Position numbers and translations under genes: made by a program
From: a virus
Direction: 5' to 3' (one strand)
IMG/VR virus record: IMGVR_UViG_3300036668_000172
Span: 19,750-83,749 of that record
Length of the DNA: 64,000 nucleotides
In this document: positions 1 through 64,000 of the stretch, one piece after another
How the letters are laid out: every line of letters starts with the position of its first letter
Numbering within the stretch: position 1 is the first letter of the stretch
The notes under the pieces: generated by a model
What the model was told of the DNA's origin: nothing
The model's database searches: none
Seen by the model: the letters and a program-made list of their open reading frames with translations, nothing else

Positions 1-2
1 TT

Positions 3-365
3 AATGATGTAAGAGCCATCTGCTGTAACTGACTTAGAACCAGTAACCTGAATAGGAATACCGACAGCGAGGTTGTGCTCAAGAGCTGTAGTTACTGTAA
101 TTTCACGAGTTCCTGCGTTGGTAGTTACAGACACGATTCCAGGAATGGTGGTGTCACCAGACTTAGAGAAGAATGACGGAGTGTTGTTGATTAGCTCAAC
201 AGTCTCCCACTTGGTTGGCTGTAGACCGTACTCAAAGTCAGTATCAATGAGGTTCTCAGGGTTAGATACCCTGAGTTTAGTTACTGGGTCAATAAACTCT
301 TTAGGGAAGCGTATTTCTCCACCTGCACCACCTGAAGAACCGCCGCCGCCTAGAAATCCTGGCAT
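3..365 (-). CDS. Virion structural (tail/fibre-like) protein, runs off window start
   Basis: Not in the ORF track; read manually from ATG 365: MPGFLGGGGSSGGAGGEIRFPKEFIDPVTKLRVSNPENLIDTDFEYGLQPTKWE..., open to the edge; follows the collagen gene. Confidence 0.7.
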   Translation of the reverse strand, partial: MPGFLGGGGSSGGAGGEIRFPKEFIDPVTKLRVSNPENLIDTDFEYGLQPTKWETVELINNTPSFFSKSGDTTIPGIVSVTTNAGTREITVTTALEHNLAVGIPIQVTGSKSVTADGSYII

Positions 366-401
366 AGTTTACCGCTTTCTAAATATAAAAGACTATAAGA
401 A

Positions 402-1922
402 TTATACACCCAGCCACCAAGACTGACTCAGTGAAATAGAGCCCTGTGAACCCTGAGGTCCAGTCGGTCCAACTTGCCCCGCTACCTCTACAAACACCCC
501 TTCATAGTAGATGTAAGTTTTGGCATTGTCAGTGTTAAACCAAGCTGTTCCATTGGGGAACATGCCCGAAGGCTCTACGGGGCCTGAGAAGAAAGCTCCC
601 TGGGCACCTGTTGGTCCAGTTGGTCCGAAAGGCCCAGTTGAACCAAGGGGCCCTGTAACAAACGAGTCTGCACCGATAGGTCCAGTTGGCCCTGTCGGAC
701 CTGTAGGGCCTGTTACAAAGGAATCGGCTCCAGTAGGGCCTGTTGGTCCTGTTGGTCCTGTTGGTCCAACAAAGCGACCCACATTGACAAATGCCGCTCC
801 GTCATACTTCCAGAGGTCACCAGTATCAGCGACAATCCAACCGTCATTAAAGGTATTGTCTTCATTAGGAAGATTAGCTGAGGTAGCAACGCTGCCCAGA
901 ATGTCAATGGCCTCACCCGTAGCACCAGTTGGTCCTGTAGGTCCAGTGGGTCCTGTAGGTCCTGTGACCTGAGATGCGGCACCAGTTGAACCAGTAGGTC
1001 CAGTAGGTCCTAGGGGACCAGTAGGCCCAGTAGGCCCAGTAACAATAGAGTCTTCACCAATAGGTCCAGTAGGTCCCGTCGGGCCCAGCTCACCTTGAGG
1101 GCCAACAATCTGGCCAGCACTTACCCAACCGTTCATCACAGACCAGACGTAAAGGTCTCCATCTGAGTCAACAATGTAAGCATCGTTAGGGCTGTTGCTT
1201 AAAGTAGGCAAAAGGCTAGGGTTATCAACAGAGCCCACAAGGTGGATGTCAGTACCCTGAGGACCAGTGGACCCAATAGGTCCAGTTGGTCCAGTCACGC
1301 CACGAGGGCCGCTGGGTCCAGTTACGCCTTGGTTACCCTGAAGACCAGCAGGACCGCTTGGTCCAAGGTCTCCAGTCAAACCACGAGCACCCGTAGGGCC
1401 AGTAACTCCAGTAACACCAGTAGGACCAGTGACACCAGTAGAGCCTGTAGGTCCAGTAGCACCAACTAAGCCAGCTGAACCAGTAGGTCCAGTTACACCT
1501 TCAAAACCACGAACACCAGGTTCCCCAATAGGTCCAGTGTTTCCACGAGGTCCTTGAGCACCCTGTGCTCCAGTAGGTCCAGGAGTGCCGTCAAAACCGC
1601 GAGGACCAGTGGTCCCCGTAGGCCCAGTTACACCAGCAGGACCAGTAGGCCCCGAGATTGGACCTAGGTTTAGCCAAGTAGTGCCATTCCAGATGTAAAG
1701 GTCAGAGCCGATAGTATAGGCATCTCCACGAAGGGGGCTAGGCGCAGCAGCCTGTAAGGCGGCTAGATTAGCATAAGACCCTAGTACAGTGATTCCTTCA
1801 CCTGCAGGTCCAGTAGGCCCAGTAGGTCCTAGTGCGCCCGTAGCTCCACGCTGGTTAGGAACCGCGGGAAGTAAGGTGGAATCAATGCTGGGGTATAACG
1901 GGGAATCTGGGTCAATAGCCAT
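402..1922 (-). CDS. Collagen triple-helix repeat protein (fibre/whisker-like)
   Basis: Long G-P-T/G-X-Y runs interrupted by three copies of a globular module (LGS..., DAY/GWIV, DLY/W). Confidence 0.9.
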
Positions 1923-2980
1923 TAGACGCGTACCTCACTAGCTCTCTCTGTAAAGAAGTTTCCGCCCAAAATCTGAATGATTTCATTATCATTATCATCA
2001 ACACTCACAAGCTGCCAGTAGCAACGCTTAGGAAGACGACGAGTGTTTTCTGCAGTTAGCGAGATACTAGCTACATAGTCAATGCTGTCACTAGTAGTTA
2101 CCTCTAGCTCAAATGAGCGTATCCTCTGCAAGCTGCCGCGCTGCACAATTAGTCTGGCGAGGAAGGACTTGTCAGTAAAGTCTCCAGTAAATGAAATGTC
2201 CGTAGTGTAGGCAATGCCCTCGTAAGAAGTAAGCTCGCCACCGTCCGTAGGCCACGGCGTTAAGCGGCTTCCATAGTTTGGAATAACCAAGTCTGCACGC
2301 TGGCCCCAAGACCTGTCGTCCACTTCTTGTGGCTTGTATACAGGAACATAGCGGTTGCTTGTCTTAGAGATACGACGGAGAGTAAATACCTCCATGGTGT
2401 AAAGACCAATACCAAGCTGGGTACATAATTCACGGTACTGCTCACGACGAGAGTCAATAATCTCCATAAGCTGGCGATACCGCTCAGACCTAGGGATAGT
2501 CACACCATCTGGTGCGAAGATGTTGATGTCAAAAGATGCATCTGTAGCCAAGGTGTACAGGGCTAAAGTTGATGCGTATAACGCAACTGGGTAATCTTCA
2601 ATAGGGGGCAGATTCTCTACGGTAATTCTGCGCCCTATCTCGTCTGTCTTACGAGCTGTGTGTTGCTGGAACGCAGCTTCTACAAAGTAGCCGATTTCAG
2701 AGGTAGTAAAATATCTGTAATAAGTTCCACTAACTAGCAAAGCCTCACCGTCAGCAGGCAGGGTATCAAGCACTAGCGTGCCAGTGCTCTCTTCTACTGA
2801 GCTTTGGGAAGAGATGTCTACGCCGTCTTTAAGAACTGTAAGCTCTGGGCCATCCACTGGAGAGTACTGGATTGTGAAGCGGTTGCTAGAACCGTCAGCC
2901 ATAAACTGAACAACAAAGGACTTACCCATGTCACCTAGCTCTAGCCGCACTCTATCAACAAGCGATGCAAGCGTAGCCAC
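1922..2980 (-). CDS. Putative neck/head-tail connector structural protein
   Basis: 352 aa; N-terminal [11 protein letters not shown] motif typical of head-completion proteins; downstream of the capsid gene. Confidence 0.5.
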
Positions 2981-3007
2981 AAAACCTCCGAAAAATTAGT
3001 CTCATCT

Positions 3008-3043
3008 ATGTTCTCGTATTATGCCTAGAAATACAGCACAAAC
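3008..3043 (-). promoter_or_regulatory. Putative bipartite late-type promoter (GTTTGT-N24-GAACAT)
   Basis: Same spacing as other copies of the motif; upstream of the 2980 start. Confidence 0.45.
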
Positions 3044-3049
3044 GATAAA

Positions 3050-3091
3050 GCCCACCCTGCTGGGAGGAGGGCGGGAACCAGCAGAGTGGGC
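3050..3091 (-). terminator. 14-bp hairpin with 14-nt anti-SD-like loop; terminator or sRNA
   Basis: GCCCACTCTGCTGG/CCAGCAGGGTGGGC with a G-U pair on the minus strand; loop TTCCCGCCCTCCTC; followed by TTTAT. Confidence 0.6.
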
Positions 3092-3108
3092 AGTTTATCG
3101 GTGACTGT

Positions 3109-3480
3109 TTAGTTAGGTCGCCAAATATAACCGAGACCCTCAAGGTAATCCGCGAGGTCTCGTGGCACTGCATACTTAACACCTGATTTAAAGGTGTACG
3201 TGTTCCCAACGCCGTAAGTCATTTCATCGATGTCAGTGATTGTTCGTATAACGACTTTGTCGTTATTTACCGATACGCCTACCTCTTCAATCTCATCTAG
3301 GAAGATTGGAACATCTGGATTCTTTGGGTCAAAGACCCCAGTCTCTAGTAGCTCTGCTTCTGCCTGACGAGTTGTCGAAATTTCATCCTGACGTGCTCTC
3401 AGCTCTGCTGCGTTTCTTTTTGCTGCGTCTTCGGCAGCTTTACCCGTTGCGTCTAGTGGGCTTGTCTTTGGTGTTGCCAC
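3109..3480 (-). CDS. Hypothetical virion-associated protein
   Basis: 123 aa, SD AGGAG, directly after the capsid gene. Confidence 0.7.
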   Translation of the reverse strand: MATPKTSPLDATGKAAEDAAKRNAAELRARQDEISTTRQAEAELLETGVFDPKNPDVPIFLDEIEEVGVSVNNDKVVIRTITDIDEMTYGVGNTYTFKSGVKYAVPRDLADYLEGLGYIWRPN

Positions 3481-3513
3481 AGTATTTTTCTCCTAATGTT
3501 AGATGTTTGTGTT

Positions 3514-3535
3514 GGGGGGCCCCGAAGGACCCCCC
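3514..3535 (-). terminator. GC-rich hairpin with cUUCGg tetraloop after the capsid gene
   Basis: GGGGGGTCC-TTCG-GGGCCCCCC; no U-tract; runs directly into a CCAACACAAACA box. Confidence 0.65.
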
Positions 3536-3553
3536 TCCACTAATGTTGCACTA

Positions 3554-4666
3554 TTACGCGGTGTATACCTTGACAATAGCCTGGTCGGTGATAACACCAA
3601 GACCCCAAATTGCGTACCATGCAAGTGCGTGCTCGCGACCGAAGTCTAGAACACCACCGTCACGGAGCTCAACTGGTAGAGAGATTGCGTGACCAAATGC
3701 GTTGTCACCAATCATGATTGACTCGTAAACGTCAGTTGCAGTGGTTCCAGTAGGAGCGGTTGCGCCTGGCTCTGCAGGGTTTCCACCACCACCTGGGACG
3801 GTGTTAGCCTTTACAGGGATGTAGCTCTGGCCTGTAAGGAGACCTGCCTGAGCGCTGTAATCAACTGCGGTACCCTGAGCTAGCTTGTTAACCTGAGTGG
3901 TCTCGATGAAGACTACGTCGTATAGACGACCAATCTCACCAAGCATGAAGTTACCAGGTGCTGCATATTTGGTAACTTCAATGAACTCTGGGTTTGAACG
4001 CAAGTCGCGTGACTGCTTTGGGTGGATGAACTGTACGTAGGTTTCGCCTAGACGTGGGATGTTCTTTCCAGCAAGAGTAAGAGCGGCATCCTTGATGGCA
4101 CCAGTCGTTAGCTTGTGGGCTGCTGAAACTCCAGCAATAGAAGTAGCTGCAGTTCCCTCGTCGTAGTTGGTGAATGCGCCACCAACGATACCTGAGCGGT
4201 CGTAACCGAATACAGCTGAAGTAGCTGCAGACAAGGTGTTACGTGCCTGTAGGTCTAGGTACTGTGCCATGTGGCGACCTAGGAGACGCGAAGCGGAAGC
4301 CATAACGTCATCAAATGATGCGTTAAGTAGTAGCTCCGAAACAGCGGTTGCGTAACCGTGCTCTGCAACGGTGATAGCAATCTGCTCTGCGGTTAGTGAG
4401 TTGGTAGTCATACGGACACCTTCGGTCAGTGGAGTTGGGTCCACTGCGAAGTTCTTGTAACGTAGGAAGTTGACACGGAGACCAGGTGATACACCTAGCT
4501 CGGTCTTCTTAACTGCGAACTGTTCAAAGCGAAGAATTGGCATCGCTTGGAATAGGATTTCCTTTGACCAGATGGTCTGAATGGCCTGTGAAAGCTGGGA
4601 GTTGCTACCTGAGTAAGCTGTAGGTGCGCCTGCGAGCTGACCAGTTCCTGTAATACCTGAAGCCAT
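3554..4666 (-). CDS. Major capsid protein (N4-gp56-like family)
   Basis: PLTEG, EHGY, FIHPKQSRDLR, GEIGRLYDVVFIET, DFGREHALAWY motifs; order portal-scaffold-capsid. Confidence 0.92.
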   Translation of the reverse strand: MASGITGTGQLAGAPTAYSGSNSQLSQAIQTIWSKEILFQAMPILRFEQFAVKKTELGVSPGLRVNFLRYKNFAVDPTPLTEGVRMTTNSLTAEQIAITVAEHGYATAVSELLLNASFDDVMASASRLLGRHMAQYLDLQARNTLSAATSAVFGYDRSGIVGGAFTNYDEGTAATSIAGVSAAHKLTTGAIKDAALTLAGKNIPRLGETYVQFIHPKQSRDLRSNPEFIEVTKYAAPGNFMLGEIGRLYDVVFIETTQVNKLAQGTAVDYSAQAGLLTGQSYIPVKANTVPGGGGNPAEPGATAPTGTTATDVYESIMIGDNAFGHAISLPVELRDGGVLDFGREHALAWYAIWGLGVITDQAIVKVYTA

Positions 4667-4702
4667 AGTGGTTCAAGTCCTTTCGGTCTAGTTAGTTGAT
4701 TG

Positions 4703-5464
4703 TTAGTTGAACAAACCCTGTCCACTGTTGTTGCCTGTGCCAAGTAGCTTGGCTCTGTTCTTTGCATAATCCGCCATTGACATGTTATTAATGTCGTTGG
4801 GCGAGTACGAGCGTTGTTCCGAATCGTTATCCAGGGGTCCTGAGGCAGGCACGGTAACCCGTGCTCCCACCATGTCTTTTCTCGTCTGTACCCCAGCTTG
4901 GGCTACAGAGTCAAAAATCTTTGCAGATTTGTCTTTCAACGATGAGATACTCTGCTCAATCTCATCCTCGTTATTACCCTGAATCATGTCGATAAGCTCA
5001 GGGATAATGCCGTCTCTTTCCTGCTCTAATCTCATAGAGCGGTAGTTAGTGAGGGCTTGAAAGCGACGTTCTTGGTCTAGGAGTGCAAATGCCTTCTCAC
5101 GTTCCTGGCGCTCATTGTCTAACTGAGACTGCCATTCCTGTTCCTTGACCTGCAGAAGCTGGCGAACCTCAAGTTCAGCTTCTTCCTCATCCTTCTTCTT
5201 CTTCAGAGCTTCGGTATCACGCTTTTTGCGGTCATCCTTGCGACGAGACTCTTCAGCCTCACGCTCTTGCTCACGTAGCTTGAGAAGGGTAAGCTCTTCT
5301 TTTAGCTTCTCTACCTGAGGGTAAAGCTTCTCTTTTTCCTGTGCACGAGCTTTTGCAATGTCATCAGCTGTGAACTGTGGAAATGGAGTATCAGGAGTTT
5401 CTGCGGTATTTAGAGCATCTGTTGCGGTTTCAGGCAAAGTCTCAGCCTGCTGTATTTCGTCCAT
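4703..5464 (-). CDS. Capsid scaffolding protein
   Basis: Highly charged coiled-coil, C-terminal MSMADYAKNRAKLL, immediately upstream of the capsid gene. Confidence 0.8.
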   Translation of the reverse strand: MDEIQQAETLPETATDALNTAETPDTPFPQFTADDIAKARAQEKEKLYPQVEKLKEELTLLKLREQEREAEESRRKDDRKKRDTEALKKKKDEEEAELEVRQLLQVKEQEWQSQLDNERQEREKAFALLDQERRFQALTNYRSMRLEQERDGIIPELIDMIQGNNEDEIEQSISSLKDKSAKIFDSVAQAGVQTRKDMVGARVTVPASGPLDNDSEQRSYSPNDINNMSMADYAKNRAKLLGTGNNSGQGLFN

Positions 5465-5535
5465 GGGTATTCTCTTTTCGTTTACTTGGTCGTTGTCCGT
5501 ATGAGTGTCTGGTTAGCCGTGCCTATTACGTAACT

Positions 5536-5571
5536 AGTTTTTAGTATTTAGAGTAACTTTGGTATCTAAAC
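5536..5571 (-). promoter_or_regulatory. Putative bipartite late-type promoter (GTTTAG-N24-AAAACT)
   Basis: Motif copy upstream of the scaffold/capsid genes. Confidence 0.55.
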
Positions 5572-5602
5572 CCAATAAATTACAGCAATTAAATATTAAA
5601 AA

Positions 5603-7309
5603 CTATTCTCTGTCAGTTGCTTGTCTAGGAGGAACTTGGTCCCCATAAGCTTGCAATAACAAATCTTGTTGTAGTTTCATCTCAGCCTGCGCTATTGCTG
5701 GGTTAGCCTCAGCTCCTGAGTTGAGTTGGCCGTCGCCTACAAGTTCTCCGCCAGCCATAGTAGGCTCCATTGGAGTGGCGGTACCATCTGGGGCTACTAG
5801 CATTCCAGTAAGGTCCATGAGTTGCTTCTGAATCTCGGCTTTAATAAGGTTAATTGCACCCTCATCTTTGACGTCGTTAATAAGCTCTTTTCTAATCTCA
5901 GCGAGCTTCTCTTCTGGGAATTCTTCTCCAAGGGCGCGTAGAGCGCCTTCTTTGGACTCAAGCCCCATAGACATCTTCTGAGAAAGCTCGTTAAGAAGAA
6001 CAATCTTATCCAGAGGTAGGGGAGGAGGGAAGTGCGCGTGTGAGATGTACGTGATTGGGTCGTTGGGGTCCAACTTAGTAAGCTGGTTCTCATTGATAGC
6101 GCCATCAGTAGCTGGGTTATACACGAGAGACTCGGGCTCTTTAACAACCAAGTTGAGCATAATAAGCTCATTAACCTTTTCTAATCCAGCCTTGTACATT
6201 GAGACCTTGTGGGTCCAACGGTTCATTAGAGGCTGGAACTGAATCTGTAGAGCAACACCAGAAGTATTAGATACAGGCTGGGATTGGCCAAGAGCTGACT
6301 CTGGAATGTTCATAAGCTCGTGCATTGAGCGTTTAATCATCTCTAGGTATTGTAGAGAGCCCTGAATACCAGCACTACCACCTTCTAGGTTGAAGACCTG
6401 CGCATCTTTAGGTAGGCCTCCCCAAACCTTCTTTGCACCCTTTTCAAGGTTAGAAGCCTTAGCGCCAGTAATAACTGTGATTGGAGCAGCGTGATAGTTG
6501 ATGATGTCAGCGACATCTGTTGAAATTTCGTTATACGACCTGTTTAGACTAATAATGTCATGAGCATCAGAGAGACCCCAAGGAGAGCCAGATACAGGGA
6601 TGTTTGGTATGTGTACAACAGGGATAAGCCCGAGCGGATTAGGTCGCGAATCAATGAGCTCATCGTTTATGTACTCCTCAATAATGTCGTCTGTAAGAAT
6701 TTCAGTGTAGGTAAACACTTGGCGAGTTCCCTCTAAAGAGGTTCCCCAGAAACGGTACTTCTGCTTGAACCTAAGAAGGCGTGTACGGTCGTGGGGGTGA
6801 AACTCTGGGAAACAAAATGCTGAGTTGAGAGGAAGGATACGTACTCTTCCTGGGTGAATGCGTCCTACGGCATCTTCCCAAGCCTCTTCGTAAGCAACCT
6901 TAACGAAACAATCTCCTGTGATACCGCCAATTTGCGCCATCTCAAGAAGTACTTTAGTCTTTTGATTGTCTATTTCCCAAACACGCTCTAGTCGGTTTGG
7001 TACTATGGCCTCAGTCGCTGCTGGAGAGCGGAAGTGGATTCCCTGTCCAAACGTGAACCTAGCTAGATAGTCAATGAATGCGCGATAGTAGTTGACAGAG
7101 ATTTGCATCTCGCCCTGCTCGCGGCGGTATCCCCAGTGGTGGCCAAGATACATGGCCCAGTTTAGGGAGTAACGGTTTAGACGAGGACCGTGGACCTCAA
7201 ATTCTTCATCAGCAAGCTCAACGAGCCCCAGAGGGGAAATGGAGATAGTAAGGTCAGAGGACGCTGCCCTGTAGCTTGGGGGCGAGAAGTCAAAATATGA
7301 CCCACTCAT
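5603..7309 (-). CDS. Portal protein (SPP1 gp6-like)
   Basis: NPLGLIPVVHIPN, GLSD, SGVALQI motifs; 568 aa; between terminase and scaffold. Confidence 0.9.
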   Translation of the reverse strand: MSGSYFDFSPPSYRAASSDLTISISPLGLVELADEEFEVHGPRLNRYSLNWAMYLGHHWGYRREQGEMQISVNYYRAFIDYLARFTFGQGIHFRSPAATEAIVPNRLERVWEIDNQKTKVLLEMAQIGGITGDCFVKVAYEEAWEDAVGRIHPGRVRILPLNSAFCFPEFHPHDRTRLLRFKQKYRFWGTSLEGTRQVFTYTEILTDDIIEEYINDELIDSRPNPLGLIPVVHIPNIPVSGSPWGLSDAHDIISLNRSYNEISTDVADIINYHAAPITVITGAKASNLEKGAKKVWGGLPKDAQVFNLEGGSAGIQGSLQYLEMIKRSMHELMNIPESALGQSQPVSNTSGVALQIQFQPLMNRWTHKVSMYKAGLEKVNELIMLNLVVKEPESLVYNPATDGAINENQLTKLDPNDPITYISHAHFPPPLPLDKIVLLNELSQKMSMGLESKEGALRALGEEFPEEKLAEIRKELINDVKDEGAINLIKAEIQKQLMDLTGMLVAPDGTATPMEPTMAGGELVGDGQLNSGAEANPAIAQAEMKLQQDLLLQAYGDQVPPRQATDRE

Positions 7310-7545
7310 TACTTACTCTTGCTCTGGTGCTGTTTGCTTGCCATGTGTGCCTTCTCCTGAAGAAAATGCTTTATCATTTCCTTCTTCCGCGCTTCTGCTT
7401 CTTGGTCTATAAACTTACCACCAAGTTCCAGATAACGTGTGTGAACCCAATGTGATGCTCCAGGAGAAGGGTACACTCGGTACTTCGCCTTAGCTTGGTT
7501 AACAACCATGGCATACAACTTTTGGTTGGTGGGTTCGTTAGTCAC
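7309..7545 (-). CDS. Hypothetical protein
   Basis: 78 aa, SD AGGAG, translationally coupled to the portal gene. Confidence 0.7.
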   Translation of the reverse strand: MTNEPTNQKLYAMVVNQAKAKYRVYPSPGASHWVHTRYLELGGKFIDQEAEARKKEMIKHFLQEKAHMASKQHQSKSK

Positions 7546-7610
7546 TGAAACTCCTAAAGGCCTAAGCCTACCCCTCTACAGTAGTAAAGGGGTAGGAACT
7601 AGGGGTTAAA

Positions 7611-8003
7611 TTAGTCGTTGACTACAGTCGGGTTAACACGCATGGTGCGACCCATTGACATCTTGGTCTCAATAACCTGCTCGGAGTTCTGGCTGTAAGA
7701 GCCATGAGCAAATTCGCCAAGGAATGTCGGTGCCTCAATCCATGCAGCCGAACCGACGTGTGCACGCTCTGAAAGAGTCTCAGCTGCTGGCTTCTGCCAT
7801 ACAGGTGCATTACGGTTTGGACGACCTGGAGCGCTAGAGGAGCCGCTTACCATGCCCTTCTGAAAGTCGGTTGGAACATCGGTATCTGTGGCGATACCTT
7901 CCTCAAAACGTAGCGGTCCACGGCGTTCTACATTGCCAGTGGCTTTCATCTCATACATCTGAGGTGCTCGTTCAGGAAATTGTGGTGCGGGAGCGATACC
8001 CAT
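7611..8003 (-). CDS. Hypothetical protein
   Basis: Start moved to ATG 8003 after SD AAGGAG. Confidence 0.7.
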   Translation of the reverse strand: MGIAPAPQFPERAPQMYEMKATGNVERRGPLRFEEGIATDTDVPTDFQKGMVSGSSSAPGRPNRNAPVWQKPAAETLSERAHVGSAAWIEAPTFLGEFAHGSYSQNSEQVIETKMSMGRTMRVNPTVVND

Positions 8004-8053
8004 GGAAAACTCCTTAAAGTTAGGATTGGAATAATCTGCAGTTTCCATTTACA

Positions 8054-8089
8054 AGTGTGGCTGTTATCCGCCAATTTGTACTACTAAAC
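8054..8089 (-). promoter_or_regulatory. Putative bipartite late-type promoter (GTTTAG-N24-CACACT)
   Basis: 8061-8080 is 18/20 identical to 62218-62237. Confidence 0.65.
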
Positions 8090-8096
8090 TCTTTTT

Positions 8097-9707
8097 TTAG
8101 TAAAACATGTTAGAGGTAGACTCCACCTCTGGCATAACTAGGTCCACAGTCATAGAGCAGGCGATAGCTAACGAGTCTACGAAGTCATCATGGGCGTAGT
8201 TCTCCTTAGGAGCCTCCACAGAGAAGTTAGGTCCCTTGTAGGTAACTTCTGCGTCTGTCATCTGCTGGTAGAACTGCTTCCATACACGCAGTCTCTTTGT
8301 CTTAGCGTGAGACGGGAAAGAGAGCATGCGGCGCTGTATTAGCGCCTGCAAATGTTTAAACCTTCTAGACTGCTCTGTAGGGCTAGAGGTAAGGCCAATC
8401 ACTTCTGCTCTGGGCATTAAGACTTTTAGTCGTTGAGCGACAGCGTCGCCGACTCCGTTCGAGTCCACCCCAATCGCGAGAACATCGTAGTTATTAAGAA
8501 AGTTAACGATTTGAAAATACTGTTCTTCCCAATCATCCCCTTGAATTTCCAGCCAGTTGAGAACTCTGTGGTCATAATAGCCAAACTCATCTGGGCGGTC
8601 CCAGTCAACCCAGACCACAGTGACAACAGTGGAGTCCATTTTTCTAGCAGGGTCGACTCCGACCACAACAGGGGTTTGATGCCAGACTTTGACGAGCTCT
8701 TGCGACTTGTCACCCAGTTCATCCAAGAGGGTAGCCGTAACAAACATGCCTCGCTCAAGAAGCCATTTGCAGTTGTAAGACATCTGGAACTCATCTGATT
8801 CTTCTCCAATTCGCAATGCCTCTTTCTTAATAAACTTTGCATAGTTCTTGTTGACTTTTGCTACGTCTTTCCAGTCCCACTGGTAGTGGTTCTGTCGAGC
8901 CCCACGCCCACTGGCGCGGCGCTTATTGAGCTGGATAGAACGGTAAAAGTTGTTCTTACTGGTGGTGGGTGTTCCTGTCTTTATCATGGTTCCTGCGTAA
9001 TACGCAAGCATCGGAGCGATTGACTTAGAGACCACGAAGTCATCTGCTTCTTGGCACTCATCGATTACGATTACGTGGAACGACTTGGACTCAATCTTTG
9101 CGCGAGGGTTAGCTGTCATCATGGTGAGTGTTGACCCGAGCTTCTTCATGCGAATCATTCTGGTAACACCACCGACTTTGGCTGCCTCGTCATCTATTTC
9201 TGGGTCTCCCAGTACTTCAAGAGCAATCTCTGAGGTTAGTCGAGTGACCGTACGAGAGAAGAGGGTTTCGGCCTGAGACTCAGTAGGAGCAAACATCCCT
9301 ACCCACAAGCCATCTCTAAAGCGCCCTAGCAGGTCTGGGTATAGTTTTGCGAGAAGAGGCAGGAGAACCATGAGAGTTGCAAGTGTGTCAGATACAGTTT
9401 CAGTCTTTCCAGACTGGCGAGATGCTAGCGCAGTTACTTCTTCGCCGTCATTTATAATAACGGACTCTATAATACGACGAGCTAAAGGCTTCTGGTATAC
9501 GTGAAGGTCATGCCCGACCAAAACCTCCATAAAGGTCATAATCTTGTCTATAAGCTTTATAACAAATGCGGTGGTTAGTTCGTCAGGTTCTTCGTCCCAG
9601 CCCTGTTCAGACTCATCTTCATGGTCTTCTTGATAGAACTCAGGGTTAATTTCCTCAAACTTCTCCCGCTCTTCAAAGTCATTTACTATTTCTTCGTAGT
9701 CAGCCAT
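8097..9707 (-). CDS. terL: Terminase large subunit
   Basis: Walker A SRQSGKT, Walker B IVIDE, GTP motif, nuclease VGVDPA and HDDFVDS. Confidence 0.95.
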   Translation of the reverse strand: MADYEEIVNDFEEREKFEEINPEFYQEDHEDESEQGWDEEPDELTTAFVIKLIDKIMTFMEVLVGHDLHVYQKPLARRIIESVIINDGEEVTALASRQSGKTETVSDTLATLMVLLPLLAKLYPDLLGRFRDGLWVGMFAPTESQAETLFSRTVTRLTSEIALEVLGDPEIDDEAAKVGGVTRMIRMKKLGSTLTMMTANPRAKIESKSFHVIVIDECQEADDFVVSKSIAPMLAYYAGTMIKTGTPTTSKNNFYRSIQLNKRRASGRGARQNHYQWDWKDVAKVNKNYAKFIKKEALRIGEESDEFQMSYNCKWLLERGMFVTATLLDELGDKSQELVKVWHQTPVVVGVDPARKMDSTVVTVVWVDWDRPDEFGYYDHRVLNWLEIQGDDWEEQYFQIVNFLNNYDVLAIGVDSNGVGDAVAQRLKVLMPRAEVIGLTSSPTEQSRRFKHLQALIQRRMLSFPSHAKTKRLRVWKQFYQQMTDAEVTYKGPNFSVEAPKENYAHDDFVDSLAIACSMTVDLVMPEVESTSNMFY

Positions 9708-9936
9708 TGCGCTCTCTACGTTTTAATTCAGTAGTAATTGCCAATAAGGCTTCAGCGCCCATGTGGGCGTCTTCCAACATGTCAGAGTTAGACTCTCTGC
9801 TCCAGTGGGTGATGTTCTTGCCGATAGAGTACAGGGAAGTCTCTACCCAAAGAATTAGGTCAGTAGTCCCAATCTTCTCTACCCTCTTCTGAAGCTTTGT
9901 AGGCGGGGGGCTGCCAGCCTTCGTAAAAATCTTCAT
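9700..9936 (-). CDS. Hypothetical protein
   Basis: Overlaps the terL start; carries the terL SD. Confidence 0.55.
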   Translation of the reverse strand: MKIFTKAGSPPPTKLQKRVEKIGTTDLILWVETSLYSIGKNITHWSRESNSDMLEDAHMGAEALLAITTELKRRERNG

Positions 9937-10180
9937 CTGTTAGTACTCGACCTTCTATTGCGCGACTTAGTGCTTCTTCTTCTGTGTCAATGTTACCTGT
10001 CCATCTACCGATAACAAGGGCTTTATTATGGGGCATTCTAAAAATTAGTGGGGCAGAGGTCCTAAAGGGCTCCGAAATCTCTTGAGTCCAGCCTCTTACC
10101 CAGAATTTGCTCTTCCACTGTACGGGGAACTTAATGTACTGTACAAAGTGTTTTGGTCCGATGTCGTGTATTTTTGGCAT
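9860..10180 (-). CDS. Hypothetical protein
   Basis: 106 aa, SD AGGA, in operon. Confidence 0.6.
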   Translation of the reverse strand: MPKIHDIGPKHFVQYIKFPVQWKSKFWVRGWTQEISEPFRTSAPLIFRMPHNKALVIGRWTGNIDTEEEALSRAIEGRVLTDEDFYEGWQPPAYKASEEGREDWDY

Positions 10181-10186
10181 GTTGTC

Positions 10187-11020
10187 CTATTTTTGATACG
10201 GGTTCTTCCCCATCTTTGCTGCGGGGTTCTTTCCTCTATTAGCGCTTGGATTTTTGGCAGATGACACACGCTTCTGAGAGCTTGTAGACACGTAGTTAGC
10301 TGTTCTAATCTTACGGTCTCCTACCTGTATAGACCTAGTCCTACCAACTACAGATGCGCTTGACGCAGTCCTAGCTACTCGGTAAACCTGCCTCTGCAAT
10401 TCAACAGGGACTTCTGACAGGTCTGCAGGGCCGTGAGGGTATCCCAACAGTACGCCGTCGGAACCTTGGAACTGGTTCTTCCTGTTCAGCATTGGGCCTT
10501 TAGAGATAGAGCTTTTAAAGGTCTGCCAAGTTCCTGGAGGCACGTTGTAGTAATTGTAGAAGGTTCCATCGCGGAAGACAACGGTTAGTTTACCGCGTTG
10601 GTCTGCGTATGGCTTTGCCCTCTCACCTACATAGAGGTAGTAGCCAGCAGCTAAGGTCCTTGGACGAGAAGCATTGCTCGTCGAAGTTGGTATGTTTAAG
10701 TTTTCTGGATTAACAGGGGTTAAGCGGTCACCAAAGAAGTTGGTCTCTTCATCAAAGACGTCCATCCCATATGCTGATGAGTCATTCCCATTAAATACTT
10801 GCCCACCATAGTTAGGGTCTTCACGGTATGCATCTGCTTGAAACTCTGAGTAACGGTCTCTAATCGGCTTGCCAGTAGCGGGGTCAACTTGAGTTTGCCC
10901 ATCTATTTGACGAACTGGGTTTGTAGTGGGTAGCTGGCTCAGCCTAGGGACTACATAGTCCCCCGTAATTTCCGTAAGGCGATTACGTAGTTGATTACGT
11001 AGTTCTTTATCGGCAGCCAT
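10187..11020 (-). CDS. KTSC domain-containing protein, probably leaderless
   Basis: GYY...LTVVFRDGTFYNYYNVP...F.SSISKG matches KTSC; TATACT 6 nt before ATG. Confidence 0.75.
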   Translation of the reverse strand: MAADKELRNQLRNRLTEITGDYVVPRLSQLPTTNPVRQIDGQTQVDPATGKPIRDRYSEFQADAYREDPNYGGQVFNGNDSSAYGMDVFDEETNFFGDRLTPVNPENLNIPTSTSNASRPRTLAAGYYLYVGERAKPYADQRGKLTVVFRDGTFYNYYNVPPGTWQTFKSSISKGPMLNRKNQFQGSDGVLLGYPHGPADLSEVPVELQRQVYRVARTASSASVVGRTRSIQVGDRKIRTANYVSTSSQKRVSSAKNPSANRGKNPAAKMGKNPYQK

Positions 11021-11034
11021 GACCCCAGTATAAA

Positions 11035-11072
11035 GTTAACCCCCGCCCATGTAAGTATGAGCGGGGGTTAAC
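11035..11072 (-). terminator. Intrinsic terminator-like hairpin
   Basis: GTTAACCCCCGCTCAT/ATGGGCGGGGGTTAAC followed by TTTAT. Confidence 0.7.
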
Positions 11073-11084
11073 TATTACTTTTGC

Positions 11085-11729
11085 TTAGCTAGCGTAGTAA
11101 GGGGTGATGGTGATTGCGTCACCTTCAATTACACCATTGGCAGCTGGTGCGACGCTCTGGGTGACAATCTTGCCAGCCTTAGCGACGACCTTGGCGGTGC
11201 CAGTATCTGGGTCACTTGCAACGTCAGCATTGGTCTTAGCAAATACCAAGGTAGAACCAGTGGTTCCAGTAATCAGCGTGAAAGTACCGTTGAATACAAC
11301 GTTAGTCAGGCCAGCGATGACTACTGAGTCACCAACTGCAAAGCCGTGGGCTGCTGCAGTAGTTAGGGTAGCTACGTTGCTGGTTAGAGCTACATTGCTA
11401 ACTGCTGGGGTGTAAGCAGCTGCGGTAGTGATGTCGGCGGTCAAGTAACCAGCGTCAATCAAAGACCGACGTGCAGCCGCGACTGTAAGTCCAAGTACGC
11501 TAGGTACAAGGAGGTTGCCTAGACCTTCACCTGGATAGTTAGGGGTATATAGAGGGAACCCATTCCAACCAGAAATCATCAATGCGTGATTATCTAGGTC
11601 TGGGTCCAGCAGCTCTCCGCCGTTCTCAAGACGAACGTCGTTGGGCTGAGGGGGCAGGTTGCCCCATACATGGTCTATGACAACGTTTCCAGCGTCATCA
11701 ACAAGATTACCATTTTCGTTTGTTGCCAT
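11085..11729 (-). CDS. PASTA-like domain protein with inserted beta module, putative virion decoration
   Basis: VPSVLGLTVAAARRSLIDAG ... GKIVTQS flanking a TAAAHGFAVGDSVVIAG module. Confidence 0.55.
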   Translation of the reverse strand: MATNENGNLVDDAGNVVIDHVWGNLPPQPNDVRLENGGELLDPDLDNHALMISGWNGFPLYTPNYPGEGLGNLLVPSVLGLTVAAARRSLIDAGYLTADITTAAAYTPAVSNVALTSNVATLTTAAAHGFAVGDSVVIAGLTNVVFNGTFTLITGTTGSTLVFAKTNADVASDPDTGTAKVVAKAGKIVTQSVAPAANGVIEGDAITITPYYAS

Positions 11730-11965
11730 TAGTTTTCTTCCTCACATTCATGAATGGATAGTTCATCCTCGTATAGGATGTCCCCACAGTCTTTACAACG
11801 GAACATACGTACGTCATCTAGTGCTTCATGCAAAGAATCGGAATGTAAGTCCTCTTGTACCACCCTTGTTTGCGCAAGAACCTCGGGTGGAAAAGGTCCG
11901 TGGGGCCTATATACTGTACTAGGGATAGCGTGTCCCTGTATGGCAAACTTTCTAACTAGTCCCAT
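11729..11965 (-). CDS. Small Zn-finger protein
   Basis: CKDC...HEC; coupled to neighbours. Confidence 0.6.
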   Translation of the reverse strand: MGLVRKFAIQGHAIPSTVYRPHGPFPPEVLAQTRVVQEDLHSDSLHEALDDVRMFRCKDCGDILYEDELSIHECEEEN

Positions 11966-12204
11966 TACTCCTCCGTTGGAGTGGAAACTTCTTCTAAAGA
12001 CTCCTCTTTAGGCACAGCAACTTCAGCCTTTTTCTTCTTACTTACTTTAGGGGTCACTACTTCAGGTGTGTACACCTTCAGCATTAGCCTTCCCGTTTTA
12101 GTTTTTAGGAAGCCAGGTACGTGACCTGCGCAAAATAGCATTGAGCTCAATGGCCCAGTTGCATACTCGTATTGAGCGTCTAAGGTACATGCAGCACATT
12201 TCAT
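11965..12204 (-). CDS. Small Zn-binding protein
   Basis: CAAC...FCAGH. Confidence 0.6.
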   Translation of the reverse strand: MKCAACTLDAQYEYATGPLSSMLFCAGHVPGFLKTKTGRLMLKVYTPEVVTPKVSKKKKAEVAVPKEESLEEVSTPTEE

Positions 12205-12206
12205 AT

Positions 12207-12776
12207 TTAATCTCCGTATTGTTCTTGAGCATCTTTATTTAGCTGTGGGCTAGGAAACATAATTGGTTTTGGGCGCTTGTTGATAGGTAATAGAACCCCA
12301 TCTTTATCCGTGTTTTTAACAGGGGACTTGATAGCTGCTGGTTTAGCAGAGGCTTTAGCTGGCGGGGATTTTACTGCAGACGTTTTCGCAGTAGCTGCCC
12401 TCATAGGTGCTGCGCGAGGAGTGGCCTTCTCCTTAGCTTTTTGAGCAGAAGTATTCTGTTTTTCTTTTTCAGTTTGCTGGCGTGCCTTCTCTACCGAGAC
12501 AACTCCCCTGGCGCGTTCTTTAGCCAGAGCCCGAGCTCCTGTGGAGCGGGCGTTAGACATCTCTGTGGCCTTACTTACCTTATCTGCATGGCCTTCTTCA
12601 AAGGCCGTCTTCTTTGCGCTAGCTCTGTCAACAGCTGCCTGAGCCTTTTCTTCAGCTTTTAAAGGGGCGGCCTTGACTTTACCATAAAACTGCACGGCGC
12701 TATTAACTCTTTTACCCAAGCCTCCAGCTATCTTGCTGGCTGCTCCCTCGTTAAAAGTGTAAGGGGATTTAATCAT
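12207..12776 (-). CDS. Lys/Ala-rich basic protein
   Basis: Low-complexity AK/PA-rich sequence, 189 aa. Confidence 0.65.
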   Translation of the reverse strand: MIKSPYTFNEGAASKIAGGLGKRVNSAVQFYGKVKAAPLKAEEKAQAAVDRASAKKTAFEEGHADKVSKATEMSNARSTGARALAKERARGVVSVEKARQQTEKEKQNTSAQKAKEKATPRAAPMRAATAKTSAVKSPPAKASAKPAAIKSPVKNTDKDGVLLPINKRPKPIMFPSPQLNKDAQEQYGD

Positions 12777-13126
12777 AACGCGTCTTCTTCTAGCTTAGCA
12801 ATGCGCTTTTCTAGCAATTGAAACTTTTTGTCACCTTTTTCAATTCTATCTTCAATGCGGTCTACCGCATCCTTAAGGGAGCTTCCTCCATTATTAGATA
12901 ACTGACCGTCAATCTTATTAAGTCTTTCCATAACTCCAGGGTCTCCGTCCCTACCGTCACGGCCCCTGGTCCCTGCCCAATCCACCATAAAGTTCTCCCA
13001 CGCGGCCATCGCGGCGAAGAGCCTTTTAAAAATGGGACTGACTAGTTGCTTAATAGCAAACACAGCACCTACTACCACAGTGATGCTGGCAGCGAGGGTT
13101 AGGATTAAAGTCATTTCTGAAGACAT
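12773..13126 (-). CDS. Membrane protein of the lysis region
   Basis: N-terminal TM helix, NNGGSSLKDAVDRIE motif, coiled-coil C-terminus. Confidence 0.7.
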   Translation of the reverse strand: MSSEMTLILTLAASITVVVGAVFAIKQLVSPIFKRLFAAMAAWENFMVDWAGTRGRDGRDGDPGVMERLNKIDGQLSNNGGSSLKDAVDRIEDRIEKGDKKFQLLEKRIAKLEEDAL

Positions 13127-13211
13127 TTATAAACAGGTCCTAAGGTAAGTTGCAGGTATCTACTATTGTGAAGTATGATAGCTGATACCGCACACGATAC
13201 TCGGAGAACTT

Positions 13212-13400
13212 ATGCAGACCCTTCTTATTCTATTCATCATCTTTGTAGTCTTTTGCACATTCTTTATGTTGTTTTTGCAGTGGCTGTCCCAAGGCTCAAA
13301 GGACCCATTTGCCAAAAAGCTACGCACTATCGGATGGATAGGCGTAGCTCTAGGTTATGTGGCTATCTCATTGGGCCTTTTCGTATTGCCCATCTTTTAG
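13212..13400 (+). CDS. Small two-TM membrane protein, antisense to the surrounding operon
   Basis: SD GGAG, two hydrophobic helices, fills an intergenic gap. Confidence 0.6.
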   Translation: MQTLLILFIIFVVFCTFFMLFLQWLSQGSKDPFAKKLRTIGWIGVALGYVAISLGLFVLPIF

Positions 13401-13581
13401 TATTTGGTCCTCCACTAATAGATTCTCCAGCAGCACCTCTGCCTGGTGAAGCCCAGCTAATTATGCTTGGTTTTTCGTTTGATTTAGGCCACTGATTTCC
13501 CAACATAGGGGAAACAGGTCTAGGAGTAATGACCTGCTTATTAGGGACTAGTTGCTTACGGGGAAGCATAAAGGGTGCCAC
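13363..13581 (-). CDS. Hypothetical basic protein
   Basis: 72 aa after the holin. Confidence 0.5.
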   Translation of the reverse strand: MAPFMLPRKQLVPNKQVITPRPVSPMLGNQWPKSNEKPSIISWASPGRGAAGESISGGPNTKRWAIRKGPMR

Positions 13582-13590
13582 GAGATGTTT

Positions 13591-13797
13591 CTAGTCTTCT
13601 TTAGGGCTAGTTACAGCGATGATAGAAGTTAGCACTGATAGTAGGGCTGCTCCACCAGAGATGCTTATTAGGGTTACGTAGTCAATAGCTAGCAATCCGA
13701 TACTGCCAGTTCCTAGTACAGCCACTGCGGCCTGTGCAAATGTTTTTACGGCGCGTTCTCCCGCAAAACTCCAGAACTTCTTAGTCAGAATAGTCAT
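13591..13797 (-). CDS. Holin (r1t-like)
   Basis: FW...ERAVKTFAQ...LLSVLTSI signature. Confidence 0.88.
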   Translation of the reverse strand: MTILTKKFWSFAGERAVKTFAQAAVAVLGTGSIGLLAIDYVTLISISGGAALLSVLTSIIAVTSPKED

Positions 13798-14084
13798 TAT
13801 GGCTCCATTTCATTGTTATTGGGTTTGTATAGTTTTACATCTTCAAGTGTAGCAATCGCTGTGTAAGCGGTCAATATAATGCTGATAAGAGATACTCCGC
13901 CTGTAATAAGGGCGACACCTACACCGTACATGTCGTTTAGAAAAGTGAAGCCCCCAAGTATAACCATGGCAAAGCCTAGGCGGTAGGCTCCAAAGATTAG
14001 AGTTCTACGAAATTTCCAGCTAGGGCCTTGCGGTGCCTCAGACTCTTCCTTTAAGAAGAACAATGCATTTATTATAGATTTCAT
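13797..14084 (-). CDS. Two-TM membrane protein of the lysis cassette
   Basis: Two hydrophobic helices; ATGA overlap with the endolysin gene. Confidence 0.65.
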   Translation of the reverse strand: MKSIINALFFLKEESEAPQGPSWKFRRTLIFGAYRLGFAMVILGGFTFLNDMYGVGVALITGGVSLISIILTAYTAIATLEDVKLYKPNNNEMEP

Positions 14085-14617
14085 AGCTCTCTCTTGCAAC
14101 AAGGGCAAATCTCTACAAGATTAGCCTCGATAAGCTTCTTAAGGTCCACCTTCGCAGACGTTGCTCCAAAGACACCTTTTAGGGTCCTAGACGCGGTTCC
14201 ATGGAGATGGGGCCCTGAACTTCCAGAGCCCGTGTTACCGATGTAAGCCATAAGTTGCCCAGCTTCAACCTTTGTGCCTACCGTTTTGTTTATAGGAGCA
14301 TGAGGCCCCTCAACTCGGGGTCCTCTACAATTCATCCCGTGGTTATTGCAAGAAATGTGGGAGTATCCTAGATACCATACCTTCTTGTCTTTAGCCATAG
14401 CGGTTTGGACAATAACCCAGCCAAGGACATCAGACCACTGGATAAGCTTTATAGTTCCTGCAGCAATAGATGATATTCCAGTTCTACCCTTATTAGAGCC
14501 AGAAGGGGCCCAGTCTGTACCTGAGTGAGGTTGCATGTTGTTCTGCCGACGAAAGGCAGACATAGTCCCGTATTCACCTGTAACGGCGCTTTCGGGGAAC
14601 GGCATTAGCCAAGACAT
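14081..14617 (-). CDS. M23 family peptidase, putative endolysin
   Basis: HSGTD, YSH and GNTGSGSSGPHLH zinc-binding motifs; next to the holin. Confidence 0.88.
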   Translation of the reverse strand: MSWLMPFPESAVTGEYGTMSAFRRQNNMQPHSGTDWAPSGSNKGRTGISSIAAGTIKLIQWSDVLGWVIVQTAMAKDKKVWYLGYSHISCNNHGMNCRGPRVEGPHAPINKTVGTKVEAGQLMAYIGNTGSGSSGPHLHGTASRTLKGVFGATSAKVDLKKLIEANLVEICPCCKREL

Positions 14618-14647
14618 AGTTCTCCTAAGTAATTTACGTGTACTACC

Positions 14648-14683
14648 ATTGTGACTTACTTAGGGTCCGATGTCGGCGTAAAC
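14648..14683 (-). promoter_or_regulatory. Putative bipartite late-type promoter (GTTTAC-N24-CACAAT)
   Basis: Motif copy upstream of the lysis genes. Confidence 0.6.
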
Positions 14684-14707
14684 TTTGGGGTAGCTAGTTG
14701 CTGGGAC

Positions 14708-15037
14708 TCACATCCCAGAGCCGCCACCGTCTCCTCCGCCATCAGCACCGTCTCCTGGTGCTCCTCCGATAGCGTCTGCGGCGCGGTCTCCTGCCGATGT
14801 GTCTCCAGGAGTTCCCTGCATAGAAGTGTTTGAGCCCGTGCTCATAGCTGCATAGTTATTTGCACCTGCGTACATGACTGGGTAGCCGTGCCAAAAAGGT
14901 GAGCCTGGAACCGCAGGTCCCCGAGTGCTGCCCCCAAAAGAGCTCTCCCTAGCTGCTGCTACTTGGTCTACACCTGGGACCATGTTGAACTCCCTTAGGT
15001 AGGGAGCCATCTGGCTCTTTTCGTATTCAGGAAGCAT
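14708..15037 (-). CDS. Hypothetical Gly-rich protein
   Basis: SD GAGG; Gly/Asp tail. Confidence 0.6.
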   Translation of the reverse strand: MLPEYEKSQMAPYLREFNMVPGVDQVAAARESSFGGSTRGPAVPGSPFWHGYPVMYAGANNYAAMSTGSNTSMQGTPGDTSAGDRAADAIGGAPGDGADGGGDGGGSGM

Positions 15038-15039
15038 TG

Positions 15040-15222
15040 TTACCTCTTTTTTTTCTTAGGTTGTCTTTGGGTTAGGCTGGAGCTTGTAGCAATCTTTTTA
15101 GAAGGAACCTTCTTTGCCCGTGCGGTTCCTGGCCCTAGCTTGGTAGCAACTACCATGTGCTCTAATTCTCCTGGGGCAGGCTTACCTTTACGTAGCTCGT
15201 TGCCGCTTAAGGGTCTAGTCAT
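15040..15222 (-). CDS. Small basic protein
   Basis: 60 aa, K/R-rich. Confidence 0.6.
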   Translation of the reverse strand: MTRPLSGNELRKGKPAPGELEHMVVATKLGPGTARAKKVPSKKIATSSSLTQRQPKKKKR

Positions 15223-15371
15223 TTTTCCTCTTCATCTGAGAAGACCTCAACTTCGTATTCACTCTCGTCAAACAAGGAGTAAAGTAGGTCTTCGTCTAGC
15301 TCTTCGCCATCAAAATAGACATCATCCGCTGTATCAGCGTCGTAAGGGTCTATAGGTCCGTACCAGGTCAC
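15219..15371 (-). CDS. Very acidic 50-aa protein (not in ORF track)
   Basis: GTG start; MTWYGPIDPYDADTADDVYFDGEELDEDLLYSLFDESEYEVEVFSDEEEK; ATGA overlap with the next gene. Confidence 0.55.
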   Translation of the reverse strand: MTWYGPIDPYDADTADDVYFDGEELDEDLLYSLFDESEYEVEVFSDEEEK

Positions 15372-15412
15372 ATAAATAGTGTGCCACAGATTGTTTGTGT
15401 TGGTGTTCTAAG

Positions 15413-15486
15413 CTCCCCTTCCTGGACTTGAACCAAGAACCTACGAGTTAACAGCTCGCCGCTCTGCCGAATTGAGCTAAAGGGGA
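15413..15486 (-). tRNA. tRNA-Asn (GTT), CCA not encoded
   Basis: TCCCCTT/AAGGGGA acceptor, GCTC/GAGC D stem, GCGAG-CTGTTAA-CTCGT anticodon arm, GGTTCAAGTCC T arm. Confidence 0.95.
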
Positions 15487-15492
15487 AAGGCT

Positions 15493-15591
15493 TTAAGCTT
15501 TTACTAGCTTCCTTTTAACTGAGTCAAAGGTCTTTGGGTGCTTCTTAGAAGATTTCCCATTGTTTCTTTTATCGTTACTTGTTTTAGCCAT
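15493..15591 (-). CDS. 32-aa basic peptide (not in ORF track)
   Basis: MAKTSNDKRNNGKSSKKHPKTFDSVKRKLVKA, TAATG-coupled to the FmdB-like gene. Confidence 0.5.
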   Translation of the reverse strand: MAKTSNDKRNNGKSSKKHPKTFDSVKRKLVKA

Positions 15592-15758
15592 TAGCTTTTA
15601 CCCCATCCGCCACCCTTAAAGATGGCCGCGCCTAGTGAGAATTTCTTTCTCCGTGCAGTAGAGCACGTCATACAAATGATAGTTGGGGAATCACTGACAG
15701 GGTGGCTAATTTCAATAACACTTTTACAAGTTGCGCACTCGTAGTCATACACTGCCAT
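15591..15758 (-). CDS. FmdB-family zinc ribbon protein
   Basis: YDYECATC...CMTC...FKGGGW; SD AAAGGAG. Confidence 0.85.
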   Translation of the reverse strand: MAVYDYECATCKSVIEISHPVSDSPTIICMTCSTARRKKFSLGAAIFKGGGWGKS

Positions 15759-15772
15759 AGTTCTCCTTTGCA

Positions 15773-15847
15773 CGTGGGCTGTAGAGGAGTTGCACCTCTC
15801 ATGTGGTCAGAAAGGAAGTAAAGACCCCACACGGCTCTCGTCAGCCC
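15773..15847 (-). ncRNA. tRNA-like RNA with an anti-SD loop in place of the anticodon loop
   Basis: GGGCTG/CAGCCC acceptor-like stem, AGAGG-TGCAACT-CCTCT T arm, 3' ACG, inner stem with loop TTTACTTCCTTTCT. Confidence 0.65.
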
Positions 15848-15849
15848 TA

Positions 15850-15931
15850 AAACAGTGGCAAGTACAACCAGAAGTCGTAGTAGAAGATTTGGTTAGTTAT
15901 AATCGGATAACCGAAGTACTTGCCACTGTTT
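15850..15931. repeat. Perfect 16-bp inverted repeat enclosing 50 nt
   Basis: AAACAGTGGCAAGTAC (15850-15865) and GTACTTGCCACTGTTT (15916-15931). Confidence 0.85.
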
Positions 15932-15935
15932 AGTT

Positions 15936-16181
15936 TTAGACTAGTACTTCGTCAGCTCCGCCACTACGGTCTGACGCTGTACTGGGATTAGTATAGTCAA
16001 TAAAGTCTAACATTGCAGCAATCGAGTAATAAGACACGTCAAAGAAAGTAGAGGCTTGAGAAAGCAGGTCTACTGGGTGACTAACTTTCTCTAAACCGTA
16101 TACGTCTTCTAGGTACTGCAGCAGGGCTGGAGTAAACGCTTCTATGAAGTCTGCTGGTGCCATGCAAGGAAATTCATTCAT
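15936..16181 (-). CDS. Hypothetical protein
   Basis: In-operon ORF. Confidence 0.6.
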   Translation of the reverse strand: MNEFPCMAPADFIEAFTPALLQYLEDVYGLEKVSHPVDLLSQASTFFDVSYYSIAAMLDFIDYTNPSTASDRSGGADEVLV

Positions 16182-16184
16182 TAG

Positions 16185-16418
16185 TTATTCCGTCTCTAAA
16201 TGCCTATTAAACACAAGTCGCTCACGTTCATCAATGATTTGATACGCAAACTTCATTAGCTTTTCGTATGCTTCAGCATCGGTAGTGGTTTTGTTGTAGT
16301 GATGAGCGCAGAAAAGTAGCTCACCAATGTTTCCCACAGCCTTCACATAGGCCTGAGAGGAACACTCGAAGTCGCACCTGTCTAGGGGCGTAAGCGTCCA
16401 GACCACTGTTTCAGTCAT
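16185..16418 (-). CDS. Small actinobacterial-type Zn-finger protein
   Basis: LTPLDRCD..C...AYV...GELLFCAHH. Confidence 0.7.
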   Translation of the reverse strand: MTETVVWTLTPLDRCDFECSSQAYVKAVGNIGELLFCAHHYNKTTTDAEAYEKLMKFAYQIIDERERLVFNRHLETE

Positions 16419-16677
16419 CTTGTCCCTCTATAGAAACTATCTTGGTAGTTACCCACCATCCATCTTTACCGCCAATGTACATGTGCTTGCCTACTTGCAC
16501 TGGTAGCCTTTTGTGCGCATCTTCTTCGCCAAACGCAGAGGGCAGTTCGTTGACTTTCATTCCTTCATAATTGTCAAAACAATACGCGTACCAGTGCTTG
16601 AATTGAAAAATTCCATTCTTGAAGCAATAGCCGTTTCTAAGGTCGTATATAGACCCAGTCTCAGTTGTAATTATCAT
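16411..16677 (-). CDS. Hypothetical protein
   Basis: TETGSIY...WVTTKIVSI; SD AGGA. Confidence 0.65.
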   Translation of the reverse strand: MIITTETGSIYDLRNGYCFKNGIFQFKHWYAYCFDNYEGMKVNELPSAFGEEDAHKRLPVQVGKHMYIGGKDGWWVTTKIVSIEGQDD

Positions 16678-16818
16678 CTGGTCTTCCTGTCACAGAAAAA
16701 TACGAACACCCTCTTGCCAATAATGATATCTAAGGTCGGTTGGGTTTTCACGTCATACAGGTTGATGCCGAATACATAGTGAGTCCCCAGAGAGCCAGAG
16801 TCTCTATAGCTTCTAAAC

Positions 16819-17073
16819 TTAATCACCGAATTTCTCCTTATAAGAGTTATCTAAAGCCTTTAAAGCTTTGCTGACGCAAATTTCTGCACCATCACCATAG
16901 CGATGTTTAAACTCTACACCGCGTTCTTCGTAGCCCTCTAGATACAGGGGGTCTTCACCAGTAGTAGCAATGTAGGTGTTCACATTACTAGGTGAAGTTC
17001 CGCCCTTTACTCTGGCTATGTGTATCTCAGTGAGCAGCTGTCTGTTTAATCTAATCTGGACGTGTAGTGGCAT
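16819..17073 (-). CDS. Hypothetical protein
   Basis: SD GAGG; FKHRYGDG motif. Confidence 0.65.
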   Translation of the reverse strand: MPLHVQIRLNRQLLTEIHIARVKGGTSPSNVNTYIATTGEDPLYLEGYEERGVEFKHRYGDGAEICVSKALKALDNSYKEKFGD

Positions 17074-17650
17074 CTTGACCTCTTCTCTTGGCTCCCATTA
17101 CTCCCCTTAGGTATTCAAAGCAATAGATGTGCATCAGTGAGTCCCATCCAGCATCGTGCTGATTCTCTGTACCAATCTTTTCAATGGCATAAGCCTTCGC
17201 GCGTTTCTTCCAAGTCGCAGCTTTTACGGGCATCCCGTGCTCCTCTTTATAGTCCAGAGCGAAGCATAGTGCGTTTAGGTCAACAGTTCTTCTTGAGAAG
17301 AGTGAGTAGGTTTTAGGCAGAGAGTCTTTCACAAAGGGCATGTCGAATGCGCCAACGTTGAAACCAACAGGAATAGTTTTACCCCTGCTGTTAGTATCGA
17401 CCCCTATTGCAATCAACCAATCGTAAACCTGACTGTCAACCTCATCTGGCAAAGGCGCACTTTGTAAAGACTCTAGTGTTATGCCGTGAACCTCAAAGGC
17501 GCGCTCTGACCACTGGCACTCACCTGGATTCATATTCATGGAGATTTGATACCCGTCCTCGGTGGATAGGCCAATCTGAATCAGCTTGCCACCTTCACTC
17601 AACTCACTAGAGGACATCTCTCCATCTAGTCCTAGGAATAGGTAACTCAT
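17051..17650 (-). CDS. DEDDh 3'-5' exonuclease
   Basis: ExoI LDGEMS, ExoII GFNVGAFD, ExoIII HDAGWD. Confidence 0.85.
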   Translation of the reverse strand: MSYLFLGLDGEMSSSELSEGGKLIQIGLSTEDGYQISMNMNPGECQWSERAFEVHGITLESLQSAPLPDEVDSQVYDWLIAIGVDTNSRGKTIPVGFNVGAFDMPFVKDSLPKTYSLFSRRTVDLNALCFALDYKEEHGMPVKAATWKKRAKAYAIEKIGTENQHDAGWDSLMHIYCFEYLRGVMGAKRRGQDATTRPD

Positions 17651-17686
17651 TTCTCTCCTTTATAAGTAAAAATGATTATTTGCGTT

Positions 17687-17953
17687 TTAGCTTATAAGTT
17701 CAATCTGCACTGAACACTCGCAGCCTATCAACGCTGTGTGATAGTCGCTGCAGTTTTCTGTTAGAACTTGGACAATCCGTCTTCGTTCTCCAAGCAGCGC
17801 CCTAGAGAGTTTAGTCTCTATGACCGCAATCAAAGCGTGCGGGGCGTCAAGCATGTCATTGACCCAATGGTTATCAAGGAACTCTTGCTCTTCTTGTAGC
17901 TCGTCTGCATCAAGTGAGCCTAGGTAATCCTCTTGCTTAGTCATCTCTCGCAC
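17687..17953 (-). CDS. Hypothetical protein (E..RI family)
   Basis: ERRRIVQVL motif shared with 18260, 47208 and 47611; true start possibly 17944. Confidence 0.6.
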   Translation of the reverse strand: MREMTKQEDYLGSLDADELQEEQEFLDNHWVNDMLDAPHALIAVIETKLSRALLGERRRIVQVLTENCSDYHTALIGCECSVQIELIS

Positions 17954-18267
17954 TCCATAATCATGTTGCGTACAGTGGCTTCATACTCTTTTTTCCACTC
18001 TGGAAAATCAGACAGTTGTTCAAAGATTTCGTTTAGCTCTTGCTCACGTTTTTCTGTGTCGTAAGAAACGCTCTTGCCTCCGTAGCAACCAACTCCGTAC
18101 CTAAACTCCCACTTGTTATCATCGTGAAAGTCTGGCATAAACTCCGCTTCATTCCATGAGCCACCGCAAACATCGCAGTCGGAATCGTCGCCCAAGCTCC
18201 AAGAGAGGTCTCTATCTTCTTCAGCCATCTCAACTGCAAAGTCTCGCTTTGTAGTTGGCTCAGTCAT
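17941..18267 (-). CDS. Hypothetical protein
   Basis: Coupled ORF with CxxC. Confidence 0.65.
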   Translation of the reverse strand: MTEPTTKRDFAVEMAEEDRDLSWSLGDDSDCDVCGGSWNEAEFMPDFHDDNKWEFRYGVGCYGGKSVSYDTEKREQELNEIFEQLSDFPEWKKEYEATVRNMIMECER

Positions 18268-18457
18268 CTTGTCCCTCTCTTATTAGTTTCTCTAGGTCTT
18301 TTGCGTAATAGGGGTCAGCTAGTGCCTCTAGGATGTCTCGCTTAGCTGCTTTATCCTTTATGAGCGCAATGATACGTTTCTGCTCTTCCTCAACTCCAGC
18401 TTCGTAACCCTTGAGAAAGGCAAAACTTATTTGTAATCCATCGTCTAGTTCACTCAC
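18260..18457 (-). CDS. Hypothetical protein (E..RI family)
   Basis: GYEAGVEEEQKRIIALI; SD AGGAG. Confidence 0.65.
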   Translation of the reverse strand: MSELDDGLQISFAFLKGYEAGVEEEQKRIIALIKDKAAKRDILEALADPYYAKDLEKLIREGQDD

Positions 18458-18510
18458 AGTGCACTCCTACCTATACCCTATACGCTTTTGTTGGTACTCA
18501 CTCTATCACT

Positions 18511-18765
18511 TTAGAAGAGCATGTCCCCGCTTTGGGGTTTCGGGTTTCCTTCTTGAGAGTCTTGGTATTCAGACCTTGGGGTAGTCATCTTGGTTTTCCT
18601 GTTGGGGGTGGCGTCAGACGCGCCGAAAGGGGCTGGGTTGAACTGAGACTTATTAGCGTTGCTATTAGCAACCTCTTTGCCCGCTGTAGTGCCACGAGCT
18701 GCCAGCTGAGCATCGCGCTTCTTAATGCTGCTCTTAGCTTTCTTATAGCGGCCTTCGAGACTCAA
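18511..18765 (-). CDS. Hypothetical basic protein
   Basis: Coupled ORF. Confidence 0.55.
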   Translation of the reverse strand: MSLEGRYKKAKSSIKKRDAQLAARGTTAGKEVANSNANKSQFNPAPFGASDATPNRKTKMTTPRSEYQDSQEGNPKPQSGDMLF

Positions 18766-18959
18766 AGCTCTAAACCTGTTTTCCAGAAGGAGTGGTTGGG
18801 GTCAGACAAGTCCATGTGCACAACATTAGTGTGTGGGTCCCTGATGCCCTGAAGTCCCATTCGGGAAGTCGTCTCTTCAACCTGACTCTTTGGAGACTCA
18901 AACTGAGTTGGGTCGTTGACGTTCTTGACTGAGCCGTCTCTTTTATCGTGGAAGTCCAT
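18762..18959 (-). CDS. Hypothetical protein
   Basis: Coupled ORF. Confidence 0.55.
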   Translation of the reverse strand: MDFHDKRDGSVKNVNDPTQFESPKSQVEETTSRMGLQGIRDPHTNVVHMDLSDPNHSFWKTGLEL

Positions 18960-19051
18960 TAGTCACTCTTTTCATGTTTGGTTTCACATTCTCTGGCTAA
19001 GGACGCAACGGGGAATGATTTTTTGCAAATGCTACAGTGACCTTCGCTCAT
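18959..19051 (-). CDS. 30-aa Zn-finger peptide (not in ORF track)
   Basis: MSEGHCSICKKSFPVASLARECETKHEKSD, TAATG-coupled. Confidence 0.5.
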   Translation of the reverse strand: MSEGHCSICKKSFPVASLARECETKHEKSD

Positions 19052-19305
19052 TGTTCCATTGTCCGCCTTTTGCGGACTCTCTGCAGGGTGAATTTTTTCG
19101 ATAGAAGTCTTTTTTTCACTTCTCGTGTCAAAAGGATAACGTTATCGGGATACTTTTGACATTTGGCAAATCTAGCCTAAAAACGCCCTCGTAGAACGGC
19201 GGCTAACGGACTTTGACGATGCACCACGGGTGATTGCATCAAAACAAAGATAAAAGCCCCCAGATTGTCTCTGAAGGCTTATTACGGCTATGTGGTTACT
19301 TTCGG

Positions 19306-19602
19306 CTATTCATGACCCACAACTTTGAAGCCTTTACGACTTCTTACCTCATTTGGCTTCTTAGAAGGGGTGTAAAGTGTCTCATCTGACTCAAAAGGTT
19401 CCACTCTGTGGATTGTTCCCTTACCTCCACCAAAGAATCCTTCGGCGTATGCACGAGCTTTGTCAATGTCAGGAGTTGCTGAGGCTTCGCCCTTATTTGG
19501 ACGGACTACTTCACCGATAGGAATAGTGGCAGGTGAACCGTGATAAAGAATCTTTCCTTCACCACTACCTGCTGTGCGACGGTGGTTAAATGGAATGGCC
19601 AA
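19306..19602 (-). CDS. Arr-like ADP-ribosyltransferase
   Basis: LYHGS...GEVVRP...G.GTIHRVEP...RSRKGFKVVG parallels Arr FYHGT...GD.L...G.GRVY.VEP...RS..PLRVVG. Confidence 0.7.
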   Translation of the reverse strand: MAIPFNHRRTAGSGEGKILYHGSPATIPIGEVVRPNKGEASATPDIDKARAYAEGFFGGGKGTIHRVEPFESDETLYTPSKKPNEVRSRKGFKVVGHE

Positions 19603-19633
19603 AAGTTATCCTAAGAACGCCCCTATTACCAAG

Positions 19634-19942
19634 CTATTCGGCTGGAGCGGACTTGACAGGGTTAGTTTTAAGGTGCTTGGTGTACTCACCAGCGGCTGTT
19701 TCGTTCAGTGGACTGCTGCTGCCACCAGAGGTCATACCCATTGGGCTAATCACTTTGCTAAGCATCGGACGACCTTTGCCAGTCGCAATGTAGTCACCGT
19801 GCTTCTGAGCTGCTCCTTCGGAGCTGTGCATGGTGTCGGTTACAGCAGGGTCTGACATTTGAAGTCTGTAAGAACCATCGTGAAGACTAGTGTGGTCTCC
19901 CTGCTTACGGCTTGGGTGTTCTGCTCTGTTAGGTACGTCCAT
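19634..19942 (-). CDS. Hypothetical protein
   Basis: In-operon ORF. Confidence 0.55.
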   Translation of the reverse strand: MDVPNRAEHPSRKQGDHTSLHDGSYRLQMSDPAVTDTMHSSEGAAQKHGDYIATGKGRPMLSKVISPMGMTSGGSSSPLNETAAGEYTKHLKTNPVKSAPAE

Positions 19943-19951
19943 TTTTCTTTC

Positions 19952-20179
19952 CTAGCAATCTTTGAACTGAGTGGAGTTAAGAGCTCCGTGCTTTTCAGCC
20001 TTGCGGTCCTTGCGGAGTAGCATGCCGCCGCCGACTGCTCCTACGACTGCCCCTACTCCAGCAGCCATTAAGGCGTTTGCTGGGGATGCTCCATCGTGAG
20101 CTCCCATAGATGCGCCTGCCATGGCTCCCATAACTGCTGAGCCTGTTGGAAGAGCATCTACCATCTTATATTTTTTCAT
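19952..20179 (-). CDS. Glycine-zipper membrane protein, probably leaderless
   Basis: GAxxGA repeats; upstream GGTTAC-N24-GAGAAT lies 6 nt before ATG. Confidence 0.65.
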   Translation of the reverse strand: MKKYKMVDALPTGSAVMGAMAGASMGAHDGASPANALMAAGVGAVVGAVGGGMLLRKDRKAEKHGALNSTQFKDC

Positions 20180-20222
20180 AATTAGATTCTCCCACGCAAT
20201 TGTATTTTTCTCTCAGTAACCA

Positions 20223-20408
20223 TTATTTCTTATTCGACGTACGAGGAACTTTTTTCTCCAAGGCGGCATTACCGTTCACGCTGGAGGCTTCCTTGGTTAC
20301 TTCGCCTGATGTCTGAGCAAGATTGGCTCTTAGGTAGTCTCCGCCTTTGATGCCACGAGGGCCACCAAACATGCCCTTGGCAATGTTGGGACTGAGATTA
20401 CGATTCAT
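20223..20408 (-). CDS. Hypothetical protein, probably leaderless
   Basis: CATACT 6 nt before ATG. Confidence 0.55.
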   Translation of the reverse strand: MNRNLSPNIAKGMFGGPRGIKGGDYLRANLAQTSGEVTKEASSVNGNAALEKKVPRTSNKK

Positions 20409-20425
20409 GCTCCCAGTATGACATA

Positions 20426-20904
20426 GCTACAGGGGCGATTTAAGGCTAAAAATGATAAGGGTGACCCCCTGGTAGAACTGTCCGTAGATGAAAAGGGGGT
20501 AACAACTACGGCTCGGCCAGGGGGCCACCTGAGTAGATAGTAGCACATGCCATGGCTACAGGGGCGTTTTAAGACAACCCGTGCATGTGGTTCCAGATAG
20601 CAATCATGTAGACCTCTGCGTCCTCTGGGTCATCATACTTCTTAGCCAGTTCTTCAATGGCGGCGATTAAAGCTGCCTCTGGCAGGTGGGTGACATAGTG
20701 CCAAAGCTGCACCAAGTCATCGTCTATAAACTTCATAACAGTATTATAAGGCTACTGGGGCGTTTTATACATAGAATCGGTAGGCCGCAGCCGAGTCGGC
20801 TCCATTCGGGCCTTTTCGAGTGTCTTTGGGGGGTCAAACCTGCACATTCCGCAATTTAATGCCCAGTAATCAACCGATACCGAAGGATACGGGGGCATTT
20901 TAGG
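20426..20904. repeat. Dispersed about 19-bp direct repeat GCTACNGGGGCGTTTTAAG in the divergent region
   Basis: Copies at 20426, 20555, 20751 and 20886; also 22041 and an inverted copy at 19176-19195. Confidence 0.75.
20569..20736 (-). CDS. 55-aa protein, probably leaderless (not in ORF track)
   Basis: MKFIDDDLVQLWHYVTHLPEAALIAAIEELAKKYDDPEDAEVYMIAIWNHMHGLS; TATAAT 6 nt before ATG. Confidence 0.55.
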   Translation of the reverse strand: MKFIDDDLVQLWHYVTHLPEAALIAAIEELAKKYDDPEDAEVYMIAIWNHMHGLS

Positions 20905-21170
20905 GACAAAATGGGCTACTGCCTCACTTTCAAGGTCATCAAGCGGGTGTGAGACCTGGCATGACCTGCTGGAATTCTGCGGTTACCCTGCTGGCGTGCA
21001 ATAATCCACTTATCGCCACCACGCCGAACAGGTGCGGCGCGCACTCACTCGCTTACTTACGGGCGGTTATCGCTACTAGGTGTATGAATTATGTTCTTGC
21101 GCTTACTAGTGGTAATCGCCACTTAGCCCGCTGTCACTATGGGCTATCACGCTAAGTAAAGGAATAACTA

Positions 21171-21614
21171 ATGAACGCTGTATCTATCCCGACACGCTCA
21201 ACCGATACACCATCAACCATCATTGACGCTACCGACAACGCTCTACGGGGCGCTATTGGTAACGTGTTCGTCGATGCTGTATTTCAGGCTCACGCTCAGG
21301 ACGAGTTGGCTTTTAGGGTCGCTGTAAAGGCGGCAACTAAGGCGCAAATAAAGGCTGATGCCGATGCTATCAAGTATGCCAATGCAGAACTACTCAAGGC
21401 AGACTTGCAAGACAATGGCTCAACTGTTCTGGGTATCGCCGTATCATACGAGGAACTACTCCACCTAGCCACCGTTGGTGTCAAGGCATGGTATGACCTA
21501 CCCGAGGGTAACATCATCGCCCGTCTAGTAAGCGACGTCACCGTAGCCCTAGCTGGGGCGCAGTCTCGTGAGGCAAATGCGCTCAAGAGCGCTATCGCCG
21601 AGCTACAAGGCTAA
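21171..21614 (+). CDS. First gene of the plus-strand early-type block, helical hypothetical protein
   Basis: SD AAAGGAA, 147 aa. Confidence 0.75.
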   Translation: MNAVSIPTRSTDTPSTIIDATDNALRGAIGNVFVDAVFQAHAQDELAFRVAVKAATKAQIKADADAIKYANAELLKADLQDNGSTVLGIAVSYEELLHLATVGVKAWYDLPEGNIIARLVSDVTVALAGAQSREANALKSAIAELQG

Positions 21615-21632
21615 TCAGGCTACTGTATCCCC

Positions 21633-21786
21633 GTAAGCAAGCCCGTCTCCGAGTATGACCAGACTATACAGGCACTTCACGCCTTGTTATCAGGTACTAC
21701 AAGGGGACGGGCTTACTTATTACAGGCTTGTATACCTATACGGTTAGCTAGGTTCTTGGTTCCTAGCTAGCCTTATAGATAGACAA
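21633..21786 (+). ncRNA. Structured intergenic RNA: long closing stem with three inner hairpins, then an 11-bp hairpin
   Basis: 21633-21650 pairs with 21703-21720 (17/18 including G-U); 21742-21752 pairs with 21762-21772. Confidence 0.5.
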
Positions 21787-21824
21787 TCCGTTTATCTAGC
21801 CCAACATACATACAGGAGGACCTA

Positions 21825-22007
21825 ATGGGTCGCAAGAACAGTAAGGCACGAGAGAAGCCACAACCAGAGAGCACAGTAGCTATGGTTGCTAGGCTCAACA
21901 AGCAGAACACCGTCTACAAGGCACACAAGAGAGAAGAAGCGTTCTCTATGTCTCTCTCTATAGGTTCTCGTATACCTGAATCTATCTCTAAGTCCCTTCG
22001 TAAGTAA
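21825..22007 (+). CDS. Small basic protein
   Basis: SD AGGAGG. Confidence 0.7.
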   Translation: MGRKNSKAREKPQPESTVAMVARLNKQNTVYKAHKREEAFSMSLSIGSRIPESISKSLRK

Positions 22008-22393
22008 CTTAGGGGGGCAAAGCCCCCCTATAACCCCCCGACTACGGGGGCGTTCTAAGGTAAGCCCTAATGAAAGGAAAGCTAATGCCTACTAAGCAAG
22101 ATGTGACCTGTTACAACTGTGAGAAAGACTTCACAGCGTGGAAGAAAGACATACAAGACTCGGGAGACTACCCCAAGTGCCCAAGTTGTAGAGAAGAGTT
22201 CAATGTTTGGCTAAGAATGTTATGGGGTGAGCAGAACTAATGCTCATCAAATACTATCCAAGGTTCATGCACCCAACGTTTGGAAGCGTAGGCGACCACC
22301 TATGCAAGAGCTGTGCAGGTGAAAGAACTATAAGCGAACCAAGCCCAATGACCAAGTGTGACAACGGTCACAACTAACGAAGGAGAGTAACTA

Positions 22394-22636
22394 ATGGCAA
22401 CACTTACACCGCTAAGAGAACTAGCACCAAAGATTGAGAGAGAAGGTAGGGGCAAGAGCTGGTATGTATACGCTCAACCCTATGTAGAAGCTATGTATTC
22501 ACTGGATACAGTAGCCGATGATTACTATCAGGACACTGGTTCAAGCATCGTTTCGTATGCACTATCCAACCTTACCTACTGGCGAGGAGAGACAGCTAAA
22601 GAAGTAAAGGCACAACTCAAAGCACACCTAAAGTAA
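22394..22636 (+). CDS. Hypothetical early protein
   Basis: SD AAGGAG; YAQPY..AM...LSNL.YWRGE.AKEVK. Confidence 0.75.
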   Translation: MATLTPLRELAPKIEREGRGKSWYVYAQPYVEAMYSLDTVADDYYQDTGSSIVSYALSNLTYWRGETAKEVKAQLKAHLK

Positions 22637-22648
22637 GAGAGACACAAC

Positions 22649-22819
22649 ATGCAACAGTATGAGTTCACAGTTACACAGTCTGAATACGGACTGGTAACCA
22701 TAACTGCACCAACTATAGAAGGTGCTCGTAGACAATTACGAGAGCTATACGAGACAGGTGCTGTTGATTGGCACGATGCAGAAGTTACATTCGAACAATA
22801 CGAAAGAGAGACACGATGA
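22649..22819 (+). CDS. Small acidic protein, DpnD/PcfM-like family (not in ORF track)
   Basis: MQQYEFTVTQSEYGLVTITAPTIEGA... Confidence 0.6.
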   Translation: MQQYEFTVTQSEYGLVTITAPTIEGARRQLRELYETGAVDWHDAEVTFEQYERETR

Positions 22820-23073
22820 AGCGACTAAGAGAATACATAGAACTACGCAAGCAGCTAATGGCTAGCCCTTATGTGAGTGATGCAGTTAGTAGAGACAGGA
22901 ACAACTTGCTCAAGTTCTTTACGGATAGCCGAAAGCTTGAGACAGCAAAGGTTGTCAAGACATTAGATGGCATCAGATACTCCAAGCCTTGGCCCAAGGG
23001 CACAAGCAATGATGATGCATTCAACCTAGCAATCATGGAAGCAATCACAATCGTAAGACAGGAGATGAGATAA
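22816..23073 (+). CDS. Hypothetical protein
   Basis: Start moved to the ATGA-overlap ATG. Confidence 0.65.
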   Translation: MKRLREYIELRKQLMASPYVSDAVSRDRNNLLKFFTDSRKLETAKVVKTLDGIRYSKPWPKGTSNDDAFNLAIMEAITIVRQEMR

Positions 23074-23075
23074 CA

Positions 23076-23285
23076 ATGGCAAGCACATACTCAAACTCAA
23101 GACGTATGGAAGTAACAGAAGCAGGAGTGATGCAGGTAAAGGTGTGGAGGTGCAGCTATTGCTACACCGAGTTCATTCAGAACCCACAGCCTGAACACCA
23201 CTGTGATGACTACCCGATAGATGAACCAGAGTATACCAACCTAGTTGTAAAGCAAGCAGAGTCATACTACCTAAGGAGAAGATGA
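23076..23285 (+). CDS. Small Zn-binding protein
   Basis: CSYC...HHC; SD AGGAG. Confidence 0.65.
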   Translation: MASTYSNSRRMEVTEAGVMQVKVWRCSYCYTEFIQNPQPEHHCDDYPIDEPEYTNLVVKQAESYYLRRR

Positions 23286-23578
23286 TGACAGTTCCAAAGA
23301 GTGTGTTCATACACACACGCCGTTGGCATGATAAGACATGTGGCACTAACTACTTCGCAAGCCGAGTTGAGGTAGGCACAGGTAACTATTACTATGTGCC
23401 ATTTCAGTATGGCTATGAGGAGGCAGACATAGATGCAGTTGTAAAAGTATTACAAAGTGCAGGCTATGAAGTAGAGCGTAAGCAGTTCAATACAACAGGT
23501 GCACCCTTTGACCACTACCGAGTTGCCTACTGGTCAACCAAAAAAGAAACCAAGAGATTAGGAGACGAGAACGCATGA
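23282..23578 (+). CDS. Hypothetical protein
   Basis: WHDK..GTNYF...PFQYGY. Confidence 0.7.
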   Translation: MMTVPKSVFIHTRRWHDKTCGTNYFASRVEVGTGNYYYVPFQYGYEEADIDAVVKVLQSAGYEVERKQFNTTGAPFDHYRVAYWSTKKETKRLGDENA

Positions 23579-23751
23579 GATACAACGTCACGTTTATAAC
23601 AGACAAAGTAGTGCTTACTACCTCAGTAGAAGCTACCGATGAAGACCAAGCACACGACCAAGCACTAGCCACAGTGTCCTACGAACTAGGGCTGAACCTT
23701 ATACCCATCAGATACCAAGTGGAATACGAAGAGACGGAGGAATACGCATGA
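23575..23751 (+). CDS. Small acidic protein, DpnD/PcfM-like family (not in ORF track)
   Basis: MRYNVTF...SVEATDEDQA. Confidence 0.6.
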   Translation: MRYNVTFITDKVVLTTSVEATDEDQAHDQALATVSYELGLNLIPIRYQVEYEETEEYA

Positions 23752-24270
23752 GCTACGAACCAGGAGTAATTACACGAATAAGCAACACCTACACACTGCT
23801 ACAAAGCTACGGTGTGAACGTTTGGTATGGGGAAGCAGGAGATGACACTGACCTAGCCAAGATGACACTAGACAACACGCCCATGGAAGAACTACTTGCT
23901 TACTGCAAGGAGTATGGCTACCTAGAAGAGGAGGAAGTATGAGCGAGACAGCTTACTTTATGAACAAGACACAGGCAGAGATGCTAGCCAACTTGATACA
24001 AGAGACGATGTCGAACAGCTACGAGGACTACCAGAACTATGCAGAGTTACAGCCTGTATACCACGTACTTACAAGAGGGTGGACATTCAAGACACCAGAC
24101 CACGAAGAGAGAATGAGGGAGGGCAAATGATTAAGTATGACAGCGAAGTCTGCTACCAGTGTGAAGCCAATGAAGTATCTGTGCCTGTAGGTACAGTGCA
24201 CCCATTGTGTGGAGAGTGTGAGAACGAGTTCGATAGCTGGTTCTCTCAGCAACTTATACAACTGGGCTGA
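23748..24270 (+). CDS. Three small coupled genes (23748-23942, 23939-24130, 24127-24270)
   Basis: ATGA overlaps; the last has CxxC...CxxC. Confidence 0.6.
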
Positions 24271-24294
24271 CAGCAAGCCCCAACACAAACAAAC

Positions 24295-24353
24295 GCCCGA
24301 ATAGCATACGTATAGGTGCAAGTCCTATACGGGCACGAGTAGTAACCGCTACT
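24295..24353 (+). ncRNA. tRNA-like minihelix leader, copy 1
   Basis: GCCCG/CGGGC plus TATAGG-TGCAAGT-CCTATA, ACG, hairpin AGTAG-TAACCG-CTACT, then SD GAAAGGAA. Confidence 0.7.
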
Positions 24354-24374
24354 TATACATGAAAGGAATAACGC

Positions 24375-24545
24375 ATGAAAGATTACACCGTTAGTATCTA
24401 CGAAAAAGTTGCTCACATTGTAGATGTACAAGCTGACTCAGAAGATGAAGCATACGACAAAGCCTATGAAGTTATCTCTCTAGGTAAGCCCTATGACATC
24501 GAAGCTGTGGAGTTCACTGGTGAGTGGAAAGCGGAAGAGGCATAA
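24375..24545 (+). CDS. Small acidic protein, DpnD/PcfM-like family (not in ORF track)
   Basis: MKDYTVSIYEKVAHIVDVQADSEDEAYDKA. Confidence 0.7.
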   Translation: MKDYTVSIYEKVAHIVDVQADSEDEAYDKAYEVISLGKPYDIEAVEFTGEWKAEEA

Positions 24546-24548
24546 CGC

Positions 24549-26168
24549 ATGAACGAATGGACAGTATGGGTAGGTGGTGGAGAAGTCAATGACCACCTAC
24601 TTACCTTTGAAGAAGCCTCAGAAGTACTAGAAGAGTACAAGCAAAGAGGTTACGAAGATGCAACTATAGAGAGGATAAAAGAATGAAAAAGTATGTAACA
24701 GACGTAACAATCAGCGTGACAGTAGACGCTAAGGATACAGAGAATGCGTGGAGGCAAATAAACCAGCTTGCAATCGCTCTAAGAGACCTCGCTGAAGCAA
24801 TGGATTACAACTCAGAGCTTCAGGACATAGAGGAGCCAGAAGAGATAGAGGAGGAAAACTAATGCCAGAAGAGAAATGGGTTACCGTAGCTTATCACGAT
24901 GAGCCAGAAGACGAGCTAATGGTATTCGTATCCATTGACAAAAAATGGATAGAAGGAGAAGACGATGACAACATCTTTTTCTACTTTGATACGCAAGAAG
25001 AATACGAGAACGCAAAACAAATAGACAACGGACTAGAGTTCCGCATACTAAAGGAGGAGAACTAATGAGCAAGGTTATTAGAGCAAGCATTGTTTTTGAA
25101 TACTTGGTGGATGGGGATGAAGTCCTAAGTGAACTTACACCCGAAGAACAAATTGAGTATGTCAAAGAAAATGTCGTAGAAGACATAATGTCTATGGGTT
25201 TTGGGAATTCTGATTCCTTACTAGCCGCAATTGAAATCAAAGTGTTAGAGGAGGACTAAGATGCCAAATTATTTAGCGCATTATTCAGTAGGTGAATACG
25301 GAAAAGTATGGTTCAAAGCGGATTCGTTTGAACACGCGGAGAAGTTACTTGCAGAGGTGTTGGAAGGTGAAATGCTATTCGATGACTTGCCTAACATGGC
25401 AACCAAGCCGAAAGGCGATGAGCTAGAGATTGAAGGCTTGGAGGAGTTGCCCTAATGGATTGCCCAAGGCACGAAGGAAGCTACGATTGCACACCATTTT
25501 GTAACCTATGCGAGGGCAACCAAGAATACGAAACTAAGGAGATAACTAAATGACCAAATGGATAGAGAACGAGCACGCTGAAGCAGAAGCAAACTTAGAG
25601 TATCAACGACAAGCAATTGCTAGGGGTGGTGGAAGCGTTAGCGAACTAGATTATGCAATTGGATACCTAGACGCAATAACTAACGCTTGGAACGAAGAGT
25701 CTGGAATGCCCCAACACAAACAAACCATAGAACACCCAACTAAGGAGGAAAACTAATGAGCAAGCAAGTTCACTTTGTAATAGCAGTAGACGTAGACACT
25801 AAAGAAATTTACATAGACGACGATACCTATTCGGCAAGGTTTGATGAGGAACAAGGCTACTTTGACACCGATACAGAAAGTTGGAAAGCAGACGACGACC
25901 AATCTTTCTATAATCAAGCACTAGAGATACTAAACACTAAGGGAAAGGTATGCGGACAATGTTAGATAACAGCACTAAAGGCTTAGAGCCAGCCACACTA
26001 ACAGGCTCAGAGTTGGAAGATGAAGACACAATCGTATGGCAGTCAACACTTACTCAAGAGATGGTAGAGCACATGTCTGAAAAAGACTTGAGCAACCTAA
26101 TCGAAGAGCTAGACAGTGCAGTAGAAGACATCTGCACACAGTATGACGAAGACATGAGTGGGCTTTAA
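24549..26168 (+). CDS. Run of small acidic genes (24549-24686, 24683-24862, 24862-25065, 25065-25259, 25261-25455, 25550-25756, 25756-25965, about 25959-26168)
   Basis: Tight TAATG/ATGA coupling and strong SD motifs. Confidence 0.65.
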
Positions 26169-26323
26169 GAGCTGTGGAAATCAGCAGGCACTATGCACAC
26201 GAGATTGTAGTAGCACAGTACTCAGACCTCAACGGTGTAGCCGTGAATTTCTCAATAGAGTGTCTAGACTGCGACGAAGTAATAGCCGACCAAGACGAAC
26301 CAACTAACTAAGGAGGAAAGACC

Positions 26324-26554
26324 ATGAGCAGCTTATGGAAGAGTAAAAAGAAAGACCTATCAGGTAAGTTCACTATCACCTACAGCATCACGTACAACAT
26401 GAGCAAGAAGTCACTACGTAAGGACTTCCTTGAGTGGTGTGACGATTACAAGCCAACCGTTAAAGCATTGAACGATTGGTTGTCAGACAGATTCATTGAC
26501 CCTATAGCAGTAGACCCTAAGGCAACACTAACGATAACTAAGGAGAGTAACTAA
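26324..26554 (+). CDS. Hypothetical protein
   Basis: SD AAGGAGG. Confidence 0.65.
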   Translation: MSSLWKSKKKDLSGKFTITYSITYNMSKKSLRKDFLEWCDDYKPTVKALNDWLSDRFIDPIAVDPKATLTITKESN

Positions 26555-27078
26555 TGGGATTAGACATGTACCTAGAAGCACGTAAGTATATAAACCGCAT
26601 AGATTGGAAGACCGTACCACAGGGCAAGTTAGCTGACGGAGCTACCCTTGACGACTACGTATCACAAGAGTTCAAAGAAGTACAAGAGATGTTTCCTACA
26701 AAGCTTACTAAGCACGCTGAAGGCGGAAGCACAGTAAGTGTCAACATAGGTTACTGGCGCAAGGCTAACCAAATACACAACTGGTTCGTAACGAATGTTC
26801 AAGATGGGAAAGACAACTGTGAGCCACATCAAGTAAGTGTCACTGAGCTAAGCCAGCTGGTGTCTAGTATAGACACCGTACTAGCTGGAGACATAGAGAC
26901 TGCTAAACGAGAGCTGCCCGTATTAGCAGGGTCCTTCTTTGGTAACTACGATGAAGAAGAAGGCTACAACCTGTACTACTACGAAGAGCTGACCACTACC
27001 AAGGAGATGTTGGAAGACATCATCGCCGCAAGAGTTGAGGGCGACGGTTACGACATGTACTACCAGTCAAGCTGGTAA
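26554..27078 (+). CDS. Conserved phage protein (MGLDMYL...YWRKANQIHNWF...YQSSW family)
   Basis: Recognisable widespread phage hypothetical motif set. Confidence 0.8.
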   Translation: MGLDMYLEARKYINRIDWKTVPQGKLADGATLDDYVSQEFKEVQEMFPTKLTKHAEGGSTVSVNIGYWRKANQIHNWFVTNVQDGKDNCEPHQVSVTELSQLVSSIDTVLAGDIETAKRELPVLAGSFFGNYDEEEGYNLYYYEELTTTKEMLEDIIAARVEGDGYDMYYQSSW

Positions 27079-27105
27079 TAACCAAACACAACGAAAGGAA
27101 TACTA

Positions 27106-27444
27106 ATGAACGCTATAACAATCCCTTACAAGATAGAAGACAAAGAGTTCTGGTCAAGCATCCTAGGTAGTACAGAGTTCACCGAAGAGTGGTGGCTCAA
27201 GATTCACTATGAGGACGACACTAGTTGGGAGTATCCAGGAGCTATACAAGTGACTGCACTAGATGGAGACAACAAGCCAGTTACTAAGAGACTTACATTA
27301 GATGACCTGCTGGTTGCATACATCTTTGCAGTGACACGTGAGTATGGTCACTGTGGTGCACTAGTAGACATACAAGACATGGACTCATGCGCCAGTGACA
27401 TAGTGCTGCAGATAGCAATGTTCGGAGATGTTATCTATGGATAG
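27106..27444 (+). CDS. Hypothetical protein
   Basis: C-terminal D...D.VLQ.A.FG.V.YG motif. Confidence 0.75.
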   Translation: MNAITIPYKIEDKEFWSSILGSTEFTEEWWLKIHYEDDTSWEYPGAIQVTALDGDNKPVTKRLTLDDLLVAYIFAVTREYGHCGALVDIQDMDSCASDIVLQIAMFGDVIYG

Positions 27445-27613
27445 TAAGCGTGTGAAGTTCTTACTACGTGGAGCAAAGCAAACACTGCCCCAACACAAAC
27501 AAACCATAGAACACCTATGGATACGTAAGAAAACAATTTTGCGTATCATGACCGAGGCCTATAACATGGGCAGAGAGGATGAACATGGAATTCAAACAGA
27601 CCCTAATGTGTGA
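27437..27613 (+). CDS. Hypothetical protein containing the 30-nt repeat
   Basis: Shares PQHKQTIEH with ORF 25550-25756. Confidence 0.5.
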   Translation: MDSKRVKFLLRGAKQTLPQHKQTIEHLWIRKKTILRIMTEAYNMGREDEHGIQTDPNV

Positions 27614-27741
27614 AGAGTGCTTTGCACACTACACCGATACAGACCCCAAGCACGTATGCGGAGAGAATGGTGAATACGTAGTGTTCCCATTTGAATTGTA
27701 CGGCCCCGAAGCGCTTTGGGATAGCGAGTACTAGCACCATA

Positions 27742-27800
27742 GCCAGACCAGCAGACACCTAGGTGCAAGTCCTAGGCTGGCACGACTAGCAACCGCTAGT
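27742..27800 (+). ncRNA. tRNA-like minihelix leader, copy 2
   Basis: GCCAG/CTGGC plus CCTAGG-TGCAAGT-CCTAGG, ACG, hairpin ACTAG-CAACCG-CTAGT, then SD GAAAGGAA. Confidence 0.7.
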
Positions 27801-27819
27801 TATTTATGAAAGGAAATTC

Positions 27820-29181
27820 ATGTACGCAACACTTATACTCAGCCAGTCTCCTTACGGTGTAAGACAGACTGCTATCATCCCTACGCCATCAGGCGAAGTA
27901 AGAATAATGTACCGCTGTGGCTTTGGTCGTGGCTTAGGTGCAACTTGGATAGAGACTGCACCTGATGTAGATGCAATGCAAGAGCTCACACTCAATGCAC
28001 CTGTGTCTTTGCTTATGACAGGAGCGCACTTACGTGACGTAGACTTCCTAGGTCGTACGCCAAACAACGTGCTACAAGCACTAGGTAAGCGCATCAGTAC
28101 TAGCTTTGTCCCTAGTGTAGCTACCTTGCAAGAGGTGCACGACACAGTTATGTCACTTGCAACTACCAACCCTGTGTCCCTCAGCAAGTTTGCACACAAG
28201 CAGATGACTGTTGTCACAGTGCCACCAGTAGTAGCACCTGTATTACAAGCTGTAATAGAGCCTGTAGTACAAGATGTACCAGAGCCGATTGCAGAGGTAG
28301 ACCAGCTAGTTGTACCGACGCTATCCGCTAATCCTGCAAGCTCCACTGCACGTAGCCTCAACATCCTCAATGTTCCAGAAGTTACCAGCTATCACGAACG
28401 TACCTTCGAGGACATTCCAGAGACCAAGGTGTACGACGTAGCTACCAAGACACAGCAAGCTGTGTTGCTTACAGGTGATGCAGGTACAGGCAAGACATCC
28501 AGTGCACGTAACTGTGCCGCTAGGCGTCAAGTACCGTTTGTAGTTATCGAGTGCACTCAGCAGATTGACAGCTCAATCATTCAAGGTAGGTTCGTACCAG
28601 AGGAAGACGGCAAGTCAGTCAAGTGGGTATACAGCCAACTAGCTACAGCAGTACAGCAGCCTTCTGTAATCCTGTTCAATGAGCTGACACGTATGTCTCC
28701 CAAGTCTGCTTCGTTGTTCTTGCGACTATTGCAAGAGCGTGAGTTGTTCATCGAGCCATTCAATGAAGTAATCAAGCTACATCCTGAGTGCCTCATCATT
28801 GCAGATGCCAACGTAGGTACGTCATACAACGGCACCATGAGACAAGACGGTGCACTCATTGACCGCTTCAACATCAAGCTCAACTTTGTTTACGATGCAG
28901 ACCTTGAAGCTAAGTTCCTTCCATACCCTGCACTGCTTGCGTTTGCTACAGGTATCCGCAAAGCATCAGCGCTAGGTATGGAAGACTTCAGTACTCCAAT
29001 GTCTACTAGGTTGTTACAGAACTTTGCAATGCATGCCAACCACTTCAGTTGGGACTTTGCAGTTGCTAGGTTGCTTGCTAACTTCCCTACCGATACCAAT
29101 GAGCGTGATGCAGTCAAGATGCGTCTTGATGCAGATGCCCCACGTATTGCCCAAGACTTCGGTGTTACTTTAAACCGATAG
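27820..29181 (+). CDS. MoxR/CobS-like AAA+ ATPase
   Basis: Walker A GDAGTGKT, variant Walker B ILFNE, ALIDRF. Confidence 0.85.
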   Translation: MYATLILSQSPYGVRQTAIIPTPSGEVRIMYRCGFGRGLGATWIETAPDVDAMQELTLNAPVSLLMTGAHLRDVDFLGRTPNNVLQALGKRISTSFVPSVATLQEVHDTVMSLATTNPVSLSKFAHKQMTVVTVPPVVAPVLQAVIEPVVQDVPEPIAEVDQLVVPTLSANPASSTARSLNILNVPEVTSYHERTFEDIPETKVYDVATKTQQAVLLTGDAGTGKTSSARNCAARRQVPFVVIECTQQIDSSIIQGRFVPEEDGKSVKWVYSQLATAVQQPSVILFNELTRMSPKSASLFLRLLQERELFIEPFNEVIKLHPECLIIADANVGTSYNGTMRQDGALIDRFNIKLNFVYDADLEAKFLPYPALLAFATGIRKASALGMEDFSTPMSTRLLQNFAMHANHFSWDFAVARLLANFPTDTNERDAVKMRLDADAPRIAQDFGVTLNR

Positions 29182-29205
29182 CCAACCCAAAGATAGGAGA
29201 GCACA

Positions 29206-31032
29206 ATGAATTACACAGTAAGTAACTCTGTTATAAGCAAAGACACTATTCAAGATATGCACGCTGGCAAGCTTCAGTCTTCCATGGCTAAGTTCGCTCG
29301 CTCCATGGCCTTGCGGTCAGTGCAAGTCAATGTCAAAAGGTATCAGCATGACTACATGCCTGACGCACCTGCATGGTCTGATGACCACACCATACACATC
29401 GCTCATGACAAAGACACAGGCAACATAGGGTCAGCTGACAATATCATCAGGCTCAAGGGGTTGCTGATACATGAGCTATCTCACGTGCTGTTTACCCCTC
29501 GCTCCAAGACTGCCTTAGTCAAGTGGGTGCGTGACAATCGCTTGTGGAATGCCTTCAACATCCTTGAGGACAACCGCATTGAGAACCTTATGGTTGCCAA
29601 CATGTCTGGTGTCAAGCCTTGGTTAGTACACACCGTTACAACTGAGCTAATCAAGACTGCACCTATTCAAGCTAACTCACTGCTACCGCTAGTGTGGGGA
29701 CGCAAGTACCTGCCATTAGAGATACGCATGGCCGCACTTGATACGTGGAGAGTTCTCAATGCAGATGACATTACTGCACTGTTAGACGAGTACATTACAC
29801 TCAACCTCCAACACAAACCAGACATATTACGAGCTACAGTAATCATAGGCAAGTTCTCTTCGGCACTACAGGAAGAGCAGGACCTTGATGGCAAGCCTCC
29901 TGTTGGGTCTATACACCATGGCACCACCTCGGAGACCGCTCCAGATAGCAAGGCAGACTCTCAACCCATGAGTAAAGCTCAGCAAGACAAGCTGCTTGAT
30001 AAAGTAGAAGATGATAGTACACAGCCATCAAGTGATGATAGTGATGAGAGTAGTGCGAGTAGTGAGAGTGGTGCGAGTACTAGCTCTGGCAAGACTTTGG
30101 CTGAGCAACTACAAGATGCAGCAGACGCAGCAATGGACACGCTATTAGAGGATGTAAAAAGCACTGTACAGTCTGTAAAAGAGTCTTCTGAGCCTGTAAA
30201 TGTCATGGGTGACGATTCGGTATCTTCAAGAGAGAGCGACCAGCTCATCAATCGAGTACCTGAGTACTCCAAGAAGCTTGAGACGCCTAGTGCTGATGCC
30301 CTGATAGCTTCAAGGCAGTTTGCTAAAGAGCTAACGGAGTTGCGTACTCAGCACGACCCAGGATGGATGCGGCGCTCAGACCAAGGTCGCCTAAACGTCA
30401 AGGACTTCATGTTGGGCACTGACTTAGAGGAAGCCTTTGACCAGTGGTCAGAAGGTAACCAAGATGTTACAGACATCGAATGCGTAGTGCTTCTCGACAA
30501 CTCAGGTTCAATGGAAGACATGATTACCCCTGCTTACGAAGCTATGTGGGCAGTCAAGCGCGGGCTGGATAGTGTGCAAGCTAGCACTACAGTAATTCAG
30601 TACGGTAGTCGTGGTGAGATTCTATACGGGCCCAACCAACGTGCTTCCAACCAAGTACTTACTGCACGTCATGCAGGTAGTAGTGGTGGCACTGACCCTT
30701 TCTGGAGCTTAAAGAAAGCCCATGAAATCCTTGCTGACTCTACTCGTGCTATCAAGATGATGATAGTCATTACAGATGGCTCGTGGGGAAGTGCCCTAGC
30801 ATGCGAAGAAGCTATCCTAGCCATGCGTGGCAACGGTGTGCTAACTGGTCTGGTGTTCTTAGCTGACCCCAATCCTAGTACCCAATGGCAGTACAGCAAG
30901 ACAGCAGAAAATGAAATCATTGTTGATGCTCACAAGTGTGAAGTAGCAGTCATGTTGACTGCACCAAGACAGTTAGTTGACTTTGCCAAGGACATCACTA
31001 AACTAAGTCAGAAGAGAGTAGAGAGGGTATAA
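29206..31032 (+). CDS. Metallopeptidase-like plus vWA domain protein (CobT-like)
   Basis: HELSH, NILEDNRIE, acidic Ser-rich linker, MIDAS DNSGS...GGT...ITDG. Confidence 0.85.
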   Translation: MNYTVSNSVISKDTIQDMHAGKLQSSMAKFARSMALRSVQVNVKRYQHDYMPDAPAWSDDHTIHIAHDKDTGNIGSADNIIRLKGLLIHELSHVLFTPRSKTALVKWVRDNRLWNAFNILEDNRIENLMVANMSGVKPWLVHTVTTELIKTAPIQANSLLPLVWGRKYLPLEIRMAALDTWRVLNADDITALLDEYITLNLQHKPDILRATVIIGKFSSALQEEQDLDGKPPVGSIHHGTTSETAPDSKADSQPMSKAQQDKLLDKVEDDSTQPSSDDSDESSASSESGASTSSGKTLAEQLQDAADAAMDTLLEDVKSTVQSVKESSEPVNVMGDDSVSSRESDQLINRVPEYSKKLETPSADALIASRQFAKELTELRTQHDPGWMRRSDQGRLNVKDFMLGTDLEEAFDQWSEGNQDVTDIECVVLLDNSGSMEDMITPAYEAMWAVKRGLDSVQASTTVIQYGSRGEILYGPNQRASNQVLTARHAGSSGGTDPFWSLKKAHEILADSTRAIKMMIVITDGSWGSALACEEAILAMRGNGVLTGLVFLADPNPSTQWQYSKTAENEIIVDAHKCEVAVMLTAPRQLVDFAKDITKLSQKRVERV

Positions 31033-31170
31033 CATGAATGCAGAATACTACTGCATGTTTTGTGAGGAGTTTGTTTACTCGCAAGACGTTGCAATAAAGT
31101 GTTACAAATGCAAAGAGTACAAGGGACTAATCCCTGTGTCAGAAGCACCAATGAATGAGGAGGATAACTA

Positions 31171-31446
31171 ATGGGATACAAAGTAGGAGCAGAAATAGCA
31201 GATTCAAATCTAGACATAGAAGCCAAGATGGCGTGGCACCTTACAGGTAACCACGTACCACCAATAGACGAAGCGTTCGTTCCTGTAGCAGTGCAGGCAA
31301 TAGAGCTTGCCAACACAAACAACTGGGATGAACTACTAGAGCTACCCAACGGACTAGAGCGCTCAGTAGCGTTCATAATAAATGGCATGCACCTAGAACC
31401 ATTCGTTACTATCATTCCAACACCAAAAGATGAAGGAGACAACTAA
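31171..31446 (+). CDS. Hypothetical protein
   Basis: WHLTGNHVPP motif; SD AGGAGG. Confidence 0.7.
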   Translation: MGYKVGAEIADSNLDIEAKMAWHLTGNHVPPIDEAFVPVAVQAIELANTNNWDELLELPNGLERSVAFIINGMHLEPFVTIIPTPKDEGDN

Positions 31447-31634
31447 TGAATAGATACCAAGTAGCAGTACTAGTTAAGTATCACGTGTCAGCAGACAACC
31501 TCGATGATGCTTGGGAGCTCATTGAAGTTGGGGCCGAGTTCCCTGTGACACCATTTGATGATGAGACAAACGTCAGTAGCGTGCAGATTGTAAGTGTTAT
31601 AGACCTATCAGACGTAGAAGAAGAAGAGGAGTGA
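31446..31634 (+). CDS. Small acidic protein, DpnD/PcfM-like family
   Basis: YQVAV...VSADNLDDA. Confidence 0.6.
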   Translation: MNRYQVAVLVKYHVSADNLDDAWELIEVGAEFPVTPFDDETNVSSVQIVSVIDLSDVEEEEE

Positions 31635-31730
31635 GATGATGAGAGAGACACTCGGAAGCGGATGGCCGTATATAATGACGATAATAGCCCTAGTAGTTTG
31701 GTGGGTTGGAAGTAATCTATGGAGGAAGAA

Positions 31731-31940
31731 ATGAGTGAGTACTACGATGGAGGCTCCATGAGAGGCTCAGGCATAGATTCTATAGAAGTAGAATACGATG
31801 TATTTCAGTGCAATGATTGCGAGTTTGACAATCCAGAAGGGGTAGTCAACACAGACGATTGGGGTAACTACGAAGTTACATGCAGTGAGTGCGGGTGGTT
31901 GTACACCGAGGGTAAGCGTTGGGCGTACTATGGCTCATAA
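31731..31940 (+). CDS. Small Zn-ribbon protein
   Basis: CNDC...CSEC. Confidence 0.6.
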   Translation: MSEYYDGGSMRGSGIDSIEVEYDVFQCNDCEFDNPEGVVNTDDWGNYEVTCSECGWLYTEGKRWAYYGS

Positions 31941-32148
31941 AGAGTTATCACATCTGATAAAACAAGCAGAGTCACAAGGCTGGGTAGTTTCCCACTTAAA
32001 AGGTGGCCACTTAAAGTGGGTGTCACCTATAAGCGGTAGGGCAGTGTTTAGTGGGTTCAGCCCATCAGACAAAAGAGCTGTCAAAAATATAGTAAGGGAG
32101 TTACGCATAAGCGGCTTCCTCATAATCAAACAGAAAGGGACAAAATGA
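31930..32148 (+). CDS. HicA-like protein
   Basis: GWVV...KGGHLKW...P...SPSD, HicA/dsRBD-like pattern. Confidence 0.7.
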   Translation: MAHKELSHLIKQAESQGWVVSHLKGGHLKWVSPISGRAVFSGFSPSDKRAVKNIVRELRISGFLIIKQKGTK

Positions 32149-32465
32149 CAACAAAGAAATTCCGTACAGGTAAAGCTGCAACAAAGAGCTTTTTACTACC
32201 AAGCTTTGACTTGGCACGAGCGCTGTGTGCTAAGGCAGACCCTGAGGTGTTCTTTCCTGATACAGGTGCGATGAGTGACGTCAAAGGTGCCAAAAGAATC
32301 TGTAACGCATGTGAGGTACAGGTTGACTGTCTTGAGTGGGCACTGAAGAACGAAGAGGAATACGGCATCTGGGGAGGGCTTACAGCTGCCGAGAGACGTC
32401 GCCTAAGTCGTGCACGTAAAAGGTATCAAGTTGTGCAAGTACCTGCCCCTAAAGTAAGAAAGTAA
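32145..32465 (+). CDS. whiB: WhiB family transcription factor
   Basis: C...DPEVFFP...AKRIC..C.V...CLEWAL...GIWGGLT..ER with basic tail. Confidence 0.95.
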   Translation: MTTKKFRTGKAATKSFLLPSFDLARALCAKADPEVFFPDTGAMSDVKGAKRICNACEVQVDCLEWALKNEEEYGIWGGLTAAERRRLSRARKRYQVVQVPAPKVRK

Positions 32466-32489
32466 ACCAGCTTCAACACAAACATTTGC

Positions 32490-32519
32490 GGGTCCACCTA
32501 GTTGCTTATAGGTGGGCCC
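32490..32519. terminator. Hairpin at the convergent junction
   Basis: GGGTCCACCTA/TAGGTGGGCCC between convergent genes. Confidence 0.7.
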
Positions 32520-32534
32520 CTTGTTATCTACTAA

Positions 32535-34034
32535 CTAGTCTTCTAACGATGTCTTAATAATTCGGGTAGTTTGCTGTTCATCTAAGGGCTGTTGCATCTC
32601 CCTTAAAGCCGACGCTTTGTCGCCAAATATAGCGCTCAAAACCCCTCCAGAAGTCTGCCTGCTGGCAGTGATGCTGACGAACTCTTTATTGCTTTCTAGG
32701 TCCTTCATATTAGCGACCAGTTTAAACAACCTGTCTACTTCTTGAGACACGTTCGGGTCGGCGTAGCCGCCGTTCATTTCTTCGGCAAATCGCATGAACG
32801 CTACCCTCTGACCTTGCATCTCTATAATAGTGGTCAGCAAATCTTTTAATTGTTCTCTGGTTTTAACCTCTACTGGCAGGTTAAATGCGCACGTGTTATC
32901 TGGCTTAAATGCAGGACAATTTGCTGCGACAAAACACGTATTACACTGTCTTAATGAGGTCTGTTGTGAGCGTACTACTGACACCTGTTTTAGGACATCT
33001 TTACCGTCCTCATCCTTGTCTACAATAGTCTTCGACTCAAACCCAAAAATAGGTAAATTAACCTTTTCTAGTGGGTCTCTGGCTATTACTTTTTTCCGCT
33101 CTTCTACCCCCTTGTTAGTAGAACCTACCCCACCCATTTCCATTAAACCTGTGTATAGGGTATCCTCGTTGTTATCTACTAACATCTCATCTTTGGAGGG
33201 TAAACCACCTTTTATGACTCTTAAATCTGGCTTATCTTTATCCATTTTGGCCTCTAACTGTAAATATGACCACACTGCTAACTTGGTGGCCTCTGTTGTG
33301 TCATCATCTACGAACTTCTTAAAATCTAAACTTGCCTTTTCCACGACGTTCTTGTATCGTAATCGGGCTTGGTCTTTCATCTTCTTTGGATACCGCACCA
33401 GTTTGGTGCCGTCCCATACAATGGTCTCACCTCTACGCATTGGTGATAACCAACTCAATGTGCTGGCTGTGTCGAATGGAATCTGTCGTAAGTTATCTGG
33501 CTTTGCTGTTCCTAATGCATGAAACTTCACGTCATTATTTGCTTTTAGGCTTCTAGTTAATCCTGCTAATGCTGGGACATTTTCAATTACTGAACCAGGT
33601 ATTGCGATGTTCTCGTACTCCTGTGCCCACCTCTGTAATAATAAGGTGTTATACGATTCGTGCCATACTACCCACATCTTTGGGTCGTTCTCGAATGCCG
33701 CACGTTCCTGTTGAATTCTAATTAATCCCCACTGCTGGGAGTCAAACTCAGTCCAACCCTCTATTCTGTCGTAATTTAACGCTATAAAATCTTGATAGTT
33801 GGCGGCGTACTCTTCCATCTCCCTGGCACTCAATCCTGCTTTATCTGCCTGGACTGCGCCTGAATCTACCCATACTTTCATGTCAGAATAGAATCGTTCA
33901 CCAATTAAATAGTCTTTGGTCTTGGGTAATCCCCTCTTACACAATCCCCAATAATTTAACATGACGTGAGTGACGCCATTCTTTTCTAATAACGTTCGGT
34001 TACTCGGAATCTCTACCCCGCCGAAGATAATCAA
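32535..34034 (-). CDS. TGT/DpdA-like TIM-barrel protein with Cys-rich C-terminal extension
   Basis: VDSGA, VVWH, IAIPG, KFHALG, PFDTASTLSW..MRRG pattern; CNTC..C..C. Confidence 0.5.
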   Translation of the reverse strand: MIIFGGVEIPSNRTLLEKNGVTHVMLNYWGLCKRGLPKTKDYLIGERFYSDMKVWVDSGAVQADKAGLSAREMEEYAANYQDFIALNYDRIEGWTEFDSQQWGLIRIQQERAAFENDPKMWVVWHESYNTLLLQRWAQEYENIAIPGSVIENVPALAGLTRSLKANNDVKFHALGTAKPDNLRQIPFDTASTLSWLSPMRRGETIVWDGTKLVRYPKKMKDQARLRYKNVVEKASLDFKKFVDDDTTEATKLAVWSYLQLEAKMDKDKPDLRVIKGGLPSKDEMLVDNNEDTLYTGLMEMGGVGSTNKGVEERKKVIARDPLEKVNLPIFGFESKTIVDKDEDGKDVLKQVSVVRSQQTSLRQCNTCFVAANCPAFKPDNTCAFNLPVEVKTREQLKDLLTTIIEMQGQRVAFMRFAEEMNGGYADPNVSQEVDRLFKLVANMKDLESNKEFVSITASRQTSGGVLSAIFGDKASALREMQQPLDEQQTTRIIKTSLED

Positions 34035-34522
34035 TCTCCGAACCTAACCGTTTCCGTGCGTATTATACGCCTGTCCTTGGTCATCATTTCATTTTGTTTT
34101 GCAACTGAGGCTGCGATGTCATCCCATGACCGAACTGACTTTGGTGCATCTGGGCGGAACTCTGGCCGCAAATAACCTGGAACTCCGAACATCAGGCTTG
34201 GAATACCTAAATCAAATGCAACTGCCCATAATGCTGGGTCTGACGTTATAAATAGGTCTACTACGCTTTTTGCTCTGGCCAATTTGAGCTGCCTTGGCTT
34301 CAGCGGGTCGCCGTCAATTCCAACAGATGCGTCTATCATGTTGTCGTAATCTACGATTTTATTCTGGTTTATCCACTGCTGAGCATGGTTTGGGCTCAGG
34401 TCTGTAATAAACGAAATCTTGTTGTATGCGCTCAATGCTCCAGTGATGAGAATCCCTTGTGGGATTGGCTCGTCGTTCCTGTAACCTCTTAATACGCCGT
34501 CTAAATCTATAACTATATGCAT
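34031..34522 (-). CDS. HAD-superfamily phosphatase-like protein
   Basis: Motif I VIDLDGVL. Confidence 0.6.
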   Translation of the reverse strand: MHIVIDLDGVLRGYRNDEPIPQGILITGALSAYNKISFITDLSPNHAQQWINQNKIVDYDNMIDASVGIDGDPLKPRQLKLARAKSVVDLFITSDPALWAVAFDLGIPSLMFGVPGYLRPEFRPDAPKSVRSWDDIAASVAKQNEMMTKDRRIIRTETVRFGD

Positions 34523-34525
34523 GTT

Positions 34526-35404
34526 TTAAATACTAGTACGGTATGTCGCTGCTCGTCTTATCAAAGTTCTTGTGTCTGGAATTACTGGTCGGTCGGCTTC
34601 CCCGTAATCTCTGACTTTCTTCAACAACTGAACTGCGCCCGTGCTCTTGCCGCCTTGCCAGCGGTAGTTATGGAAATCATAATAACCTTCACCACCTGTA
34701 GTAAAGGCTTGATGACGACCACCATGTATTTCACCAAACAATGCTTCGGCCTGCTGCTGTGCAGCGGCCATCCTGACCTCAGCATTTCTCCTGTTAGCAT
34801 CTGCGTGCGAGGTCTGAACATCGTTCAACGCTGATGTAAATCTAGTATGAACCTGTATCGCTGTTCTAGAGTCGCCTTCGACTACCATTTGCCACGCTGG
34901 GTTGTCGGGTGCCTGCTGTGCGGGGTCTGGTGCGACTGTCCACTCATCGTATTTTAGGTCATACGCAGCGTAAGGGTTGATTGACTTAATGTTCTCAGCA
35001 CCTGGATTTACGTAAAAGGTTAGCTCGTAACCATTCCAGTCTTCGGTATTGGGCTGAAGCAGGCTGCGGAACAACTCGTTTATCATGTCCGCGATTTCTG
35101 CGTCTAACAGACCAGAATACTCTGGGTTGGCTTTACGGAATTGAATACTGTTTATACCCACTAAACAGTCGAGGTCACTTGGCTTCCTGGCCGCTGACCA
35201 CTGATAACTAACGCCTGAACCCGCTAACCACGCATGTGACCATAACTCTGAATGACGATACTCGCGGTTAAAGAAATCAGCGAGCAGTTGCAAGATACCT
35301 TGACGAACCCAACTCTTTAGGTTTCTACCTTCAAACAGGATGGGGTCAAGACTTTGCGACGGCTCGCTGAAATACGAAGTGGAGTACATACCTAGACCAG
35401 ACAT
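34526..35404 (-). CDS. Pol-beta superfamily nucleotidyltransferase
   Basis: hGS...DhD motif (LAGSG...SDLDCLV) and downstream ELTFY. Confidence 0.7.
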   Translation of the reverse strand: MSGLGMYSTSYFSEPSQSLDPILFEGRNLKSWVRQGILQLLADFFNREYRHSELWSHAWLAGSGVSYQWSAARKPSDLDCLVGINSIQFRKANPEYSGLLDAEIADMINELFRSLLQPNTEDWNGYELTFYVNPGAENIKSINPYAAYDLKYDEWTVAPDPAQQAPDNPAWQMVVEGDSRTAIQVHTRFTSALNDVQTSHADANRRNAEVRMAAAQQQAEALFGEIHGGRHQAFTTGGEGYYDFHNYRWQGGKSTGAVQLLKKVRDYGEADRPVIPDTRTLIRRAATYRTSI

Positions 35405-35410
35405 ACATCT

Positions 35411-35446
35411 AGTCTAAGGTGTTATCTACTTAGATTCTGGCTTAAT
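35411..35446 (-). promoter_or_regulatory. Putative leaderless promoter (ATTAAG-N24-TAGACT-N6-ATG)
   Basis: Variant of the bipartite motif. Confidence 0.55.
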
Positions 35447-35707
35447 GCCACGTTCCTTTAATGCGGATGCAATCTTCTCTGCTGTGCTTGGCTGGTTATC
35501 TATACCCAAACGCTCAGTTAATACGTCCGCAACCTTCTGGGCTAGGATGGTTGATTCAAACTCATCAACAATCTGCTTACAGGTTTGATAGATATCAAAA
35601 TTGTTTACTGGCCTATCTACCTCAATACCTTCATCTGGCATTGTGGGTAGGGTGGTGATTTTTCCGTCTGGGGTTGTTGCTGCTATAAAAAAGACTTCTG
35701 CCTTCAT
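35426..35707 (-). CDS. Hypothetical protein
   Basis: Coupled ORF. Confidence 0.65.
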   Translation of the reverse strand: MKAEVFFIAATTPDGKITTLPTMPDEGIEVDRPVNNFDIYQTCKQIVDEFESTILAQKVADVLTERLGIDNQPSTAEKIASALKERGIKPESK

Positions 35708-36264
35708 TTGTACATGCCTCTCATTGCTCGTTTTTTAGTGGTCGCTACGCTGTGGAATGGGCAGAAATGGCACAGGTACACCTTCGGTGCTCCTGAACTT
35801 GCTGGGTCTGGTAACCCCAACTCCATGCGTTCTTTATCTGTCTTCGGTAACAGACGCTTTGCTTCGGATTCGTAGTCGGGACATCCTGGGTCTGATGGTC
35901 GCAAATGGTAGTTGTAACACTCCATTGCGGACTCTGCAAACTCCATTTTAGAGTTGTAGAAGTTTTTATCTGGGTCTATCGCATCTAGACCCTCTGACCC
36001 GCCGCCCTTCAGCTGCTCGATGATTGCCTTGCGGCTCTCAACTTTTTCCCATGTCTTAAATGGTAGTAGGAACATTTTGCCCATGTGGCGCTCGCCACTG
36101 GGAAACTCATGCTTTTCTAGGGTTAGCTCCAGCAGGACATCCGTCTCTGGTGGGCCGTCATGTGGAGGTAACTCGTCAATACTATTGCAAACTAGGCAAT
36201 AGACTAAACGGATAACGGGCCCATCGTGGAATTCCCGTTTTCCAATTAGTGGGGCTTCAGACAT
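35704..36264 (-). CDS. Cys/His-rich hypothetical protein
   Basis: CLVC, C..H...C, CHFC. Confidence 0.7.
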   Translation of the reverse strand: MSEAPLIGKREFHDGPVIRLVYCLVCNSIDELPPHDGPPETDVLLELTLEKHEFPSGERHMGKMFLLPFKTWEKVESRKAIIEQLKGGGSEGLDAIDPDKNFYNSKMEFAESAMECYNYHLRPSDPGCPDYESEAKRLLPKTDKERMELGLPDPASSGAPKVYLCHFCPFHSVATTKKRAMRGMYK

Positions 36265-36457
36265 TACTCAGCCTCCATGTGAGCAAACATCTTGGCCCAA
36301 TAATCCTTGGTCCACTGTTCTGCTTCTTCATACTCTTTTGTACCCTTACGGGCAGCGAATCCAGGGCTGTTGATACCCATAGAACCTAGGTGGGGGGTTT
36401 CTTTCTTCTCCATAGTAATACTCCTTATCTTAGTACGTCTAATTTTAGTCTAGTGTA

Positions 36458-36763
36458 CTACTTGCCTTCTGACGAGGTTTCTTGGGCCAACTTGGCTTTA
36501 TTAGCTGCACGGGTTGCGGCAGACTTTTTAGCAGCGACTTGGCGCTTGCGCTTCTTTTCTAGCTCTGCTGCAATCTTTAGGTCAAGGCCTACCTCGGCTA
36601 GGAGGGCATTAGTTCGCTTAATTGTGTCATCAAGGTCTACAGTCATACTAACTGGGCGTTCCCAGATAGTTCCGTCCTGTACCTTACCGTCGCTGTCCAT
36701 ATCTACAGCGATTAAATTCAGCTTGGCGTCTTTCTTGCCAAGTAGTCTGCTCCAGAATCCCAT
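36458..36763 (-). CDS. Hypothetical protein with DxDxDG motif and basic tail
   Basis: DMDSDGKVQDGTIWERP; SD AAGGAG. Confidence 0.7.
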   Translation of the reverse strand: MGFWSRLLGKKDAKLNLIAVDMDSDGKVQDGTIWERPVSMTVDLDDTIKRTNALLAEVGLDLKIAAELEKKRKRQVAAKKSAATRAANKAKLAQETSSEGK

Positions 36764-36804
36764 GTTATGCTCCTTATAATTAGTCGGGGTACTACTATCT
36801 TATA

Positions 36805-37214
36805 CTACTTACCTGGATTGACCTGTTGGTCCTTAGGGTACTCTGATGTTGCAAAACCATATCCGTAGAACGGGTTGAGAGACTGGCGATTGTCTAGCGT
36901 CTCGTCGTGTCCGTGCATTTGGCTTACTTCTGTGTTCGGACGAATTTTACGGTACTTACCGTCTGTTGCGCCTTCACCTAAACCGTCGTTCATTGAACGT
37001 GATGTGTTAACTGCCATTAGGCCATCTTACCTTTCACTCGTTGTGCAGTTCTTTTGTTGCTGCACTGATTACAAATACCGTTGTACATATACTCAATCGG
37101 GTTTAAAACAACACCACACTGCGGACAAGGGTGTGACCCTCTATACATTGTAGCGTTTTCTGCCACTATGTACGCCTGTAACTCTAGGGTCTCTGCTCCG
37201 TCGTTGTCGAACAT
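36805..37214 (-). CDS. Two small genes (36805-37017; 37017-37214 Zn-finger)
   Basis: Coupled; CPQC...CNQC in the second. Confidence 0.6.
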
Positions 37215-38281
37215 TACTTGTTACGTCCTGCTGCAAAGTGAGCTCCTAAAGGACTTCTTGCAAAATCTTTAACAAAAGACTTGGATGGAGAACTAGGTAG
37301 TGGGGTCTGCCTTTTTTCAAGGGGTTCATCCATGTAGCTGGTGCCTTCGCCTCTAGGCAAAAGGTGTCCATAATTCTCGGTGATGTGGCTCTCTGGGTCG
37401 TTAATCCCCATCTTCTCTGACATGTACTTCATCGGAGAACGCTGAGCTGCAGAACCCTCGAAAGGCTTCATCTGGCCAGACTTTACGTCTTTTATAGGGT
37501 TAGAGTTATAATGCTTTTGCGTGACTTGACGAGCTATTCTATTTACATCTGCGGACGCACGCGGGGTTGCCTTCTTGGGAACAATTAGTCCAGAAATCTC
37601 TTGCTGGTTGCTGATGTCCTCTGGGGTTGAAGCTCCACCTCTTGCTGAGGCACGGGCCGTCATCGCTGCGCCTCTGGGTCCTGGTGAATCTTTTGTTCCA
37701 CCGTCTTTTGCCCCTAAAGCTTGAGACATACCCTGCAAGTGGTCACTGTGAGCTGCAACTCTTTGTACACCTAGCGAACTTCTTACAGAACGTTCAGTCA
37801 TTGAACGAATGTCTTCTGGGTGTAATTCAGGGTTATTCTTGGCATGACCTTCAAATAGCTTAGTAACAGTAGAATGCTCTGAGTCAGTCTGCTTTTGTGC
37901 TCTTTCTTGCGGGCTTGCCTTCTGTGCAACTACTGCTGGTGGGACATAATTAGGGTTGGGCTCATCACCATCTCTTACTAGCCCAATTCCAGAAACAGCC
38001 TTAATCCTCATCTGAGTTGGGGGCTCAGGGTTTACGCCAGGAGGCTTCATTTGCTTACTGATAGGTAATTGAGGCTGAGGTAGCGTCGTCTTTGATGGAG
38101 TAGCAGACCTTAGTTTACGCATTGCCAAATCATCTTGATTAGCGTACTCAGCTGACTTAGTCGCTGCTCTTTCATAAACTTTGTATGGGTGCGTAGTCTG
38201 GGCAGGCTTAGGCGACTCTCCTGGTAAAGGCTCTGCGTTATAAACTGGTTTTGGTTGTTCACTTAGGTCATAGTTAGACAT
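37214..38281 (-). CDS. Low-complexity Pro/Gln/Ser-rich protein
   Basis: 355 aa, looks disordered. Confidence 0.7.
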   Translation of the reverse strand: MSNYDLSEQPKPVYNAEPLPGESPKPAQTTHPYKVYERAATKSAEYANQDDLAMRKLRSATPSKTTLPQPQLPISKQMKPPGVNPEPPTQMRIKAVSGIGLVRDGDEPNPNYVPPAVVAQKASPQERAQKQTDSEHSTVTKLFEGHAKNNPELHPEDIRSMTERSVRSSLGVQRVAAHSDHLQGMSQALGAKDGGTKDSPGPRGAAMTARASARGGASTPEDISNQQEISGLIVPKKATPRASADVNRIARQVTQKHYNSNPIKDVKSGQMKPFEGSAAQRSPMKYMSEKMGINDPESHITENYGHLLPRGEGTSYMDEPLEKRQTPLPSSPSKSFVKDFARSPLGAHFAAGRNK

Positions 38282-39468
38282 TATTTAGCACTTCCTGTAC
38301 CGAACTCGCCAGTTCTCTTCCCTGTAGGCTTTCCAGGCTTTTCTTCGTAAGCCTCACGTGCGATGTTTGCAGCTTGGTCTGCTAGGCCTTTTTGACCGCC
38401 AGCCGCTCTGCGGCCCTCTCCCTCTTCGCCCATTAGTCGAAGTCGGTGAGCTATAACGTTACTCTGACTTGGTACGCCAACTTTATTGGCAATTCCATAG
38501 CCGATAGGGTCTTTGCTTGCGCTGCTTGCGTGCCAAGATTTACCTGGATTGTTGTACTCATAGTGCAGCTTAGAGGAGTTGGCAACGTCATTAAACCCTG
38601 TAATACCTACGCCAGCGTAAGAATTCTTTGAAGTCTTGGCCTTTCCTGCGACTCCGCCTTCCATGACAGAAGCTCGGGTTCTTTCAACTTGCTCAAGTGT
38701 TGGGGTAGTTCCTCCCGTGGAAGCACGAGTAGTCATCTTGTTAACGGCTAGCTGTGCTTTTACCTCAGGAGCGACGGGACGCTTTGCAAATCCTCTAGTC
38801 TCTGCTACCTTGTTGCCTGCAGCACTCATTGGGGCTAGGGAGTTTGTATTTATAGGCTTATCTGCTAGAACACCGTTAGGAACTGTGAGCCGAGACTTCT
38901 CTGCTGCGCCTTTTAGGTGCTGGGTATACCCCGAAACTAATCCTTGGCGTTGGGAATCTCCAAGCATGGTGTCAGTCCAGTGCTTGTCGTTACCTATCTT
39001 CTGAGCCATTTTGCTCATTGGGCCTAGGCCCTCTACAAGAGTCCTATGTGCGTCAGTTATGTGCTGATGGGCAGCTCGGTAAGCTGAGTCTGCAGTGTGT
39101 AATGCGGAGGCTCCGTCTGCTGTTCCTGCTTTGTGGGCAGCGAACGAGCGGTTAGTCTGGTCTTCTGCGGCGTCTAGGTGTGCCTTTACTTTAGGTGTAA
39201 TACCTCTTAAAGTCTTAGACGTCACTAGTGCGTCTAGTCGTGAACGTAGTGAGGAAATGTGCTCATGCGCAGCATCGTGATAGCCTGAGTCGTGGCTAAA
39301 GGCGTTGGGATGTCTGCTTGGCTGCAGGTCTAGCTTGCCGCCGTACTCTTCACCGTAACTTCTAGGGGTCTGCGCAGCTTGCTGCTCCTGCTTAACGGCT
39401 TGTTGTGATGAAAAGACTTCGCGACTAACTCCTTGGTTATCAGAACCGCGGTATTCTCTACCTGCCAT
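38281..39468 (-). CDS. Low-complexity Ala/Gly/His-rich protein
   Basis: 395 aa; SD GGAGG-like. Confidence 0.7.
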   Translation of the reverse strand: MAGREYRGSDNQGVSREVFSSQQAVKQEQQAAQTPRSYGEEYGGKLDLQPSRHPNAFSHDSGYHDAAHEHISSLRSRLDALVTSKTLRGITPKVKAHLDAAEDQTNRSFAAHKAGTADGASALHTADSAYRAAHQHITDAHRTLVEGLGPMSKMAQKIGNDKHWTDTMLGDSQRQGLVSGYTQHLKGAAEKSRLTVPNGVLADKPINTNSLAPMSAAGNKVAETRGFAKRPVAPEVKAQLAVNKMTTRASTGGTTPTLEQVERTRASVMEGGVAGKAKTSKNSYAGVGITGFNDVANSSKLHYEYNNPGKSWHASSASKDPIGYGIANKVGVPSQSNVIAHRLRLMGEEGEGRRAAGGQKGLADQAANIAREAYEEKPGKPTGKRTGEFGTGSAK

Positions 39469-39470
39469 TT

Positions 39471-40445
39471 TTATTTACCGCCTTTGTCTGTAATAGTCGC
39501 TTTTTCAGCAACGGTCTTACCAGCATTCAAAGCTTTTTTGCTTGCAGCTGCCTTGTCTACCTTAGGTATAATGCTCTCTGGCGCACCTCTGGACGAATCT
39601 GCGCCTGACCAGTCTCCGACCTTACTCATCTGAGTCGCAGTGTTTCCTACTGGCTCAACTGTTACGGACCTCTGCTTATCGCTAGGCCCTATAGGTCTTT
39701 CGCTCTTGCGTACTCTTGGAGTCCCTTGCATGCCCTTCTTAACGGCACGGCGCAAATCTTCTCGGGCTGTTGGTGTGCCCGTTACTCCTACTGCCTCACT
39801 GTTCTCCATGTTTCGGATAGTGAGAGCTGCTCGTTTAGTAGGAGTGGCAGTGTTTCCAATAATGACCTTCTTAGGGTCCTTCCCCTTAGCTCGGAAGGGG
39901 CTAGGGTCTGTAGTAATGTGCAATAGCTCTTCACCAGCAGAAAATTTAAGCGGGTTACCATTGACACTGTGAGTAACGCTCGTGTCCATTGACTTGGGAG
40001 AAAGTTCACCCAAGTGTTTCATGGCAGTGTTTATACCCTTACCTGCATCTTGGAGGTGTCCCCAAGCTTCAGATGTTGCTGAGGTCTTCTTAAGACGAGC
40101 TTGACCTAAGTCTCCTGAAGCGGTGTTCAGACTGTCTGCGGCTGAATTTAAGGATGGGTGCTGTCCTCTGGAGGACAAATCTCTATGTAATACGCTTAAG
40201 TTTTGGTGTAATACACTAGCGATGTCTAATGCGCTGTTCATTCCCACGGTTCTCTTACCTAAAACTGCGTCAGCGGACTTCAGCTGCACGTGCAGAGGAG
40301 TGTCGGGCAGCTTTGGGCGGCGATTGCCTGATGAGGACGGCTTTACGATGCCAGACTCGTCTAAGAGATTGCTTGGAACGTTAACGGGGTTATATCCGCC
40401 GCCAGCTCCTGTTGAACCCTGACCAAATTCAGTATTTCTAGCCAT
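39471..40445 (-). CDS. Low-complexity basic protein
   Basis: 324 aa. Confidence 0.7.
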   Translation of the reverse strand: MARNTEFGQGSTGAGGGYNPVNVPSNLLDESGIVKPSSSGNRRPKLPDTPLHVQLKSADAVLGKRTVGMNSALDIASVLHQNLSVLHRDLSSRGQHPSLNSAADSLNTASGDLGQARLKKTSATSEAWGHLQDAGKGINTAMKHLGELSPKSMDTSVTHSVNGNPLKFSAGEELLHITTDPSPFRAKGKDPKKVIIGNTATPTKRAALTIRNMENSEAVGVTGTPTAREDLRRAVKKGMQGTPRVRKSERPIGPSDKQRSVTVEPVGNTATQMSKVGDWSGADSSRGAPESIIPKVDKAAASKKALNAGKTVAEKATITDKGGK

Positions 40446-40454
40446 TATCTACCC

Positions 40455-42116
40455 TTAAATATCTTGCAAGCCATTGCGTGAAGAGCCTGAATAGCTCCCA
40501 ACTCCACCTGAATACCAAGAAACTCGCGGCTCAGTATACACTCTGTCCACTGTCACCACATCGTCAATTCCTGGCTGGAAGCGGACCCCAAAACCAAAAC
40601 GGTCTGGGAATAATCTAATCTGGGGAAGAGGAGGGCGAACCAGTTTTTGCAGCATGGCTGCGGGCATGGTTGCGGCAAGAAGTGCCTGCTGGGTTAAACG
40701 CTGTTCGTTAGATGCCCACGGGCCAGTATACGTCCATCTAGGCTGTACTACATCACTAGGCTCTCCACTACGCCAAGGCTTAGTGTGGTCATACACGCCA
40801 TCAATTTGTTGCCCTGCTGGGACGTTAAAACCTGACATACTACTTCCAGACTGGCTTTAGATAGGCCATTTGGTCAGCTCTGCGTATGTTTATAGTTCCT
40901 GGACTATCCGACCTCATGTTTGACTTTCCGTCATTTACAAGGTGCGGTGCAGGAGTTAGATGCCACATAGGAGCAATGCGAGGAACACGATACACCTTGG
41001 CTTCTGCATCATACTTAGCAGTCATCTGTCGTTTAATACCCATGTCAGCGTTGAATGAGGGCGACCAGAAGTAGGAATCGGCTCCGATTCGCTCACCTTT
41101 GTGGACTCCACGCTGATACGCCTTTTGATTTACACGGTTCTTGATGCTATCCAACAGGCGGTCATCACGACGCGAGCGGATAGTGCCGAGGTACCCATCT
41201 GGATATTCGGCGGACGGTACCCTACCTGTTCCGATACGGATAGCATCAAGGTCTCCGCGGGCTACTGGTGTTCCAGAACCGCCTTGGTTGTTATACCCAT
41301 GAAACCCACCAGCGCCCATAGACTGCCAGTTTTGGCTGGGTGCAAAAGAGTTATAATCTCCTGGCATTAGTTACCTCCAGGATTGGATGGGTTAGCAGTA
41401 CTGCTGTCACCAGCGCCATAAACGCTTCCACGGGTGCTCTTACTGTAAGACTGAATCTTTCCTGGAGCAAGCTCACCTGTTTTGAATACGAATGAGCCAG
41501 ATTGCTGGGTTTCTTTCTGGAAACCAGTCATCTGATGTGCTTGGGGAATGCCTGCAGAACCTGAGTTCTGCTTAAAGTCGTCAAAGTTAGGCCCAGACAT
41601 AGAGCCTGTACGCATTTGTGCGTAGGAGTTGCTTCGGTTACCGTTCATAACGGCTACCTCCTAGTACTGGTCGTTGACAGCGTCCATAAAGTTTGGGTTC
41701 TGGCGGCCCTGAACTGAAGGAATGGTCCTAGCGTTTGCCATAGTTGGGCCTGCAGTTGGGTCAACAGTAGGGGTGTAAGGAACTGACACTCGGTAAGAAG
41801 CGCCAAGGCGTTCTTGAGGAATGTTGGTTCTATTAGCCTTACCGCCTGCGGTTGGGTCCATTGACTGAGTGCTCTTCTTTGGAACCATGGTGCCTCTTTT
41901 AGCCATGTCCTGTACTGGTGACATTGCTTCGTCTGCTCCATCCATCATGTTATCTCCTACTGAAACTCGGGGGCTATTCTGATTGGTAGCCATTTGATAG
42001 TGCTCTTCTGAAGTTGCGTGGGTTCTACCTGCTGTAGGGCCAGCTGCTTCAAGGTGGTTAGAGGGAGCCCCCATGCGGCGGCGCATTGCGTGTCCCATGT
42101 CAGTCCATTTAGCCAT
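40455..42116 (-). CDS. Four hypothetical genes (40455-40838, 40840-41367, 41367-41648, 41661-42116)
   Basis: Tightly packed with SDs, under the promoter at 42145. Confidence 0.65.
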
Positions 42117-42144
42117 GACGACTCCTTAAATAAAGTGTAATACC

Positions 42145-42180
42145 AGAATACGGCGTATTTAGCTTGCTGTAACGGTAAAG
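42145..42180 (-). promoter_or_regulatory. Putative bipartite promoter (CTTTAC-N24-TATTCT)
   Basis: Motif copy. Confidence 0.55.
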
Positions 42181-42461
42181 ACTATTGCGCTTATTTCGCC
42201 ATCTCTGGAGTCAATAGTTGTAAATCCTGGTTTGCAGGTTAGGTCAAGACCACGTGGTGCGGCATAGCCTCTTGCAATAGCAATGGCTTTAACGGCTTGG
42301 TTTACAGCGCCTGCGCCTACTGCGCGTATCTTTACTTGCCTAGTGTCGTAGCAAGCGTGGGCAATTGCTGACGCTACGGACTGGGGGTTTGACCCTGCAG
42401 AGACTCTTAGGAAGGGTTCTTCGGTTTTTGGTAGAACTACATTCTCGGGTGTTTCACTCAA
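42159..42461 (-). CDS. spoVS: SpoVS family protein
   Basis: LRVSA.SNP.SVA.AIA...AVGAGAVNQAVKAIAIARG...P.F signature. Confidence 0.9.
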   Translation of the reverse strand: MSETPENVVLPKTEEPFLRVSAGSNPQSVASAIAHACYDTRQVKIRAVGAGAVNQAVKAIAIARGYAAPRGLDLTCKPGFTTIDSRDGEISAIVFTVTAS

Positions 42462-42485
42462 TTTATGCGCCTTTGTTGTCGATTT

Positions 42486-42521
42486 AGTGTGCCTGCCTCA
42501 ACAACAATGATGACATTAAAC
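42486..42521 (-). promoter_or_regulatory. Putative bipartite promoter (GTTTAA-N24-CACACT)
   Basis: Motif copy upstream of spoVS. Confidence 0.6.
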
Positions 42522-43124
42522 TTACTGAGAGTCTCGGTAATCTCCGTTTATAATCTTCTCTAATACTTCTTCTTCAACCTTGTTAATACTTATGCCAGCA
42601 GCGATTCTGGCAAGGGCGTAAGAGTCTGCGGCGTTGTCATCATTGAACTCAATGCCCCATCTCTTATAGATTTGCATTAGCATCTCTTGTTTCTTAGCAT
42701 TTCCCTTACCAGCAGCGTACTTCTTTAAAGTCATAGGGGGAATTTGTAAGGGGGTTCTGAGCGTTTCTGCAAAAGGAACAACGGAGTTTAAGTTACCGTC
42801 AAAGTAGTCCCAGATGGTGAGCTTTACCAGCCCTGCTAACTCCCCTAGCTTTAAAGCAGAGAAAGAAGCAAGCACTGTTCCCTCCATGGCAATCTCCGTT
42901 ATGCGACAGTTCTGATTATCTAGAAAGTCAAATTTGTCTGACATCCAAAAACGAATGTCGGACAATCTACGAACTCCTGAGTAAGGAGACTTATACACCC
43001 ATGTCTCATAAGCTTCTGGTTTAGCTACATTCAGAGCGGTCAAGGCAAATCCAGTTAGAGACTGGTCAATTCCGATGGCCACTTCTCCTGAGAGTAGACC
43101 TCCATCAAATACTTTTTCAGACAT
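42522..43124 (-). CDS. RuvC-like Holliday junction resolvase
   Basis: IGIDQSLTG, AMEG, LKKYAAGKGNAKK, DNAADSYAL. Confidence 0.88.
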   Translation of the reverse strand: MSEKVFDGGLLSGEVAIGIDQSLTGFALTALNVAKPEAYETWVYKSPYSGVRRLSDIRFWMSDKFDFLDNQNCRITEIAMEGTVLASFSALKLGELAGLVKLTIWDYFDGNLNSVVPFAETLRTPLQIPPMTLKKYAAGKGNAKKQEMLMQIYKRWGIEFNDDNAADSYALARIAAGISINKVEEEVLEKIINGDYRDSQ

Positions 43125-43665
43125 TAGGAACCTGTGGTATACAGCTCATGTCTTGAAGCCCTTCAAATGGAACCATGAAGTTATCTTTACCATAAGGGGC
43201 TACGAACTCGGGCTTAACACAGTCTCTGCCGTATGCCCAACCAATAGCACGAAAAGACGGAGTCTTGTAACCGTCAGAGGCAGAGCGCCTTGTCTTCATT
43301 TCGGGGCCTCCCACCATCAAGATGTACACTTGATTTGGGTCGTCTACACCCTCTTTATAGCGCAATGCGTATTTAGGAAGGTCACTCCTGGTTTTAGTAA
43401 AAGAGTAACGAATCTCGTATCCTGGAATGTCTAGCTTGCTTTTAAAGGTATTAACGTGTGGAACAAACTCGGAAAGGCCAAACATTCTTGCTGCAGCCAG
43501 TTCAGATGCAGCTGCAATCATGTGCTGCCAAGACTCCCAGATGTCGCCCTCAGAGTAGTTTCGATTACGCTCTGGTTGACCAAGCATGGGGAGCTGACGT
43601 TCCCAGCCAACTTTAGCTGCGATTGCTTCTTCCGCAGGAGTAAGAGAGTATACCCATCTAGCCAT
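43117..43665 (-). CDS. Hypothetical protein, possible PD-(D/E)XK-like fold
   Basis: E.AAA...D...EIR...IGW pattern. Confidence 0.55.
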   Translation of the reverse strand: MARWVYSLTPAEEAIAAKVGWERQLPMLGQPERNRNYSEGDIWESWQHMIAAASELAAARMFGLSEFVPHVNTFKSKLDIPGYEIRYSFTKTRSDLPKYALRYKEGVDDPNQVYILMVGGPEMKTRRSASDGYKTPSFRAIGWAYGRDCVKPEFVAPYGKDNFMVPFEGLQDMSCIPQVPNV

Positions 43666-43686
43666 TGTGCCCTCATTCTGGTTCGT

Positions 43687-43950
43687 TTATGCTGCTGCTG
43701 CTTCTTTTGCGCTGACTGAGTGAATCTGCTTAACTAAGTTATTCAAGTTAGAGTGTCGGAATCCAGACCAGTGCTGGTCTCCAGCTACTACTACTGGCGC
43801 AGAAGCATACCCGAGTCCTCTGACCATTTCCATGGCAGTCTCGTCCTTAGATAAATCGACAACATCGTAGTTAACCATGCCTTTTGTCAACATCTTCTTG
43901 GTAACTTCGCACTGTGGACAAGAAGGGGTGGTGTAAACAGTAACCTGCAT
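43687..43950 (-). CDS. nrdH: NrdH-like glutaredoxin
   Basis: VYT..SCPQC...LGY..APVV...HWSGFR; start at ATG 43950 after SD AGGAG. Confidence 0.9.
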   Translation of the reverse strand: MQVTVYTTPSCPQCEVTKKMLTKGMVNYDVVDLSKDETAMEMVRGLGYASAPVVVAGDQHWSGFRHSNLNNLVKQIHSVSAKEAAAA

Positions 43951-43991
43951 GGTAGGTCTCCTAGAGATATAATGGGGGGATAGAGTATCCA

Positions 43992-44456
43992 TTATACGGA
44001 CCAATTGGTTCTGGTTGACCTCAAGTCATTAGACCTTCTGGTCAACTCTCTACTAACAAGAGATAAATCTCTTTCATAATTAGAAAGCATCATTTCTACG
44101 AGCTTTCTGTACGCATATTTCTCTTCAAACTCAAGTGCCAAATCTTGTACATCTTGGTCAATTGCAATCTGAGCTTTTACTAAAGTGATTCGCTCGCCCT
44201 TGATTGCTGTGCCCATCTTTTGTACTAGTAGCTTATTCTCAAGCAAGTCTAGTTTTCTCTGAGATGTGCGCTCGTCTAGTTGAGCCATAGTGAGAGTGGA
44301 TGCGGCATAATCCGCCCAAGCAGTCAGGATAGTAAACTTCTCCCCTACCTGCTCGCTACTCAGCATAGTAATGTCTGCAGGAAGTTTTATGATTTCCATG
44401 TCAGGCTTTTGAATTGTTAGCCCTAGGTCTTTGAGCTTAGCGACTATGTCAGACAT
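43992..44456 (-). CDS. Helical protein, possible recombination mediator
   Basis: Coiled-coil ending VSRELTRR, next to the exonuclease. Confidence 0.55.
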   Translation of the reverse strand: MSDIVAKLKDLGLTIQKPDMEIIKLPADITMLSSEQVGEKFTILTAWADYAASTLTMAQLDERTSQRKLDLLENKLLVQKMGTAIKGERITLVKAQIAIDQDVQDLALEFEEKYAYRKLVEMMLSNYERDLSLVSRELTRRSNDLRSTRTNWSV

Positions 44457-45298
44457 TATTCTGCGTATCCGTCGCACTGCTTGCAAGTACCGCCTACGTT
44501 GTTATTGCACTTAGGCTCTTGGTTCGTCTCCACTGCCTTAACAACCTTTTCAGCACCTTCAAACACATGGCGAACAATCTCGTAGTCACCTTTAATAGTG
44601 AACTCTTTGTAGTCTTGGTCTGCCTTCAGCTCATAAAGAAAAACAATCTCATCTAATTCGTGACCCATTCTCTTCATAAGCTCTAGGTACACCTGCCCCT
44701 GTAGGATGTGAGAGCGGAAAGGACGACGGACATTTCGCCATGCATCCATGAAGTCTTTAGCATCTGCAAACAGTGCTGGCTCTTCAGCTCTAATAGTTCC
44801 AGGCCCAACCGACTTAATCTCAATCAAGCAGTCGTTACCCAGTCCTTTAATCCAGCCGTCAGTGTGTCCTTTAATACGTAGTTCTGGGTCTTCTAAAGTT
44901 ACTTCAGCGTATGTTAAGTCAGTACTCTGGCAGTGCTCGCAGTTAGAGGGAGACGTCCCCCAAGTAATCTTCTTGCAGATTTGGCATGCGAACTTGCCGT
45001 GTAGTACACCCATCTCTTGAAACCAAGTCTGCCACTTTGCGTGGATGGCATGGCCCTCGTCAAAGATTGACTGAAGGCGTAAGTTTGGCTTCTCGTAAAT
45101 ACGGTCATGACCACGTAGTAGGAAGTAGCTGGCGCGACGGCACCAGTCTTTCTTTATCATGTCGGATGGGTGCAAAACTGTGTAGTCTCGGTCTCCTGCA
45201 GGACGAGAGAGCAGGTGGCGCTCTATATCTCCTACCAAACGACTCTTAGTTCTTTTAGCATCTAAAAACTTCTTTAAATCAGTCTGTGTTACTGACAT
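44456..45298 (-). CDS. Cas4-like PD-(D/E)XK exonuclease
   Basis: HPS..C.R, GH.IH, GHTDG...IEIKS, Q..VY, terminal Cys cluster. Confidence 0.85.
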   Translation of the reverse strand: MSVTQTDLKKFLDAKRTKSRLVGDIERHLLSRPAGDRDYTVLHPSDMIKKDWCRRASYFLLRGHDRIYEKPNLRLQSIFDEGHAIHAKWQTWFQEMGVLHGKFACQICKKITWGTSPSNCEHCQSTDLTYAEVTLEDPELRIKGHTDGWIKGLGNDCLIEIKSVGPGTIRAEEPALFADAKDFMDAWRNVRRPFRSHILQGQVYLELMKRMGHELDEIVFLYELKADQDYKEFTIKGDYEIVRHVFEGAEKVVKAVETNQEPKCNNNVGGTCKQCDGYAE

Positions 45299-45632
45299 TA
45301 GTTGCCCTCTCTCGTTCCTTAAAGATGTAATCCTTAAGGGTCATCTTACTCCTATATTGCTTTTGCCATTTTCGCACAAGAGCATTTCTCTCTCGGTGGG
45401 ACATCCCTCCCCATACTCCGTGCTGCTCATCTGTAGTTACTGCAAACCACAAGCAGTTTGCCCTTACTGGACAGGGAGATGTCCCTTTGGGGCCATTGCA
45501 GAAGACTTTTGCTTTAGCAGCAACCCTGTTATAAAGTGCCTTGTCCCTAGGTGGGTAGAATATCTCAGTGTCTGCACCTGCACAACGGGCATCGGCTCTC
45601 CACGTATGGTCTATACTTTCATCAAATATCAA
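45279..45632 (-). CDS. whiB: WhiB family transcription factor, second copy
   Basis: W...ARC...IFYP...C...CPV...CL...GVWGGMS.RER. Confidence 0.9.
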   Translation of the reverse strand: MIFDESIDHTWRADARCAGADTEIFYPPRDKALYNRVAAKAKVFCNGPKGTSPCPVRANCLWFAVTTDEQHGVWGGMSHRERNALVRKWQKQYRSKMTLKDYIFKERERATNVSNTD

Positions 45633-45939
45633 GTTTATGCACTAACTCCAACAGGTCGGTTTCTAACATTACAATGTAGTCTTCCCCGTCTAAGTGCATA
45701 CCAAAGACTGGGGTTCGCCCGTCTAGAATTGCCTCAGTTGTTATCTTCTTTAATTCTGCAGAAGATATTGTCTTGGACTTTTTTCCTGTCCACTTATGCT
45801 CAATCAGAAGGCTATCTGACCTCACGTCTCCTTTGCGAGACCAGAAAGCTCCAGAAGCAGCCGTAGTAGAACCGCCGATAGCTTTTGCTATCCGCTTTTC
45901 ATGTTTCTGAGACTGCTTCTGTCCCTCTGATTTAGCTAT
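45622..45939 (-). CDS. PD-(D/E)XK resolvase-like nuclease with non-canonical start
   Basis: Frame is open upstream of the track start: KHEKRIAK..GG...SGA...KGDV...IEHK; SD GGAGG precedes CTG/ATA. Confidence 0.7.
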   Translation of the reverse strand: MAKSEGQKQSQKHEKRIAKAIGGSTTAASGAFWSRKGDVRSDSLLIEHKWTGKKSKTISSAELKKITTEAILDGRTPVFGMHLDGEDYIVMLETDLLELVHKLDI

Positions 45940-46174
45940 CAGAGCCTCCGCGTGATTTAATTGCTCGCTCTACCAGCTCCACTGCTTCTTCCCAAGCTAC
46001 AAAAAGAGGACTGCTTACAGACTTAGCTCCCAATTCGCGGAGCTGGAACCTGTGTGCTAGCTCTTTTAACTCTGAAATAACGGCTTTGTTAATATCTGAA
46101 CTACGCTCTACGTTCATGAACTCTTCGTACATGTCTTCATCTTTAGATGTGTATAAATCTTTCATCTTTCCCAT
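45932..46174 (-). CDS. Hypothetical protein
   Basis: SD GAGGA. Confidence 0.65.
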   Translation of the reverse strand: MGKMKDLYTSKDEDMYEEFMNVERSSDINKAVISELKELAHRFQLRELGAKSVSSPLFVAWEEAVELVERAIKSRGGSDS

Positions 46175-46183
46175 TTTGTCCTC

Positions 46184-47215
46184 CTAGATAATTGGGTCAT
46201 TTACTGCTAGTACCATACCACGAAGTTCTTCTATTAAGTCAACTTCTTCTCGAAGTGACGCAACGAAGGCCTCTTGTCCCTGCCACTTGCGCTCACCATA
46301 GTAAATCCATCCGCCACGGCGCTCGACAATATCTTTAACCATCACCATAGCAGCTACTTCTCTTGCAACATCGAAGTCACCTGCAAAGTTCATCCCTGTG
46401 TCTTGGAAGTAAAAGTCAACGTAAGCAACTCTCTGCGGTGGAGCAGTCTTGTTTTTTAGAATACGAATCTTAATACGCTGTCCTACACGGACTTTATTAG
46501 TACCTGTTCCTTCTTCAATCCATTCGTCACGACGGACTTCTGCACGAGTAAAGTACGCGTAGTCTTTGCCTTGACCTCCAGGAGTAGTGCGGGGGTCTCC
46601 ATGCATTACTCCAATCTTCATGCGGTACTGATTGATGATAATACCTAGAATAGGGCGCTCAGCCTCTATGAGGGAACGCTTCATAGCTGCGCCAGCTTTA
46701 CGGAAGAACTTGTTGGTGATGAGAGCGCCACGTCCAACAGTCATCTCGTCCATGCTCTTCTCATCCTCTGGTCCTGGAACCAATGCGGGCAGAGAGTCGA
46801 TGACAATACAGTCTATGGTCTTAGAAATTGCGAAGGCCAATACAGCGTCATACGCTTCTTCCATAATGTTTGTCTCAATGACAATCACTCGGCTAGTATC
46901 TACTCCACACATCTCAGCATAAGCTGGAACCCATTGCTCAGCTGCTACCCACACTGCAATAAACTCTGGGTTAGCCTTTTGATTAGCAGCAACAGTCTTT
47001 AGGGCAATAGCGGTCTTACCATGCGAAGGCTCTCCGACTAATTCATGCCATTGGTTAGCGGGGTAGCCTCCACCTAGTACATAGTCCAAAGTGGTAGAGC
47101 CTGTAGTAAATCTTTCCAAGAGGTCTGCACGGATGTCCTTGCCAATTACGACACTGCCATCTCCCAACTTCTTGTTAATCTGCGCCATAATCTTTAGCGC
47201 TTCTGCGTTAATCAA
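46184..47215 (-). CDS. recA: RecA-like recombinase
   Basis: TGS..LD..LGGG.P, GEPSHGKT, VIDSL, INQ.R.KIG...GDP.TTPGG, KNKTAPP. Confidence 0.92.
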   Translation of the reverse strand: MINAEALKIMAQINKKLGDGSVVIGKDIRADLLERFTTGSTTLDYVLGGGYPANQWHELVGEPSHGKTAIALKTVAANQKANPEFIAVWVAAEQWVPAYAEMCGVDTSRVIVIETNIMEEAYDAVLAFAISKTIDCIVIDSLPALVPGPEDEKSMDEMTVGRGALITNKFFRKAGAAMKRSLIEAERPILGIIINQYRMKIGVMHGDPRTTPGGQGKDYAYFTRAEVRRDEWIEEGTGTNKVRVGQRIKIRILKNKTAPPQRVAYVDFYFQDTGMNFAGDFDVAREVAAMVMVKDIVERRGGWIYYGERKWQGQEAFVASLREEVDLIEELRGMVLAVNDPII

Positions 47216-47381
47216 GTTTTCCTCCTCTGATTAAATCTAGTACACGGATTTTTACGTTATCTGGTATCAGTAAGTCTAGCTCAAACCAAGCCATAATACG
47301 ATTGCGCTCTGCTTCTTTGCCAAGCTCATACCCATCATCAAAATGATTTCGTAAGTCTTCTAAGTGACCATCAGATATCAT
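47208..47381 (-). CDS. 57-aa protein (E..RI family; not in ORF track)
   Basis: DGYELGKEAERNRI. Confidence 0.55.
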   Translation of the reverse strand: MISDGHLEDLRNHFDDGYELGKEAERNRIMAWFELDLLIPDNVKIRVLDLIRGGKLD

Positions 47382-47614
47382 TTTTCATCCTTGGCCATCA
47401 ATTGCAATTTGGCAATCTCATCTTTAATGTAAAAGATTGATTTCTCTAGGTCTTGTATGGTTTTAGTGGGGTCTTTGAGCCCAGCCCTCCACAAGTACTT
47501 CATGGCATTACCAATGTTGTAGTTTCGGTGTCTTAGAACCGTAATGGCCTCTACACCGCTTGGGTCTGAGGTGTAGTGCTTTGGGTAGTTTACTAAGTCT
47601 TCTACAGGCTTCAT
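47378..47614 (-). CDS. DUF3310-family protein
   Basis: VN.PKHYT...EAI...GNA.KY.WRAG.K...DL.K. Confidence 0.85.
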   Translation of the reverse strand: MKPVEDLVNYPKHYTSDPSGVEAITVLRHRNYNIGNAMKYLWRAGLKDPTKTIQDLEKSIFYIKDEIAKLQLMAKDEK

Positions 47615-47799
47615 GAAACGGGGGCCGTTACGTGGCCTTTAATAACCAGTACGGCAGCATACTGCCCGTTCTTTTTCAGAAGTGAGATGATTCTGCTCTG
47701 CTCTTCTTCTCTGCCTGCAATAACTCCGCGCTGGGCAGCAGCAACGTAGTGCTCCGCAGCAACGGTTAGTGTAAGTGTGGCCTCAGGTAGCTTATCCAT
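47611..47799 (-). CDS. Hypothetical protein (E..RI family)
   Basis: GVIAGREEEQSRIISLL. Confidence 0.6.
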   Translation of the reverse strand: MDKLPEATLTLTVAAEHYVAAAQRGVIAGREEEQSRIISLLKKNGQYAAVLVIKGHVTAPVS

Positions 47800-48176
47800 T
47801 AGTTAACCCTTCCTATGATTCCTTGTGGATTGTAGTTATTTCGGGTGTCATTGCCTCGGGATGCTTTGGTGTCTCCCACAACGCTGGCTCCTGTTAGGGA
47901 ACCATACTTACTGCCCGACTGCTCCATTGGGTACCCGCACTCGTAGCAACGAGGCTTAGAGCCACCAAAACCATAGTAATTGTCAGAACTACAATCAGGG
48001 CATAAGGTGGTCTCTAAGGCACTCTTAGCTTTTGCTTGAGGAGTTGCGGGAGGAGCGGGAGTGAAGGTCGTCATAGGCTGCTGAGAGGGTGCTTGAGGCA
48101 TGTTCTGCGTCCTTGCAGCAGGAGTAACTGGCTGTTGGTCTTGGAGCTTCTTTGCCCACCAGTCCGCGTTGCTCAT
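47799..48176 (-). CDS. Zn-ribbon protein
   Basis: CPDCSS.NY...RCYECGYP. Confidence 0.7.
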   Translation of the reverse strand: MSNADWWAKKLQDQQPVTPAARTQNMPQAPSQQPMTTFTPAPPATPQAKAKSALETTLCPDCSSDNYYGFGGSKPRCYECGYPMEQSGSKYGSLTGASVVGDTKASRGNDTRNNYNPQGIIGRVN

Positions 48177-48583
48177 CGATACCTCTTGGGTATCTGTAGA
48201 AGCCCCATGTCTACTAGCTGAGCTAGTGTGCCTAAGATAGCTGCCTGTGAAACTTGCTCCATAAGTTTGCGGCTTTCCCACCACATTTCGTCAGGTACTT
48301 TAGGGAATTCTGTAGGTAAGTTAGTACGCTGGTACTCAATTGCTCCTTGGGATAAGGACTGAGAATAAGCGTAAATTAAAGGCATGAGATGAGAAATTTC
48401 ATCTAAGCGCTTTTCACTTTCTTCTTCTTCCTTATCCGCCACTTCTTCGCTGATAGACCCACACCCAAGAATCTGGCTAATCTCATGGGCGTCATTAATT
48501 TGTGAGTCTAAAAGGAAGCCTCTTAGACGAGCCGTTAGCTCTGCAATAGAAGGCTCTATTCTATTCTTTCTAAACAATCTCAT
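48173..48583 (-). CDS. Hypothetical protein
   Basis: Coupled to the polymerase gene. Confidence 0.65.
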   Translation of the reverse strand: MRLFRKNRIEPSIAELTARLRGFLLDSQINDAHEISQILGCGSISEEVADKEEEESEKRLDEISHLMPLIYAYSQSLSQGAIEYQRTNLPTEFPKVPDEMWWESRKLMEQVSQAAILGTLAQLVDMGLLQIPKRYR

Positions 48584-50583
48584 TTTGCCTCTCCCCACTT
48601 GTCCACTATATGTGCGTCTGCAATAAGTGGCACTGTGATTTGTTTTAGTCTAATGCCTTCCATGGACAATTTAATAGCAGCAAGCGTTTCTTCTGCACGG
48701 TCTTCTGGAGTAATAGTAACTAATTCGTCATGAACAGTAAGAACTACGTTGATGTTCGGCTCATCTACAAAGCAGGAGTGGGCTCGTACAATAGCTAGCT
48801 TCATGATGTCTGCAGCTGAACCCTGAATAACAGTGTTAAAGGCTTGGCGTTCTGCACGTCCAAGTAACCCAAACTCACGGCTCTTTAAGTCAGGAATGTA
48901 CCTACGACGCCCAAACAAAGTCTCTACGTAAGGGATTGGAGTGGTCTGCTTTGCCATGCGAAGAACCTCAGCTTTATACTTTGAAATAGAGGAGAATCTC
49001 TTCTCGAAGTCTGTCAACAACTTTTTAGCTTCGGGCACAGTACAGCCAACTGAGTCTGCAATTTTGTCGGGACCTACTCCGTATGAGATAGCTAAAACAA
49101 GTACTTTCCCTGCTTTGCGGTCTACCCCCATAGTGTCACCGATGGTCGTGTAGATGTCACCGCCTTCTAGGTAGTTCTTCATAAGGATAGAGTCCTTTGA
49201 AAGGGACGCAATAACTCTAGGCTCAATCTGTGAGTAGTCAGCGACTACAAGCTTGTGACCTGGAGGGGCAATAAAGAGATTACGGATTAGTTTCCCATAC
49301 TCACCAGAGCTAGGGATATTCTGCAAGTTGGGCTCTGATGACGAGAACCTGCCCGTCTCGGCTCCGTGCGCTTTAAAGTTAGTATGGACACGACCATTGA
49401 TAAGAAGAGACTTCTTGGTAATAGTCTTCTTCTTACCGTTGGTCTCACGCTCTACTTCTCCGCCTTTATACGGTGTTACGTAAGTAGTCATAAGCTTATT
49501 AAGGTCTTGGTACTCTAATAGAGCGTCTACTAAAGCATCCTTACCTCTGAACACCTCTAACGCATCCGCGCTCACTGAGTACATGTTTGGTGAAGGGTCT
49601 TTCCCTGCGCGAACTGCTTCTTTGCCTTTAGGGGTAAGTGCGTTCTTAAACTTTTTGTTGGGGCGGAGTCTAATTTTGCCAGTAGCGTCGTTCTCCTCAA
49701 AGAGGAGCTTCTGCTTTACGGGAATAGAGTTAATTGCAAAGACTTCGCCAGCTTCTTTGAAGGCCTTAGCCTTAGCAACTTCAAGGTCTGTGCCAATTTG
49801 CTCTGCTAAATTATCTAGTTGTTCTTGGTCAATGTAAGCGCCAGCCAGCTCCATGTCACATAGTGCACCTAGAACATCCATCTCTAGCATCCATACGTGA
49901 CGTAGTGAGCCTTGAATCTTAGGCTCTAGTGCTTTATAAAGCTTCCAAGTAACCTCTGCGTCTAGGGCAGAATACTTAGCAACTTCATCAAAAGAATGTT
50001 GAGAGACGTCAGTACCGACGCCTTTCTCAATGTCAATACCAAGTTCCCGTTTAACGCAAGACTGTAGGCCTAGGTCAAACTTGTTTTGATTATTGATAAT
50101 AAAGGCAGCCATGAGAGTGTCAAAGTATGGCTTGGGGGCCACGACTCCACGGTAATACTTGGCGATTGACTTGAGGTCGAACTTTACGTTATGACCAATC
50201 TTTAACTTATCGCTAAACATAAGTGGCTTAATTGCGGCAAAGACTTGTGCGGGGAGCAACTGCTTGGGCGGTTCCTCAAACTGCGGTACCCAGCGCTCTT
50301 TATTCTTAGAGAAGTGTGAGTCGGTAAGGCTCTTGCCCTTATCGATTTGAGTTTGCCCAGCTTTTAGTAAAGGCTTGGTATGGAACAAGAACTTACCGTT
50401 TGGGTGACCCATTGGTATTACATCTGTACGACCCTCAGTCGCAAATGAAATCCAACATACGTCGTTGATAACAGGGAGAATACGGTGCTCTCCGATTGTT
50501 TCTACGTCAAACGCAAAAGCGTCAACGGCCATGTAATGGTCTAGGAACTCTTTTAGCTGTTCCTCATTTGTAATAACGTTCAT
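48580..50583 (-). CDS. polA: DNA polymerase family A with 3'-5' exonuclease
   Basis: FDVET, HNVKFD, TGRFSSSEPNLQNIP, ADYSQIEPR, YG, IQGSAADI, VHDE. Confidence 0.95.
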   Translation of the reverse strand: MNVITNEEQLKEFLDHYMAVDAFAFDVETIGEHRILPVINDVCWISFATEGRTDVIPMGHPNGKFLFHTKPLLKAGQTQIDKGKSLTDSHFSKNKERWVPQFEEPPKQLLPAQVFAAIKPLMFSDKLKIGHNVKFDLKSIAKYYRGVVAPKPYFDTLMAAFIINNQNKFDLGLQSCVKRELGIDIEKGVGTDVSQHSFDEVAKYSALDAEVTWKLYKALEPKIQGSLRHVWMLEMDVLGALCDMELAGAYIDQEQLDNLAEQIGTDLEVAKAKAFKEAGEVFAINSIPVKQKLLFEENDATGKIRLRPNKKFKNALTPKGKEAVRAGKDPSPNMYSVSADALEVFRGKDALVDALLEYQDLNKLMTTYVTPYKGGEVERETNGKKKTITKKSLLINGRVHTNFKAHGAETGRFSSSEPNLQNIPSSGEYGKLIRNLFIAPPGHKLVVADYSQIEPRVIASLSKDSILMKNYLEGGDIYTTIGDTMGVDRKAGKVLVLAISYGVGPDKIADSVGCTVPEAKKLLTDFEKRFSSISKYKAEVLRMAKQTTPIPYVETLFGRRRYIPDLKSREFGLLGRAERQAFNTVIQGSAADIMKLAIVRAHSCFVDEPNINVVLTVHDELVTITPEDRAEETLAAIKLSMEGIRLKQITVPLIADAHIVDKWGEAK

Positions 50584-50607
50584 AAGTGCCCCTTAAGAAT
50601 GATGTTT

Positions 50608-50653
50608 GGGGAGGCCACAAGGATGGATAAGGAGGGAGTGTTGTGGCCTCCCC
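50608..50653 (-). terminator. 13-bp perfect hairpin with 20-nt anti-SD-like loop
   Basis: GGGGAGGCCACAA/TTGTGGCCTCCCC; loop CACTCCCTCCTTATCCATCC. Confidence 0.6.
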
Positions 50654-50671
50654 TGTTAGCGATGAGCTGGG

Positions 50672-51328
50672 TTACGAAGTAACCATCTGACGAGCGACTG
50701 CAAGCATCTCTTCATGGGGGCTCACGAAGATGGTGTCCACGTCATAGCGGACAGCGTTGATGGCTAGTGTGTCTAGGTCGTCAGCATCCAGCTCCCACTC
50801 TTCTGAGAGCTCTGATGAACGCACACGGTCAATAGCATACTGTGTGTCGCGACCAGTGCCCTTACGAGAGATTGCCCAGTAGTACTTGCTCAAAGGCCCA
50901 CGGCGTGGGTCTTCGTGTGCAGCTTGAAGCTGACGTGCAAGGGTTACTGCGGCAGTAAGAACTTGGACATTTACTTCCTCGTCGCTAACGACAAGGACGT
51001 TAAAGGCAACCTTTGAGCGAGGAGTGTCTCCTGCAATGTTGCAAAGGGGACAGGTGTCTCCTGTGCAAACAAAGGAACGACGTCCTTCGCTACGGTCTAC
51101 CCAGTGCTGCTTATAAACAGCGAATGGCTCTTCTTCCAAGAAACGGACGAGGCGAGCATCTTCTGAGAAGCGAAAGTCAGTGGGGTACTTGCTTTCACCT
51201 TTTGACTTTGAGGAAGCAGTAACTGCTCCCCATCCAGCCTGAACGGTTGTTCCGTGCTTTGGTACAGCCTCTACAACGTCATCAACGAAGTAGCTTTGTG
51301 CGTCAATCTCGGGCTCAATAATGGCCAT
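50672..51328 (-). CDS. Single-stranded DNA-binding protein (gp32-like, Zn)
   Basis: VRFL...QHW...FVC...CPLC...SRKGTG.DT.Y. Confidence 0.7.
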   Translation of the reverse strand: MAIIEPEIDAQSYFVDDVVEAVPKHGTTVQAGWGAVTASSKSKGESKYPTDFRFSEDARLVRFLEEEPFAVYKQHWVDRSEGRRSFVCTGDTCPLCNIAGDTPRSKVAFNVLVVSDEEVNVQVLTAAVTLARQLQAAHEDPRRGPLSKYYWAISRKGTGRDTQYAIDRVRSSELSEEWELDADDLDTLAINAVRYDVDTIFVSPHEEMLAVARQMVTS

Positions 51329-51343
51329 GTTAGTTTTCTTTCT

Positions 51344-51841
51344 TTAGTCGGAGTCGTTACTCTTTGATTTGGTTACAGCATCTCTCCAGCGGTAAGTGAT
51401 TACTTCTGTGAGATTCTCTAACGTGTTCCATTGTACACGTGCTGAGCCGATTAACCCGCGTTTTGCGAATTCCTCTATGACAATGTTAATAAGTTCTCGT
51501 GTGTATACACGATTGCCGTTCACTTTTTTGCCGTTCAGCATTTTAGAACGGAGACGGTAAGGAGCATTAGGAATGTATCCCTTTTGCTCCCAGTTTCGGA
51601 TAGTGACAATCTTCTTCTCTAAGGCCTGTGCTAGCGCCCCAATAGTAAAGAGTTCTGTCGCTACTCCTCCCAAGGATTTAATGGTGGGGTTTAAGTCCCA
51701 GCCATTAGATTCCCCGAAAGCTTGTGCCCTATTCTTTTGGGCGGTTGGATTGTCGGAGCGGCGGTCATGACGAGAGCCTGGAGCCTTGTCCAGTCCCTCA
51801 AAAGATTTGAGGATATCGTCCTCACCGCGCATTCCTGGCAT
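51344..51841 (-). CDS. MerR-like HTH DNA-binding protein
   Basis: FTIGALA.AL....TIRNWE..GYIP...R.YT. Confidence 0.75.
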   Translation of the reverse strand: MPGMRGEDDILKSFEGLDKAPGSRHDRRSDNPTAQKNRAQAFGESNGWDLNPTIKSLGGVATELFTIGALAQALEKKIVTIRNWEQKGYIPNAPYRLRSKMLNGKKVNGNRVYTRELINIVIEEFAKRGLIGSARVQWNTLENLTEVITYRWRDAVTKSKSNDSD

Positions 51842-51842
51842 G

Positions 51843-52286
51843 CTACTTCTTTGGTGCTCGTAGTGCCCAAACAATGACTACTGGGAACATCTCGTCAATT
51901 TCTTCTTCAGTGATGTTGCCCTCATAGTGAGCTGCCATTAAAGCGTCTTCGTCAATTACACGCACCATCTTGTAGACAGCGTCTCCTAGATTGTTAGCAA
52001 GAATAATCTCTTCTGCTTTTTCTTCATCTAGCTTTCGAGTTGAGCGACGTTGCTTCTCTAAACGAACAGCCCCATCAATTGGGGAGGAAAACTCGTACTG
52101 CATGTTTCCGTTGCCGTCCTCGTAGCCCTCATTGTCCACAAGCTGCATCAAGACATCGCGCAACTCTTTCTTGCGCTCATCTAATGCGGTAATGCTTTGA
52201 GAAAGCCTTATGTACTCACGAATTTGTGAGTCGGGATTGCTTGGGTCATAAACTTCAATTGGTTCTTCTGGAATTACGTTAGCCAT
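51843..52286 (-). CDS. Hypothetical protein
   Basis: SD AGGAGG, coiled-coil N-terminus. Confidence 0.7.
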   Translation of the reverse strand: MANVIPEEPIEVYDPSNPDSQIREYIRLSQSITALDERKKELRDVLMQLVDNEGYEDGNGNMQYEFSSPIDGAVRLEKQRRSTRKLDEEKAEEIILANNLGDAVYKMVRVIDEDALMAAHYEGNITEEEIDEMFPVVIVWALRAPKK

Positions 52287-52295
52287 TTAATCCTC

Positions 52296-53846
52296 CTAGA
52301 TTAATTTGTCTGTTAGAAAGTTTATAAGACTTCCTACTGTTAAGTCAACTCCTCCTTTGGAGTTGATGCCTTCACCGTCAAGAATTGCCCCTGCGATGTT
52401 GGACTTCTGTTTTAGCGTATCATATTGTCTCTGCTCTATTGAACTTTGAATAAGAATGTCTTGAATCGTAATACTGGGCCATGTGCTGGATGCACGATTG
52501 ATACGACCGTTGCGCTGAACTGCGAGTCCTGCTGACCATGGTTGGTCAAAATTGACGAGGAGGTTTGCTTGGGGAAGGTCAACACCGTAGCCTCCTGCGT
52601 CAGAGCTGACGAGGACTTTGACTTCTGGATTGGTTTGAAATTCAACTTTGGCACTTTCCTTCTCTTTTGCGTTTAGCTCTCCTGTATACCCTACCGCTCT
52701 GACATTTATAGAAGCTAAGGCAGAGACTATTTCGCTGACAGACTTTACGTAAGAAGCAAAGATGACTGCCTTGTAGCTTCCGTCAATGTCTAAGTGCTCT
52801 TTAATGTACTTTATAGTGACGTCTAACTTTGGCTGCTTGGTGACAGCGAACACACTTTCTCCTAGAGAGTTTATAAAAGCACTTCCCCCTTCGTGCTCAG
52901 CAAACAGAGTAGAACTGTGCTGTAATAACTTAGGGCTGGAGCACAGCATTCGTAGACATGTAATCCTGGACATTATTTGTCCCCGCAGTTCATTGGCAGG
53001 GTCTCCTGGCTCATACATTTGGCCGTAGTGCACTGCAACGTTAAAGCTAGCCCCAAAGGCCTCTCTAGCATCTGCAAGCAAGGTAAGTAGGTCTCCTGCA
53101 ATTGTGTTGTAAAGTAGCTGCCCCTTTGAATCTAGGGGCACAAGTATAGGTTGGCGGTATATAGCGTCAGGTAGATAAGGTTTTACATCTTCGTCTTTTT
53201 GACTTTTACGGACAGAAGCCTTAGATAAAGTCTCATGTAGTACTTGAAGGTTTCTATATCTGTCTACCCCTCCGAAGTGATTGCGCACTATGAAGGTCTT
53301 GTCAAATAAGTCAAAACGTCCTAGAACAGTGCTATCTACAAATTGCATAATAGAGTAAATTTCTTCTGGCCTCCCATTCTCAATAGGAGTTCCAGTTAAG
53401 GCAAATTTAATTGGTACTTTCTTGGCAAGGTCTTTGACCTTCTTAGCCCTCTTTGCCTTAAATCCCTTAATAGCAGTGGCTTCATCACAGACCATTGCGT
53501 CTATTTCAAACAACTTCAATGTATCCCAGTCGTTTATAACTTGCTCGTAATTCATTATTACGTAGTCATAACTCAGAGCGTCTACGTATTGCTTTTCGCG
53601 TTGCTTGGGGGTTCCATCTATAACTATGGCCGTAGAGTCACTAAACTTCTCAATCTCTTTCTTCCATTGGTATTTTAAGCTGGAAAGACAGAGTACTAAG
53701 GTTAGCTTTGGGTCTAGTTCTTCTATGGCTGCAATGGTCATGGGGGTTTTTCCTAAACCCATTTCGTATGCAACAAGGATTCTCTGCTGAGAAACCATCT
53801 TCTCTACAGCATCTATTTGGTAAGGCTTAAGTGTTCCTATAAACAT
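52296..53846 (-). CDS. SNF2-like helicase
   Basis: MGLGKT, DEAT, LTGTPIEN, G.DL, QR.GRI.R. Confidence 0.9.
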   Translation of the reverse strand: MFIGTLKPYQIDAVEKMVSQQRILVAYEMGLGKTPMTIAAIEELDPKLTLVLCLSSLKYQWKKEIEKFSDSTAIVIDGTPKQREKQYVDALSYDYVIMNYEQVINDWDTLKLFEIDAMVCDEATAIKGFKAKRAKKVKDLAKKVPIKFALTGTPIENGRPEEIYSIMQFVDSTVLGRFDLFDKTFIVRNHFGGVDRYRNLQVLHETLSKASVRKSQKDEDVKPYLPDAIYRQPILVPLDSKGQLLYNTIAGDLLTLLADAREAFGASFNVAVHYGQMYEPGDPANELRGQIMSRITCLRMLCSSPKLLQHSSTLFAEHEGGSAFINSLGESVFAVTKQPKLDVTIKYIKEHLDIDGSYKAVIFASYVKSVSEIVSALASINVRAVGYTGELNAKEKESAKVEFQTNPEVKVLVSSDAGGYGVDLPQANLLVNFDQPWSAGLAVQRNGRINRASSTWPSITIQDILIQSSIEQRQYDTLKQKSNIAGAILDGEGINSKGGVDLTVGSLINFLTDKLI

Positions 53847-54816
53847 AGGCTGGTTCTCCAATAAGGGCAGTCTTAGCGTTCTCGATGCCCCAAGAGATTT
53901 CTTCGTCAGTCATATCTCCTGGGTCTTTCTTAGTGCTGTCCCCGTAGTTAAAGAAGAATAGATTCATCCCGTACTTCCTGGCCCAGACTATCATCTGCTC
54001 AGAAGCTTTTTTCCCAGAAGCATCTAGGTTGGGATTATCAAACGCTGCAATAACTTTATTAGAGAACCTAAGTAGCTTAGCCTGTTCCTCTGACACTATT
54101 GCTCCAAAAGTAGCCACTGCGCCTCCGTAGCCAGCGGTGTAAATTCGCAGGCAATCAAGGGGTGACTCTACAACTATGGCTACATCTTCTAGCTGCTTAC
54201 TGACTCCGAATAAAGTTTTAGACTTCTGCACTCCTGCAGGACGATTCTTAAAGGTACGGTCTAGGGTTCCTTTTTCTTGCCACCCCATGAGTTTGTTTCC
54301 GTCAGCTGTTCGTATTGGAAGAATCCAAGTTGAAGTTCCGTGGTTCCAAACCACGCCATAGTGCTCTGCAGCTAAGTCGCTGACTCTTCTACTTTCTAAT
54401 GCGTCAAAAGGAGGATAAACATAGATAGCTAAGCGAGCTTCCGACATTGGTAAAGGTCGCGGTGGAGGCATGATGTACTGAGGTAGCTTCCCAAAAGCAT
54501 CTTTAAGCTCATCAATAGATATCTCGATTGCTGAGGCTAGCCACCCGTTTCCTGCAGAGTAGTCATACTGCTGGCGAGATTCTCCCCATAAAGTTACGTA
54601 GAACTCTTTAATGTCACAGACTAACTGGACTAAGTTTCCTTTATACCCACAGGAGAAACAGATGTGCTGCCCAGTCTCCATGTGAATAAACCAAGAAGGA
54701 TTGTTATCTGGCTCCCCTGTAACACGCTCATGCATTGGGCAGATTGCTTGGGAGTTATCCCCCTTTTCGTCATACTCAATGCCTAGTGCTTGTAGTGCCC
54801 TAGTTACTCTGCTCAT
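53827..54816 (-). CDS. DNA primase (CHC2 Zn finger plus TOPRIM)
   Basis: CPMH...PS...CFSCG; VVES..D; FDN. Confidence 0.88.
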   Translation of the reverse strand: MSRVTRALQALGIEYDEKGDNSQAICPMHERVTGEPDNNPSWFIHMETGQHICFSCGYKGNLVQLVCDIKEFYVTLWGESRQQYDYSAGNGWLASAIEISIDELKDAFGKLPQYIMPPPRPLPMSEARLAIYVYPPFDALESRRVSDLAAEHYGVVWNHGTSTWILPIRTADGNKLMGWQEKGTLDRTFKNRPAGVQKSKTLFGVSKQLEDVAIVVESPLDCLRIYTAGYGGAVATFGAIVSEEQAKLLRFSNKVIAAFDNPNLDASGKKASEQMIVWARKYGMNLFFFNYGDSTKKDPGDMTDEEISWGIENAKTALIGEPAYVYRNT

Positions 54817-56072
54817 TACATGCCCCAAGGTGTGGAGCAGAACTTACAAGTTCCGTCACGCTTCTCTGATTCGTCATGGAAGCAACCTTTATCCCATAGC
54901 CATGTAATAGAGGTTTCTGCAGGTCCTGAGTTACGAGACTGAACAACTCTTAGCATGCGTACTTCGTCGTCTTCTTCTACAGGCTCTAAGCCTAGAATAA
55001 CGTCTGAGTCTTGGAAGAAGGAAGAAGAGTAACCGATAGAGTCTGCAGAAACTTTTCCGCCTTTCATTTTCCACAGCAAGGTCTGGGTAGTGATAATGAC
55101 AGGAATGTCTAGCTTTTGTGCAACACGCTTGAGTCCGCGAGTAATGTTAGTCAGTGCTTGTGGCGTGTTTGCTTCTCCAGTGACTTGGTCTAGCATCAAG
55201 TACACACCGTCAACAAAGAGGATGTCTGGCTTTAGCTGTTCTGCCTTAGCAACTAGCGAGTCAATGGTCAGTCCGTTGATAGCGTCAACCATGTGAAAAG
55301 GTTGCATCGTCTTTAGGTCTTCAATCATCTCTAGGTAGCGGTCTTCTTCTGCCCCAGTGAGTTTTCCACGACGCAAGTTCGACGCAGACAGGTGAGCACG
55401 CATGGCGTCATGTCGGAGAGCTTGCTCTCGATTGTTCATCTCAAAGGACTGGTACATAGGAACGTAGCCTGCTTGGTGGGTGTTAATTGCTACCTTCAAG
55501 CTAATCTGTGACTTACCAGTCTTAGGTGGAGCAATCACGGTGATTAACTGCCCTCCCTGTAATCCAGCAGTAGCTTCGTCAATCTTTTCAAACCCAGTAG
55601 GGATTCCAAGTAGCTTCTTATTCTGAAGTCCCTCGTACTGAACAAACCTTGCATCAGGGTCTTTAGTGAGGTCTAGGTGAGTAGTTCCAATGACACCTTG
55701 AGCGTTAACCATGGTGATGGTCTTGCTCATTTCGGTGAGAGCAGACTCGTGGTTATTTTCGCCCATCTCCCCAAGGACTAACTCAATACCATTTCTGGTA
55801 AGTCGGTTCCTGCGGAACTGAACCATCTTGTCAATCAGGTAGTCAAGAGTGTCTTCTACCTTTACCGCTTTAAAGTTAGGGAAGTTGTCTGTAACAGCAA
55901 TGATGGTAGGCACTTCGCTGTATAGGCTGTAGTGCTCTCGAACGAAGGTCCACACACGACGAAGGTCGTCGTCTACAATCCAGTCGTCTTTAATCCCGTT
56001 TTCAATAACAGGAATGATGATGCGGTCGTCAATAACTTTGCTGACGAGTCTGTACTCGTTGTCGTATGCCAT
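54816..56072 (-). CDS. dnaB: DnaB-like replicative helicase
   Basis: GIPTGF..ID..T.G, APPKTGKS, SFEM, FVDG.YL, QDSD. Confidence 0.9.
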   Translation of the reverse strand: MAYDNEYRLVSKVIDDRIIIPVIENGIKDDWIVDDDLRRVWTFVREHYSLYSEVPTIIAVTDNFPNFKAVKVEDTLDYLIDKMVQFRRNRLTRNGIELVLGEMGENNHESALTEMSKTITMVNAQGVIGTTHLDLTKDPDARFVQYEGLQNKKLLGIPTGFEKIDEATAGLQGGQLITVIAPPKTGKSQISLKVAINTHQAGYVPMYQSFEMNNREQALRHDAMRAHLSASNLRRGKLTGAEEDRYLEMIEDLKTMQPFHMVDAINGLTIDSLVAKAEQLKPDILFVDGVYLMLDQVTGEANTPQALTNITRGLKRVAQKLDIPVIITTQTLLWKMKGGKVSADSIGYSSSFFQDSDVILGLEPVEEDDEVRMLRVVQSRNSGPAETSITWLWDKGCFHDESEKRDGTCKFCSTPWGM

Positions 56073-56081
56073 TTTGCCCTC

Positions 56082-56501
56082 CTACAGGTTTTGTAAGTCT
56101 AGTCCCCACGAGCCATAGCGTGCAACTCTGTTGGGTAAATCTATCACAGCTTTTAAGTTGGCCCTATAAGGCAGTTCTCCCACAAGGTCATGGAAGCTAC
56201 CATACAGCTCGGAATAGTTAAACGGGTTCCCGCCCCGATTATCTAAACGGTCAATGAGCTTATCAACGTGAGCTTGTGTCCAGCCATCATCTTCAAAAGC
56301 TGCCAACTCAATTGCTAACCCATACTTAAATGCTGCGTTCCAGAGCTTACTCAACTGAGCGTTGTTAAGCCCTGTAATCTTTCTTAAGCTGACTCCTTTG
56401 CGAAGGAGCTTCTTCTCTTCTATTAGTTCCGAAATAACTGCGACGTCTATTACCACGATTAATCGTGGGGGCGTCTCGTTTGAGATTTCGCCCCGTAGCA
56501 T
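56082..56501 (-). CDS. Hypothetical protein
   Basis: In the replication operon. Confidence 0.65.
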   Translation of the reverse strand: MLRGEISNETPPRLIVVIDVAVISELIEEKKLLRKGVSLRKITGLNNAQLSKLWNAAFKYGLAIELAAFEDDGWTQAHVDKLIDRLDNRGGNPFNYSELYGSFHDLVGELPYRANLKAVIDLPNRVARYGSWGLDLQNL

Positions 56502-56791
56502 TAGAGGATTTCTACTTTTCCATATTTAATAACAAAGTCTCTAAAAGCAGCAGAGTCTTCCATGGCGATGCTTGCTTCCATAGGGTCAATCTCTGCATGA
56601 ATGTGTACGGTGTAGTGACCATCATTACTCTGCATAGTCTGACGTACAAACTTAGTGTGAGCACACTTCGAGACTTTCCTAAAAATCTTGCAGGTGCACA
56701 TTATTGCGTAGGGGTCATTGTGGTCAGCTGAAACCTCAGAGACACCGTCGTCTCCTAAGAACAGTTGAATAGTTCTCCAGTCGTATGCCAT
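56501..56791 (-). CDS. SWIM zinc-finger protein
   Basis: CTC..F....C.H. Confidence 0.7.
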   Translation of the reverse strand: MAYDWRTIQLFLGDDGVSEVSADHNDPYAIMCTCKIFRKVSKCAHTKFVRQTMQSNDGHYTVHIHAEIDPMEASIAMEDSAAFRDFVIKYGKVEIL

Positions 56792-56802
56792 GCGAGCGCC
56801 TT

Positions 56803-57528
56803 TCACTTGTTCCTCCTCAAGTCCTTACCGCCTATTATTACACGATTGAAGGCTTCGTACACGAACGAACCCATAGCTTCCCCGTATTTTGCTTTCCACT
56901 GGTCTCGCTCCAAGTTGGTAGTCACAATCGTGGGCAACCCTTTATCATAACGGGAGCGGAGAAGCTCATCAAAGCCAGCTACGTTGTAGTCGGACTTTAG
57001 CTCTTTACCTAAGTCATCCAAGATAAGGATGCGAACGTTTAGGTAGTCATGCTTTGAGCGCCCATGAAACCCATCCATGTACATCTGAAGTTCACGGCGA
57101 GTGTCATTGTCTGCCGAGATTTCATTCTTCTTGCGATTGATAAAGTCTGGTACGGTCATGTAGTAAACAGGACGGGAGGCAGCCGTGTAGTCGACAGCTG
57201 AATAGTTAAAGACTTTGCGAGCTTTCTCAGCATCCTCTGGGAGCTTGCGAATCAACTCTGAGATTGTAAGCACCGAGTGGGTTGTCTTTCCCATTCCTGG
57301 GTCTCCGTCAAATAGGAGTCCGACACCTGTGACCCCAAGGCCACCAATGCTCTTGATTACTTTTCCAGCTAGAACTAAATCTACCCAGTCTTCAATCTCA
57401 GGGTAAGAACTACCTAGGTTGCCCTGCACATCTTCTGCCCCCATACCAATGAAACGGTGTGGAATGTTAGATGTGTTCATAAGCCAACGTGCTTTTAAAA
57501 AACTAAGACGGTTAATGTCATACGGCAT
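56803..57528 (-). CDS. DnaC/IstB-like helicase loader ATPase
   Basis: GDPGMGKT, LILDDLGKE, RY...LPTIVTTNL. Confidence 0.88.
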   Translation of the reverse strand: MPYDINRLSFLKARWLMNTSNIPHRFIGMGAEDVQGNLGSSYPEIEDWVDLVLAGKVIKSIGGLGVTGVGLLFDGDPGMGKTTHSVLTISELIRKLPEDAEKARKVFNYSAVDYTAASRPVYYMTVPDFINRKKNEISADNDTRRELQMYMDGFHGRSKHDYLNVRILILDDLGKELKSDYNVAGFDELLRSRYDKGLPTIVTTNLERDQWKAKYGEAMGSFVYEAFNRVIIGGKDLRRNK

Positions 57529-58534
57529 TTGAACTCCTCAATTTATCCTCGTATCGCTCCATGGAGGCCCTACCTGGCATGGAGTTGTCGAAACGACGCC
57601 CATCAGAAGCATACACAAAATCTTCGGTTGGTGTTGAATTATCTGCAAGTTCGGCAGGAGTTTGTCTGGCATCCATGCTCAGGTTCTTTAAAGCCTGCTC
57701 AAAGTTAATGCTGAAAGCCTTGAGAAAACGGCCAATAATCCAGTGTGGGTTCTTGCGACCCTCGTTGTCAATCCATGGGTCTTCAAAGAACATCTCCATG
57801 ATTTCAAGCTCAATCAAGGGATTGACATCCTCATTCTTGCGTTGTCTAGCAAGGGCTCCAGCGATGTTCTTTACGCTGAGTTGCAAGGGCATTACTGGCA
57901 TTCTTGCACGCACCTTGGCTACAAATTCTGTAGCTACATCAACCGTAGTCCACTCAGAATGAGGGCGGTCAGCCCTAGTCTGTGGGTTGTTCTTGCTTAT
58001 CTTTGGGCCTTTGACCTTCTGAGCCGCTTCATTATCAAATAAACCAAAACCGCCAACGCTGTCATCGTCATCTCCTTGCCACCGATTCACCACTTTTATA
58101 TTCTCCTTTTTAATGACCATCGGGGCCTCGGCCCCGAATAAATAAGACGTAGTCTTATTTACTATATCCTTACCAGAACTACTAGTACTACTAGTACCAG
58201 CTGTTGACCCCACATTTTTGTGGATGACACCAACCTCATTTTTGTGGATGGCAGGATTCTCATCCACATTTTTGTGGGATGGTGAAACGAGCTCATATTT
58301 GTTTTTGTGAAGTCTCCCGAGGTTTCTTTTTGTCCTCGTAGTAACGACCAGTTCTGCTTGCTCTAGCTTCCTCAGGGAACGCCGAATTGACTCTTCAGAC
58401 GACTGGGCAAAGCGAGCTAGCTCCTCCATGGAGATGTCCGTTTTGTTTTTTATAGACAGCGTGCAAAGGATGTCAAGCAGACGGTACTCGCTAGCTGATA
58501 ACGGGGTAAAACACTTCTCTTCAAACGTACACAT
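57518..58534 (-). CDS. Replication initiator-like winged-HTH protein
   Basis: N-terminal wHTH (ELAR....SIRRSL.KLE...N.Y), internal repeats, upstream of the loader. Confidence 0.7.
   Translation of the reverse strand: MCTFEEKCFTPLSASEYRLLDILCTLSIKNKTDISMEELARFAQSSEESIRRSLRKLEQAELVVTTRTKRNLGRLHKNKYELVSPSHKNVDENPAIHKNEVGVIHKNVGSTAGTSSTSSSGKDIVNKTTSYLFGAEAPMVIKKENIKVVNRWQGDDDDSVGGFGLFDNEAAQKVKGPKISKNNPQTRADRPHSEWTTVDVATEFVAKVRARMPVMPLQLSVKNIAGALARQRKNEDVNPLIELEIMEMFFEDPWIDNEGRKNPHWIIGRFLKAFSINFEQALKNLSMDARQTPAELADNSTPTEDFVYASDGRRFDNSMPGRASMERYEDKLRSSNAV
58213..58310. repeat. Iteron-like repeats CATTTTTGTGG inside the initiator gene (putative origin)
   Basis: Copies at 58213, 58237 and 58267, partial at 58302. 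Confidence 0.65.
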
Positions 58535-58545
58535 AGGTGAACATC

Positions 58546-58809
58546 TTACCGCCTTCTTAGAGAATCAACGACGACAGGCCGAGAAGTTACAGAAAGTACC
58601 ACGAGAGCAAAAAATCCCGAGGCGAAGGTCGCGACGACCAAATGGTAATCCAAGAGCCCAAGAAGTCCGTTGGCAGTCAAGGAAAAAGGTAGAGTAAGAA
58701 TAGTCTTAAGAATAGAGTCTGGTAGCCAGCGCCCTATTATTAAGCTGAGGAATGCGATTGCGCCACCAGTGGCCATGCCAGAAATGACTATAGTTAGAAA
58801 GAGGTCCAT
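58546..58809 (-). CDS. Small membrane protein, probably leaderless
   Basis: Three hydrophobic segments; TAAGAT 6 nt before ATG. Confidence 0.7.
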   Translation of the reverse strand: MDLFLTIVISGMATGGAIAFLSLIIGRWLPDSILKTILTLPFSLTANGLLGLLDYHLVVATFASGFFALVVLSVTSRPVVVDSLRRR

Positions 58810-58818
58810 GACCTCATC

Positions 58819-61074
58819 TTACATGGTGATTGCTTTTGTCTCTACTCCACCGAACGAACGAACTACATATGGGGTGTTAGAAGGCAAGAAATTCTCTAGC
58901 TCTTGAATCAGTCTAATAATCTTGGCTTGTTTACTCTTGTATAGATGTGAGGGGGAGTTATTCTCTAGTTCTTCCCACACAATCCCATACTCTGCTGGAA
59001 AGTTTCCTGCAATGTAAAGGCTGGCAGCAAAGTTGGATTCTAGTTGCGCTGCTTCAAAGTTAAGAGTTCCACCAGTATTGGCGTCTGCTTTAATCTCTAG
59101 GTTGAAAAACATACTTTCAGACACATACTTAGACTCGACGTAGAAAGAAAGGGTTAGCCTCTTCCAAGTAGTGCTGACCGCCACAGGAGTTGACTGTTTT
59201 ATCAAAGAAGGATTAACGCTATCAATCAAGGTGATTTTTAAGTAAACATCTTCTTCTCGAACAGGACTCTGTACGTACACAGAGAAAGTATAAAACTTCC
59301 CAGAAGGCATCCCCCCTGTATTAGTAGACGTACTAACTGTAAGGTTCTGCCCACTAGTCGGCTCTACCGACAGCATGCTATCTGCCGTAAATATATAAGG
59401 GAGCGTACTCGCGGGATAAGTCGAGGAGGATGCGTTAGCCACATTCCAGTCTGTGGTGATAGCCGAGAGAGAAGGGTCATTTACAAAATTACTCTTGTCG
59501 GGCTGCAAAAAGATGTCCACGCTGCGAGATTCGTAGTAGCTAGTTACCTCTGACCTTGCAAACTGGAGCATGTCAAAGTAGACCGTTCCTGGCCCCTCAA
59601 ACTTTATCTCTGTAGAAGCGTAGGCCGCACTCTCCACAGACACAAGGGCATTAGTTTCAGTGGCTGTTACATCTGGAGTTATTAACGCGTATGTGATTGT
59701 ATTAGAGGTAGTAGCAGACACCAAGTACTTACCGTCATAAGGGGCACCAATTCCAATAATAGTAATTGGAGTCCCAGGATTAACGGTGTGAGTGACTTCT
59801 GTAGTTAGAACAACCTGATTAGAAGTTACTGAGTAGTTTGTAACTGAGTAGTCTGTTCCTGGCGCAGTTCCCACAAGAGAGTACTTGTTCCAACTCACAG
59901 TGGTAGTCTGAGGAGAAGCAGTAGTGCTGCCTACTAATTCACCAGCGTTATTATACCAGTAAATTTTAGGTACTATAGACACGCTATTAGCCGCAGTTCT
60001 TTGAGCAAAAACACTAAACCTGTACTCCACACCAGCTGTTACGGGTATCCCGTATAGTACTGGGTTATCTTCGCCGTTTCTTAAAAAAGAATTACTTGAA
60101 GTAGCTACGGCTTTTGCCGTATAGACAGCGTCAATCTGGAAGTCCTCACCGCTAGGTGGAAGGATTGTGTCCTGAAGTTCTAGTGTGCAGTTTCCCACAG
60201 CTCTCCACCTACCAAGGCTTTCATAAAAAGTGCTGTCTTGCGAGGTAAGAAAAAGGTTAGGGGTGTTTGTGATTACTGGCCCAAAGCCAGTAAGACTTTC
60301 TATCAACGTACTTAAAGCTGCTTTAGTGCCTTTGCGAGAGTACATGTAGATGGCTTCACGAACCATCTTCTTCTGCTGAATAATTACATCATCGGATGCA
60401 GGGGTAATTCCGTACTCATAGACTTGAAGGTCTAATATGTCTGGGCTGGAGTTTTTTCCAGTAAAGTCTGGAATCAATAAATCTGCAAAAGTAAGCAGCT
60501 CGTCAAGAGTAAATGAGAAAGCCTGGAGAAACTTGTAAAGGTCTGATTCTGTGTCTACAACCCCTAAAGGAGACTGTTCTTTTGACGTAAACACTCTTGG
60601 AAGCATGTTCATAAAATTTTCATGAGTAGTGGCAAGCACTTGGCCATCAGGAGTCACTGTCCCATGTTCTTTAGGAAGAAGGATTACTAAATCATCAGCT
60701 ACGCCCCAGAGATTGTTCTCAGAGCGCCGTACCCACATGCGGTAGTAAACAAACCTGCCAGGAACTAGTCCTATGTCATTAGATAAGTCTTCATCCGCAA
60801 AGTTGTCTACACCGTCTGTAAAGAAGGAGTCTCCAAAGTTACCATCTTCGCTGTTAACTTCAAATAAAATAACACCATCGTCAGGCCATTCGGGAAACCC
60901 GTTTTGGTTTCTGACTAACCTAAGCCCGTTCAAAGCCCCCTGAGGAGGCCCCCAATATAGCTCAATCTTGTCGTAGTCAACTGCCACACCCTGGAAGGGT
61001 TCAACCGAAAAAGGTAACCGAGGTATCTCACCGTAGTAAGCGCCCCTGTATACAAAACCACCGTATTTACCCAA
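58819..61074 (-). CDS. Baseplate/tail protein with carbohydrate-binding-like modules
   Basis: LP..F...L..FL...KGT..AL motif of gpI-like proteins; YTFSVYV-type CBM-like repeats. Confidence 0.7.
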   Translation of the reverse strand: MGKYGGFVYRGAYYGEIPRLPFSVEPFQGVAVDYDKIELYWGPPQGALNGLRLVRNQNGFPEWPDDGVILFEVNSEDGNFGDSFFTDGVDNFADEDLSNDIGLVPGRFVYYRMWVRRSENNLWGVADDLVILLPKEHGTVTPDGQVLATTHENFMNMLPRVFTSKEQSPLGVVDTESDLYKFLQAFSFTLDELLTFADLLIPDFTGKNSSPDILDLQVYEYGITPASDDVIIQQKKMVREAIYMYSRKGTKAALSTLIESLTGFGPVITNTPNLFLTSQDSTFYESLGRWRAVGNCTLELQDTILPPSGEDFQIDAVYTAKAVATSSNSFLRNGEDNPVLYGIPVTAGVEYRFSVFAQRTAANSVSIVPKIYWYNNAGELVGSTTASPQTTTVSWNKYSLVGTAPGTDYSVTNYSVTSNQVVLTTEVTHTVNPGTPITIIGIGAPYDGKYLVSATTSNTITYALITPDVTATETNALVSVESAAYASTEIKFEGPGTVYFDMLQFARSEVTSYYESRSVDIFLQPDKSNFVNDPSLSAITTDWNVANASSSTYPASTLPYIFTADSMLSVEPTSGQNLTVSTSTNTGGMPSGKFYTFSVYVQSPVREEDVYLKITLIDSVNPSLIKQSTPVAVSTTWKRLTLSFYVESKYVSESMFFNLEIKADANTGGTLNFEAAQLESNFAASLYIAGNFPAEYGIVWEELENNSPSHLYKSKQAKIIRLIQELENFLPSNTPYVVRSFGGVETKAITM

Positions 61075-61087
61075 GAGTTAGCTCCTA

Positions 61088-61393
61088 TTAAGAAAAGTCA
61101 GCTTGAATAGCAAACCATGAAAAAGTAATGGATTCACTACCAGTGCCTTTTAGGTTAGCTGTAAAGCCAGTAGTGTCAACCTGAACGGTCACAGTGGCGT
61201 GATTTGTACCCGTCACCTGAACAAACACTAGCGGAGTAAATGAAAACTCAAAGCCGAAACTGACACCTAAAGTTCTGGCCCCCGTAATTAGTGAAGTGCT
61301 CTGACTACCAGAAGCGTCAACTACTGAAGGTACTTGAGCGCCAATCTCCTGCCAAACCGAGCCGTCCCACACACGAATTCTTTTATAAGCCAT
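61088..61393 (-). CDS. Small tail-associated protein
   Basis: VWDGSVW; F...F...P.V...TGFT...SW.A pattern. Confidence 0.65.
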   Translation of the reverse strand: MAYKRIRVWDGSVWQEIGAQVPSVVDASGSQSTSLITGARTLGVSFGFEFSFTPLVFVQVTGTNHATVTVQVDTTGFTANLKGTGSESITFSWFAIQADFS

Positions 61394-61403
61394 TATTTAT
61401 CTC

Positions 61404-62186
61404 CTAGATGTACTGCAGCCAGACATCTCCATTTGCACCATCACTTGAAGTGGGGGCACTGGTAGATGCGTTAACACGACGAAAGCCCATTGTTCCGACA
61501 GGAACAGAGGGGTCACTGGAAAGAAGAAGAGAACTTGCATCAAAGGGGTCCACATTTTGAGAAGAGTCTACCCAGATAGTTCCTGGGATGACTCCAATAG
61601 GGGCAGTGGCTTGATAAAATACTGTTGGCCGAGCCTCAACGAACTCTTGGATGTCAGTACTGCCAGCTACAACTACTGAAGAAGGTGAAATGTTAACTAG
61701 AGTATTATTGAGCCCACTAATAGTTTTATTAGTAAAAGTATCTGTAGAAGAGACGCTTGGAACGTCCGCGGTGTTTAGCTGAAGCTTTCCAGAGCTATTA
61801 ATGCGAGTAATAACTGAGCTGGCCGAGTTCTGAGCCTGAAACAAATCTGCTGTTTGATTAGTACGTGCACGAAGAGCCAAGTTAACAGTGCTAGTGCCAG
61901 CTGGGGTAACTACTGTTCCACCAGAAGCTTTTACTCTGTCGTTAAACGCCTCAAACAAACCAAACTCAATGTTTTGAATTCGCTCACGAAGTGACGGCCA
62001 GGTCAGAGTGGACTGATTAAAACTTCCACTAGTCCAACCTACGTTTATTACTACCTGAGCTCCAAGAACTGTCTGCACGGAAGTAATCTCGTCGTATACC
62101 TGATTAATATCTGCAGCCAAAACAATATCAAGAAGGTCTCTCTTACGAGTAAACGTCTTGATAGATGATGGATAGGATGCGGGCAT
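61404..62186 (-). CDS. Tail fibre-like protein
   Basis: APT.SDG.NGDVW and GTIWVD fibre motifs. Confidence 0.65.
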   Translation of the reverse strand: MPASYPSSIKTFTRKRDLLDIVLAADINQVYDEITSVQTVLGAQVVINVGWTSGSFNQSTLTWPSLRERIQNIEFGLFEAFNDRVKASGGTVVTPAGTSTVNLALRARTNQTADLFQAQNSASSVITRINSSGKLQLNTADVPSVSSTDTFTNKTISGLNNTLVNISPSSVVVAGSTDIQEFVEARPTVFYQATAPIGVIPGTIWVDSSQNVDPFDASSLLLSSDPSVPVGTMGFRRVNASTSAPTSSDGANGDVWLQYI

Positions 62187-62210
62187 TACAATCTCCTAAA
62201 GTATGTCTCT

Positions 62211-62246
62211 ATTGTCTCTGTTATGCGCCATTTTGTAAGGCTAAGG
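62211..62246 (-). promoter_or_regulatory. Putative bipartite promoter (CCTTAG-N24-GACAAT)
   Basis: Spacer near-identical to the copy at 8054-8089. Confidence 0.6.
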
Positions 62247-62682
62247 GCATGTCTGCTTCTAGCTGCGCAATGCGGGCCTCAAAGTCCACAAGTACTTCAG
62301 CCATGTAGACCAAGGTAGCTACTAAGTCCAGCTCTTTTCTTCCATCAGAGAAGGAAGAGAACTGCAAACCCTCTTGTGAGGACGTGGTTGGCTTAATAAG
62401 GGTGTGCTTTTCAGCATTGACAACTTTTCCAAATACGCCTACCCATAAAGGGTATGATGGGTCACCACTTTCAAACATTACCCAGACTCCTTGCCCTACT
62501 GCAGGAGAAGCCGCTTTAACGCTAGCTGACTCCATAGGCCATGCCCATTGGGTAGGGACTTTCCCCAGAATCGCAGGCACAGAGACCCTTATGCGGCGTT
62601 TACTCAAGGGGTCCTTGTTGCTAACAACTGTGCCTCTGTAGATGCCGTGGTGTTTAGTCAGCTCCCCAACTGAATTATCCAT
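62221..62682 (-). CDS. Baseplate spike protein (gp5/gpV OB-fold)
   Basis: GIYRG.V..N.DP...RIRV.VP...WA.P...P.VG..VWV.FE.GDP..P.W.G. Confidence 0.88.
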   Translation of the reverse strand: MDNSVGELTKHHGIYRGTVVSNKDPLSKRRIRVSVPAILGKVPTQWAWPMESASVKAASPAVGQGVWVMFESGDPSYPLWVGVFGKVVNAEKHTLIKPTTSSQEGLQFSSFSDGRKELDLVATLVYMAEVLVDFEARIAQLEADMPLALQNGA

Positions 62683-63998
62683 TACGCACTCCGTATAACA
62701 TCAATGCTATAGGTTTTAGTCGTAAGACCCTCTGCAGCTGTAATAAAGATACTTACAGGAGTAGTCCCAACAGAAGTATTGACCGTTCTAGTGGCACCTG
62801 ATGCAGTAACAGTGTCATTAATTCTCATAATAGAGCCTGCACTAGACGTGGTTGCTGTAAGCACAGTGCTGACTGTGCCGTTAGGAACCGACAGAGTGTA
62901 TGCAGACTGATTACCATTAAATCCAGGAGAAAGAGTTCCAACCGAGAAAGTCATAGACTGCAAAGTAGCGTTAGTAGAAAAGGCAGTTACAACAATGTCG
63001 TCCGACAAAGCAACAAACAGTTCATTAGGCTGGGCAATCAGTATGTTTCGCCCACTAGTGCTGCCAGCCTTATACACCGCTGTAACACGAGCATTTATAA
63101 TTCCTGGTATCTGCCTAATAACGGCTTCAATTTCTTCAGGATGAATAATCGCCCCAAATCCAATGTTTGCGTAAGCGAACTCGTCCAACAATGCTTTAAG
63201 GATTACTGTGTCTAATAGTCCTTCGGAGTATTGGTCAAACTTGCTGTAGAACAGCTCAATAACCACAGGAACGTAGGTTGGAGGGGAAACTGTTACTGAA
63301 GTGCCAATTTGGATTTTGTCTTCAAAATAAGAAACAACTTCTTCCTTAATGCCGTTCCATTCAGGAAGAAGAACCCCCCCATCTGCAGGGTTGTCACTGT
63401 ATCCAGGGAATTGGTCAACTGAGGCCTCGTTTCGCTGAGGGGAAACGTAAACAGTGACTGAAGTACGAGTAGCTCCAACCGCTTTCGCTTTACCCACGTC
63501 CGCAACTTGCAGTGCAAGAGCGCTATAGTCATTTAGAGACACTGCTCGGTTAAGAGCCGTTAGTGCTAGTGGGGCCTTTTCCTTAATACTTTCATTACTT
63601 TCAGGGACTTCTCCCCCAATACCTGCAGTTGTATTAGTAAGAGTAAGAGTTGTGCTTAAATTAAATACGTCAGTATCTGACAACCCAGGTACTTTAAATA
63701 ACTCTGTAATTAAGTTGACAGCAATGTTCCCAACGGAACCACCACCAAAATGGTAAGAAGCTTTGATAACCGATAACTGATTAGGTATTGCCCCAGATAC
63801 ACCGTCTCCAAATTGGACGGTAACAAAGTCGTCAGCGTCTGTAATTACAGAAAACACAGCATCAAAAGGACCAAAGTCGGTTAAGTGGGTCACTTGCGTC
63901 CAAGGCTCAAATATTTCGCCACTTTGTACAAAAATACGGACAGAGCCATCTACTACTTGATTTTCTGATAGAAGGTATGACTGTTCAGGAAACCCATT
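62682..63998 (-). CDS. Baseplate wedge J-like protein, start outside window
   Basis: V.FGDG..G.IP, GG..GN, GG..PES, RAVS..DY; frame open to the window end. Confidence 0.85.
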   Translation of the reverse strand, partial: NGFPEQSYLLSENQVVDGSVRIFVQSGEIFEPWTQVTHLTDFGPFDAVFSVITDADDFVTVQFGDGVSGAIPNQLSVIKASYHFGGGSVGNIAVNLITELFKVPGLSDTDVFNLSTTLTLTNTTAGIGGEVPESNESIKEKAPLALTALNRAVSLNDYSALALQVADVGKAKAVGATRTSVTVYVSPQRNEASVDQFPGYSDNPADGGVLLPEWNGIKEEVVSYFEDKIQIGTSVTVSPPTYVPVVIELFYSKFDQYSEGLLDTVILKALLDEFAYANIGFGAIIHPEEIEAVIRQIPGIINARVTAVYKAGSTSGRNILIAQPNELFVALSDDIVVTAFSTNATLQSMTFSVGTLSPGFNGNQSAYTLSVPNGTVSTVLTATTSSAGSIMRINDTVTASGATRTVNTSVGTTPVSIFITAAEGLTTKTYSIDVIRSA

Positions 63999-64000
63999 AG

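Follow-up and report, generated by a model that had tools for sequence, protein, structure and literature searches.

A letter-perfect, transcription-oriented 12-mer shared by related actinophage genomes, and a small HNH protein as its candidate reader

The 64-kb stretch of phage DNA analysed here (the window, G000:19750-83749) raises the question of why an asymmetric 12-mer, CCAACACAAACA, recurs in it without a single change, and of what might read it. The six perfect copies listed in a preliminary description were all recovered at their positions (Table 1), against 0.01 expected. The excess holds when composition is taken into account, as none of 100 dinucleotide-preserving shuffles of the window reached six copies, and eight words with at most one mismatch were found where 0.38 were expected. 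With up to two mismatches there were 13 versus 6.7 expected, and the more degenerate copies are therefore close to chance level. The whole 83.7-kb record G000 has eight exact copies, five on the plus and three on the minus strand, two of them beyond the window. The 11/12 copy reported after the WhiB gene is present as TCAACACAAACA, a word also found in G002, G003 and G012. The variant announced near 21801 exists as CCAACATACATA before a ribosome-binding site (RBS) and may be a decayed copy of the motif, but it has three mismatches and by count alone is indistinguishable from chance. Another one-mismatch word, CCAACACAAACC, is of uncertain status and may be a chance occurrence. It was absent from the preliminary list.

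Table 1. Copies of the word and neighbouring features (window coordinates unless marked G000)
Feature	Position	Strand	Context
HNH endonuclease gene, I-HmuI-like, 99 aa	G000:2556-2855	minus	beyond the window
Exact CCAACACAAACA	G000 6719	+	antisense, within 350-aa minus-strand ORF
Exact CCAACACAAACA	G000 8424	-	sense, intergenic
Exact CCAACACAAACA, capsid slot	3504-3515	-	adjoins GC hairpin on its 3' side; 23 nt upstream of GTG of ORF 3109-3480
GC-rich hairpin, TTCG loop, without U-tract	3516-3538 (approximate)	-	directly 5' of motif 3504-3515
Exact CCAACACAAACA	15392-15403	-	begins 9 nt 3' of tRNA-Asn
tRNA-Asn	15412-15486		adjoins motif copy 15392-15403
9/12 variant CCAACATACATA	21801-21812	+	directly 5' of RBS and ATG 21825
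Exact CCAACACAAACA	24280-24291	+	9 nt past stop of ORF 24079-24270
tRNA-like minihelix	24295-24368		starts 3 nt past motif copy 24280-24291
Exact CCAACACAAACA	25711-25722	+	within 30-nt repeat 25707-25736
Exact CCAACACAAACA	27490-27501	+	second 30-nt repeat copy; small hairpin 27504-27520 downstream
11/12 copy CCAACACAAACC	29808-29819	+	within 608-aa VWA-domain ORF
Exact CCAACACAAACA	31310-31321	+	sense, within ORF 31171-31446
11/12 copy TCAACACAAACA	32473-32484	+	7 nt past WhiB gene stop (32145-32465)
Convergent terminator-like hairpin	32490-32519		starts 5 nt past copy 32473-32484

The word is sharply delimited and oriented. The edges of its logo are abrupt and CCAACACAAACA behaves as a self-contained 12-mer with random flanks: between -60 and +60 no flanking position is conserved except an A at +13 (32/47 copies) and, weakly, a G at -6 (26/47), and G is depleted immediately 3' of the word. 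All six exact copies in the window are on the same strand as the genes beside them (by ORF map and AT-skew proxy), and of 47 exact copies the proxy assigns 41 to the sense strand. The earlier statement that the word is always oriented with transcription thus stands for the window but not for the whole record, where seven of the eight exact copies are sense and one is antisense. Along the genome the orientation flips twice, with the transcription units and not with the genome arms, and the proposal that the word directs DNA translocation, or acts like Chi, is not supported.

Copies are concentrated in the early block and favour gene boundaries (28/47, versus 20% of random positions). A Shine-Dalgarno sequence (SD) and start codon follow within 60 nt in 20 of the 47 (9.3% of random positions), a stop codon precedes within 40 nt in 19 (12.7%), a hairpin of -15 kcal/mol or stronger adjoins 18 (11%), and eight lie, by a lenient criterion, within hairpin loops (2.5%), as in G004 and G002. 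The four RNA structures previously described as adjoining the word, namely the capsid hairpin, tRNA-Asn, the minihelix and the convergent terminator, were all confirmed. The first of these follows the major capsid gene (3554-4666), and the 50 nt upstream of the 3504 copy fold at -18.2 kcal/mol, closing at the motif. Two copies are inside identical 30-nt repeats of family D8 (25707-25736 and 27486-27515), and the motif copy in the first repeat (25711-25722) falls in the final codons of ORF 25550-25756, 33 nt 5' of ATG 25756. Some copies lie just 5' of terminators (the exact word in G001, G003, G004 and G021) and others within ORFs; at every convergent junction, read in the direction of the word, the terminator comes after it. 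In G002-G005 a copy is present in sense to the DpdA-side operon.

This distribution would suit RNA-level punctuation, in which the word acts as a single-stranded 12-nt transcript site at cistron boundaries and a putative phage factor, either an endoribonuclease or an RNA-binding protein, cuts or binds it and so controls how the mRNA is processed, how stable it is or how the next gene is translated. The sense bias, the enrichments before SD and start, after stops and beside strong hairpins, the positions after a tRNA, before the tRNA-like minihelix (in G000 and G022) and in hairpin loops, the depletion of G and the constant order at convergent junctions all argue for such a signal, the main rival to the nick site considered below. 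We nevertheless find it doubtful, if clearly possible. No candidate RNA-binding protein has the motif's distribution, the sole gene that tracks the motif being DNA-nuclease-like. No complementary RNA partner was found, including any co-varying antisense RNA of at least 8 nt, and the absence of a consistent partner hairpin speaks against the suggested likeness to lambda nut sites. Long palindromes in G021 have the word at their base, paired with an inverted copy, so that it is not always single-stranded, and the word of G022 contains GG, so that an unstructured, CA-only composition is not what selection keeps.

The gene-oriented copies upstream of genes, and the divergently oriented pairs in G021, might also suggest that the host RNA polymerase uses the word as a promoter element, alone or together with a phage factor, for example WhiB. 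We consider this the least credible reading. Start codons lie only 12-46 nt from the word, and in one case (G004 16117) the SD directly abuts it, which leaves no space for a transcription start and a leader. There is no second element at a fixed distance between -60 and +60, copies occur just before terminators and inside ORFs, and sigma-70-like matches in the early block are at chance (14 versus 16.8).

The preliminary description had proposed conservation in relatives as a check, and the exact word is indeed kept, three to eight times per genome, in 16 related uncultured actinophage genomes (G000-G005, G011, G012, G016-G021, G023 and G025). Five relatives were found with the CobS-like protein, at 44-68% identity, and the early genes of motif genomes are mostly unshared. 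The 10-mer CCAACACAAA occurs 50 times in eight motif genomes versus never in five relatives. In the capsid slot, the exact word is present at 12 of 80 relatives' capsid loci, and sister lineages whose capsid proteins are about 82-86% identical are entirely without such a word. As the small genes on either side of copies in the hyperplastic early block are unrelated, the word might be a micro-homology for the exchange of gene cassettes, kept for that or as a by-product. Eleven of the 47 copies are 10 nt or less from a point where nucleotide-level homology between genomes breaks off (6.2% of random positions), but this excess is confounded by gene boundaries, and we hold the explanation to be very improbable. 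Four public assemblies show ten joints at which strains differ by a deletion or a replacement; a single one of these (27479) is beside a copy, most are in repeated RBS-start sequences (repeats D5 and D6), and 12 bases with random flanks are short for homologous exchange.

Another word takes the same slots in three related genomes, and within one genome all copies switch together. G022 has CCAAGGCAAACA eight times, in the capsid slot, before RBSs, before a terminator and before a minihelix homologous to that of G000 (24295-24368). G024 has CCGCAACAAACA four times and CCACAACAAACA three times, with the variant word again in the capsid slot, and G010 has CCGCAACAAAAA seven times. Since the switches are concerted, and since one of them is nested within the canonical clade (G022, in a tree of three replication proteins), the sequences call for a reader that would be sequence-specific and co-evolving with its site. 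Together with the sharp 12-nt limits and the cross-genome conservation, this supports the part of the earlier interpretation that placed a site for a sequence-specific, phage-encoded reader here, by analogy with L5 stoperators. Its named candidates fared worse: no MerR-like, SpoVS or KTSC domain was found at E<=0.01 among 50 ORFs scanned against Pfam (window 11085-37153), and the interpretation as a whole is partly supported. The small ORFs of the early block were also considered as a common reader, and excluded because they are mostly unshared among motif-bearing relatives.

The reader might instead belong to the host and differ in specificity between host lineages, examples being a ribonuclease, a NusA/KH-type RNA binder or whatever reads a Chi-like recombination signal, and phages on different hosts would then bear different words. 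Letter-perfect conservation across diverged phages fits a conserved host reader, and concerted switches could mirror host switches. We find this quite improbable, given the sister lineages without any such word, an orientation set by transcription units, unlike that of Chi, and the co-occurrence with a phage gene described below, which would be a coincidence.

Stoperators offer a closer parallel. They are asymmetric 13-bp sites whose many copies mostly point the same way relative to transcription, and every genome has a cognate variant of its own, similar but not identical between relatives and co-varying with its reader, as PMC6550527 describes them. CCAACACAAACA is likewise asymmetric, oriented, mostly in short intergenic spaces and variable between genomes, and its host is an actinobacterium (the phage has a WhiB gene), as for Cluster A phages. 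A phage protein might bind the duplex without cutting it and modulate the elongating RNA polymerase, like the L5 repressor at stoperators. Yet the stoperator reader is the immunity repressor of temperate phages, whereas no helix-turn-helix repressor, integrase or partition gene was found among the proteins scanned, and no early gene is common to all motif genomes. Copies are also far fewer (just 3-8 per ~90 kb), none was identified overlapping a promoter, and the exact word spans genomes far more diverged than homoimmune phages, although immunity sites are expected to diversify. We regard this mechanism as unlikely. The Start-associated sequences (SAS, GGGATAGGAGCCC) of Cluster K mycobacteriophages, whose reader is given as unknown in the account of them in PMC3203893, are described there as lying mostly in the non-structural half of the genome, before genes of different families, and as conserved across subclusters, all of which resembles CCAACACAAACA. 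SAS lie 3-7 bp from the start codon and include the SD core, whereas CCAACACAAACA is 12-46 nt upstream of a separate SD and occurs, unlike SAS, after hairpins, after a tRNA, before terminators and inside ORFs.

One gene follows the word across genomes. It encodes a 99-aa HNH protein and is present in 18 of 18 motif-family genomes tested versus none of 16 without the motif, a co-occurrence that amounts to only two independent tree contrasts (the HNH clade versus G008, and G010 versus G007 and G009) in a set where many records are partial. When 415 ORFs of G000 were profiled, it was the sole real gene present in six of six large motif genomes and in at most one of five motif-less ones; the exception is G010, with 47% identity and its own word, and the other ORFs with this profile are overlapping-frame shadows. 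In each of the 18 HNH-positive genomes examined, a word that fits the family CC[AG]NNNCAAA[AC]A is repeated, whereas four of four HNH-negative genomes lack one. Neither an HNH gene (positive control of this search, 4/4) nor a repeated word is present in 12 further relatives of G007.

The homing endonuclease I-HmuI recognizes a long, asymmetric target and cleaves a single strand of it. The 99-aa protein matches the same Pfam family, HNH_3, weakly (E 1.9e-4, 21.5 bits versus a gathering score of 24.8), and DVDHK...NL...KEN is invariant in it. Its AF2 model (pLDDT 74.7) has I-HmuI (PDB 1u3e, a nicking enzyme of Bacillus phage SPO1) as its best structural match, at a modest Z of 5.4 (rmsd 3.7 Å over 85 of 99 residues) and as the only chain of 48,161 at Z>=5; Foldseek gave no match to the model at E<=0.001. 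The alignment covers the N-terminal sheet and HNH core of the model and only residues 8-107 of the 174-aa I-HmuI chain. The phage protein further differs from I-HmuI in not being intron-encoded, and in that its putative sites are many and in its own genome.

Our best explanation, which we hold tentatively, is that CCAACACAAACA is the nick or binding site of this HNH protein; we infer its role as reader, its action on DNA, the nicking, the strand cut and the purpose of the mark. The N-terminal beta-sheet and the beta-beta-alpha-metal core of the protein would contact the 12-bp site as a duplex, and the protein would nick, or at least bind, one strand. As the site is asymmetric and nearly always oriented with transcription, the mark would fall on the same strand relative to RNA polymerase everywhere, and sites at gene boundaries would allow a fixed 12-mer without a cost in coding capacity. 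The proximity of hairpins, a tRNA and a tRNA-like helix, and the G-depleted 3' flanks, suit an RNA signal equally or better.

Such a system could be a transcription-oriented, intergenic variant of the localized nicks of T5, phiKMV-like and tf-like phages. The nick motifs of T5, phiKMV-like and tf / Rembedalsseter-like phages (TACTRTGMC / WACTRTGAC) are described as short exact words, about ten per genome, on one DNA strand only and unevenly distributed, with a function unknown for 50 years (PMC3517423; PMC11780129). They are kept family-wide despite little nucleotide identity, most of them belong to the coding strand, and coding sequence contains 88% of them (PMC11780129). CCAACACAAACA is similarly short, exact, multi-copy, conserved across diverged genomes, mostly sense and unevenly spread, with its concentration in the early block. 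It differs in occurring on both strands, flipping with transcription, and in its enrichment at gene boundaries. The accounts of the tf / Rembedalsseter motifs in these sources name no enzyme (PMC3517423; PMC11780129), whereas here there is a candidate for a word known from assembled DNA contigs alone. A letter-perfect oriented word, and a tiny nuclease gene whose product may read it, could give access to a long-standing problem, that of the site-specific marks found in phage genomes.

Variation in the HNH protein can be set beside variation in the word. No equally clean substitution was seen in the HNH of G024 or G010, and no close relatives were found for the sole genome with a CA-to-GG word. 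In that genome Lys replaces Asn and Leu replaces Ile at positions where N and I are present in 77 of the 78 pattern-readable HNH loci (80 in total), and the N-to-K change is a possible specificity switch of the HNH protein, suggested by the sequence of one genome.

Our analysis showed that the asymmetric 12-mer CCAACACAAACA (the word) is strongly over-represented in the window. The six exact copies listed in the preliminary description are all present, with the coordinates and strands it gave (see the table), against 0.01 expected, and none of 100 dinucleotide-preserving shuffles held six or more. The excess against a composition-aware background remains strong when one mismatch is allowed (8 against 0.38), and at two mismatches 13 sites are found for 6.7 expected, so that looser copies are close to noise. 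The 11/12 copy and the 9/12 variant already reported are also present, and we found one additional 11/12 copy. The record (G000) has 83,749 bases, of which the window takes up 19750-83749, and the remainder holds two further exact copies: one is intergenic and sense, with a start codon 15 nt on, and the other is antisense, within a 350-aa ORF. The claim that the word is always oriented with transcription thus holds for the window (6 of 6 sense) and fails for the whole genome (7 of 8). The four structural neighbours ascribed to it, namely the capsid hairpin, tRNA-Asn, a tRNA-like minihelix and a convergent terminator, are real, and an Rfam search of the window found the tRNA and nothing else. 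The minihelix occurs twice in the window, with 80% identity and compensatory stem changes; it is laid out as an outer stem and a T-arm-like stem (loop TGCAAGT), followed by ACG and a second hairpin. As a general partner of the word it was rejected, because only G000 (two copies) and the related genome G022 (one) have it among 15 genomes.

Coordinates of the word and of other features in the window, the record and related genomes
Feature	Location	Strand	Remarks
Word, exact	window 3504-3515	-	
Word, exact	window 15392-15403	-	
Word, exact	window 24280-24291	+	
Word, exact	window 25711-25722	+	
Word, exact	window 27490-27501	+	
Word, exact	window 31310-31321	+	
Word, 11/12	window 32473		
Word, 11/12	window 29808		inside a long ORF; absent from the preliminary description
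Word, 9/12	window 21801		
Candidate reader HNH	G000:2556-2855	-	99 aa; 16.9 kb before the window
Three lysine-rich ORFs	G000:2855-3608		81, 65 and 103 aa; outside the window
Collagen-like ORF	window 402-1922	-	506 aa
27-nt direct repeat	window 20418-20444		
27-nt direct repeat	window 20547-20573		
27-nt direct repeat	window 20743-20769		
Block of many small ORFs	window ~20686-32465	+	
tRNA-like minihelix	window 24295-24368		
tRNA-like minihelix	window 27742-27815		
CobS-like ATPase and VWA-domain protein	window 27820-31032	+	in the early block
DpdA-like queuine tRNA-ribosyltransferase homologue	window 32535-34034	-	PHROG E 6e-65
Region of skipped or replaced cassettes	window 23570-27480		
Cassette joint	window 24360 to 24682		
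Cassette joint	window 25531 to 26536		
Cassette joint	window 27082 to 27479		
Minihelix homologue	G022 ~25660-25730	-	directly 3' of the variant word of G022
Inverted word pair	L233 (G021:1-4000), ~1011-1091		
Inverted word pair	L233 (G021:1-4000), ~2276-2366		

Aligned copies show 12 fixed positions with sharp edges, and the sequence from -60 to +60 is otherwise unconserved, bar minor biases (an A immediately 3' of the 12-mer in 32 of 47 copies, then two positions poor in G, and a weak preference for G at the sixth base upstream). By a local AT-skew proxy, 41 of the 47 exact copies in eight genomes are sense, so that antisense copies are not comparably numerous, as expected from the orientation first described. 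The six exceptions are mostly at convergent junctions, where the proxy is close to zero, and a crude ORF call places three of the 47 copies within ORFs of the opposite strand. The copies favour gene boundaries: a Shine-Dalgarno (SD) sequence with a start codon lies within 60 nt downstream of 20 of the 47 (9.3% of 20,000 positions drawn at random), 19 come no more than 40 nt after the stop codon of a long frame (12.7% at random), and a boundary of either type is found at 28, against 20% at random. By the crude call, about 35 are outside ORFs of at least 80 aa.

Hairpins of -15 kcal/mol or stronger adjoin 18 of the 47 copies, against 11% of 2,500 random positions, being upstream of 12, downstream of seven and absent from 29. 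The lambda nut and rrn boxA-boxB sites differ from this pattern, because there a linear box stands at a fixed distance from a conserved hairpin, near operon starts. A nut-like site had been suggested for the word, but the lack of such a hairpin, the unconserved flanks and the copies at operon ends argue against it. The copies occupy four kinds of slot. In the first, the hairpin of the capsid gene is followed by the word and then by an RBS with GTG (G000, G001, G002, G004, G011 and G012); the word occupies this slot in 12 of 80 capsid loci. In the second, the word stands between a stop codon and an RBS with ATG; in the third, at operon ends, it precedes a terminator hairpin by 2-6 nt; and in the fourth it lies within a hairpin loop (G004, G002). 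In most genomes, the copies cluster among the small genes of the early block. Of the 16 genomes that have the exact word, about 15 use both strands (five forward and three reverse copies in G000), the single-strand cases being G016 (five, all reverse) and G023 (three, all forward). Relatives devoid of the word (capsid loci L043-L117) mostly have a hairpin some 30-70 nt past the capsid stop, whose loop, ACTCCTTC(T/C)TT, resembles the 3' end of 16S rRNA (anti-Shine-Dalgarno-like), and next to it a C/A-rich leader free of G.

A promoter reading was rejected. There is no second box or -10-like element at a fixed distance between -60 and +60, other copies precede terminators, and promoter-like matches in the early block are at chance level. 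Furthermore, one copy touches the SD sequence, which excludes a promoter with a downstream start site. Start-associated sequences of Cluster K phages resemble the word, as far as the available text on them goes, in having a single orientation with one exception per genome, a place in the non-structural part and no assigned reader (PMC3203893). Yet they contain the SD core and lie 3-7 bp from the start codon, whereas the word has no SD core and stands at 12-42 nt in the 20 copies with a downstream SD sequence and start (12-46 nt over all copies considered).

The genome carrying these copies is that of a tailed phage, with matches in PHROGs or Pfam for terminase, portal and major capsid protein, for DNA polymerase, two helicases, primase, a UvsX-like recombinase and a RuvC-like resolvase, and for a DpdA-like transglycosylase and a CobS-like ATPase with a VWA-domain partner; none of these matches was to an RNA polymerase. 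An actinobacterial host is suggested by a WhiB gene (Pfam E 1.1e-23). The DpdA-like homologue suggests 7-deazaguanine in the phage DNA; the strand complementary to the word carries five G. Genes lie on the minus strand throughout, save in the plus block of small ORFs, and three 27-nt direct repeats (core CTACAGGGGCG) sit in the divergent region separating minus and plus genes. Their core ACAGGGGCGT / ACGCCCCTG is over-represented in G004 and G012 too, and they may be operators or origin repeats. The collagen-like ORF, presumably a tail fibre, has Gly-X-Y repeats with a 9-nt period that dominate all k-mer counts of the genome, and most relatives have similar repeats.

The nearest cultured capsids, of the Streptomyces phages BRock and LuckySocke, are about 60% identical. 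Neither phage has an exact copy of the word, and with up to two mismatches they have 8 and 11 sites, against 4 and 9 for the reversed control. Megablast with 14 kb of window sequence as query found no match among phage records. Uncultured relatives were gathered through the CobS-like protein (44-68% identical in five genomes bearing the exact word), the capsid protein and a 99-aa protein, HNH, discussed below. Conservation in relatives, proposed at the outset as a check, is clear: the exact word is repeated 3-8 times in each of 16 genomes. Besides G000, these are G001-G005 (5, 8, 5, 8 and 3 copies), G011 and G012 (4 and 6), G016-G021 (5, 6, 6, 6, 6 and 5), G023 (3) and G025 (5). Read backwards, the word gives 0 or 1 match per genome in the same set. 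Relatives with equally similar capsids (~82-86%), namely G006-G010 and the partial records G013-G015, have no exact copy, and the 10-mer CCAACACAAA occurs 50 times in eight genomes with the motif and not once in five without it. In a tree of three replication proteins, computed without G016-G021, G023, G025 and G026-G037, genomes with the motif form one clade (SH-aLRT 99), to which G008 is sister, with G006, G007, G009 and G010 outside.

The capsid patterns match at least 599 stretches of IMG/VR, 597 of them confirmed relatives, and a further capsid search added no new large record, its contigs being mostly those already found. Among sequencing runs, 18 of DNA matched, all available as Logan contigs, with no RNA run among the matches listed. 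Since the matches listed for the word and its complement in the literature are all unrelated, mostly eukaryotic primer sequences without phage context, we found no record of the motif in the literature that could be searched. Another dispersed word, TAAAGAAGTTA / CTTCTAAAGAA, is common to G006 and G010 (loci L119-L123 and L134-L138), with 9-10 partly intergenic copies per genome; in G010, eight of nine are on the plus strand, six of these eight at 76-83 kb.

In three genomes, the canonical word is absent and a related word occupies equivalent slots. G022 has eight copies of CCAAGGCAAACA; G024 has four of CCGCAACAAACA and three of CCACAACAAACA; G010 has seven of CCGCAACAAAAA and two of CCGCCACAAAAA. 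In G022, the capsid-hairpin slot is filled, three copies stand ahead of an RBS, another precedes a terminator, and a further one precedes a homologue of the tRNA-like minihelix of the window. The capsid slot of G024 is also filled by its own word, and G010 shows the hairpin-word-RBS and stop-word-RBS arrangements. G006-G009, in contrast, have at most one copy of any word of the family CC[AG]NNNCAAA[AC]A. As G022 is sister to G011 within the group of G000 and G001, and is thus nested among canonical genomes, its copies all went from CA to GG together. Such concerted change implies a sequence-specific reader that co-evolves with its sites. The GG also implies that being made of C and A only, and hence unstructured, is not the selected property.

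The general idea that the word is a site for a phage-encoded reader is therefore supported by its sharp edges and concerted variants. The readers first named were not supported: MerR, SpoVS and KTSC have no Pfam match at E<=0.01 in 50 ORFs of the window. Complementary RNA of at least 8 nt is also absent outside the sites themselves in G000, G001, G003, G010, G022 and G024. We built a phyletic profile by comparing 415 ORFs of G000 (at least 45 aa) by tblastn with six large and one partial genome with the motif and five without it. A single real gene was present in all six large motif genomes and in at most one of the five others, the 99-aa ORF encoding HNH; the other rows with this profile were overlapping-frame shadows of conserved genes, and no early ORF is common to all motif genomes. 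The one motif-less genome with a homologue (47% identity) is G010, which has its own word. An iterated all-frame profile search of 13 genomes found HNH in G000-G004, G011, G012 and G010 only.

In IMG/VR, the HNH family is represented by at least 527 loci. A repeated word, canonical in eight and variant in two, is present in all of ten more large records positive for HNH. In twelve more relatives of G007 (completeness 49-100%), both the gene and a repeated word are absent, in a search that recovered four of four known carriers as positive control and was negative for G007. Overall, a repeated word of the family is found in 18 of 18 HNH-positive and in 0 of 16 HNH-negative genomes, a contrast that amounts to only two independent ones on the tree, includes many partial records and leaves G013-G015 outside. 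The three very lysine-rich ORFs immediately upstream of the gene are patchily distributed among relatives and may encode nucleic-acid-binding or virion-internal proteins.

HNH matches Pfam HNH_3 weakly (E 1.9e-4, 21.5 bits, gathering score 24.8). Its stretch DVDHK...NL...KEN is invariant, with D65, H66, N78, L79 and N92 identical in eight of eight sequences, a region that we take to hold the catalytic His and metal-binding Asn of the beta-beta-alpha-metal core. An AlphaFold model from an alignment of these eight sequences has a mean pLDDT of 74.7. Foldseek found nothing at E<=0.001, with I-HmuI having the top TM-score, and exhaustive alignment against 48,161 chains put I-HmuI (1u3e_M) first with a modest fit (Z 5.4, rmsd 3.7 A, 85 of 99 residues), the only chain to reach Z>=5, ahead of I-PpoI (Z 4.7). 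I-HmuI is a homing endonuclease with a long, asymmetric recognition site and nicks a single DNA strand. The only cultured match of HNH, a 236-aa protein of Burkholderia phage BcepSauron (41% identity), was judged not comparable. In G022, the sole genome with the GG word, HNH has Lys and Leu at two positions that are Asn and Ile in 77 of 78 pattern-readable loci (of 80). In this one genome, Asn-to-Lys beside A-to-G would fit common protein-base contacts; the G022 protein has no close relative but itself (the next best is 81% identical), and the link remains a single case.

Taken together, these genomic patterns lead us to propose, with somewhat less than even confidence, that HNH is the reader and the word its site, in that case most likely a nick site. 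The system would then be a variant of the localized nicks described for T5, phiKMV-like and tf-like phages. In a fuller version, which we consider improbable as a whole though worth stating, HNH would be a stand-alone enzyme writing strand-specific nicks at a 12-bp address on gene boundaries. The nicked strand would be constant relative to transcription, tying genome nicking to the layout of transcription units, and one or two residues could re-programme the address (Asn-to-Lys with CA-to-GG). The nicks might prime co-directional strand-displacement or recombination-dependent replication, or else ease transcription of relaxed injected DNA.

The use of both strands following transcription and the preference for gene boundaries would also be expected if the word acts in RNA as a signal of cistron boundaries, a rival that we consider about two thirds as likely as the best explanation. 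Neighbouring hairpins, tRNA and minihelices are also expected of such a signal, but no RNA-binding candidate has a matching distribution, one variant word contains GG, and long palindromes of G021 have the word and an inverted copy of it paired at their base. These palindromes, in locus L233, are of 55-65 nt, and each pair of copies is followed by a terminator-like hairpin; base-pairing between the two copies might occur in RNA or in a cruciform.

The comparison of a putative nick site with published nick motifs gives a mixed picture. Like the word, these are short exact sequences in several copies, conserved across a family beyond general similarity; the available text of two reports describes them as unchanged across families that have little nucleotide identity, as favouring the coding strand and as lying on one DNA strand only, with 88% within coding sequences in the tf-like family (PMC3517423, PMC11780129). 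Unlike them, the word is on both strands, following transcription, and it favours gene boundaries instead of being spread in proportion to coding density. The nick systems of T5, phiKMV-like and tf-like phages are characterized by a single-strand break at the motif in virion DNA that ligase can seal; for the word, such a break is a prediction. The available parts of the literature on HNH, nicking and T5 name no nickase for phage genome nicks. Stoperators of the L5 type are also asymmetric, about 13 bp long and numerous, all oriented one way with respect to transcription, and in Cluster A, according to the available text, have genome-specific cognate variants (PMC6550527). They are read by the immunity repressor of temperate phages, which have integrase or partition genes; in the part of the proteome searched here, 20 proteins in PHROGs and 50 in Pfam, no repressor, integrase or Par protein was matched.

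Dispersed oriented exact words are known in few phage groups, as stoperators, start-associated sequences and nick motifs, and for two of these three classes the reader or purpose is still obscure. The same kind of word now appears in uncultured actinophages that form a very large clade, where it is tractable by experiment, with natural specificity variants switched in concert within single genomes and one small candidate reader gene (a 99-aa protein for a 12-bp site) tracking its presence. If HNH nicks, an enzyme would be linked to phage genome nicks and the marks would be organised by transcription units, which would supply both enzyme and logic for the 50-year-old puzzle of localized nicks, as well as a rare-cutting nickase of very small size. 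Otherwise, the word would be a clean RNA-level signal of cistron boundaries in actinophages.

Finally, the word might be thought a mosaic joint, a weak explanation. Four public assemblies contain strains that lack entire cassettes of small genes in the early block or have others in their place, and the 10 joints, three of which are in the table, lie mostly in repeated RBS-start sequences (repeat families D5 and D6).
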